52,793 nt of DNA from Selaginella moellendorffii. Lineage: Eukaryota > Plantae > Lycopodiophyta. Below the pieces are notes generated by a model. It saw nothing but the letters and a program-made list of their open reading frames with translations. It was not told the DNA's origin and did not search any database. Location: positions 1 through 52,793 of the forward strand of contig NW_003314444.1 in NCBI RefSeq assembly GCF_000143415.4. The letters run 5' to 3'. Position 1 is the stretch's first letter. Each line of letters starts with the position of its first letter. A program made the position numbers and the translations under genes. Positions 1 to 52,793 of this stretch are shown here, piece after piece.

Positions 1-46
1 TCATTAAAACAACGTCAAACTATGAATGCTGAATGAATATCCTTAC

Positions 47-411
47 CACCGACATCCCATACGTTAAGCTTAAATTTCCACGCAACAAGGAGTTAATATT
101 AAAACCCTGCATCACTATTGTCCTTGTAGCGTTAAAGTAAAAGTGCTCAGGATTTACCTGTGTAGGAACAACATCATAAATAGACTCATTTGTGAGTTTC
201 CTCAATATTGTTGTCTTTCCCGCATTATCTAGTCCAAGAACAAGAATTCGCGCTTCCTTTACACTCAAGCTTTTGATCACCAGACACATTGAGAATGCAA
301 ATTTAGTACCGAGCAGGCCTTCTGCTTGAAAATCCTCTTGAGCAATGCCACTAATCCCTGCACAAAGTAGATCCTTGCTCAGCAACAAGTGCAGGGTTAG
401 TACATTACCAT
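47..411 (-). CDS. ARL3: ADP-ribosylation factor-like 3 (ciliary small GTPase), 5' part; continues off the window; apparent 1-nt frameshift in exon 4
   Basis: Exon 1 is ATG alone (411-409) followed by GTAATG. Exon 2 from 357 reads GLVALLKRIFKQK. Exon 3 (to 158) reads EARILVLGLDNAGKTTILRKLTNESIYDVVPTQ (P-loop). Exon 4 (106-47) reads GFNINSLLRG and then, in a shifted frame, FKLNVWDVG|GTAAGG. PTQGFNI and FKLNVWD favour ARL3 over ARL2. Confidence 0.8.
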
Positions 412-917
412 AGAGGCTATCCTAGATAGGAGATACAGAACCACAGAACAGGATAATGGGCCTCTCAGAACACGTGTCAAAATAGGGTTGGATGCTTTTA
501 TGGTACGGTGGTTACTCTTGGGGAAGGGCTGGCCTTCTCATGGCATGTTGCATCAGCCATTTTATCAGCACTAACTAGAAAATAAGAGGCTGATTGCCTG
601 GAGAGATTTATTTGATTTCATAATATTGTGAATAAAATAATTAAGAATCACAGAGCCATTTGGCTTCCAGATGAAAGAAGGAGGAGATATTCAGACTTCG
701 CCTTTTAGGATGGCGAGTTGATGCTTGAATTCTTGCATGGATTACGTCTAGGCACTGAAAATGCCCTTAGCAAGCGAAGAAAGTCACGCTTGGATCAGAT
801 TCTTTCACCTATGATGAAGCTTCTTTTTCATTATTGCATCTATTTTCTTGGCATTTTCTAAACATAAAAACAAAAAACCATACTCTGCCGCAGATCCCTA
901 AGTGCAGCGTGCCAGTA

Positions 918-3900
918 ATGGAAAACAATGCACCACGGCTCTATGATGTACGAGCTCAAAACCCTCGCAAGACAGGTATTTTAATTTTATCTTTGCAGCA
1001 TCGCATATTGTCCAATAGTACAGATTTGGAGATTAGGGAAATTTTTATCTACGGGGCAGGGCTGCACTCTATTACTTCCATAGTGGGCCTGTCGAGTTTC
1101 AAGAATCTACAGTTCCTGAGCTTACACAACAATCATATCAACAAAATTGAAGGACTGGAAGGACTCTTGTTGCTTAAGGAACTTAATTTGTCCTCCAATT
1201 TTCTTGAGAGCATCGAAGGCTTATCAACTTTAAAAAGCCTTAGGGTTCTCAATCTCTCGTGCAACCGAGTAAAGCAAATAGCAGGCCTGGAATCCCTCGT
1301 TTCGCTGAGCAAGCTTCTTCTGTCACACAACCGTATTTCAAAATTAAGTGGGATATCGGCCAGGTAAGAGGTTCTTTGTTTTGCTGCTAACTGGAATATA
1401 GGTGCAGGCTCACGTATTTAGACTTAAGAGACAATTTTGTGAAATCGTCTGCTGAATTATGGCAACTTGCTGGATGTATTCATCTCAAGGAGCTTTTCTT
1501 TTCACATGGAAAATATACAAATCCCGTCTGTCAGGAAAAATGCTACCATGCAACACTGGCTGCGGCTATTCCACACCTACAATATTTAGATGGGAACCCT
1601 GTGGGAAAGAAAGGAGATGAGAGCAAGGTTTTTCAGGTAAATGACGATTTATTGCCAACAGAGTCCATTCCCTGGAAAGATGACCACGAAAGTCGGCTAG
1701 AAAATATTGAAGCTCGTTTGATGGAAGTACTGGATACTATGAAGAGCACCTCAAATAAAGGCCGCAAGAAAGGCACAGTACGGTTTCCTGTGTCACTGCT
1801 TTATGTTCCTGAACTATTTGACCTTGTAGGATGTCGACCATGCATTAGAAGCACCAAAAATGTGTAAGGAGGTACAACTACATTTTTAATGAGGAACTGA
1901 CTATGATGCGCTTTCCAACAGATTAGTGAGCTTCAAACCGAGGTTACAAATGTTGAGAAGGAACTTTTCAAAAGAAAACATCCAAAAATGGTACATTCAC
2001 CGAACCATGGAGGTAAAGAAAGGGAACACTCACCAGGTCCTGCGAAGGAATGTTTCTTCACGCCTCAGGAAAGACCTAAGGTAAACATGTGGGTTCCGCG
2101 TTACGAAGCTTAGATTTCCAAGGAAAGGACGATGGATCGCGTACTGCCCAACGTATACAGGAGCTCCTTTATGATTCTGAAAGGTCCAAAGCAGAACTAC
2201 TCACCCACCAATCGGAAAATAAAGCTCTAAAAGAGTCACTCGATGTAGCTACCTACTTGCACAAGGTAAGCTCCAACAGTTGCTTGTGTCATTCTATTGT
2301 CTTTTCTTCTTAGAATGCAGAGAGCGCCTTAACAGACGTGACTGCCGAAAAGAAACATATACAGGATGCAATGTCACGCCTAAGAAAATCTTTAGAGGAG
2401 GAGCAAGCAAAACTGAAACTTTGCAGTAACGAGCTGGTACTAAATTTGGTATCTTTTCTTTTATAGTTTTGTCAGCTTTTAGATTAGGATTCGTTCAAAA
2501 GCAAAGAAGCTCTAGCTCACGAGGAGGTTAAAAGACTCTCGAATTTACTGGCAAAAGAACGGAGTGAACGGAAAGAGGAGATCACGCGCTTGAGCCTGTA
2601 AGAAATCACGTAGTATATTTTAACGTTGTTCTTGTTGAGTTGCTCTAGAATGCATGATGAAGAGTTAGCATCTGCTATTGAAAAGGAAAAAGAAGCTGAG
2701 CAGCTACGAATTACGACAAAGTGGAAGAAAGAACTTGAGTACTTACGATGTAACATTCAATCTACTGAAAGAGAACTGGAACTAGCTAATGAAGGTGTGT
2801 CGTTGTTCACTCTTCCTCCCTCACAAATTCATGAACTGCAAACAGAAAGAAAAACAAGTGTAGAACGCACGGAGAAGATACGCATGGAGCTTTCCCGAGA
2901 AAATGCAGATTTGCGAGATGCGTTAAAAACTGTTATCCAAAAGGTGCGTTTCTCAGCTTTGATTTTGAGCTAACGCTTCCTTTGTGTTTAGGAGCAAGAT
3001 GCTGAAGCGCTTCTAGCGGAGCTTACTGTTGTTGTGCACTCACAGGTTCGAGGAAACAGCAAAAGGTACTTGCTGACTTTCATTGCGTGCACAGAAGCTG
3101 AAGCTGCAGTCCACACAAGCTGAAATTGCAGCATCCACTGAGGTATGCATATTACATACACCGAATTCGTAATTTCTTGATCTGCCAGGAAATAGAAACA
3201 CTTAGAGCGGAAGCAGTCTCCTTGAGAAAGAAGGCAGCCATGTCAGATGATATGCTAAACAAATGTATAGAAGCCTCAAAGGCTGGAGACAAAGAACGAC
3301 AAAGTCAAGAACAGTCTCTACGCAATCTTGTTCAGTCTCTCAAGGAGGAAAAAGGAAATCTTAGTACACAGCTCAGTTCCATTTCAGAACAACTTGAAAC
3401 AAGTACTGATGCGGTTCGAATCAAAACAAAAATGCTTGATTGTCAAAATGATAGCATCAAGGAATTGAAGCTCGAACTATCTCAGACAAAAAACGCTTTA
3501 AAGGAGGTGAAGTCTTCGGTGGATCTACTTGAAAATGAGTGGAGCACCAGATTCCGAGATGAAGTTGAGCAGGTGGATTATGCTGTTAAATCTTTTTTCT
3601 TAAATATGCTTCTGCCTAGGGTCGAGCATTAAGGAAAGAAGTATCGGCACAAGATATGGTTATAAATGAGCTTGAAGAAGAAATAAGATTGCAAAAGAAA
3701 TCCTTTCTAACGTTGGAACATGACTACTCCATCCTCAAGAATAAACTAAGTGAAAAGGACGAGATGCTAAGGTATCTGCTATTTCTTGAAACCCGTTAAA
3801 CTTGTAATTCAGATACGTGAAGGAGGAGATAAATCGGGTTAAATCCCTATATGAAAACCGAGAAAAGTCAATCGCGTTAGAAAGAGATAAAGCCAATGAG

Positions 3901-4329
3901 AAGTTTCATTCAACAACCAACGTGGGTCCCTAAACAAAATCTTACGCATTTTATTTTGGTAATTTGTCTAGGAAAAGAAAGAAGTAGAAGAAAAACTAGT
4001 GCATGTCCTGGCTGAGATGGAACATATAAAAGGGGTGAACTTTGAACTTGAGGTACCCGAGAGTTTTCACTTCTCCTTTGCTTAATTAAGATGTGCAGAT
4101 AAGAGAGAGAAATATTGCTACAGCTTTAAAGTTGAAAGACGAGGAGCTGGCGGAATCTTTTTGCAAAGTTTCCCATCTTGAGAATGATCTTAAAGAGCTG
4201 GAGAGGATGAAGGCCTTGTCAACGTCTAAGGCAAGTCCATGCCTGTGACTGACGAAATACCTAACATCAGTCGGAATCCAGGTGAACAAGCTGTCTACAA
4301 TCCTAGATGAATTGCGCGCTGGAAGCTGA
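918..4329 (+). CDS. LRRCC1: Leucine-rich repeat and coiled-coil centriolar/basal-body protein (LRRCC1/VFL1/CLERC family), multi-exon
   Basis: SDS22-type LRRs (LQFLSLHNNHINKIEGLEGL...LKELNLSSNFLESIEGL), then an LRRcap (NPVCQEKCYHATLAAAIPHLQYLDG), then long coiled-coil exons. C-terminal motifs VRIKTKMLDCQNDSIKELK and LKNKLSEKDEMLRYVKEEINRVKSLYENREKSIALERDKA resemble the LRRCC1 C-terminus as recalled. Stop TGA at 4327-4329. Start codon uncertain. Confidence 0.8.
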
Positions 4330-4582
4330 TATAACCATAACAAGCAATACTTGCGGGGTTTTTATTTTTTGTTGTTTGAGCACTTAACGTACAATGAATA
4401 TGCCCCAAGCTTTCGATCCAGGTGATGTTGGATTGCACAATCCCCTGCCCCAAGCAACGTACTGCCACCTGCTCTCTCCTCCCCACTATTTTGTTAGCCA
4501 TTCCACCAAACAGGTGACTGGATTTGTGTGTTGCTCCCCATTTGCGAGAAAATATTAATCTGTGTCAACACCGTTAAGTGTA

Positions 4583-4682
4583 NNNNNNNNNNNNNNNNNN
4601 NNNNNNNNNNNNNNNNNNNNNNNNNNNNNNNNNNNNNNNNNNNNNNNNNNNNNNNNNNNNNNNNNNNNNNNNNNNNNNNNNN
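4583..4682. other. Assembly gap (100 N, probably unsized); hides the IFT52 5' end
   Basis: Run of exactly 100 N. Confidence 0.99.
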
Positions 4683-6496
4683 TTGCCAGAAGGCTTCGAA
4701 GCAAGTTTAAAGTTGTCAATGTGATTCATTCCCTCCCACCTCCCTCCATATGTCACACTGTTTTTCCTGTCAGATACAAAAACTTGCTTTCTTTGGAAAA
4801 TCTGCAAGAAGCTTCTATCATTATATTTGGATGCCCAAGGGAAAAATTCAGCACGGCAGAGGTAAAATCTATGTCCTAATAGACAGAGATAAACCATGAA
4901 ATCAAACCAGATAGACAACTTGCGATCCTATGTAAGCAGTGGTGGTTCAGTGATTTTTCTAAGCAAAGAAGGTGGTGATATCGCCCAAAATACGAATCTA
5001 AACGATTTGACGCAAGAATACGGGATTACAATCAATTCCGATGGAGTGGTGAGGACTTGAATTTATTTAAATGACACAATGGGCCTGTATGTTTTCCAGG
5101 TGCAGACCATTCAGGAAAAGTATTTTCATCCCAAAGAAGTTATGGTGACAGATGGTATCATATGTGAAGAACTGAATGAAGTATTAGTTAATACTCGTCA
5201 TTCAGGTATTTTATTAAACATTTTTTCGTTATAGTTTTCAGGTAGAAGTTTTTGCGGGCGAGAATACAATTCAGATCCAAGGTGCGAACTTCTCCCTTCG
5301 TTCAATAATAATAATAGGATAATTAGCAGGTTTTGGGAGCCTGACGATATTGAATATGATAATTCAAGACAAGAACTTCGATTTCTATACCCATATGGCA
5401 CTACATTAAGCGTTCAAAAACCGGCAACAACCATACTTTCTTCTGGGTTTATGTCTCAACCAGTGCAGTGCTCCATTGGTACTCTCCAAAAAGTCTAGTT
5501 TTCCCTATTTCAATTGAATATTCCAGGAGCATTATGGCAAGGAACCAAAGGCAAAGGACGAGTAGCCGTGACTGGAAGCGTAGCAATGTTTGAGGATGTC
5601 TGGTTAGACAAGGAAGATAACGCTACGCTCTCAGATTTTGTCTTTCTTTGGCTTTATAAAGAAAAGTCACTTGAGGTACAACATTATCTGCAAAGGTCAT
5701 TAACTGTCTTACTTCAGCTGGAAAAAGTGAACATTGAGGAACTGGATGCTAGAGAACTTGAACAAATTCCAAACACAGAAGCTTTAGCTAACCGACTACG
5801 TTGTTGCTTACAAGTAAGGTTTCTCTTGAAGGAATTTCATGTTGAAGTCTTTTCAGGAGGCCGATGATATACCCAAAGACTTTACGCAGCTTCTTAACGA
5901 CAGTCTTTTTAAGTACCACACAGACTTAATACCTGAAACGGGTAATTTGTATAGATCTCTTGGGGTTAAGCATGCTCCTTTGACACTGATCGCACCTCAG
6001 GTATGAGTGGCTTTTTCATTTTACGAAATTGAGAGTGGCTTTTTTTAGTTTGAGACTCCATTACCACCTCTTCAGCCTGCTGTTTTTTCCCCAGTTTTGA
6101 AGGAACCAATGTTACCAGAAACAGACTTATTTGACCTTGACGATTGCTTTGCTTCACCATGTGCAAGACTTGCACAACTAACTAACAAGGTAAGTAATGT
6201 GACTTCAGCTTACTTGTGTTTTCTGTTTTTCACTAAGCACCGCAGTGCAAAGGAGTAGAGCCAGAGGACTTGGTTTTGTATATTCTTGAAGCGGCAGCAA
6301 TAATCGGAATCATGCCAAAGGTTTGAAAGAGTATTTAAACGAGAATGCATTCACAATTCCGATGTTTTAGCAGGTTGTTTGCCATGGTCTGCATTCTAGA
6401 GAGCTGGCAAAATCGAGTTTAACAATCGTATTTGAAGAGATAGTGACAATGAAGAAAACAGGCTTCGATGATTCTCCAAGATTGTTTGGGAAATAA
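4683..6496 (+). CDS. IFT52: Intraflagellar transport protein 52 (IFT-B), 5' end in gap
   Basis: Spliced motifs IIFGCPREKFSTAE, EGGDIAQNTNLNDLTQEYGITINSDGVVQTIQEKYFHPKEVMV, FLYPYGTTLSVQKPA, GKGRVAVTGSVAMFEDVWLDKEDN, LGVKHAPLTLIAPQFETPLPPLQPAVF and LFDLDDCFASPCARLAQLTNK. Stop TAA at 6494-6496. Confidence 0.95.
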
Positions 6497-8632
6497 GTTT
6501 GGATATCTCAATTCATATTTTGCATGTCAATCTTTTCTTTAGAGAAATCAGCTCCAACACGGTTGTATATATTGCCTTACCTTAGCTAAAGCTACAGCGG
6601 AGTGGATTCTTAAGACAAGTAATCATAGATGCATGGTCTCAGTCAAGGTATTTTACCAGTCCTGCTGGGCTCAAAGGAGAGATCCTTTTGAGCTGCTCAG
6701 TCGGGCCTGTGCAGTGGGATAATGGACGAGTGTAGAGGGACAGTTTATGGAGAAGGCCGGGGTTCAGCAAGATTGCTGAAGCTCTGGGTCCAAAAGATGG
6801 TGAACTTGCCTGGTATAGGGGCGATTTATTAAACCATAGAACAGCTAGTGCCCTCTGAAGTTTCCCTCAGGATAGTATAGCTGGAGCTCTTACCGAGTTT
6901 AATCAGATAAAGCGGAAGATTAAAGGCATTGAGGGTGGAACACACTACCTCATACTTTAAATAGGTAAGGCAGCCAGGGTTGCTCCATTGAGCCCCGACT
7001 GCAATGTGGGCCATTGTAGGTTAAGCAGATCTACTGGGTTTGTTGCCGTAGCAGGACTGATGATACAGAAGTAGCGCTACAGTACCAAAGTGTGCGCCTA
7101 ACCCAGATCTCACAAAGGTCTTGATTGATTAATACAGCAGGACAGTGGTCATGGAAGTCTGGTGGGTTTTGTATGACGAATTGGCACTCTGTTTTGATAT
7201 GCTGCTACCTGATGGTGTTCTTGGTATCCAACGACTATAAGAAACCGTTCCAAATTGCTCAACACTTAATCGGTAAGATGCATGTGTAGGCAGAAAATTG
7301 ATATGGGTATATTATCAGTTCAATCACTAAAGGAAATACTTCAAAAGATCAAGCGAGCTAAGACGATTGATGTTGACCAAGGGGAAGATGCTAGCGGCTT
7401 ATGGATGTTAAAAGCTATCATGAATTTCTTGTGTGTTGGAAATGCTAGACTTCCCAGGTGACAGTCACATGAATGTTCAAATGCTTCCAAGTGTGAACAT
7501 CCTGCCTAGACCGCGATCAACAATTAAAAATGTTATATAAATTTTGAGTTCGTATGGGTGCTATATATGGGCTTCCAAGCACCAGCCCAGGGGTTCGTTG
7601 CCTCCAGCAACCTGTGGAGCATAGCTCAGAACATAATGTAAAACGCGAGATTCCAGCTTTATCACGTTGGTCTGGAGGACAATGATCCAGACATGTGCGC
7701 TAGCTGGGATTTCTGATCTACATTAAACCCACCAAGCTACACATTACATAATGCTGTGTGGATCTGGCGCATTGCAAAGAAACAAGAAATTTTATTTTTA
7801 AGCCACTTATACGGCGAGGGCTCCTCCTGGAGGATCCCAGGCCCGGAATCAGGGTCGGGATGCTCCCCGGTCGACCCGGATGAATACCGGGCCCCAAATG
7901 TGCTCAAAAGCTAATGTAATAAGGAATCCTCCCGGGTCCTGTAACACCGTTCTGAGTGCGATTGCTAGATACTGCGAATTAACTACCTTTGAAAATTAAA
8001 ACATGGGGCAATTTTAGTGGTTGGAATATGTAGGATCTTATTTACACTATCACTGCAGCTATGCCAGGTCTTTTTAATAAGCACCAGGATTGGAATGGAT
8101 GCATGACCCCATGAAAAAGTTTCTGGACCGGTGTATGCTATCAAAGATCAGCAGTCACAATTTTGTCCCACAAACTCGATAGAAAATGCTTTCAACTAAG
8201 TAGATACTTAGTAGCCTGAACCAACCCTTTTCTACAACGATGTCCTTTGGCTATGAGTTTCGCTATCCCCTTCTTACTTTACCATCAAAGCCGATGACAT
8301 TCATTGGTGCATATAACATCCTCTACAATGGCCATCGTTAGTTTTATTTAAAATCCGCTACAATGGTCCTAAAGTGTGATGTACGATCCTCCAAACAGAA
8401 GGCCTTCGAACATAATCCTGAATCTGTGAACATTCAATCCACTAAATCGGAATCTGCATTTTGTCAATGTCCAGCATAAAGGACTTAAAGCCATAGGAAT
8501 GTTACCTCTATGATGAGCCAGTTTTCTCTATACACGACACAGATTCACACAAATCTCAAAAACATTGGTACTGCAAAATTAAAAGGAGCTTGTTAGAGCT
8601 TGTTAAAAAATATGTAGTGTTAGTCCTTAGAC

Positions 8633-11600
8633 CTGCAGGAGAAACTGTTATGTTATAAAGTGCCAAAAGCACGTTCTTCCAGGTTATACGAATTGCATAA
8701 TCTCCAGGCACAGAAGCTGCATATGTCACTAGAAATTGTCCGCGATTTGTTGTGTTTTCAACTACTTGTCCTTGTTGTACTACACTAGATCCAACCAATG
8801 ATACAGTCACAAGCAGAAAGGTTGTATTATACCCTTGAAAGTTTCCCACAACAGGCATCCCGTAGTTGTCAATGAGTGTGATGCTAATTGAAGACACACT
8901 CCCGACCTTTGTATTTTGTAATCCCGATCCATCAAAAATGGAAAGTGTACCATTAGGGGGCTCTAAAATAATGATGTCAGCACAAATTTAAAACAAAATA
9001 AAATCGTTACCTTGGATTATAGAAAATATAAACGGTCCCTTATAATGATTCACACCAGCATAACAGTCCAAAGAATAAGTGCCCATCGGTATGATGGTAA
9101 ACCTCATCTCATACCAGTCTGATGGCGTGGCAGTATATATTCTGTATCCGAAGTCCGGGATTTGTAGAAGGGGCCCACTCATGTCAGTACTGTTAAAGAC
9201 GGTGACGTTGAAATTACTGGCGGTAACATTGTTTTGTATAGACAAAACCTGATTACCAAATCTATCCCTTTGATAGACTTGAATCGCAGATTTTTGTCCA
9301 GATGATGTGTAATTTATACCCTGAGGCCAATAACACGAGCACTGTGGAAGTGAAAGGGATCCTGTATACAAAATAGCAAAATCAAATACGAGGCATTCCA
9401 CTTGACAAGGATTACCTGACTGAATGACAACTTTAAATGGGCTACCATTGACTTGTTCAGTTGGAACTATGGTACCTGCCAAAACAGTCATACTGTATGT
9501 ATTTGCCTTCGTAATATTGTACGTCACGTTGAACTTTCCAATGCCAATGCTCGTTATTGTCATGGTCTCCCTTGCAGTAGGAAAAAATGTAACAGAAATG
9601 GCACTACGATTTGCTGTGTCTGTGTTGTTGTAAAAATCCAATACAGTTACTTGGAAAGAAAACATTCTTCCAGCAACACCTCCCGAAATGCCAGCGCCTT
9701 TAGCTGTGCACCATGGTCCGTATATTCCAGCTGTAGTAGGACAGAGCGTAAGCTATTGATCCAGGTTTGAGAAGGAACGCACTTGGTAAAACACTCTTGT
9801 TGACAGCTCCAGCGCCTAGCAGTGCTCCTTTCCAGCTCACCAAAAGTAGATAGTTTCCTATGACGGTGGCAGTATATGTCACTTGAAAAATTCCAGTTGT
9901 TTTAGGTATTGCCGTGATGTTTGCTCCAACTGGAAAAGCTACTCCTTGCATCTTCATTTGAAAGTCCAAGTCTATCACATTTGCTGTTGCTGGATTACCT
10001 GCCACATCTCGAAGCTGGATGAGAAATGTAGACGGTATCCCAGCTGTTGAGTTCTTCAGACCATCACCTTCCATTATGGATCTCGAAGGGGATACGCTAT
10101 CTGTTAACACATCAGAGAGGCATATAGAGACAAAAAGGAAAATAAAACCTGTTGCACCAAATAAAACAAATGGAGAACCCATGATATCATCTGTCTCGTT
10201 GCCAACTTGAAGAATAACTTTTCCAATTGTGTATATAGAGAAGTTCATTATCAAAACATTGGAACTGTATGGTGACACAGTCAGGTCGAATATTGGAATA
10301 AGTGTAAGGTCAGGGTTGTAAAGCGCGGCCGAAAAACTAAGCGGATCAACACTACTGGCCAAAAGAGGATTTCCAAACTTGTCCCGTGGAGTTATCAAAA
10401 AGCTTACAGTCGCATTCTGAGAAAAATACTGTGAACCCGATGGCCGTTCACCGGTGCTCGCGGGTATTGATAGAGGGCCTGAAAACATATGTGTCTCAGC
10501 CATTGAGTTTGCAGTTAGAGATACCTGATTTGACTGTAAATGGGAAAGGTGAACCAGAAATGTTAAGCTTTTTTGTTCCGATCTGCATATAAAAGGTACC
10601 CACAATTGTAGGATAGAAAACTATCAATTGATATCCTGAATAGTTTAGCGATGCCATCATACTCATGTTCCAGTCTTGAATATCAGCAACACCCACCACC
10701 TGAACGTCAAAGGCAGCTATCTCAGATCTTCCGTTTGCAGTACTGACATTGTTTTTGAATTTGTCCACCAACTGAATAGCTAGAACGGATTTTTGTCCAG
10801 CATGAAATGTGTTACGCCCATCAGGCCATATTGCTGTACAGTTGCTAGGAGAGATGACACCTGCAAAACATCAACGCGGTTTTTACTCAAATTAACGACA
10901 TAGCATCCTTACTGGATGATACAGAAAATGTAAACGGGGACATGGATATTGATTCGTTAAATCTCCAAATGTGAAGGAAGAACGATCCCGAAATGGTTGG
11001 TGTAAACTTTACAAGTTGACGCCCACTTTGAGGAATATCAATCGTAGTTATATTAAGCTGTACAATATCCTGTGCACGGCTTAAATTCCATGTCACAGTT
11101 GCTGAAAGCAAAAAGCTTGAATTGTAACCTCCATTTACATTATTGACTGTGTTGTTGAAAATATCTTTGACATATATATCAAAAATAGCATTATCTCCAG
11201 CATAAAATGAGTTTATATTATTGGACCAGCCTCCTATGCATGCTGGGGTCGACGGAAAGCCTAAACAAGACATAAAAGGTAAGAACGGAACTTGATAACA
11301 TCAAGGGGACTCACTTGCATTTACATTGAATGTCAATGGCGAGTTAGCAATGTTTTCTGTTCCACTGCCGATAGCTATCGAAAATTTACCAGCTAAAGTA
11401 GGCACGAAGGATATGATCTGATAGTTTGTGCCAGGAAATTTTTCTACATGGACATTAAAATCTGGAAGATCTATGTCAGAGCTAATAAACTTTACAGCAA
11501 AGCCATAATCATCATAAATGCTTTCATTGTATCGGTCTACTTTGCTAATTGTAAGTGAAGCATTCTTTCCTGCAACAACTTGGTTTCCACTTAACCAGCT

Positions 11601-13539
11601 TGCACGGCAACGTGGAACGTATAGAGGACCTGGTGCAACCAGAACGAAAGAATAAATAAGAATAAAAAGGACAAAAGACTCAACCTGGAAGTACTTGGAA
11701 GGTGAAGGGAGATCCAGTGATGTTATCTGTTAGGTTGCCAATGAAAAGGTTAAATTGTCCGGTCATGTTAGGTGAATGTGTAAATGTCCTATATGCGGAG
11801 CCAATTTCTGGAGGTTGCAGCTGTATGACAGTTTGTGGCATCACTTTTCCATCAGCCATATTTTGAACAAAAGCAATAAATTCGTAAACGTCAATGCTTC
11901 CGGTGGCTAAACTAACGTTGTTCCCATAAGCATCCATTTGTAAAACTAGAAATGTTGCCAGCCCTCCAGTTTGAAAAACTGAATTATAGTTTAACCAGGA
12001 ACCAACACAATCTCGTACTGACACAGGACCTGTATAATTCGTAGATCAAGTCAGCTATGAGAAGAAAGTGAATTAATAACCTGAGACGACGGAAAATGTG
12101 AGAGGAGAGCTTGGCAATTCGACGGTTCCACTTCCAACCCGTACCAAATACTGTCCCGCTTCTATAGGTGTAAATCCAGCCGACCAATAACCAGATGTTG
12201 GGTATGTGAAGTTAAAATTTATCCGGGAAAATGTCCCACTATCAAGAAAGGAAGGGCTTAGTGAAAAATTGGCATTGACAACGCTGTTTCCATATGTATC
12301 CACAAGCATTATCATAACAGAAGCTAAACTTCCAGCTTCAAATGTATTTATCCCACTTGGCCATTTTGCAAAAGAGTCTATTACAGATAAAGGACCTGCG
12401 AACGTGAATGAAGTGAAAAAAAGTTCTACAGCTTCATGATTTCAATGAGTGCCTTACCAGCTATTACATCATACCTAAGCGGGGATTTTTGTACAACTTG
12501 TGAGTTGTTTCCGATTTGTAAGTAAAAAGTGCCAGATAGTTTTGGATAGAATACGACCTTTTGCACTCCCTCATCCAAGTCATAACTTACATTGAAAGTT
12601 TCTTTATATGCTGTTGTATTAGAAGGCACATCATAGATAACACTGAATACAAATTTATAGCCAAAGGCACGTCCTGTCTTGTTGCTCACAGAGTTGTTAA
12701 ATGCATCCTTCTGCATAATATAAAGTGTTGCTGCCGATCCGGCAACGAAAGAATTTGTATCATTAAACCACCAGGCGAAACAGGAAGGAACATGTACAGG
12801 GCCTGAGAACATAAAGTAAATATCAACGAAACGATTGTATAGAGTATATATGTACCCGAAATTATTTTGAGAAAACGTGTGGAAATTGGAACCCATGCTC
12901 CATATGAGAGAATGCTCACGGTCAGCAAGTACTTTACTGCATTATCAGCAGCAAAACTTTGAGCCAAACATGTTACAAAATAATATCCTCCTGAACCAGC
13001 GCTCACATTACAGGATGTAGTAGATGTACTGGAAAAGTCCGAAATTTTGACATCAAAGAAGTTAGCTTGCCCGGTGAATGCTCCACATGTTCCACAAACT
13101 TGCAGATTACAAGTCACGGCACTGACATTGAACATAAAAGGTACTCCTTCGATCAGTGTTTGATTTCCTGGTGAAATGTTGACGACTGAACAATTTCCTG
13201 GTCCTGCAACAGCTGCTTATAAAACTATGAGCTATTTCCTGTTCAAAACTACGTACATGATACGGTTGGCGGTGGCGGTGGGGCAACTAGGGTTATAGAT
13301 CCTGATCTTATGCAACACGATGAAACATTCAAATTTGTTCCAAAGCAGGTGCCATTACATGTGTCGCCAGTGCGAATAGAATTGCATGTAAGGCTGCAAC
13401 AAGTGAAATCGCATTGTGCGCAGTTTAGAGTGCACGAAATATTATTCTGAGGACAAAGCGCCAAGCAATCTCTTCCAGGCTGAGCATTGGCAGTGCCCCG
13501 GAAGACAACCCACAGCCACCAGAGAAACAGTGGCGTCAT
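8633..13539 (-). CDS. GEX2: GAMETE EXPRESSED 2 (GEX2)-like secreted/surface protein with ~11 filamin/Ig-like repeats; 3' end unresolved
   Basis: ATG at 13539 with signal peptide MTPLFLWWLWVVFRGTANA, a Cys-rich domain and a PPPPP hinge. Exons 3-13 each read GP-x-C-x-W-x-F-x-AG...(K/R)D-x-(F/Y)GN...G-x-(F/Y)-x-L-x-(I/V)...GSPF-x-F-x-V, e.g. GPVHVPSCFAWWFNDTNSFVAGSAATLYIMQKDAFNN and SIMEGDGLKNSTAGIPSTFLIQLRDVAGN, matching GEX2 filamin repeats. Approximate exons: 13539-13257, 13213-12857, 12803-12478, 12394-12082, 12029-11686, 11630-11316, 11260-10912, 10860-10526, 10479-10149, 10100-9785, 9731-9416, 9361-9012, 8962-8633. Confidence 0.8.
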
Positions 13540-15562
13540 CTGATTAACTGTAAGCGTTGTTATGTAATGAAAGTCATACTGATGTTTTTTATGCTGTTTT
13601 GCGTTGGACGCCCGATGTAGCAGCCCAAACTGGGATGATGACGTGGCAGGGGATCGGCCATAGGCCAAGGGCACGCCAAGAAGGGAGTTGTGGTTGATGG
13701 GGAGTAGAGGTGCAACCTGAGGGGTGGATCTAGCAAACACTCCATATTCTCTCATAAAGAGAGATCTCTCTCTTTTTTTTTCACATGCCAGGATTCTTCC
13801 AGGGAACGATCGACAGATCAAGCTGGGACAAGGAACCACTCCACTAGACTAGAGACTAGCCTCAACTCAACATACTGTTGAGCACCCAGCTTGGTTGAGG
13901 GGTGTCTTGGCAGTTGTCGCCAAGGCTCACCCTCGCACTCACACATGCCTGAAGCTTTCCACTTCATGTAAAACATGTTTAAAGATCCATTATGTTGGGA
14001 TAAGTTAAGCTGCAAGATTTATGCCTTTATCCCCAGCATGTGACCAACCCATATTTTTGCCATGCCTTTGGTATGGTGAACATCCCTCAATACTCTCTCT
14101 TTCTCCCTTGGCACTTACTCTTGGTGTGGCACTCTTCCTCAATAATGGGTGACTGTGCTTGCAGCTAGGTGATGGCACTAGTGCAAGCAGGTGATGGTGC
14201 TAGGACCAGTAAAGCAAGCAGAGTGATGGCATAGGTGCTCCCACTCCAATCCATTCTAGGGCATTCCCACTCAAATCCAGTCTCAGGTGTTATCTTGGAA
14301 AAACTCAACTTAACCCTAATCTTGGTGGCTAGATTTCGCCCTAAATGTAATATGGGGAGTGAAAGCAGGGCATTGCAGAGCTTGGGTGATGAGGAAGGGA
14401 GAGTGGAGGCAGTGACAGGTGGAGCCACAAGTAGCACCGGTGGCCACAGCTTCAAGCTCCTCTTCTTTCTCTCTTCTCTTGCTTTAGCAATTTGAGGTTT
14501 TTGATCCTAATTGAAATTTCTTTGATTTCTCACCACAGTTGGCACTAGGGATGTTCTCACTAATCTCTTACAGTAGCATGTCAAGAGGATCTAGGATTGA
14601 CAAGATCTGATCGTGTTAAGGCTAGGGTTCTTGGAAGCAAGGTGAGAACTCTTGCTCACAGCTTTTAGGCTGCATTGGAGTGTCTAGCAGGCTTATGGGG
14701 GAAACAAGGCCCCAGCCAAGATCTTTGTGATTCAAGATTGGTCTTGCCCTAGTGTGCTAGGGTTCTTTAGTGGCAACTAGGTGAGCATTGGGGAGCTTGT
14801 AGAAATCAATATGAGGACTTCCTGAAAACAAATCTCTAGCTTTGGTATTGTCAAAGACCATGTGTGGTGCTTGGCTGGGATTCAGGGGAAATGAGAGTGG
14901 ATGATATCTGGATTTGGTGGATGGGATTGCTGCCATAAGTTGGACCAATGGAGGACAGAGGATAGTTAGTGTTGCATGCATGCAGAGGAAATCCGCACTA
15001 GTTTAGGAGGAGGTTGTAGAGGGTCTCAAGATAGAACACTCTAGCTGGAGCTAGAGGAGGTTCACACCTTGCTTTTTACTATGCAATGGAGTTTTTCATT
15101 AAAAAACACTAAGTTGGAGCTTTTCACTACCCTAATATGAGTCTCATATCTCTTGGGGCATAGTGGGTGGCTTTAATTTTCTAGTGGAATCACCCAGGAG
15201 GTGGATGGTATATGAGTAGTGCCTGCTCAGGAGTTTCACCTACTTTTACTATGAAATGCACTCTCAGTTCTTGTTTAGTCCCTTGGAGACACTTATGGAA
15301 TAAATTATTAGTCTAACCTAGTCTTAGTACCATTTATTTTGGTCTATATTGTCTGATTTATATCAGATCTAGTCTAGATTTAACAATTTGATGAAATCTT
15401 TATAAAATCTTTATCTTTGGTGACTTTATTTGTATGACTTTATCTACACTCACATACACTCAATATGTGAGTGTATGTAATCTATCTATATAGTATCTTA
15501 AACCATGTTAAGTCAATTGGGTTGTTAAGTTAGAGAAATGAAGTTTCTAGCAATAAAAAGAA

Positions 15563-15595
15563 CTAGCTGGGATCCCAGCTCCGCTGGGAGAAGTA
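15563..15595 (-). mobile_element. Helitron 3' terminus (hairpin + CTAG)
   Basis: Minus strand reads TACTTCT-CCCAGC-GGA-GCTGGG-ATCCCAG-CTAG|T: a GC-rich hairpin 7 nt before CTAG, followed by T. A near-identical motif occurs at 44927-44960. Confidence 0.75.
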
Positions 15596-16699
15596 CAAAA
15601 TATTTTGGGCACATTGAATTTTCAAGCATTTTAATTTTAATTTCAAAATAATCAGTTGAAAGTTATAGCTGTAAGCTCTAGAAAGCAAGGTTTAATAATT
15701 AACCAAAGCATTTGATGGTAAGAAACTACTAACAGAGAGAAAGAAATGAAAAATCTAGGACATAATAGTGTTAGGCCATAAAATTCAATTTTTTGACGCT
15801 GATAAGTGAGATCTATGAATTTTAGTTTCCTGTTGTGCATACTCGAAAATTTGAGAGTTACAAATCCAGACTGTTATAAAGCAAGAAAGAGCCAGACCAT
15901 ATAAAGTGAAAAAGAGTTGAACTTTTATAAAGTTTTGATGAAGGCAACACAAATACGTGAGATCCAGTGATTCTTTAATCACAAATGCATGGCTTGCACT
16001 CTCCTGCTCTTGGGTTTTGTTTGGCTGAGCGGTGGTGTTGATGGCGGGCTAGAAAGTTCTCGTCTAGGCATCACTTGGTGGACCTGCTGTTGTTGTTGCT
16101 GTCAGCAGCCCGGGAGCTGGAAGCTCACTGCAGTTGCAGTCCTTTCAGCTCTCTTAGGAGATGAATCGTAACATGGCTGTGATTGGAAACGGGATTCCCT
16201 GTTGATGGTGTCATGGGACAACATTGGCACGGTTTGTTTAGTGTAGCACCAGGGAGCATCGGACAGTGCGGCTTGTTTAGTGAGTGATGGGAGCTACTTC
16301 CAGGCGCACAGCCCGAATGGGATTCTCGATGAACTACAGATAGCAGACAAGTCTACGTGCTTAGTGCATTAGAGAGTGAGAGTGTGCTAGAAAAACTTAC
16401 TGTGCATCTGTGAGGTGTGTGTGACTTGCTATAAACAGCCATCCTGGATTTGCTAGAATGCAAACACATGCCTGAAGAACCATCACAATGTTAGTCCTTT
16501 TTTAAAAAAAACAAAGCTCACTGGTTTCTGTTGTATTGATCACGATGCCATTGATTAGCTTCACTGGACTGGAGAAACCTCGCAAGACACCTTGGATTCA
16601 CTTGAATGTTAGAGTACCTGGAGAAGCAGCACATTGGTTTTTTCTTCTGAGCAATACCTGTATTGTTCAGAAATTCTGAACACTCTCTTGCATTTTAGA

Positions 16700-19600
16700 C
16701 ACTTTTATTAGCTTTTTTATAAAATAAAAAGTATTAATACACCAATAATAAAGAACATGCTTTACCAATAAATCAAGAGTGTGTAAGACATTTTGTACCT
16801 TATAATATAAAAGATAACTACTATGGAATCTAAATGATGAAGAGATAAAATACTTGAGAAGGAAAAATATAGAAAATTTTTTATACAAATAAAAAGATAA
16901 AATGTTAAAAAGAGTGGTCTAAATGAAGTTCTCATGAGAAGAGATTCAGGTTACAAATTTGTAGAACAACTCACAATTAAATATCTAGATTGTTAGGAAT
17001 AAAGTTGAAAATAATTAACTACACTTTATGAAGATGATATTTAGGTGATATCATGCTCGAAGTTATGATTATAACAGCTTATGGATGTAATGACTTTGAA
17101 AGCTTTAATAAACTTTAAAACTTGCAAATATTTAATTCAAGATTGTCTTTAGCCAATGGATTTTAAATTAATTATAGCTAAAAATATAAAAAATTTCAGT
17201 TCAAAATATATTTACAATAAATTTTTTAAAAACCGCTATTATCTATACGAGAACATGATTATTAACAGATATCAATTATAAAAAGATTAATATTTTTAAT
17301 AAAGTTCGATCTAGCATTTAACTAAAGGTATTATTATTATTTTTATATGTTACTATATTTAATATATAGCAATAACATTATCAATGCTGGGAGAAATGAA
17401 AATTTGTTATTAAAGCCCCAGATATGCTGGGAGTATTTTGGTTATTACTAATGTCTTAATAATTTCAAATAGTTGTAATTGTAATTTTAGTTTTTAATAT
17501 ATTCATAATGATAACATGCATATTTAAACATCATATATCTTTATATTAAAAATCCCATCCAGAATTGACTCTATCACCAGCACACATCATAACATAATAA
17601 ATATAACTCATAACATTATATATCATTTAAAACTTTGATTGTTGAGTGAAGTTCTAGATTTTCTATAAATGGAATAACTCACTATGGAATCCCATGGGCA
17701 GATGAGTCATTTAGAGATTTAATTTAACTTATGTTTTAATAAGTACCATTAGATTACTGATAAAAATTAAATTATTATACAGAAGAAATAACTGGAACTA
17801 TTAAGTCCTCTATTTTAAATTAGAATATAAGTTATTGTTATAGACACTAATTTTTTTATATTTTACTTTAATATATTTTAAGTTTTTTTCAATTAAATGA
17901 TTTCAAAACACTATATATAATAAAATCTCCATAAGTACATAGCATTATGTTTCTTTATATTTTTTTTATGTTTCTATCATATTTCTATTGATGATTTCTC
18001 TATATTATTTTCTATAGTCACTACTTTATTTACTTTTAAATTTAAAGTTTATTTTCTATTCTGTCTACTATATACCATCTTTGTGCAACAAAATTATGTT
18101 TAATTTTCATAATATAGTATAAATAATCAAGTACTCTTTGTTTTATAAATATTTCATTCTATAGAACAAAGAGTATGCTGAAATATCTGTTGGGAGATTT
18201 AGCATACCCAAGATAAATAGATCTTCTTTTCAAATTTTACAATATTAGAAATTCTGATTGTATACAAAGTTAAATTTAGCTTAACTTTGCTACTATTCAT
18301 CTCCAGAGAAATGGATAATAACGCAGTGAGATAATAATGCAAGTGTTGGGGAAGATAAGATCATTTTTTAATCACCATTAAATTTGAATTTGAAATTTTT
18401 TATTACCTTTATTAAAAGCTACACAACCCTAAACACATCTAGAAGATTGCTGTCAGGCTTTAAAAGCAATTGAGTTTTCACAAAGCCAAAGAATTATATA
18501 CTATGAATAAATAAAAAGTTAGTTTGGAGAAATTATACTTTTTATTGCATAAACTTTTTATCTGAATTGTAATGGTGGCTCTAAGGTTCATAGTTTACAA
18601 AAGAATAATAGAATCTCTATTATGTGTCTTTTTTTATATTTAAAAATATACATAAGTAAATGTATCTAGATATTCACACTACATTATAGGTGTTTGAAAA
18701 GAGGTACATCCAAATATAATAATTATATTGGAGATATAATGTTTGTATTAGGAGAAACCAGTACTAATGCTATATGATAAAACTATGCATTCCAATTTAA
18801 AAATACATTACTATTAAATGATTCAACAGTACTTACTATTCAGAAATTATATAAAGGGACACATTATTACATTCCTAAAATATATTATAAAAATATGATA
18901 CTAATAATAATACTAATATTACTAATACTAATATATTAATAATTTAATACTAATACTAATACTAATATTTTAAATATAAATATGGATTAGACACATTACT
19001 ATGTAAATATTAATGCTGATATAATTTTTATAAAAAACTATATAATGTCATTAAAAAATATAAATATTTAATTATTTATTTTACATTTTTAATTTTATAA
19101 AAATAATTGTAGTAATAAATTTATCATTTGTGAGGAAAGTTTTACTATTGAATTTTATTCTCAATACTTTATCATTTTATTGTATTAAAATTTATATTGT
19201 TGATACTTAAATTTTAAAGAATATTAAAAGTTAAAATTGTATAGTTAGATATCATTTTGGTATGTGAACAAAAAATTTATTGATATTTAATATACTTTTC
19301 AAATAATATAAAATATATTATTGACATTTAACTCAAGTATAACAAGTATTTCTCAAAACATTTATAAATATAATATTCACAGGTATAATGTATTTTAATT
19401 TTAAGATGAATTTTAGAAAACTCTACTCTTGAAGACTAAATATGATTTAAAATATTAAATATACTTATACAAATCCTCAAAAACTAATCACATTTTTTAA
19501 ATTTCCTCAACTATATGCATGTTTTGGATATTTATATCATCAACAATTTCTCTGAATAGAAAAATAAATTAGTTTGTAACATATTTAGTAATTTATATTT

Positions 19601-19856
19601 CAAAAAAATAGCACTCTTTTATTTTCTTTCTTGTTTCAAATACTCCATTATCTGGTTTTTAACCAAAAAAATCTATACTTTAGATATTAATTGTTTTTTT
19701 GATTCTCAAATTTACGATTCAGTAATGGTTTATATATTTCTCATCTTATAAAACCCATCTATAACACTTAAATTCTATTGCCACTATCTACATCCTTGGA
19801 GTTGAGGTGGGAATATATTGATATTATAAATGGACTTAGCATATATAATAAAAGCA
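16700..19856 (-). mobile_element. Highly decayed, very AT-rich Helitron internal sequence (Rep-region-like), copy 1
   Basis: ~17500-19856 aligns by eye with ~39005-40975. It lies upstream of the Helitron 3' end on the same strand. A degenerate terminator hairpin CCCAG-ATATG-CTGGG sits at 17417-17431. No open frame remains. Confidence 0.55.
18897..18970. repeat. Imperfect (ACTAAT)n simple repeat
   Basis: tactaatattactaatactaatat...tactaatactaatactaat; absent from the 39-41 kb copy. Confidence 0.8.
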
Positions 19857-19863
19857 CCACAAG

Positions 19864-20718
19864 GGATTCTATCAAAGCAGCCAGTTGTGTATTCACATGC
19901 AGCATCTTTATGTGAGAGGTGGCCTTTACAAGGAGGTATCTGACACTCGTATTTAAATTCTATCGTATTCTTTGTTCTCAAATCAAGCTTTGATCTAATG
20001 TATCTGGTGCTGGTTGTGTAGGTGAAGGCCACATTGATTGCTGCCTTTAAGAAACTCAAAGGTGGAGATCCTTGCCAAGATGACACGTCCATCAGGCCCA
20101 TGATATCCAAGTCGTCGGCAGCTATAGTGGAGAAGAGCGTGAACAAGGCAGTGAAGGCAGGTGCCAAACTTCTAGTTGGTAGTAAGCAAAGGGGAGCTTT
20201 CATGGAGCCAACGATCCTGGAAGACGCTCCCTTTGACACAGATGCAAGGAAGGAAGAGATTCTCGGTCCCGTGATCCTTCTCTACTCATACAAGTAAGCT
20301 CTCAAAGTTTCTTAGCTCCTAAAGTTCTTATTTACTCTTTTCTCTCTCTCTAAACTAAAACGGTGGTGACACAGTGATTTCAAGGAAGCCGTGAAGGAAG
20401 CTAACAACACACATTACGGTCTCCAAGCCAGCATCTTTATGCATGATCTAAACAAGGCCTTCTATGCGTTTGAGCACATAGAGGTAGCTTTGTGTTTGAG
20501 ATATAGAAAGTATTGATTGTTTGTTTGATGATTATTCGATCTTCACAAGCTGGAGGAGTTTGCCTCAATGATTAGCCAAGCATGCGCATTGATAACCAGC
20601 CATACGGTGGGATCAAAGACTCTGCAATCCAACGAGAGGTGTCAAGTACGTGATGGACGACATGCTCGAAACCAAAGTTTTAGTAATGCGCAATGTAGGC
20701 AATGCGTCTTACTTTTGA
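19864..20718 (+). pseudogene. ALDH21: Aldehyde dehydrogenase family 21 pseudogene, 3' half only (4 exons)
   Basis: Catalytic-Cys region GFYQSSQLCIHMQHLYV, then MEPTILED...EEILGPV, EANNTHYGLQASIF and GGVCLND*PSMRIDNQPYGGIKDS. Premature TAG at 20573-20575, then a 1-nt deletion before VKYVMDDMLETKVLVMRNVG, which matches the moss ALDH21 C-terminus as recalled. The 5' end is cut at the AT-rich junction (~19856). Confidence 0.85.
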
Positions 20719-20799
20719 TCAAGCTCGAGCTCGAGCTTTTGAGAACAGTAAATACAGTCTATCCACAAATGATTGCCAAGTTGTCCTCGTTTGCTAGCT

Positions 20800-22200
20800 C
20801 GCTCTCTAGCACCATCAACCTTTTACCTTTAGGACAGAGAATGCTTGTCTATAAGCTCCTGGGAGAAGGTCCATAGCTTGTGAGCGAGCTCGGGATCTCT
20901 GCCATAAGCGCTACAGCTGGACTTGTTGGAATCCACGAAGTATTGCCCAGTGACGTCCTTGAGGCTTGGATGTAAAGCATGTAGCACGTTGTAGCAGCGT
21001 CCTGAGAGATCAATCACGTTTTAGTCACGAAAAACTTCCAGATAATTGGGAGAATTCTTCTTACCTGTGGCACATTTTTCCAAAGGAAGCTGAAGAAGAA
21101 CTTGAGAACCCCTGCATGAAGATCAAAGGTCCATAAGTAACCGAAAGCTCACTCGCTCTTTAGCACCATCAACCTTTTACCTTTAGGACGGAGAACGCTT
21201 GTCTATAAGCTCCTGGGAGAAGGTCCATAGCTTGTGAGCGAGCTCGGGATCTCTGCCATAAGCGCTACAGCTGGATTTGTTGGAATCCACGAAGTATTGC
21301 CCGGTGACATCCTTGAGGCTTGGATGTAAAGCCGTGTAGCACGTCGTAGCAGCGTCCTGAGAGATCAATCACGTTTANNNNNNNNNNNNNNNNNNNNNNN
21401 NNNNNNNNNNNNNNNNNNNNNNNNNNNNNNNNNNNNNNNNNNNNNNNNNNNNNNNNNNNNNNNNNNNNNNNNNNNNNNNNNNNNNNNNNNNNNNNNNNNN
21501 NNNNNNNNNNNNNNNNNNNNNNNNNNNNNNNNNNNNNNNNNNNNNNNNNNNNNNNNNNNNNNNNNNNNNNNNNNNNNNNNNNNNNNNNNNNNNNNNNNNN
21601 NNNNNNNNNNNNNNAGCGCTACGCTGGACTTGTTGGAATCCACGAAGTATTGCCCAGTGACGTCCTTGAGGCTTGGATGTAAAGCATGTAGCACGTTGTA
21701 GCAGCGTCCTGAGAGATCAATCACGTTTTAGTCACGAAAAACTTCCAGATAATTGGGAGAATTCTTCTTACCTGTGGCACATTTTTCCAAAGGAAGCTGA
21801 AGAAGAACTTGAGAACCCCTGCATGAAGATCAAAGGTCCATAAGTAACCGAAAGCTCACTCGCTCTTTAGCACCATCAACCTTTTACCTTTAGGACGGAG
21901 AACGCTTGTCTATAAGCTCCTGGGAGAAGGTCCATAGCTTGTGAGCGAGCTCGGGATCTCTGCCATAAGCGCTACAGCTGGATTTGTTGGAATCCACGAA
22001 GTATTGCCCGGTGACGTCCTTGAGGCTTGGATGTAAAGCCGTGTAGCACGTCGTAGCAGCGTCCTGAGAGATTGATCATGTATTAGCCACGAAAAACTTC
22101 CAGATAATTGGGAGAATTCTTCTTACCTGTGGCACATTTTTCCAAAGGAAGCTGGAGAAGAACTTGAGAAACCCTGCATGAAGATCAAAGTTCCATAAGT
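20800..22200 (-). repeat. Four tandem ~354-bp copies of the last two exons of the SDR gene
   Basis: Terminal-exon stops at 20829, 21183, (one in the gap) and 21890; spacings are 354 and 707. Each unit encodes LKFF(F/S)SFLWKNVPQ / DAATTCYTALHPSLKDVTGQYFVDSN...KLWTFSQELIDK. Confidence 0.9.
21378..21614. other. Assembly gap inside the tandem array
   Basis: N run. Confidence 0.99.
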
Positions 22201-22735
22201 AACCGAAAACAGACAAACTCATTATGTAGAATGTGTGCCACATCAAAGGTGACATTATAAATCCTGGGTGAACAGCGTTGGCTGTGATGTCAACTCCTTC
22301 GGCATAATCAGCGAAAGAGAAAGCATTGGTGAAAGAGAAAGGTGGGAGAGATTTCAAAGCATTAGACAAATACCTTGAATCTCATTGCCAGTTCTTTGGC
22401 ATGGAGGATGTTCACGATCTTGGATTGACTGTATGCTCTAGTGTTGGAGTACCTTTTGGAAGAAAAAAGGAAGAATGTAAGCTCACAAGAAAAGAAAGTC
22501 GTTTGGTACCAGGCTTTGTCATTAAGGTGTGAGAACTGGATTCCACTGCTGTAAGTGTGATGGAGGAGAGGTTGACAATTCTTCACTGGATGCCACTTTC
22601 CTTAGCGGTCTCCATCATTTTGTCCAGGAGCAAGTTTGTGAAAAGAAAATGGCCTAGAAATCACAACAAATGAAAGAAAAGAGTCAAGACTCCCGAAAAT
22701 TCCATGGCGCATACCCACAGATGGTTTGTAGTGTA
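21890..22735 (-). pseudogene. Short-chain dehydrogenase/reductase (Tic32/retinol dehydrogenase-like) pseudogene, 5'-truncated
   Basis: TNHL|GHFLFTNLLLDKMMETAKESGIQ*RIVNLSS (in-frame TGA, then a frameshift). YxxxK motif in RAYSQSKIVNILHAKELA. Also EGVDITANAVHPGFI and AATTCYTALHP. Confidence 0.88.
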
Positions 22736-22860
22736 ATATCTAGAGGTTCACAAGTCGCTGGTGGCTTGTGAACAGCCATAATAACCGTTTCTTAAACCTA
22801 AAACCAAGCTCTTTGCCACCTTGTCATAATCCTCACCATTGCTTTGGAGCGTCACAGATT

Positions 22861-22960
22861 NNNNNNNNNNNNNNNNNNNNNNNNNNNNNNNNNNNNNNNN
22901 NNNNNNNNNNNNNNNNNNNNNNNNNNNNNNNNNNNNNNNNNNNNNNNNNNNNNNNNNNNN
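22861..22960. other. Assembly gap (100 N)
   Basis: N run. Confidence 0.99.
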
Positions 22961-23858
22961 TTAGTATTATTCAAACTCAAGGATGCTTAACCCTCGCAGA
23001 ATTTTTGACTAATTAAAAAAGGTGGTGCACTCTTATTTATGGGCCCTTTCCCTCTATAGGTAAACCGGTATAAATCCTCGGTCAAGTCAATCTCTTTAGT
23101 TTCTTACAAAAATTTAGAAGCTAAAAGGAATAAGGTTTCTAAGTTGTGACCTGTAACACATATATGAAAGATAAGTTTATTAACATGGTTATTAATTTGG
23201 TACATAAGCATAGAGAATTACACTTGGCATCATGAGTGATGCCATGCATAAATGCATATATGGAGGTTGAGTTAGAGTCTTAAATCTCTAGTGCTAAAAG
23301 GGCACTAGAGCATGTTTATAGTTTAGAATATGAGGACATTCATGTTTTTGTGATCATAGACTCTTAGGAAGAAGGTTGACTTGGGATATAGCTAAGTGGA
23401 GGATGCTTTCAATTTGTGGTTCATAGTTACTATGCTTGATATTGAAACCCTACACATCTAACTTGAATACTTGTAAGTGGCACCAAGGATGTGGTAAATC
23501 GAATGCAGACACACAATCTTGGTTGCTTTGGACCCTTGGCTAAAAAGAAAATTTAGTATCTATTAGTAAATATAACAAGATGTTTATATGAGAGCATTAG
23601 ACGATTCTATAGCTAGTCAAGGACAAACTCCTTGATGAATTAAACAATTATATTTTTTAGTTCAAGCAGTGATTTGAACAATTGGTGATGGTATAAGTTA
23701 GTTAGTATGACTAAGTGGGAAAAACACTTAAGGGGAAATAATCAAATACAATTTAATGGTATTGTGAGTTCCAAGAAGTAGCCTGCAAGGATATCTGAAA
23801 GGGTCAGAAAATTGGGTTGTGAATAGAGTTTATAATGGTAACTGCTAGCAAGACTTAC

Positions 23859-25330
23859 TGTAAGATTTTCTATTCTACTTTAGTCACTTAATCACACTTT
23901 TGACTATTTGGAAGAGTCTCACTCAAAACCTTCATAAGTTTTATTTCCAACTTGGGGACATGCTAACCCCGAGAATGGCATCTATGCCACTCAGCCTTTG
24001 CACTTGGTCTAAGTGCTTCACGTGTCTGATCCCATGATAAACACCCCATAAGTACCATTAACATATCACCCCATTATGCTAAGGCTATACCTATTTACTC
24101 TTATCTTATTAAAACCACTCTTTAGCATCTTTAGGATGCCCAAAAATATAAGGAACAACTTTCTCTAACATCCCTTTTTTGGTCCCCACCAAATCCCTTT
24201 CTGTCCCTAGCCATATTCACCCATACTGCCATTAGGTCAGAGCCTAAAGGCCCAACCATTATATCCCATTGACCTCTAGGACTTTTTTGCCATATGACCA
24301 CATCCTTAGTCATTATATAGGAGGACTGCTCTTCTTCCTTTCCCCAGTTTGGGACGTTGAGACAACATTTTGAAACACCATGGCCCTTCACAAGCTTCAT
24401 CGGTACTCTCCCTACCTTCTGCCTTTGGGTGCCCTAGCCATATGGCTAGAGTGAGGATGAGCCATGCTAGGTATCCAAGTAGGTAGTGCATTTCACACTT
24501 GGATTGGGAGCATTGGCCATTCGATATCCCAAGGGAGTTAGAGCCAACTTTTGAACATTTCATTAAGTTACCCCACTTGTCCATTTGTATTCACCCTAGT
24601 ATTGGACTCCTCAGTGGTTATATCATCACCCACTACGTGGGTATAGCTTTCCTTGGTCACACTAGTCTTTCTTGGCCAAACTGGCTCTACTAGAGTCCTC
24701 CCCTTACTATACATTTGGAGCTCACCAAACCCTCCAGGGTCTGGGAGATGATCACTTTGGGCTTTCATCCTCGGACTTACACTTGGACTCAAACTCAGAC
24801 TTGGACTTAGATTCGGACTCAAACTTAGACTCGGACTCGGTCTTAGACTTGGTCTCAGACTTAGTCTTGGTCATGGTCTCGGTCTCGGTTTTGGTCTTGT
24901 TCTTGGTCTCAGTCTCGGTCTCATCTCTTTCTTGACCTTGAACCCCATCTTAGGTCCATCTCAGACTCCATCTTGGGTCCATCTTGGATTCCATCTTGGG
25001 TCTATATGGGGTCCATATTAGACTCTATCTCAGACTCTATCTTGGGTCCATCTTTGGTCCATATCAAACTCTATCTTAGACTCCATCTCAGATTCCTTCT
25101 CGGATTCCATCTCGTACTCCATCTCAAATTCCTTCTTAGACTCTTTCTTAAATTCTTTGTAGACTCGTTCTTGACACTTTCATGTGTCATGACACTTGCC
25201 ATGTGTCAGTCCTTGTGTCCATTTTTAGAGACTCATTCATCGATTGCTTCAAGCTCATTCTTTAAGCCCTTTTTTTAGAGTTTCACTCCCACTCTCAACT
25301 TTCTAAGTCGAAGGCTTTGATCCAAATATA
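23859..25330 (-). mobile_element. LTR type A, older inverted copy (adjacent 25330-26390 is probably related internal sequence)
   Basis: Begins TGTAAG on + and is the reverse complement of 28961-30385, including decayed 12-mer repeats at ~24940-25165. 25162-25326 matches the reverse of ~32450-32615. 25490-25880 recurs at ~49500-49880. Confidence 0.75.
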
Positions 25331-26392
25331 TTATACTTGTTAGACTTCTGCTTCAACCACTACCATGTGGCACCCTTTCTACTCCATTTTGGGGCTTAGG
25401 GATTTGAGTCTCACAACTCCAACACTCATCAATGAAGTTTGATGTTCTCATTAAATGATAAACCATTTTAGAAAGTAACCCCATCATAAATTACCATTTT
25501 TCATCCTTGGCACCCATTCAATATTTGTTAATGGTTTAACACCAAAAGCTCACCATGTATTGCCCATCCTCCAAGGAGCATAGCCTCTAACTAAAAGGCT
25601 CATTAGACCATATGTGGTGGTTCTCTCCCTTTATTTAGTTTAGTTTTTGTTAAACCCGTTAAAGACACCTTCTCTATCTCAAACCAATTACTCATTCTTG
25701 AATAGTCTTAGCTTCTATCATCATAACTATCACACCTTAGAACTTTTAATTTTGATTTTCCAAAGTTAATTTCCTAGGTGTCTTTGACACCTTACATTAG
25801 ACATATTGTACAAATAGCACTTCCCCATCCTAGAAAGTTCTTTACTTGAAGGCACTATCATCCTCTTTTCTCTTTCATGCCACTCTAGGCACTAAATTCC
25901 ACTTATCCATAATTGGCGCTAAGCTTTCCACGGCTATATCATTTGGTTACCTTGGCTACCTTGCCATTCCCTTCCTTAGAGCTTTCATCTTTGCCAAATT
26001 GGAGCATTTGGGAATTTATCATTGGAAACATATTTCTTTTCTTGCAATCCATTAGCATCCAACATATGAATGTTCCTTGCTTAACTTTGCCATTTAGATT
26101 CATTCCAATGGTTTCTATGGCCTAATCTTGGCCACTAATTTTTTTCTTCTATCCTTTGACACTAAACAACATAGAATCACTATGAGCTCTATCCATGGTC
26201 CAACTTTATAACCCTTCTATGAGTTTTTCTTAAATATTAATTTCTTGGACTCACTATTCCATTATATTGACACAGTTCATTTCCCTTAGGTGTCCTTCCC
26301 ATTTGGTCATCTTGACCAAGCCACATCATTACTAATAGTTCAAACCAACACTTTGAACTAGGAACTTTATTCTTTAGCCTCATAAAGACTTT

Positions 26393-28800
26393 TGTAGCAC
26401 ATGTGGTTTCTTACCCTTTATCCTATAGTGATTTACTATAGGATAACCACAAAGCAAAACCTAAACCCTCTATGTGCCACATGTCTAAAAGACAGTCGAG
26501 CAAAACTTGAGTTTCAGGGCTTTGGGCCACTGAACGAAGGAATAGAGCTAAATTTTTAAGTATGAAGCTAATGAGCAAAGGTATTAGAGCATAGAATAAC
26601 TCTTAAGTGTACAGCCCAAAGAGTGAAGGGATAGGAGCGCGGAGCAACTTAAAATAGTACTAGAGCATCTAGCATCCCAATGCTAGGATTAGCACACAAA
26701 ATAAAGCCAAATGGAGTTTGGTGCTATTTCAGCATATTAGTGGCTTAATGTGAGGATATGGGTACTCTACCATCTAGTATGGTATGGAACTTGGGCTTAT
26801 ACCTAAGTTGGATGCAGAACAAGGACAGGCATGCAAGCAAGAGCTAGACTTTACCTCAGGTTGGTCGGCCATACCCGACCTGCCCACTATCCTTATACAT
26901 TTGGAACCCTTATTGCCCCCCCCAAAGCTCAATATTGCATGGGTTCTTGATACTAGCAAGTGCAAACTAATGACAGGAGTTTCTCAAACCAGGCTAAGTA
27001 TGCTTAGCAAGAAACATATAGGTTCCTACCTTATGTCTATCTAATTTAAGTGCATGGTCATTGAATTAGTTTCTCAACTAATTCAAGTGGGAATTGGTAA
27101 CAAATCTAGCAATATTGACCTACTACCGTTGTGGCAATAAGGAAAGAATAGCCAAAAAGGACTAGCTGATAGGTAACTTTGATATTCAAAGTCACATTTG
27201 AGACACTCTCCCCCCCTTAGGGAAGATAAATGTCCTTGTTGATGCATATTCAAGTTTAGAACACTGCCAAGGAAACAACTTCACAAAAAGCTTTTGGTGT
27301 TCACACTATATGAGAAATGCACCAACTTAAATGAGTTAGGATAACCTATTTATATAATGCAGATGCAGTACCAACTCAAACACCTTCTGGCCGTTGTCGA
27401 CAAAGAAATGACCAATGGAGTTAGCCACCCTTGCTACTCTGGATATCACCTAGCTTACAAAAGTGTGATATGCTTCTACACGCAAACACATAGAGAGAGA
27501 AGCCAATGGTCAACCCTTTTAAGCAAAGAAACCAAATCCGTCGGTAAGGTTTAGATAAACTACTATAAACAAGCAGTTAGAGTTGTTTACATGGTCACAC
27601 CCTTTGAATAGAATAAAGAATATCGATAGAGAGGTGGGTGATGTGACCAATTGACAGTAGCTACCCCATGATTAAAGATTTCACCATGCACATGAAGTGT
27701 CGAAGGCAGTTTGCCTATACTGGCCCAAACCCAAAGATCAATAGATGGACAATATCAAAGTTAGAGACAATGATATCTTAAAGACTTAATTATCAATGAA
27801 TAAATCTTAGATTAGAACACAAAAGTAATCTAAGTAAGTTATCATCCTATTAAAGTATAGAAACCACCAAGAGCTTTAAAGGCTAAGGTCATAGGATTAA
27901 CTATCCAATAAAATTAAATATCAAGTATATCATCAAGAAAACTCAATAATAAAACTTAACTATCAAAGATTGCAAATAGCATGCTAAACAGCTTATAAAA
28001 GACAGCTCAAAGAACACAAAGTATCATCAACTAGCAAGCAAAATACTCACAAATGTATTACATGAAGGAAATAACATCTAATTTATTAGAACCAACTATA
28101 ACGACAATCAACAGAATAGAATAAATGTTGCAAGACCAAAAAATACTCATTTATGCCAACTATCACACTAGCCAATCCAAATAAATCACAATTAAAAATA
28201 CTAAGGAACCAGAGTTGCTCAAGCAAGTGTTAGCAACATCCTACAGATGTCTCAAACCCAAGAGACGAAAGAAAACCATAAAGAACATATAGTAATGCGA
28301 AAGCCAAAAGCCATCAAAGAGAATAACTATCATAAAAGATCATCAATCATCCTATTAATGAAGAGATGCATAATCATTGTTGAAGAAAGAATCCACCATT
28401 CTGAAGAACAGCAAACTATTCTAGATCAACAATAATCAAGTAAAACCTTTGATAATGGTAATCAACTATCCTAGATGACAGTTAATCATCACTAATGATT
28501 GCTAAATGCATATACTAACTTCAATATTGAAGTTAATAAGCTAAAATGCTTTCCCAAACAACTTCTAACAAATAGAATAATGAACACAAAACTCAAAGAA
28601 CCAAAAGCTCGAAGAAGCCTATAGCTAAGTCTCACGAATAATGATCACGAGTATCACATAAATTAACTTTAATGCTTGAAAAAGAATTCATGGTATAACC
28701 CACAATATCCTCTTCAACATATCCATAAGCTAAACTTCATAATGCAAAGCTAATGAAGAACATTTTTGCATCAATCCAAAAATGAAGCATAACAGAGTTA
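26393..28800 (-). mobile_element. LTR retrotransposon type B remnant: 3' LTR (26393-27205), PPT (27206-27218) and non-coding 3' internal region
   Basis: Minus strand shows AAGGGGGGGAGAG immediately followed by TGTCTCAAATGTGAC, and the LTR ends ...GCTACA at 26393. ~26960-28790 is a diverged direct repeat of ~33130-35030. Confidence 0.75.
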
Positions 28801-28801
28801 T

Positions 28802-28900
28802 TGTTATGAACCATCGCAAGAAAATAAAGATCTAGTTTCCCTAGACTATGCTATGCCACCTCTTGAGGTTCCTCACCACCCAACCACCCCCAGCAGACAT
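28802..28900 (-). mobile_element. Fragment of LTR type C 3' end, inverted
   Basis: TGTTATGAACC...CTCTTGAGGTTCCTCACCACCCAACCACCCC is the reverse complement of ~37275-37353 and ~50027-50117. Confidence 0.7.
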
Positions 28901-28960
28901 GGTAAGCTATCATTTAGTGAATATTGAGGGATCAAGTTCAATATCATGGGGGTTCAATAT

Positions 28961-29345
28961 TGAGATGGACCCGAGATGGAGTCCGAGATGGAGTCCGAGA
29001 TGGGGTTTCAGATGGTGTTCGAGATGGACCCGAGATGGAGTCCAAGATGGACCCTAGGTGGACCCGAGATGGAGTCCAAGATGGACCCTAGATGGAGTCC
29101 GAGATGGACCCGAGATGGAGTCCGAGATGGACCCGAGATGGAGTCCGAGATGGAGTCCAAGATGGAGTCCGAGATGGACCCGAGATGGAGTCCGAGATGG
29201 AGTCCAAGATGGACCCGAGATGGAGTCTGAGATGGACCCAAGATGGAGTCCAAGATGGAACTGAGATCGAGACCGAGACTAAGTTTGAGTCTGAAACTAG
29301 GACTGGGATTGAGTCCGAGTCCAAGTTCAAGTCCGAGTCCAAACA
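28961..29345 (+). repeat. Tandem 12-mer array (GAGATGGAGTCC/GAGATGGACCC) grading into GAGTCC-type hexamers, within LTR A
   Basis: More than 20 near-perfect units. This array generates the spurious MESE/PRWS ORFs. Confidence 0.95.
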
Positions 29346-30388
29346 CTAATACAAGCTGTTGGGTGAAAGCCCAAAGCGATCGTCCTCTAGGGGGGAGGGG
29401 GGGGGGGAGGGGGGGGGGGGCTGCGGGGGATTCCAAAAGTATAGTAGGGAGAGTGTGGGGGTTGGAGCCTAGTGGAGCTAGTTTGGCCAGGAAAGGCTAA
29501 TTTGGCCCAGGAAGGCCATACCCAGTGTTGGGTGATGAACTGACCACTGGGAAGTCCAAGACTAGAGTGAATATGGACTGACAAGCGGGGTAGCTTGGTG
29601 AAGTGTTCAAGAGTTGGCTCTAGTTCCCTCGGGAGATCAAATGGTCGATGCTCCCAGTCTAAGTGTGGGTGGCATGACCTACTTGGATACCTGGCGTGGC
29701 TCAATGGAACCTCGCTCTAAGCCCATGGCTAGAGCACCTAAAGGCAGAAGGCAGGGAGAGTACCCACAAGGCTCACGTAAGGCCACGATGTTCCAAAACA
29801 TTGCCCCAAAGTCCCAGGCTGTGAAAAGGAAGAGGAGCCATCCTCTAGGGTAGAGACCAAGGATATGGTCATGTGAGGAGGAAGTCCTAGAGGACCGTGG
29901 GACATAGTGGTCGGGCTTGTGGGCCTCGATCCAATGGCAGTGTTGGTGAACATGGCCATGGGTAGAAAGGGATTCAGTGGGGACCGGAAAAGGGATATTG
30001 GGGAAGGCCATTCCCCATGCCTGCAGGCATCCTAAGGATGCTAAGGAGTGGATCTAGGATGATCAGTCATGGATAGATGGCCCAGTCTTTGAGAGACAGG
30101 GTTGTGATGTAGGTGGTGTCAGACCACCGGTGTGACTAAGGTGAATGGGCATGGCCTTAGCGTAACGGGCTGATATGTCGGTGGTACCTTGGGGTGTCAA
30201 CCATGGGATTTAACACGTGGAGCACTTGGACCAAGTGCAATGTTTAGTGGCATGGATGCTATTCTTGGGGCTAATAAGTCCTTATGTCCAAAACAGGACT
30301 TATGGAGGTTGTGAGTGAGACTCCTCCAAGTGGTCAGAGGTGTGGTTAAGTGACTAAAGTAGAATGGAAAATTTAGTCGCTTACAACT

Positions 30389-30399
30389 TGGTATCAGAG
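30389..30399 (+). other. Primer-binding site (tRNA-iMet)
   Basis: TGGTATCAGAG 3 nt after the LTR-terminal CA. Confidence 0.9.
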
Positions 30400-32616
30400 T
30401 TGTTCTTTAGTTTGACTTTTATTGGTGCTCAAGTATATCACCATTGGTGTTGGCATCAGAAGGTCCTAGGAGTGGGCCTATCCACAAGTCAGGAAGACAT
30501 GACTCTCCACTACAGTTCATGTGTGAGCTTGTAAGTAAGTAAGGTGTGAATAGAAAAGGGCCAATAATGGAACGACTTTAGGATCTTGGGAATAGTATAA
30601 GGTTTCCTCAGAGAGATGAGGAAGTGATCCAGATGAGTGTTTGATGCAACAAATGGGCTAACATAGTTGTGGTAAAAAACTATAGTTGGGATCACGGGAA
30701 AGATGTAGACTCCAAAACAATAAAGGAGTCACAAGATTACCTTCATATAGTTGAGGTTGGTGCTCATAACTTTGAGACTGGAATTGATGACCATGGGAGG
30801 TCAAATATAGAAGAGGACACAAGTCCTTGAAATGGCAGCCAGGGCTACCTCTCATAAATGCTGGAACAACCCAAGGAGTTGGAGGTGTACTCAGAGGATG
30901 AGTTGGTATTCTCATCACATGGACAAGTGATCCTATGGGGCAAAAGGTTGCCCCAAGAGAATAAATCAAGTGTCGAAGTAACACTTGCAAAGATGGTCCT
31001 TGTGAGTAGGATCTGAATACAAGAAGTTGTATTTCAGTGAGTTGGCACCTCAAAGGTAGGACCTTATGGGTTGTCGAATAATAAAGTCCAAGAAGCTAGA
31101 TGACTTAAATAGAGTCAAGGAATAATCCTAAAGGATTGATAGAAGTATTTGGACTGAGGTGTGTTGTACCCCACGAAGGATGGGGAGGGATCATAGGATC
31201 TAAGTATGAAAAAAGAGGGTATCTCATCGATGGCAGAATGTGCCATGCTAAAGTCATGGGAAAGGTGTTCCCCAAAAAGAAAGAAGCTTTGGCATAGAGT
31301 TGTGAACACTATGGTGCAGTGCTAACTGATAGTTGGCATGAAAAACAACTGCTTTGGTCTTGGCAAAGACCTCGACACAAGTGGGGAGTGTCATAAAGGT
31401 AGTCTTGTAGAGCCGAGGGTGTGGAAACACCGAATGTGCTAAAGCGTGTTGCCTTGAGGTCAAGTTGGTGGGTTTATGAAAACCCCTTCCCAGAGGAATC
31501 TTAATGGAAATGGGAATGGCATGGCCTAAATTGGAAGGCATGCGGTTGGAGTGTAATGACCCAGATAATGATGGAGGTGTGAAAGCACCAAGCAATGAGT
31601 TGTGGGACTTGACAACTATGAGGCAACTAAGCAAAAGGTGCAAAATAATTGGTTAAACTGGTAGAAGGTAGCTACCTAAGACTTTTTATTGGGATAAGGA
31701 AGTTAGATATACTTTTATGGAGGAGAAGTTGCTTATGTTGCGATATAGTAAGTCAATATCATAAAGGGAATGCTCATTGCCAAAGAAGACCATCATTGGA
31801 ATACCCAAACATTCTAAAACACCAAGAAGTGGTGTTTGGTGTCGCAAGGGCATTAGATAAGGCCCAAGGGACTAAGTCCCTAGCGAATGATGGATAGGAG
31901 GTGCCATCCAAACTTCCAAGGTTGTGGACACGAGAGGAATCCATCTATCTAAATTGGACAAAGCCAAAAATGGGATTTTGGCAAGGTTAGTGATAGGCAT
32001 ATGGAGGCCTATAAGTAGCAATGGTAATCCCGGTGTGTGGGATTATAAGGTGAGCATGCCCAGATTGAGGAACCACTCCCTAAGCTATTAGGTAGGTTCA
32101 TCCCTAAGAATACTTGTTAATGCATAGTAATTAGCCTCTCCAAAACTACATAATAACAAACTTCACTTTCCCTTTTCTAACATAACCCACCATAAGGAAC
32201 CCTAACCTCAGCCATAGCTAGGAACCCTAGCCTCCACCAGGGATCCCTAGCCCTAGCTGCCACCTGGGTAGGAGAGATCTCTACAACTGCTAGATCTTGC
32301 ATTGAGCTTAAGGGATGTAAAAAGCCTACCTAGCTATCCCCATGTGAAATTTTATGCCAAAATTCAGACACAAATCCATGAGCCCTAAATTGGAGCTAAA
32401 AAGGTTCCACATGGTAATAGTCAAAGCAAAAGTCTAACAAGCATAACATGTTTGGACTAAGGCTCTGATTTAAAAAGTTGAGAGTGGGAGTGAAACTTTA
32501 AATAATTTTTGAGGGACGAGCATAAAGCAATCAGTAAATTGGTCTCTAAAAAAGGACATAAGAAGAACTGACACATGGCAAGTGTTGTGACACATGAAAG
32601 TGTCAGGAAAGAGTCT

Positions 32617-35030
32617 GGCACTATTTTGGCCTAATGTGAGGATATGGGTACTCTACCAACTAGCATGATGTTGAACTTAGGCTTAAACCCAAGTTAGATA
32701 CAAAACAAGGACAGGCATGCAAGTGAGAGCTAGACTATGCCTCAAGTTAATTAGCTATGCCCAACCTACCCACTATCCCTACTATACATTTAGAACCCCA
32801 CAGCCCCTCCCCCCCCTTGAGGAACACATCCTTTGGGCTTTCACCCTTAGCCACCTTTAGTATTAGGATTTAGTCTCTAGGACAAACGCAAAACTTATTA
32901 AATATGGAATGTCCTTAGATTGTGAATTTGGACATGGGATGAACACCATTGTGTTCAGAACAATTTCTAAATTCAGTAGATATGCCAAATAAGCAAATCT
33001 AGACACTTTCCATAAATAGTATTTGGGACCGAAATGAGACTAACACAAAAGGTATGATAACAAATATGTTTGGCAAACACGGTGAGCTATCATTTAGCTA
33101 ATATTGAGGGATTAAGCTCAATATCACTAGGGTTCCCAACACTAGCAAGTGCAAGTCAACGAATGAGTTTCTCTAACTAGGTCAAGTATGCTTAATTAAT
33201 AGCATTTAGGAATTTTGTCCTTATGCTCATTTGGTCAAGTGTATACATAAAGATCAATTTCTCAACTAGCTTAGATAGAGATTGAAAAAAGGGACTAGCA
33301 ATACTAACCTTCTGCCATCATGGCAGTAAAGAAGGAATATCTAAAAGGACTAGCTGACATGTAACTTTCGATAGCTAAAGTGACATTTGCAACACTCTCC
33401 CCCCTTAGAGAAGATCAACATCATTATTGATACATATTCAACTCTAGACCACTGGTAAGGAAACAACTTGAGAAAACGTTCACAATGATCACACTATATG
33501 AGAAATACACCAACTTAAATGAGTTAAAATAACCTCTTTGTTTAACGCAGATGTGTTACCAACTCAGACACCTTTTAGCCATCGCTAATAAGGAAAAGAC
33601 CAATAGAGTTAGCCACCCTTGCTACTTTAGGTGTCACCCAACTTACAAAAGTGTGATATACCCCTACATATAGGGATATAGAGAGGGAAGCCAAAGGCTC
33701 CAACCCTTATGAGCAAAAAAACTAAACTTGTCAGTAAGGTTTAGATAAACTACTGTAAATAGGCAGTTAGAATTGTTTACACAGTCATGCCCTTTTTAAC
33801 AAAATAATGAACATCAACAGAGAAGTGAGTGATGTGACCAGTCGATAGTAGTTACCTTATGACTACAAATTTCACCATGCACACGAAGTGCCAAAGCCAA
33901 TCTACCTATACTAGCCCAAACCCAAATATCAAGAGATGGATAATATCAAAGTCACAGATAATGATATATGATAGACTTAATTATTAGTGAATAAATCTTA
34001 GATTAGAATATAAAAGTATTCCAAGTAAGTTATCATCTGATAAACCAGTATTAGAGTATAGAAATCACCAAGATCATCATAATTGGAAAACATAAGAGTC
34101 ACCATCCAAAAAAATTCAATAATCAATGTATTATCAAGAAAAGTCAATGATAAAACTTAATTACCAAAGATTGTAGATAGCATGCCAAATAACTTATAAA
34201 AGATAACTCTAAAGAACATAAAGTATAATCAATTAGCAGGAAAATGCTCGTGAATATATTACCCGAAGGAAATAATATCCAATCTTATCAAATGTATCAC
34301 CTAAAGGAAATAATATCCAATCTATCAAAACCAATTGTAGCAACAATCAATAGAACAGAATGAATGTTGCAAGACTAACAATCACTTGTTCATGCCAACT
34401 ATCGCATTAGCCAATCTATATAGATCTCGGTCAACAATACTAAAGAACCAAAGCTGCTTAAGCAAGTATCAGCAACATTCTACCGATGTCTCAAACCCAA
34501 GAGACCAATTCAGAGTAAACCACAAAGAACATATGATATTGCGAAAAGCCAAAAACCATTAAAAAGAATAACTTACTATCATGAAAGATCATCAATCATC
34601 CCAACAATGAAGAGATGCATAATCATCATTAAAGAAAGTATCTACCATCTCTAAGAAAAGTAAATCATTCTAGATCAATAATAATTAAGCAAAACATTTC
34701 ACAAGGATAATCAACTATCCTAAATGATAATCAATCATCACTAATGACTGCCATATGCAAAAGCTAACTTCAACATTAAAGCTAATGAGCCAAAATGTTT
34801 TTCCCAACTATTCTTAACAAATGGAATAATGAGCATGAAAACTCAAGGAGCCAAAAGCTCGAAGAAGCCTATACCTAAGTCTTGCCGAACAATGATAACG
34901 AATTTTGCATGCACTAACTTCAATGTCAACGAAGAAATCATGGTATAACCCAGAACATCCTCCTCAACATATCTAAAAGCCAAACTTCATAATTCCAAAG
35001 CTAATAAAGAGTATATCTGCATCAATCCAA
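32617..35030 (-). mobile_element. LTR type B remnant, second copy: truncated 3' LTR (to 33394), PPT (33395-33407), 3' internal region
   Basis: Minus strand AAGGGGGGAGAG|TGTTGCAAATGTCAC. Collinear with ~26740-28790. Confidence 0.75.
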
Positions 35031-35229
35031 AAGCTAAATTAGTGCACATGAATTTGGAGCTGAACTCCAAGCCTGTTGCACTACAAAACGAGGGTTTGGT
35101 ACAATCCCATGAGCACCAGCTCCCCGTATCTAGCACCTGCATGCAAAATGGTGTTCGATGGTGTTTGGCATAATTTTGGCATACCGGTGGTATAACGCGA
35201 GGAGGAGGGTACCCACCAACTAGAGCAAC

Positions 35230-35866
35230 ATAGAGCTTAGGCTTAGACCCAAGCCAAACGCAGAACAAAGAGTAACACAGCCTAGCAGGAGCCAAATTAA
35301 TGTCTTATGTGATCGAATATGCATTCCAACCACTATCCTTACTATATATTTGAAACCCCCGATAGGATTTCCCCCCGGAGGAACACACGCTTTTGAATTT
35401 GGATACAGACGAACACCATTGTATTCAAGACAATCTTTACACACTATAGATATGCCAAATGAGCAAATCTAGACACTTTCCAAAAATATAATTTGGGACT
35501 AGAATGAGACTAACACAAAGGGCATGATATTGATGGTGTTTGGTAAACATAGTAAGCTATCATCTAGTAATATTAAGGGACTAGTCTCAATATGTGATGG
35601 TTCTTGTCAAACTAATGCAAGACAGAGCAAAAAAAAACTAACAAACTAGGCCAAGTATGCTTGGCTAAATAGACATTTAGGAATTCCATCCTTATGCTCA
35701 TTGGGCCAAGTATAAATGCTAAGTCTAATTTACTAATACTTGGACAAGCGGGGCTAATAAAGGGAATTAGCAGTACTAACCTCTAGCCATCATGGTAGTA
35801 AGGAGAGAGTGTCCGTAAGGATGGGCCAACAAGTATTTTTCGATACCTAAAATCACATTCGCAACA
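35230..35866 (-). mobile_element. LTR type B, third partial copy
   Basis: Starts TGTTGCGAATGTGA on minus with no PPT. Shares AGATATGCCAAAT..GCAAATCTAGACACTTTCC with the copies at ~32980 and ~49260. Confidence 0.65.
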
Positions 35867-37221
35867 CAACCATAATGAAGCTATGCTCAATAAGTGATCA
35901 CCAAATAATCCTTTATAAATCCATTTATAGCAAAATATAATTCACTTCGTAATAACCATAAGAAAAATCATCAATGATTGATATATCCCAATCAAATCTA
36001 ACAAAGATTCAATCACTTCAATATCGATCATTAACTCTTTCTTTAGTAAGGCTAGTATAGTTCATGACTAAATCACTTTTCAAGGAAAAGCCAAAGCTCA
36101 ACCCTTACTAAATAATATTGTCTAGAACACAACTGACTCAACTTGCCACTTAGTTCATTTGAATGCTAACATAATTGCTAACTAGCAAATGCACAAATAC
36201 CAATAACATAAAGCTATAGCCAAATCATCAACATTATTGTCATCAAGACCAATGAAATTCAATATCAATCCTAAGGAGAAACATCCCATTTCACTTGAAT
36301 CTCAATAATAATAATGTCAACAACAAGGCATCCATCTTAATGCCATCAACACCATAACAAAGCTAATGAAAAGCAAGAGTGAATCACCACCCAAAACTCT
36401 TTAGCAAATAAACTAACGAAAGTCGAAGATACTTTAGTTAGTATCTAAGACCAATCTTTTAGTAAAACTCAGTTACAGATAACACATTATCAAGGAGTGA
36501 TTCACCATATCTAAGACTCAATATAAACCAACACTATGGACTAAATTCAACCAAATGATATTGATAGAGATAGAGTCGATATGCCAACATGGAAAACCCA
36601 TGTAAGTTTAACGACACAATCCTCCACAACACCATCCAGTAAAGCAAGCCCATCACTGCTAAATCATCATTGAACAAAGTAAATATCATAGTTTTTGATA
36701 AGTCTACAAGCAATCATTAGTCTTAAAGCAACCAACAATCACTTTTCAACTTGCTTTCACAAGACCCAAACACTAAACTCATGCTATTGAGTCATATACT
36801 TGTCCAACATGAACATAATACCTTAAACACGAGATACAGGAACATGAACAAGCACGAACTAAATGACCACTCGAATCCAATCGAACTACAATAAGCTTAC
36901 TAATGCATTTAGCTAACAGCTCTAAGTATGCCTTGAAGAGGCTAGCTATACATGATCAACACTTCATCAAAATTGAAGTGAAGACCATGAGATGGACTTA
37001 TATTAGTACACAACCTCATAGACAAAGCTATAGTACAGATACTAACATCTTAAACTTAAACAATTAAGTTGTACATCACTATCCTTAGCCAAGGTGCAAG
37101 ACTACCAAGACCAAGTCAAGATCAATGAGAGCTCACTACTCTTATAGAGTCTAATGAAATACAAGGTGTAACCTACCACCAAACATCACACTATAGAAGA
37201 AAGGCACAAGGGTACATAACA

Positions 37222-38480
37222 CTACCCTAGGGCTCATAGTGGAGTGGCAGCAAAGTGAAGTTTTTTAGGTAGCTCAGGGGTGGTTGGGTGGTGAAGAACC
37301 TCAAGAAGAGGTGTAGCATACTTTTGGGAGTCTATTTGCACCGGATCATAACATTGGTATCAGAGGAGTTGGTTGCAATGGCTAACCAAGTTGAATGTTG
37401 AAATCTTGTTGTCGATAGTGGTGCTGATGATGGTGCTGATGGAGTTATAGAGGTTTGAACCATTCAAGATATTGTTCATGAGCTGCAAGCCCTTAATCAA
37501 AATCAGCAAAAGATGCAAGACGAGATGCATGGCATAATGGATACCATGCATGAGTGTGTTGAGGCACTCAAGGCTAGATATGGTGGTGCTCCAAGTAAAC
37601 CTTCTTTGGTAAATTAACTCAAGATTCCAACTTTTTCCGGTGATGGTGGTGTGAACAAGTGTTTAACTTGGTTAACCAATGTGAAGAAGTTCTTGGCTAC
37701 TAGAAGAACTTTAGATGCAGAGGCTTTAGTGGCTATTCCAATGGTTTTGCATGATGTGGGTCTTTAGTGGTGGAATTGGCTTGAGGAGTATCACGTTACG
37801 GATAAGAAACCACTAGTGTCTATCATCAATGAGTTTAAGATTGCTTTTTATTTACATTTTGCCCCTCATAATGATATGGAGAATGCTCACACAAAACTTT
37901 GACATTTCCAAGAAGGGAAAATGACGCTCGGGGACTATATCGAGAAGCTTACTTGCTTGGTTAGCCGTGTTTCAACAAAGGATCTAGATCAAAACAAGTC
38001 CTACTTTATTGATGGCCTTCATAGTGAGAGCATGCGGCAACACTTGTGTCATTCTCAACCTACAAAAGTTTGGAGGATCTCTTTGATGTGGCTCCTCAAC
38101 TTGAAAATGACAAGCATAAGTCTTGCAAGCATTCGAGAAGTCCTTCTATCAAGAATTATTATGATGATCATCATGGACACAAGGATGGAACAAGCATCAC
38201 AGGTTGAAGTCTATAGTGGCTACTTATAGAGCTGATGGTGTGGAGACACCAAATGTGCCAAAGTGTGATGCCTTGACGTCAAGTTAGTGGGTTCATAAGA
38301 ACCCCTTGCCAAAGGAATCCCAATGGAAATAAGATGGTATAACCTAAGTTAGAAGGCATGCAGTTAGAATGTGGTGACCTAAATAATGATGGAGGTGTAG
38401 AAGCACTAGCAATAAGTTGTTGACAACTATTAGGCAACTAACCAAAAGGTGCAACATAATTGATTGGATTGGTGGAAGTT
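37222..38480 (+). mobile_element. Ty3/gypsy type C remnant: LTR end (37353), PBS (37355-37365), decayed gag from ATG 37378, internal deletion joining to the 3' internal region
   Basis: CATAACA-T-TGGTATCAGAG. Gag remnants LKIPTFSGDGGVNKCLTWL, GL*WWNWLEE and SYFIDGL are collinear with 50142-50985. Confidence 0.85.
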
Positions 38481-41050
38481 AACTTTTCACGAAAGATAAG
38501 GAAACATAAAATAAAATATCAAAGCACTAGTTTTACCATCAAAGATAGAAAAACTATTTCAAGAAAATTTTACATAAGAGAAACCTTATAGATCTTCTTA
38601 AACTAATATTCTCTTTTATCTTCATCCAAAGATAATAATTGCATTATAAAATGTTTGTATTAAGACAAACATGCAATAATGCTTCATGATAAATCTATGC
38701 ATTCATGTCTATTATATGACATGGCATTTAATATGGTATAAGATATCTCATACATATACAAATATCAAATCCATATCTTAATAATATCTCAAAAATTACC
38801 AAAGTCTTTTATATTTTTAATCAGTCTTGCTCATAATCTTACTTAAATCTACCAGCATCTTTACATGGGTTTTATCTAGTCTCAATATTGACCAAATGAT
38901 TTATTTCTATAGTTAAAACATATGGTTTACATAAGTCTTTTGATCTTGCTCTAGATTTCTTCTGCATTTGTATTATCTCAATCCCTATCAAAACATAAGG
39001 AAAATATCATAATAATAACATACATAGTTAAACATAATATAATCTTTATATTAAAAATCCCTTCTACAATTCACTCTATCACTTACACACATCATAACAT
39101 AACAAATATAACTCATAACATTATATCACATTTAAAATTCTCTTTGTTGAGTGAAGTCTTCTATTCTAGTCTTGTACTGTATTTTCTATTGTATCTACTA
39201 TATACCATCTTTGCACAACAAAATTATGTTTAATTTTAATAATATAGTATTGAATCAATAAAATACTCTTTGTTCTGTAAAGGTTTTGTTCTATAGAACA
39301 ATGAGTATGCTGAAATATTTTCAGGGAGATATATCATTCCCAAGATAAATAGATCTTCTTTTTTAATTTTTCAATGTTAAAATTTTTGATTGTATGCAAG
39401 GTTAAATTTATCTTAATTTTGCAACTATTCATCTCCAGAGAAATGGAAAATAATGCAATTAGATAATAATGCAAATGTTGGGAAGATAAGATCATATTTT
39501 CATCATCACTAAATTTGAAATTAAATTCTTCTATTGCCTTTATAAAAAGTACAAAAACCTAAACACATTTACAAGATTTCTGCCATGATTTAAAATAAAT
39601 TAAATGTTCATAAAAAAAAAGAATTGTATACTACCAAAACATGATAGGTTAATTATGGGAAATTATAATTTTGATTGCATATTGAGCTAAAGTGTTTTTA
39701 TCTGAACTGTAATAATACATTTAACATTCATTTTTACTTAACTGTAATATTGCCTCTAAATTGCATAGTTTACTAAAGAATAATAAAATTTCTATTATAT
39801 ATTTGTTTTTACATTTAAAAATATACTTAAAGTAGATATAATGTTCATCTTAAGAAAAACCAGTAATAATCTTTATGATAAAGCTATGGACTCCAATAAA
39901 AAATAAATTACTATTAACTTATTCAACACTACTCACTAATAAGCAATTATATAAAGGTGAACATGATCACATATTAATATAGCTTATAAAATTATTATTG
40001 TTTTAAACATAAACATGGATCTAACACATTACTATGAAAATATTAATATTCATATGTATTATATATTATATAAGAAAAATTTAGGAATTCGATATTTCAA
40101 TTTATATTTCTAATTTAGAGAAAACTATTGTAGTATTAAGTTTGCCATTTGTGAGTAAAGTGCTACCATTGCATTTTATTCTTTACTTTATTTTATTAAA
40201 ACATAAATTTTTTATACTTAAATTTTATACAACTTAAAAAAATTATATAATTAGATATCATACTAATATACAATAAAACTTTAATAAAATTTATTCTATG
40301 ATTGAAATAATATAAAATGTATTATTGTTTTATAACACAAATGTAGCATCTACTTATCAAAACATTTATAAAAATAATATTTACTGTTATAATTTATATT
40401 AATTTTAAAATGAATGTTGTAGAAAACTCTACTCTTGTTGACTAAATATGAATTTTAAAATTATTTACAAATATAAAATCCTCTATAACTAATGACATTT
40501 TTTTCATTTTCTTTAAGTATATTCATGTTTTGGATATTTACCTCATCAACACTTTCTCTGTATAGAAAAGATAAATTAGTTTCTAATATAATTACTAATT
40601 TATATTTCATAACAATAACACTCTTTTATTTTATTACTTGCTTCAAATACTCCACTATCTGGTTTTAAACTAAAATATATATAGTCTAAATAATTTTTTT
40701 TATTAACATTCAAATCCACCTTTCAGTATTTTTTTTTATATATTTGGCATCTTGTAAAACCTATCTATAACACTTAATTTGTTTTGCCACTATTTACATC
40801 TCTTGGAGTTAAAAAATAAAAATTCTAAATAACACACCTTGTTCAAAAGTCCTAAATACAAACTTTTAGGAGTATCATATAATTTCATTTGAGAAAAATA
40901 TTTTTATACATATATTTGAAGAAGGTGGGAATATATTTATATTATAAGTGGACTTAGCATATATAACAAAAGCATGTAATTGTTTTTATAGATATTGAAG
41001 TAAAATATAAGATTAAAATAAATAATTAGATTATAATAGTTTGGAAATAA
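38480..41050 (-). mobile_element. Highly decayed AT-rich Helitron internal sequence, copy 2
   Basis: Homologous to 17.5-19.86 kb. Minus-strand remnant around 39360-39230, RSIYLGNDISP*KYFSILIVL*NKTFTEQRVFY*FNTILL, resembles the Helitron Rep N-terminal pattern R..L...EYF..LL....RF......F..FN. Support is weak. Confidence 0.5.
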
Positions 41051-43106
41051 AAATAAAAATTATTATGATGAAAAAGTTTGAAGGATTTCCTTCATAGTGG
41101 GTTTAGTTTTTTTATGTTTTGTAAAGAAGCTGTATTTGATTTTTTCTAGGATTGAATTGTTGTTAATGAAAGTATACCACTGTTGATTACTGGTCTTTAG
41201 GCTAGGTATAAAGTGAAAAACACAAATTTTCCCTCCCATTGGTCCATGTGTTTCCTACGTCACCATCTTCGTCGTGATGAATTACAAAGTTTTCAAATTC
41301 CAGCTGCAACTGATTCCCAGCTCAAAATCAGTGACACTGATTTTAAGGAAGGACGTTAGGTCTCATTTAAAAGACCACCTAAAACATTCTAACACAACCT
41401 CTGGTGAGATTAACACCAAGGAAGGGAGATGAGTCATTTAGAATGAAAACTCTTAGCTTTAAACATCTTATATGCAGGTATTCAATGAGGTTAGTTCCAG
41501 TGCCTTGGTAACACAAAAGAGAACTGTAAGTAAATGAAATTTGCTATACTTACATTACATGTAAACTAAGAAAAAACTTCTGAAATCATGCCGGTGTCCG
41601 GTAAGACTTTCATTGGCTACAGCCATAGAGCTCAAGAGCACTAGAGCTTTCCTGCTAGTGCTCAAAGACCAACAAGGTCCCTCTGACTTTTCTTGCCGCT
41701 CTAAATGCCATGTGCTTGCTGCTGTGAAGGAAGGCATGCAAGCTCAATAAGAAATCAATGTAGAGTTTGTGGATGGACTTGATTGATATGTACAAGGGTG
41801 GGAGTTTGCTTTTCAGGTTTTAGATTCCAAACAATCATTCAACACAAGGATCTTCAACAATGATAGAAAACCTCTGTGCTTCTTTTGCTTACCAGAAATT
41901 TGCCAAAGTATCCCCTGCCAGCCATGGCCTTTCCAACAATCTGTGACAATCCAAGAAACATTGGACCCAAGAAAGCAAAGAACTCTGGCACTGCTACGCT
42001 TATAGCTCGATTCAAAGCTCTGTCAAAAGTGTTTTGCATCTCGTTATTTCCAGAACTTCCTAACCATGAGCCTCATAGAGAGCTCGCATTTGAGGCCCAA
42101 ATAAAATGCACTACCAGTTTGTTTTTCTTTCACTTCGAGACAATACACTTTGCTGTAATTGGAGGGATTTCTTTCGCCAGCCATCCGTTAAGGCAGACAA
42201 GTTTACTAAACCTTGTCACTGCTAGACGTAATCAACAAAGGAGCCAGAGCCACCTCTACTACTCAACCTTTAGACTTTCTTTAAAACTAATCCTACACAG
42301 CCATTCAGATGGATCTTCTAGCAGATCATCATGATGACAGATCCAAGTCTAGAAGCACTGAAAATCTACACAAAGAGAAATACATACAGCTAGCCTCTTC
42401 CCACACTCTTTGCTTCGATGGAATTAATAATCTTATTTCCATAAATTTATAAAGATCTAAGGTAAATTCTACTTTGGTAGTTCGCTGTTTCATTCTGGCC
42501 GTTTCCCCTCCAACAGCAAGCTTTGAAGTCCATTAAGGGGCCTGGTTACAAGAGTAACATAAAATACTCCATTCGAGATATGATTGGGCACTCTTTATAT
42601 TACGGATTATCTCATGCTACTCCGTTGCTCATGAAAAGACTCTTGAGGAAGGGTGGGATTTAGAGAAATGGTTTCGCCACTTGTCTTTAAATCAGCAGAG
42701 TAACTAAATATCTATTCTAGTAATCAAAGAATACAACAATTCAACGCTTGAATGCAGAGAATAGCGGCTATGCTTCAAGCGTGGCACAACAATAGTCTCT
42801 TTGTATGAAAGTTTTCTTAAGTGACAATGGCGTTGATCTCAATTTGTTTATGATCAGAAATGGACATGCTAGGAATCCGCCTGGCAGCACTCCCCGCCAT
42901 CTAGGCCAATCCAGTCTGGCACACAAGTGGCTTTAGAAATTCACATGTTTTGTGAGGCATGTCCTCAACAAAATATTCTCTGCAAGGGAGAACTTGCTCT
43001 CATTTCCTCTGGCACACCAATAATCATAAGCAAAGGACACTATATTTCCATTGCAACCTTTAGTCCTACTACGAGGAATCCGTGTGGGGTGATATATGAT
43101 CTATCT

Positions 43107-43637
43107 NNNNNNNNNNNNNNNNNNNNNNNNNNNNNNNNNNNNNNNNNNNNNNNNNNNNNNNNNNNNNNNNNNNNNNNNNNNNNNNNNNNNNNNNNNNNNN
43201 NNNNNNNNNNNNNNNNNNNNNNNNNNNNNNNNNNNNNNNNNNNNNNNNNNNNNNNNNNNNNNNNNNNNNNNNNNNNNNNNNNNNNNNNNNNNNNNNNNNN
43301 NNNNNNNNNNNNNNNNNNNNNNNNNNNNNNNNNNNNNNNNNNNNNNNNNNNNNNNNNNNNNNNNNNNNNNNNNNNNNNNNNNNNNNNNNNNNNNNNNNNN
43401 NNNNNNNNNNNNNNNNNNNNNNNNNNNNNNNNNNNNNNNNNNNNNNNNNNNNNNNNNNNNNNNNNNNNNNNNNNNNNNNNNNNNNNNNNNNNNNNNNNNN
43501 NNNNNNNNNNNNNNNNNNNNNNNNNNNNNNNNNNNNNNNNNNNNNNNNNNNNNNNNNNNNNNNNNNNNNNNNNNNNNNNNNNNNNNNNNNNNNNNNNNNN
43601 NNNNNNNNNNNNNNNNNNNNNNNNNNNNNNNNNNNNN
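43107..43637. other. Assembly gap
   Basis: N run. Confidence 0.99.
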
Positions 43638-43804
43638 TTCTATATTACTGTAAGTGGTTAACGTAACGGTGGCTGTTGAAGATGGCTACGTGGCAAACTG
43701 GGAAGCAAAGAATTGCGTCGCTTGAGCTATGTACTGACTGAGCTTCAATTCGAGGGTTGCTCGATGGGTTGGGCTAGTTCGGTGGATTCTGATGCCTCAG
43801 GTCC

Positions 43805-44382
43805 ATGGCCTCCTTCAGCTGCTTCAGGTTTGTACTTGAAGGAAGTTGCACCTTCACACTCGTACGGGTAAATTTTGTATTCAAGTCCTTTTGTGTATAT
43901 CGCAGACGCTGTGGCTCCTCTTGCAGGATAAAAAACGGAAGCTATAAAACTTCAAACAATGAGTATGGAAGATTCTACAATCGTCATGAAACCCCGCCTG
44001 TAAGTTTTGGTCTGTTTTCTTCTTTCGCTAATCTCGCATTTCAGACAAAGAAGGGGCCAGATAATTATTGGTCCAGAAAGTGTGATCTTCTGCATAGGTG
44101 CAATATGAACTGCTTTCAACAGTTGAGAAAGTTTTATCTTGGCCATTGGCCTGGTTTTACAGATGGTAAGCATGTTAAAAGAAAATAGTGAGATGACATG
44201 CAACTAATTTTGCAGATTTTCTCATAACATCAAACTACTCAAGTGCAAAGAACAGAGAGTGGCTAGAACACAAGATTCCATGGAGGACAAACACGGAGAG
44301 TTGGCAAAAGTCTTCGTCAAAACGTTCCAGGAACAGATTCCCACAGGACAGGTTGTCATCCAGAAAGTACTCTTTCTTTTAA
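43805..44382 (+). CDS. Small spliced protein resembling PIERCE1/2 (FAP182, DUF4490) ciliary microtubule inner protein
   Basis: GT-AG exons 43805-43827, 43906-43999, 44045-44165 and 44216-44382 join in frame to a TAA. Core YKTSNNEYGRFYNRHETPPTKKGPDNYWSRK parallels the recalled PIERCE1 motif [32 protein letters not shown]. Confidence 0.5.
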
Positions 44383-44749
44383 ACTTAAAGGGACAGCTGG
44401 GAAGGACCCAAGGGGGGGAGGGGAGGGCTTAGAAAAGCAAGAAAAGCTTACAAAAATTTCTTCATAATAACGTCGACTGGAAAATCATCGCTCGAGACTT
44501 TCTGGAGAATTTTTGCGGGAAAGAAACAGGATTCCAAATCTAGAATTTTGAGGGACACGACAGCAAAACAACAGAGGGAGCTTTTATTTCCATTTTTCTG
44601 CTTAAAAAATTTCTTATGACTTTTTTCTTCTGTTTCTATTTCAGCTGGAAGCCTCCTGAAATCCGGGTATGTAAATAATTGCAGAAAGCAGCTCGAGTGC
44701 TTCCTTTGTAACACAACTACTTCATAGGTCATATATATAAATATATATA

Positions 44750-44776
44750 CTAGCAAGGAATCCAGCTACGCTGGCT
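44750..44776 (-). mobile_element. Helitron 3' terminus
   Basis: Minus strand CCAGC-GTA-GCTGG-ATTCCTTG-CTAG|TATATAT, flanked by a TA tract. Confidence 0.7.
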
Positions 44777-44926
44777 CAGATAGAAAATAGTTTTTAAAAT
44801 GTTTTAGTGTGATACAAAAATCATACTCCCTTTACTAAATCTGCTATTTGCATCTAGCATTAGGCGTCACATATTCCCTTTTTAGAATATTTATGAATAT
44901 GCTTTTAATTGGACGGCTACTACTGA

Positions 44927-44960
44927 CTAGTAGGGGGTCCCAGCTCCGCTAGGAGAAGTA
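44927..44960 (-). mobile_element. Helitron 3' terminus (same family as 15563)
   Basis: Minus strand TACTTCT-CCTAGC-GGA-GCTGGG-ACCCCCTA-CTAG|T. Confidence 0.75.
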
Positions 44961-44984
44961 GAGAATATGTATTTTTAGCGGCCT

Positions 44985-46544
44985 TTTTGGCTGTGCTTTC
45001 TCCTTCCTCCCTGCTTATGTTGAAGATCTTAAAATGATCATCATCCACCTCCTTTCATCCTGCACTGAGACAATAAAGACCATGACAGAGTATGAGACAC
45101 ACTTGTTCTTAGCCATGCTATGAGTTTAAAACATTCTCTACTTCTCTCAGCACTGGATATTTGATTGATATAGTTGTTAGATAGATTGGGACTCATATGT
45201 CCTTTGCTATTAAAGGGTGAAAAACTCTGTGTTTACAGAACTCGAGCTTTGAGAAATGAAAAAAGGAAAATTCCTAGCATAACAAGGACCCAACGATGAG
45301 GCATAAGTCCTTCTCAGCTTCACATTGAATCTCGTCTAGGAGGTTTTTTTTTTTGTCTTCTGGGTCTAATATAGCATAAGAGCATAGCATAGTTAGCGTG
45401 TTTATTCAATAGGCTGCTACTGAGACTTACAGCTTTGATTCCAATCTGTGTTTTCTATTGCTTTTGTTTTTTCTTACGACCAGTTTGAGCCACGAAACCA
45501 CAAACATCATGCAGCAACATGTTGGTGACCCTTGTTAAGTTCTTAAGTGTTGTGTCATAACTCTCAGGAGTTCTACCTCGGCTGCATTTAAAAATAAAGA
45601 ATGTTTGAAATCAGCAAACATGAGAAAGGCAAGCAAATTGTAATTTTAGTGTAGATGATGTTACCTGCTGACAAATCTTGCAGATGGTGTTTTTTTTTCG
45701 TTGCAGCAGTGCTGCACGCACTTTTGGGAGTGTACTGCCAAAACACAAGGAAAGGAAAACATGAAGAGCCAGACATTTTCTTAGAACTCTCAGTCAACAT
45801 GAAGAACAAAGTTCCCTGGGACCTTCAAGCTGCCGCAACAAGAGCACGGTATTTTGAGATTCCCAGCCGTGTTCTTCTCCTGGAAGATTCTACTGTCATG
45901 GTGGTGATGCTGCCGAAGATGAAAAAGCTGGTGTTGGATCAGCTAATAGACAGTAGTCGATAATAAGAAGCACAATTTATTCATTGCTGCCATGAATATC
46001 AAGCACACGACTCTTTCAAAAATCTTTGCCACGAAGCAATGCTCCAAGTACTAAAACAATTTCCCAAATTGTAATCCTAAATATAAAAATCCAACTACTA
46101 TCATCTTTTAGATGTTACCTGAATTTTGTAAAATGTTCTATCTCTTTCTCAAAAAGACTTGCTTCTCCACAGCCAAAAACTAAAACAACTGAAACAAAAT
46201 GTCAAACAATAAATCGCCAACATTGTTTCTCTCCAGTTTAAACTCCTCATATTCCTTTGCAAAATAAATAACTGTAATAATTGGGTTTAACTGAAATAAT
46301 AGGGTTTACCATCATGTTATTTCCTATAATGCACTCTTTCCAGTTTTTTTTGTCACCAATTCATCCACTTCTGAGAATGGATCTTGATCCATTCTCAGTA
46401 CAGTTGTTTAGTGGATGAATTTTGGAAGACAAGTACAAGTGTGTCTTGTACTCATCATAATCTTTATTGTCTCAGTGCAGGACGAAGGAAGCTAGATGGT
46501 GATCATTCTACATGAGCAGGGAAGAAGGAGAAAGCACAACCAAA
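44985..46544. repeat. Diverged ~120-bp inverted repeat pair (44985-45110 and 46431-46544)
   Basis: TCCTGCACTGAGACAATAAAGA pairs with TCTTTATTGTCTCAGTGCAGGA, and TGTGCTTTCTCCTTC pairs with GAAGGAGAAAGCACA. Confidence 0.85.
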
Positions 46545-47824
46545 TGGGGTGGCCACTCCAAACCTGATGGCTATGATTGGCACGGACTTTGGTGTGGACC
46601 GGTAAAGGTCATGGCAACGAAGACGGCCCTCATGGGAAGAGCACAGCAACGAGGAGCAGCAATGGCAGACAGGATTCGGTTGATTCCTGGAACTTGGAGC
46701 TTGGAAGGAGCCAAGAACATGAAATAGATTGCAAAACGTAAACCTTGCTAGCACTGCCAACAAAAAAGAAAGAAAAGAAAAGATCACTGCATACTAAACA
46801 ATCGCATCTGCTCGTTTGATTGCGAAGGACAAGGAGTTCCTAGTGGAGTGGGGCTGCAAAAAAGCTCCCAGGCAAGCTCCAGAGAACTCCTCGCCATTGT
46901 TGTGGGACCAACAATGTGCGTTGCAGGCAAGGCATGTGCTATCTGGAAAACACAATGCCATCACAAAGCTTGTTTGTCATCTTGAGAGTGAACATGCTAT
47001 GGCTGTGAAATACCAGAACCAACAGGAGCAAGAGATCAAGCTTCTCAAAGACAAAACGCTAAACACTGTAAACAGTGGTTTTGTATAGACAAAAACACTG
47101 ACACCTTCTTCTACCTTTCATTTTAGTCGTTTCTTTCCTGCACTGACTGCTTTTCTCACGACCAGTATGAGGCATAAAATCACAGACATCATGCACAATC
47201 ATGTATGATGGAAGATACTTAGCACTTTTTTCTTCACAGAAGATTGCTCAATGAAAAACCAGCTGTAATGAAAAGCTCTATAACTAAACGATGAGGAATC
47301 AAGTGATCACGAAAGGAAAAGAAAGAGTACACATACCTCAAGTGAACATCAGGGAGAGAGCAACAGGAGTGGCAGGAGACCAGACGAGAGTTTGTTTTTT
47401 CATTGCAGGCACAGACAGCGGATGGCTTATTGAAGACTCTTAGAAGCTACTTAGAATCACTATGTGCAGATGTACGCACTCACATGATCACAGAAGTCAA
47501 TTTAAAAATGAGCACAAGAGTCACAACATTCAAAAATTAAAAGAAAACTAAACACTCTTTCTCCTGGTGGTACTTCTCAGCTGTTCACTGATACTCAACT
47601 CCTCTTGGTACATACTGAGGTCGTTCTATTGATCATTTGATAAGTGTACACTGGCAGGCTTGTAATATTTTCTTTCTTTCTTTATTTCCTCACATTTTTA
47701 TCCAGCTGAGGGAGTGTATCTACATACAAAAGCAAAACGTTTCAAACAAAAACGAGCCACTCATAGTAAATAGTTCTACAAAACAGAGAAAAAAGAAGAA
47801 AAAAATCACCCAGATTAGCAGAGT

Positions 47825-48115
47825 TTAACCGTTAATGGCAATGAAGGTGAACCTTGAAAGCTGTTAGGGGATGGTAGAGATCACTGGCCATATCTCTACA
47901 ATAATGATTCTCACATCAGCAAAGGAGGAGAAAAAATTTCTCAAAGCAACCAAAAAAAAAAGGGACTGTCAGTCATTAAACGTTTCTTCTTTTACCTGTA
48001 CATTATTGTAGAGCTCAAACAATGGAACTGCCAGTAGTTTGAGATTCTTTGAACAGCAAAGTATTGTCTTTTGGGGAGGAGAACCACAGATCTCACAAGG
48101 GACAGGGACAAAGAT
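47825..48115 (-). pseudogene. NUDT21: CFIm25 (NUDT21) pseudogene, last two exons
   Basis: LLPKRQYFAV..NLKLLAVPLFELYNNVQ|RY.PVISTIP*QLSRFTFIAING*, with frameshifts and a premature TAA. Intron retained (47896-47995). Confidence 0.9.
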
Positions 48116-48123
48116 CTTGTAGG

Positions 48124-48608
48124 GTCGACCATCACCCACAAGCAGCAGATATGTTTTTCAAGCTTCCCCCAAAGGAAGACTCAAGACTGGAGAAAATGGT
48201 AAAGAAGCTTTCTTTCAGGACCCCCGGAAAAGAATTAAGCATTGCAACCCAGCTGCTAACTTTGATTGTTTAGAGGTGGAAGGATTGAAGAGGAAGGTCA
48301 TGAGCAACATTGCTCCAACAGTAGCTTCAATCCAGCCCAATTGGCAGGTATGATGGAAATACATGAAGATATAAAGGAAGAACTTTAGTTTTGTTTGTTT
48401 CCATTTCTTCCAGATTGGAGACTGTGTGGCAATTTGGTAGGGACCAAACTTTGAGATGCTGCCATATCCTTACTGCCCTCTCACATCACCAAACCAAAGG
48501 TATCGATCTTTGTTCTTCATTACTCATAACTCTTTGGTATGATCTTCTCTTTTCTTTTATTATTTCTTGTGTCAGGAGTGTAAGAAGATTTGTTCATCTC
48601 TGTCCCTT
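48124..48608 (+). pseudogene. NUDT21: CFIm25 (NUDT21) pseudogene, middle exons, on the opposite strand to its 3' exons
   Basis: FFKLP..GRLKTGEN|EVEGLKRKVMSNIAPTVASIQPNWQ|IGDCVAIW*GPNFEMLPYPYCP.HITKPK|ECKKI. Exons ~48124-48198, 48274-48347, 48414-48499, 48576-48608. Confidence 0.9.
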
Positions 48609-48722
48609 TGTCACAAATATGACTGTAGGTATCAAAAGTTACTTGTCGGCTAGGCCTTTTGGATATTCTTTCCTTACTGCCACGATGGCAGAAGGTCGGT
48701 ATTGCTGGACCCTTTATTAGTC
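48609..48722 (+). mobile_element. 5' fragment of LTR type B in plus orientation
   Basis: TGTCACAAATATGAC...TCCTTACTGCCACGATGGCAGAAGG is the reverse complement of ~33290-33394. Confidence 0.7.
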
Positions 48723-48723
48723 C

Positions 48724-49490
48724 CTTTGATACCAAATATAGTGCACGTGTTTTTTACCATTTATCTTATAAACTAAAATCTAAACCCTCTATGTGTCATG
48801 TGCTATATACCACATGTCCAAAAGACAGGTACCTGAGTTTCAGGGCCTTGGGCCACTGAATGAAAGAATAGAGGCAAACTCCTAAGCATGGAGCCAAAGA
48901 GCAATGGAACTAGAGTACAGAGCAACTGTTGAGCATACAACATAAGGGGCAAAGGGATAGGAGTATAGAGCAATTTAGAACAGTTTTAGAGCATTTAGCA
49001 TCCCAATGTTAGGACTAGCATGTCAAATGGAGCCAAACGGAGTTTGGTGTTATTTAAGTATATCAATGGCTTAACACAAGAATATGGGTAGTTCACTAGC
49101 TAGTATAGTGTGGAATTTAGGCTTAGACCCACCCTTAGTACCAGGAGTTAATCTCTAAAACAAGCTTGAAACTTACTAAATATGGAATGGCACTAAATTG
49201 TGAATTTAGACGCAAGACCAACACCATTGTGTTCAAGACAACGTTTACATTCTGTTGATATGCCAAATTAGCAAATCTAGACACTTTCCATAAATAGCAA
49301 TTTGGGAACCAAATGGGACTAACACAAAGAGCATGATAGTAAGGGTATTTGGCAAACACAATAAGCTATCATTTAGCAAATATTGAGGGACCAATCTTAA
49401 TATCGCAAGGGTTCTTGTCAAGCTAGTGCATGATAAAACAAAAAAGAACTAACAAGCCGGGCCAAGTATGCTTAGGTAAATAAACACTAT
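48724..49490 (-). mobile_element. LTR type B 5' LTR (48737-~49490) with PBS (48724-48734)
   Basis: CTTTGATACCA is TGGTATCAAAG on minus, 2 nt from the LTR end. 48740-49130 is collinear with ~26395-26800. Confidence 0.75.
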
Positions 49491-49974
49491 TTAACCCTAT
49501 TATGGATTACTATTTTATCTTTGGCACCAAGCCACTATTTATCAATGGTTTAACATTGAAGGCTCATCATGGCTTACACATCCTTCAAGAAGCATAGACC
49601 TTCCTATTCATAGACTCCACTCCCTCTCTTTTCTGATTTAGTTCATATTAAATCCACTAGAGATATTTTCTCTATCTCAACCTTACTACTCACTCTAGAG
49701 TAGTCTCAAACCACATTAACATAGGATTGCCTCTTGGCTCTTTAATATTTAACTTCTCATGTCAATTTTCTTTATATACCTTACACCTTCCCATACACAC
49801 TATTATTGTGTGCTTTTTTCTTCCCCATCCCATGGAGTTCCTTATTAAAGGACACCATCATCCTCTTTATTCCATGCTAATTTAGTGTTAGATACTAGCT
49901 TTGACCACATAGTCAACTTAGTCAAAGGGAAGCTTAAGGGTATATTAAGGCATGTTAGGATAAGGAACTTAATT

Positions 49975-52793
49975 TACCCTAGGGCTCACAGTGGAGTGGT
50001 GGTATAGTGGAACTTCTGAGATAGCTTGGGGGTGGTTGGGTGGTGAAGAACCTCAAGAGGAGGCATAGTATAGTTTAAGGAGATTAAATATTTATCTTTT
50101 TGCATTGGATCATAATATTGGTATTAGAGAAGCTGGTTGCAATGGCTGACCAAGATGAACGCTAGAATCTTATTGTTGATGGTGGTGCCAATGATAGTGC
50201 TGATGGAGCTGTAGAGGTTTGGACCATTGAAGATATTGTTTATGAGCTATGAGCCCTTAAACAAAATCAAAAAGAGATGCAAGATGAGATGCATGGCATG
50301 CTAGATACCATGTGCGGGTGTGTTGAAGCACTTGAGGCTGGATATGATGGCGCTCTAAGTAAGACTTCCCTGGTGGATTGACTCAAGATTCCAACCTTTT
50401 ATGGTGATGGTGGTGTGGACAAGTGTTTAGTTTGGCTAGCCAATGTGAAGAAGTTTTTAGTTACTAGAGGAATTCCAAATGTAGAGGCTTTAGTGGCTAT
50501 TCTAATAGTTTTGCATGATGCAGGTCTTCAGTGGTGGAATTGGCTTGAGGAGTCTCGTAATGCAGATAAGAAACCATCAATATCTATCATAGATGAGTTT
50601 AAGGTTGTTTTCTATTTATGGTTTGTCCCTCACTATGACGTGGAGAAAGCTTGCACATAACTTTGACATTTCCAATAAAAGAGAAAATGACACTTGGGAA
50701 ATATATTGAGAAGCTCACTTACTTGATTAGCTATATTCTAATGAAGGATCAAAATCAGAACAAGCCCTACTTCATTGATGGCCTTGATAGTGAGAGTATG
50801 CAACAACACTTGAATCATTCTCAACATATAAAGAGTTTGGAGGAGCTCTTTGATGTGGCTTGTTAACTTGACAATGACAAACACAAGTCTCATAGGCTCT
50901 TTTTATCAAAAATTGTTATGATGATCACCGTGGACACAAGGATGGGAACAAGCATCATAAGTTAAAGTTTGTGGTGGCTACTTTGGATGCAAAGTGGTCA
51001 AAGAAGAAAAATTTCTTTATGAAGAATTATAAATAAGGTTGTCATCATTGTGGTGAGCTTGGACACTACAAGGTTGATTGTCCACAATTGAAGAAAAGGT
51101 AACAAGGCAAAAAGAATGGTCAATCTTCTATTAAGATACTAAAAAGTTGCAAATTGAAAATGACAGAGATGACCATTCCAGTTGGAGAAAGAGGTTTTTG
51201 ATTGTTGCTCATCAACTCAACAGTGTGTGGAACAAAATAGAGTTCAAGGGCACTCATGCATTAGCTTTATTGCTGGAGAGCATGTTTTGTAGTGGTCCAA
51301 TGCAGATTTTATTGGATAGTGGGAGTGATGACAACTTTGTTTTAGCAAAGTTTGTTGAGGAGCATGACCTAGTGATACGAAGAGTTCTTCCATGCATGAT
51401 GGAAGGTGCAATTACCTTTGTGTAGCATTTTGATGCTTGTGTAGAGGGGCTAAAAGTGTTGGTTGGCAAAACCACACTTACAGAGACTGTGGATCTCATT
51501 CTTGGGATGCTATGGTTGGTGAATGTGAATTTGGAGATAATGTGGAGTATTAAATGTGTCTCACTGGAGTTTGGTGGCATTAAAGATGTGTGGTTTAGAG
51601 AGGGAGTTCAGCCTCCAGTTGTTATACTCTCCACTACACCTTTGAAGTAAGCTTGTCATACTGGAAAAACACTTTTGAGTTGCTTGCTATTTGTTCTTGA
51701 CTTGGGAGACCAAAGCACATGTGGGGGAGAGGCAGTAGTACGGGTTGTACTCAAAGAGTTTCCCAATGTTTTTCCATTTAAACTTTTTTATAGGTTGAGA
51801 AGTTTAACAACAAGTTAAGGAGTTACTTGAGTTGGTATTTAAATAGCCAAGTAAGTCTCCATTTGATGCCCCAGTCTTGCTCGTGAAGAAGGATGGTTCA
51901 ATGCAAATGTTTATTGACTATTGTGTCTTGAACAAAAAAACAATGAAGGATAAGATGCCGATGCCACATGTGGATGATATTTTGAACAAGATTGGTGAAG
52001 CATTAGTGTTTACCAAGATTGATCTAAGGAGTGGATATCATTAGATTGTAGTGAATGATACATCTCCAAGACTACATTTAATATGAGTTTTGAGCATTTT
52101 GAGTTTATACTTATGTCGTTTGGTTTGATAAATGCACCAGCTCCTTAGTCCGACTTTTATTGGTGCTCAAGTATATCACCACTAGTGTTGGCATCGGAAG
52201 GTCCGAGGAGTGGGCCTATCCTTGAGGAGTAGCAAGTCGGGAAGACATGGCTCTCCATTACAGTTCATGTGTGAACTTGTAGACGAGGTGGTGGATAGAA
52301 AAGGGCCAATAATGGAACGACTTTGGGATCTTGGGAACAGTGCAAGGTTTTCCTCATTGAGTTGAGGATGTGATCCGGATGAGCATTTGTCTCAGCAAAT
52401 TGGCTAAGGTTGTTGTGGTAAACAACTAAAGTTGGGATCACGGGAAAGATAGAGACTCCAAAACAATAAAGGAGTCACAAGATTATCCTCATATAGTTGA
52501 GGTTGGTGCTCATGAATGTGAGACCAAAGGTAATGACCGTGGAAGGTCAAATACGGAAGAGGACTCAAGTCCTTGAAATGGTAGCCGGGGCTACCTTTAA
52601 TAAATGCTGGAACAACCCAAGGAGTTGGGGGGTGTACTTAGAGATGAGTGGTATTCTCATCGCATGGACAAGTAGTCCTAAGGGGCAAAAGTTGCCCCCA
52701 GAGAACGAAATCAAGTGTCGGAGTAACACTTGTGAAAATAGTCCTTTTGAGTAGGACAGGAATGCAAGAAGGTATTCCAGTGACCTAGTCCTC
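49975..52793 (+). mobile_element. Ty3/gypsy retrotransposon type C, decayed: LTR end, PBS (50119-50129), gag-protease-RT pseudo-ORF (50142-52145), then 3' internal region to the window end
   Basis: Zinc knuckle CHHCGELGHYKVDC (~51040-51080), protease ILLDSGSDDNFV (~51306-51340), RT PSKSPFDAPVLLVKKDGSMQMFIDYCVLNK...FTKIDLRSGYH...FEFILMSFGLINAPA. PR-RT order is gypsy. Many stops. RT is truncated before the YxDD motif. Confidence 0.93.

What the first reader, a model, noticed from the sequence alone, without database searches (positions are those of the whole stretch)
47..44382. Candidate male-gamete (cilium + sperm adhesion) gene cluster: ARL3 - LRRCC1/VFL1 - IFT52 - GEX2-like ... PIERCE-like
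Seen: four non-homologous genes are packed into 13.5 kb, and a fifth lies just past the TE island. Established: ARL3 releases lipidated ciliary cargo, LRRCC1/VFL1 sets basal-body asymmetry, IFT52 is core IFT-B, PIERCE/FAP182 is a doublet-microtubule inner protein, and GEX2 mediates gamete attachment and is a DUO1 target in Arabidopsis. In land plants cilia exist only in sperm, so all five would act in one cell type. Inference: this may be a co-regulated sperm-gene neighbourhood or chromatin domain of unrelated genes, which is not a described cluster type in plants to my knowledge. The only other recognisable host genes here (ALDH21, SDR, CFIm25) are broken TE-associated fragments.
Basis: partly seen in the sequence, partly recalled or inferred. 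Interest (0 to 1): 0.85.

Follow-up and report, generated by a model that had tools for sequence, protein, structure and literature searches.

The report
Sperm-gene neighbourhood in a spikemoss
In the spikemoss Selaginella moellendorffii, three genes for building the sperm's flagella and one gamete-adhesion gene lie side by side in 13.5 kb; this is unlikely by chance, but it is absent from four bryophytes and the genes have not been shown to be switched on together.

Summary
The window is the first 52.8 kb of S. moellendorffii scaffold GL377748.1, an alternative-haplotype scaffold.

**Confirmed**
- Four genes are real: ARL3 (cut by the scaffold end), an unannotated LRR plus coiled-coil gene with LRRCC1/VFL1 architecture, IFT52, and a GEX2-family gene with about 11 Ig domains.
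- The other haplotype (GL377582.1) carries ARL3, the LRR gene and IFT52 in the same order.
- The 100-N gap corresponds to 177 bp in the other haplotype. It hides only the IFT52 start codon, exon 1 and intron 1, so there is no misjoin.

**Not confirmed**
- LRRCC1 orthology could not be established.
- The "PIERCE-like" gene has no support from Pfam, PDB sequences or the ESM Atlas. It has only a short SNYG motif, whose core occurs at chance frequency.

**Against or limiting the interpretation**
- IFT52 has no ARL3, LRR or GEX2 neighbour within 10 kb in Marchantia, Physcomitrium, Sphagnum or Calypogeia.
- In the other haplotype, transposon-bearing DNA, not GEX2, follows IFT52.
- No DUO1 motif or shared promoter word was found.
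- Three RNA runs gave zero reads with no positive control, so expression is untested.

Under random gene order, three adjacent ciliary genes have P of about 0.02 to 0.34. With a flanking sperm gene, P is at most 0.02.

The scan had already flagged this trio on the other haplotype, and several other flagellar clusters in this genome. Co-regulated male-reproductive clusters are already described in Arabidopsis.

The parts
47..411 (-). 5' part of ARL3. It comprises a coding exon at 158-288 (the annotated model reaches 411) and exon 2 at 47-107. The rest of the gene lies beyond the scaffold start.
   Evidence: Pfam Arf, E 1e-11. ARL3 chains are the best PDB matches for two separate exon sets. The allele on L001 is annotated as an intact 182-aa Arf protein. 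The window allele has a 1-bp deletion in exon 2.
412..917 (.). Divergent intergenic region of about 0.5 kb between the ARL3 and LRR-gene coding starts. It is a candidate bidirectional promoter.
   Evidence: Gene coordinates. It differs from the other haplotype by 1.9% plus indels. It has no RRCSGTT site.
918..4248 (+). LRR plus long coiled-coil gene with LRRCC1/VFL1-like architecture. It is not annotated as a gene of its own in GCA_000143415.2.
   Evidence: LRR_4, E 7.5e-18. An uninterrupted spliced ORF path exists. Between haplotypes there are 14 synonymous and 12 non-synonymous codon changes and no indels in 1.8 kb of coding sequence. Orthology is not resolved.
4583..4682 (.). Assembly gap of 100 N. 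The true content is about 177 bp holding the IFT52 ATG, exon 1, intron 1 and the start of exon 2.
   Evidence: blastn collinearity with L001. L001 13687-13863 reads as the start of the IFT52 coding sequence.
4683..6496 (+). IFT52, from exon 2 to the stop codon.
   Evidence: Pfam IFT52_GIFT, IFT52_central and Itf52_C. tblastn with Sphagnum IFT52 covers residues 42-452. Exons are identical to the S. moellendorffii protein P0166.
7849..13539 (-). GEX2-family gene. It has a signal peptide, a Cys-rich head and about 11 Ig_GEX2_N/Filamin domains, mostly one domain per exon.
   Evidence: Pfam PF23616 down to E 2.8e-24, and PF00630. An annotated 1113-aa product carries PF23616. The ATG is at 13539. 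No hydrophobic anchor was found downstream of the last Ig exon.
43805..44382 (+). Candidate small four-exon gene of about 128 aa with one SNYG-type motif. PIERCE identity is not supported.
   Evidence: Consensus splice sites were read directly from the sequence. There are no Pfam, PDB or Atlas matches. The motif core occurs at chance level.

Best explanation
This is a real juxtaposition of sperm genes, specific to Selaginella or at least absent from the bryophytes checked.

**Shown**
- ARL3 (-), an LRR/coiled-coil gene (+) and IFT52 (+) occupy about 6.5 kb in the same order on both haplotypes.
- In this haplotype a GEX2-family gene converges on IFT52, with about 1.4 kb between their 3' ends.

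**From established knowledge**
- ARL3 and IFT52 act only in cilia.
- In land plants, cilia exist only in sperm.
- GEX2 is expressed in differentiating Marchantia sperm (PMC6290024).
- The genes are therefore expected to be active in the same spermatogenous cells and silent elsewhere.

**Inferred**
- The spacing forces regulatory DNA to be shared. ARL3 and the LRR gene are head to head, about 0.5 kb apart, which suggests a bidirectional promoter.
- IFT52 starts about 0.36 kb after the LRR gene's stop, so its promoter overlaps the neighbour's 3' end.
- The trio probably behaves as one small unit that opens once in spermatogenesis. This resembles the chromatin-level male-reproductive clusters of Arabidopsis, which also lack common promoter motifs.
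- Whether the adjacency was selected, or is a tolerated accident of a compact genome, is not shown.
- GEX2 is a looser member, and PIERCE should be dropped.
For: - Gene identities.
- The trio is collinear on the second haplotype, and the gap is resolved.
- The unannotated LRR gene is under purifying selection: 14 synonymous to 12 non-synonymous changes, no coding indels, and indels only outside coding sequence.
- Random-order simulation gives P(>=1 ciliary triple) of 0.02-0.34 and P(triple plus flanking sperm gene) of 0.0003-0.02.
- Earlier notes of this scan report other flagellar clusters in the same genome, including a second GEX2-like gene beside IFT122. I did not check these.
- There is precedent for motif-poor, chromatin-level male clusters (PMC5389543).
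Against: - There are no expression data. Three RNA runs gave zero reads and had no positive control.
- No RNA run in the index holds the stretch.
- There is no RRCSGTT site in any of the four upstream regions, and no shared 8-mers.
- No ARL3, LRR or GEX2 homologue lies within 10 kb of IFT52 in Marchantia, Physcomitrium, Sphagnum or Calypogeia.
- In the other haplotype the 8.5 kb after IFT52 carries a Harbinger-type transposase and no GEX2, so tight GEX2 linkage is dispensable.
- With a large ciliome of 600 genes, one triple by chance has P of about 0.34.
- LRRCC1 orthology is unproven.
Confidence: 0.5

Rival explanations
1. The arrangement is a chance juxtaposition. S. moellendorffii packs about one gene per 5 kb, and with several hundred ciliary genes a run of three can arise without any regulatory or selective meaning. 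The genes are co-expressed only because each is independently sperm-specific.
For: - P(>=1 triple) is up to 0.34 for a ciliome of 600 genes.
- There is no shared motif and no DUO1 site.
- The order is not conserved in four bryophytes.
- GEX2 spacing is polymorphic between the haplotypes.
Against: - A triple plus a flanking sperm gene has P <= 0.02.
- Three or more triples in one genome has P <= 0.012.
- The scan's notes list several further flagellar clusters here (unchecked).
- The head-to-head and 0.36-kb spacings make fully independent regulation hard.
Confidence: 0.35
2. The LRR gene and IFT52 form one read-through or polycistronic-like transcription unit, and ARL3 is driven from the same bidirectional promoter. 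The trio would then be a single transcriptional unit rather than a chromatin domain.
For: - Only about 360 bp separate the LRR gene's stop from the IFT52 ATG.
- NCBI's model XP (P0185) fuses exons of the LRR gene to IFT52.
Against: - The fused model skips the LRR repeats and uses wrong-frame pieces, so it looks like a prediction error.
- No transcript evidence was obtainable.
- Polycistronic nuclear mRNAs are rare in land plants (own knowledge).
Confidence: 0.1
3. The neighbourhood is an assembly artefact, produced by a misjoin at the 100-N gap or by haplotype mixing.
For: - The scaffold is a short 132-kb alternative-haplotype piece with several gaps.
- ARL3 sits at the scaffold's very end and carries a 1-bp deletion.
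Against: - An independently assembled 2.45-Mb scaffold has the same three genes in the same order.
- That scaffold has 177 bp of IFT52 5' sequence exactly where the gap lies.
Confidence: 0.03

Closest known systems
MS1-dependent physical clusters of co-regulated stamen genes in Arabidopsis thaliana (Reimegard et al. 2017, PMC5389543)
   Same: Both are small groups of 3 to 8 adjacent, non-homologous genes that act in male reproduction. Neither has common promoter motifs. The proposed control is at chromatin level.
   Different: The Arabidopsis clusters were defined from expression data and are sporophytic (tapetum and stamen). They were tested by qRT-PCR, FISH and mutants. The Selaginella cluster is gametophytic (sperm cilium and gamete adhesion), was defined from sequence only, and has no expression evidence.
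Testis- or sperm-specific gene neighbourhoods of animals (Drosophila co-expression clusters, e.g. PMC2266709; own knowledge for testis clusters)
   Same: Unrelated genes used in one male germ-cell type lie next to each other.
   Different: The kingdom is different. The animal clusters are larger and rest on genome-wide statistics, which are missing here.
Bidirectional (head-to-head) gene pairs with a shared promoter
   Same: ARL3 and the LRR gene diverge from about 0.5 kb of shared upstream DNA.
   Different: Shared promoter activity is inferred from the spacing and has not been measured.
Plant metabolic (biosynthetic) gene clusters (review PMC8418127)
   Same: Non-homologous genes for one process are co-located in a plant genome.
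   Different: The products here are structural and trafficking proteins of an organelle, not enzymes of one pathway. There is no evidence of selection for co-inheritance.

Membership tests
ARL3 (Arf-like GTPase 3) | Arf-family G domain that is closer to ARL3 than to ARL2 or other Arf proteins | tested here: met
   Pfam Arf. In the PDB search, ARL3 chains rank first for the window exon (37 vs 31 bits for ARL2). They also rank first for the allelic exons 1-2 (52 vs 47 bits). They are the only hits for a later allelic exon. The margins are modest and no tree was made.
ARL3 (Arf-like GTPase 3) | Intact full-length coding sequence | tested here: not met
   The window holds only two exons because the scaffold ends. 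The window allele has a 1-bp deletion in exon 2. The allele on GL377582.1 is annotated as intact at 182 aa.
LRRCC1 / VFL1 | N-terminal SDS22-type LRRs, a linker, and a long C-terminal coiled coil (architecture as in PMC8983040) | tested here: met
   LRR_4/LRR_8 at the N-terminus. The downstream exons are coiled-coil-like with weak ATG16/Leu_zip hits. The crude ORF path is 691 aa and skips some exons.
LRRCC1 / VFL1 | Reciprocal-best orthology to LRRCC1/Vfl1p rather than to other LRR proteins such as DRC3, PPP1R7, DNAAF1 or CEP72 | tested here: inconclusive
   In the Atlas, generic LRR clusters rank first and an LRRCC1-like cluster ranks fifth at 0.97, alongside PPP1R7 and DNAAF1. The exon search returned only unnamed LRR fragments. 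PDB hits are generic, and DRC3 reaches only 62 bits. A full-length search needs the joined model, which was left out.
IFT52 | GIFT domain, IFT52 central domain and C-terminal domain, in that order | tested here: met
   PF23355, PF23352 and PF21178. The gene aligns with residues 42-452 of Sphagnum IFT52. NCBI and UniRef name the relatives IFT52.
GEX2 (GAMETE EXPRESSED 2) | Extracellular Ig_GEX2_N and filamin-type Ig repeats behind a signal peptide | tested here: met
   PF23616 scores up to 86 bits against a cutoff of 27, in 8 or more exons, together with PF00630. An N-terminal hydrophobic leader and a Cys-rich head were read from the sequence.
GEX2 (GAMETE EXPRESSED 2) | C-terminal transmembrane anchor, as in Arabidopsis GEX2 (own knowledge) | tested here: not met
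   No 19-residue window with Kyte-Doolittle mean >= 1.7 occurs in any minus-strand frame of 7000-8990. Only weak candidates appear at >= 1.2 across 6500-8990. The test is crude because the 3' exons are not defined by transcripts.
GEX2 (GAMETE EXPRESSED 2) | One-to-one orthology and sperm-specific expression | not testable with these tools
   The scan's notes list several GEX2-like genes in this genome. No RNA evidence was obtained.
PIERCE1/2 / FAP182 | Match to the PIERCE (DUF4490) profile or to solved PIERCE/FAP182 chains | tested here: not met
   There is no Pfam hit even at E <= 10. There is no PDB sequence hit at E <= 10. The best Atlas score is 0.83, to unnamed clusters.
PIERCE1/2 / FAP182 | SNYG motif [ST]-N-x-x-[ILVY]-G (PMC10973386) | tested here: inconclusive
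   One copy is present in a well-spliced exon. However, the motif is shared by about ten microtubule inner protein (MIP) families, and it occurs 8 times in the window against 7.6 by chance.
Co-regulated physical gene cluster | Adjacency of non-homologous genes beyond chance | tested here: inconclusive
   The simulation gives P of 0.02-0.34 for a triple and <= 0.02 for a triple plus a sperm gene. The result depends on an assumed ciliome size, and no genome-wide test was possible.
Co-regulated physical gene cluster | Correlated expression of the members | not testable with these tools
   No RNA run in the index holds the stretch. Three raw RNA runs gave zero reads without a positive control.
Co-regulated physical gene cluster | Conservation of the arrangement in relatives | tested here: not met
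   The arrangement is absent within 10 kb either side of IFT52 in four bryophytes. Ferns were uninformative. Other lycophytes could not be reached. It is conserved between the two haplotypes for the trio only.

The most novel reading that the evidence does not exclude
S. moellendorffii arranges a sizeable share of its sperm-only genes (cilium, basal body and gamete adhesion) into many small neighbourhoods across the genome. These would be opened together in the few spermatogenous cells and kept silent in the sporophyte. This locus is one of them, and a second GEX2-like gene beside IFT122 is another. That would be a plant counterpart of animal testis-gene clusters, evolved within lycophytes.
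Probability: 0.25. Interest if true: 0.7.

Novelty: new member of a known kind. Interest (0 to 1): 0.45.

Why it matters
How a plant switches on several hundred cilium genes in a single short-lived cell type is poorly understood. DUO1 is needed in Marchantia, but its direct targets are few.

If ciliary and gamete-recognition genes are physically grouped in Selaginella, two things become testable. One is small shared promoters such as the 0.5-kb ARL3/LRR-gene region. The other is a genome-wide hypothesis of chromatin-level control of spermatogenesis in an early vascular plant.

On the practical side, this work shows three annotation problems at the locus:
- An LRR/coiled-coil centriole-type gene is unannotated.
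- The RefSeq IFT52 model is a chimera.
- The IFT52 start lies inside an assembly gap.

Tried and rejected
**Expression**
- The look-up of sequencing runs found no RNA holder.
- Read laying on three 2026 RNA runs and one contig set gave zero reads over 1-6000. There was no positive control, so this counts as no test.

**LRRCC1 orthology**
- The Atlas, an exon-level homology search and PDB searches returned only generic LRR matches.

**PIERCE**
- Pfam at E <= 10, PDB at E <= 10 and the Atlas were all blank.

**Synteny in lycophytes and ferns**
- Two Diphasiastrum isoforms are not on record.
- An exon-level search for other Selaginella contigs found nothing usable.
- Ferns are uninformative because IFT52 spans 34-76 kb there.
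- Three look-ups were lost on non-longest isoforms.

**Promoter signals**
- The DUO1 motif RRCSGTT is absent from all four upstream regions. Power is low, because the window-wide density is only 0.23 per kb.
- Shared k-mers among promoters were at chance level.

**A correction to my own reading**
- I first read the pre-gap frame as IFT52 exon 1. The other haplotype showed that the real exon 1 lies inside the gap.

**Rejected explanations**
- Misjoin at the gap.
- An ancestral land-plant synteny block.


Full report
**Where the window comes from.** A protein search seeded with an IFT52 exon led to two S. moellendorffii IFT52 proteins. Looking up where they are encoded returned two loci of assembly GCA_000143415.2. 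Locus L002 is GL377748.1:1-16326 and is letter-for-letter identical to window 1-16326. The window is therefore the first 52.8 kb of a 132-kb scaffold. Locus L001 is GL377582.1:929501-955464, reversed, from a 2.45-Mb scaffold. It is the same region at 95-97% identity, which makes it the second haplotype of this heterozygous assembly.

**The gap, tested first.** Window 3-4582 aligns to L001 9099-13686 at 97.4% identity. Window 4683-8309 aligns to L001 13864-17450 at 95.0%. The 100 N therefore stand for 177 bp. In L001 those bases read as an ATG, a 24-codon first exon, a short GT-AG intron, and the beginning of the exon that continues directly after the gap in the window. The same residues appear in the NCBI protein P0185. 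The gap hides the IFT52 start and nothing else, so a long interval or misjoin is excluded. The other three gaps could not be tested. Gap 21378-21614 lies inside a tandem array of about 354 bp with 100% identical copies on both sides, which probably caused it. Gap 43107-43637 lies directly upstream of the PIERCE-like ORF.

**The genes.**
- **ARL3 (-).** Two exons are present, at 158-288 and 47-107, and the gene then runs off the scaffold start. Pfam calls it Arf. Among solved structures, ARL3 ranks above ARL2 for the window exon, for allelic exons 1-2, and alone for a later allelic exon. The allele on L001 is annotated as an intact 182-aa Arf protein. The window allele lacks one A in a run of four, which shifts the frame of exon 2. 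This is either a real null allele or an end-of-scaffold sequencing error.
- **LRR/coiled-coil gene (+, 918-4248).** It has N-terminal LRR_4 repeats followed by long coiled-coil-like exons. No gene is annotated here on this scaffold. On the other haplotype, pieces of it are fused to IFT52 in a chimeric model. A spliced, stop-free path exists. Between haplotypes, 1.8 kb of confident coding sequence shows 14 synonymous and 12 non-synonymous codon changes and no indels, while the flanking non-coding DNA carries many indels. It is therefore a constrained, functional gene. Its architecture matches the description of LRRCC1 in PMC8983040. Orthology could not be established, because every search returned generic SDS22-type LRR matches. 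I rate LRRCC1/VFL1 at about 60%. Most other LRR plus coiled-coil candidates are also ciliary or centriolar (own knowledge).
- **IFT52 (+, gap to 6496).** All three Pfam domains are present. It aligns with residues 42-452 of Sphagnum IFT52.
- **GEX2-family gene (-, 13539-7849).** It has a hydrophobic leader, a Cys-rich head and about 11 Ig_GEX2_N/Filamin domains. The annotated product has 1113 aa. I found no C-terminal membrane anchor by hydropathy.
- **PIERCE-like ORF (43805-44382).** It has four exons with textbook splice sites and one S-N-N-E-Y-G motif. It has no profile, PDB or Atlas support. The SNYG core is shared by about ten inner-protein families (PMC10973386) and occurs at chance frequency in the window. 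It may be a small microtubule inner protein, but calling it PIERCE is not justified.

**Layout.** ARL3 and the LRR gene are head to head, with about 0.5 kb between their coding starts. IFT52 starts about 0.36 kb after the LRR gene's stop. IFT52 and GEX2 converge, with about 1.4 kb between their 3' ends. On the second haplotype the trio is the same, but homology stops at window 8309. The next 8.5 kb there hold a Harbinger-type DDE transposase and no GEX2 exon. A note from the scan places a GEX2-like gene near that trio (unchecked), so it probably lies further on. Beyond ARL3, that haplotype has an 82-aa ORF of no known family and a weak AP5Z1-like gene. The cluster therefore ends there.

**Is it more than chance?** I simulated random gene order with 22,285 genes, the published gene number as I recall it. 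A run of three ciliary genes somewhere in the genome has P of 0.02, 0.12 or 0.34 for ciliomes of 200, 400 or 600 genes. A triple with a flanking sperm gene has P of 0.0003-0.02. Three or more triples has P <= 0.012. On its own, the trio is suggestive and the four-gene run is unlikely. The scan's earlier notes list this trio on the other haplotype and at least three further flagellar clusters in the same genome, one of them with another GEX2-like gene beside IFT122. These are unchecked AI notes, and some may be allelic pairs. If they hold, the pattern is genome-wide.

**Is it conserved?** No ARL3, LRR-gene or GEX2 homologue is detectable within 10 kb either side of IFT52 in Marchantia polymorpha, Physcomitrium patens, Sphagnum fallax or Calypogeia fissa (tblastn, E <= 0.01). 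The annotated neighbours there are TMEM18, a GH2 beta-galactosidase and a Kelch protein. Ferns are uninformative, and other lycophytes could not be reached. The arrangement is therefore not ancestral to land plants.

**Is it co-regulated?** This could not be tested. No RNA run in the index holds the stretch, and three raw RNA runs gave zero reads with no control. The DUO1 consensus RRCSGTT (PMC6290024) is absent from all four upstream regions, and no 8-mer is shared among them. This is weak negative evidence, and the Arabidopsis male clusters also lack common motifs. In Marchantia, DUO1 is required for flagella but does not control GEX2, which cuts against a single DUO1 regulon spanning both cilium and adhesion genes.

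**Verdict.** The interpretation remains a reasonable but untested hypothesis. The kind of cluster proposed is already known in plants (PMC5389543). A flagellar or sperm version was not found in the literature searched.

Noticed in passing
window 74-78 (ARL3 exon 2, minus strand): There is a 1-bp deletion in an A4 run relative to the other haplotype. It shifts the ARL3 reading frame 75 bp from the scaffold end. It is either a null allele or an end-of-scaffold sequencing error.
   Followed up: partly
L001 10001-15964 (GL377582.1); window 918-6810: The NCBI model named 'intraflagellar transport protein 52 homolog' (P0185, 571 aa) is a chimera. It joins the N-terminus and out-of-frame pieces of the upstream LRR/coiled-coil gene to IFT52, and it adds spurious 3' exons. 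The LRR gene has no model of its own on either haplotype.
   Followed up: yes
L001 17451-25964: There is a haplotype-specific block after IFT52. It contains a Harbinger/PIF-type DDE_Tnp_4 transposase fragment (20011-20247) and a Gly-rich repeat ORF. It replaces the position where the window has GEX2. The breakpoint, at window 8309, falls inside the annotated 3' part of GEX2.
   Followed up: partly
window 20793-22381: A unit of about 354 bp is repeated in tandem, with copies 96-100% identical, around the 237-N gap. It has no Pfam hit.
   Followed up: partly
window 20022-20294 (+): This is an isolated aldehyde-dehydrogenase fragment (Pfam Aldedh positions 287-380 of 461, E 6e-19). It lies next to DNA of 22-30% GC, which is consistent with a gene fragment.
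   Followed up: partly
window 47972-48157 (-): There is a weak CFIm25-type NUDIX_2 match (E 1e-4, profile positions 146-172 of 188). I did not determine whether further exons make an intact gene 3.6 kb from the PIERCE-like ORF.
   Followed up: no
window 24570-25280 and 28840-29500: Long stop-free frames made of short peptide-like repeats occur on both strands, in strongly GC-skewed DNA. Related copies occur on L001 at 2091-3816. This looks like a minisatellite inside a repeated element.
   Followed up: no
Ceratopteris richardii IFT52 locus (no DNA held): A 117-aa gene with no Pfam family starts 163 bp after the end of IFT52 on the same strand. It was not examined.
   Followed up: no
L001 8204-8449 (-): An annotated 82-aa gene lies directly downstream of ARL3 on the other haplotype, just outside the window. 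It has no Pfam family and a hydrophobic composition.
   Followed up: partly
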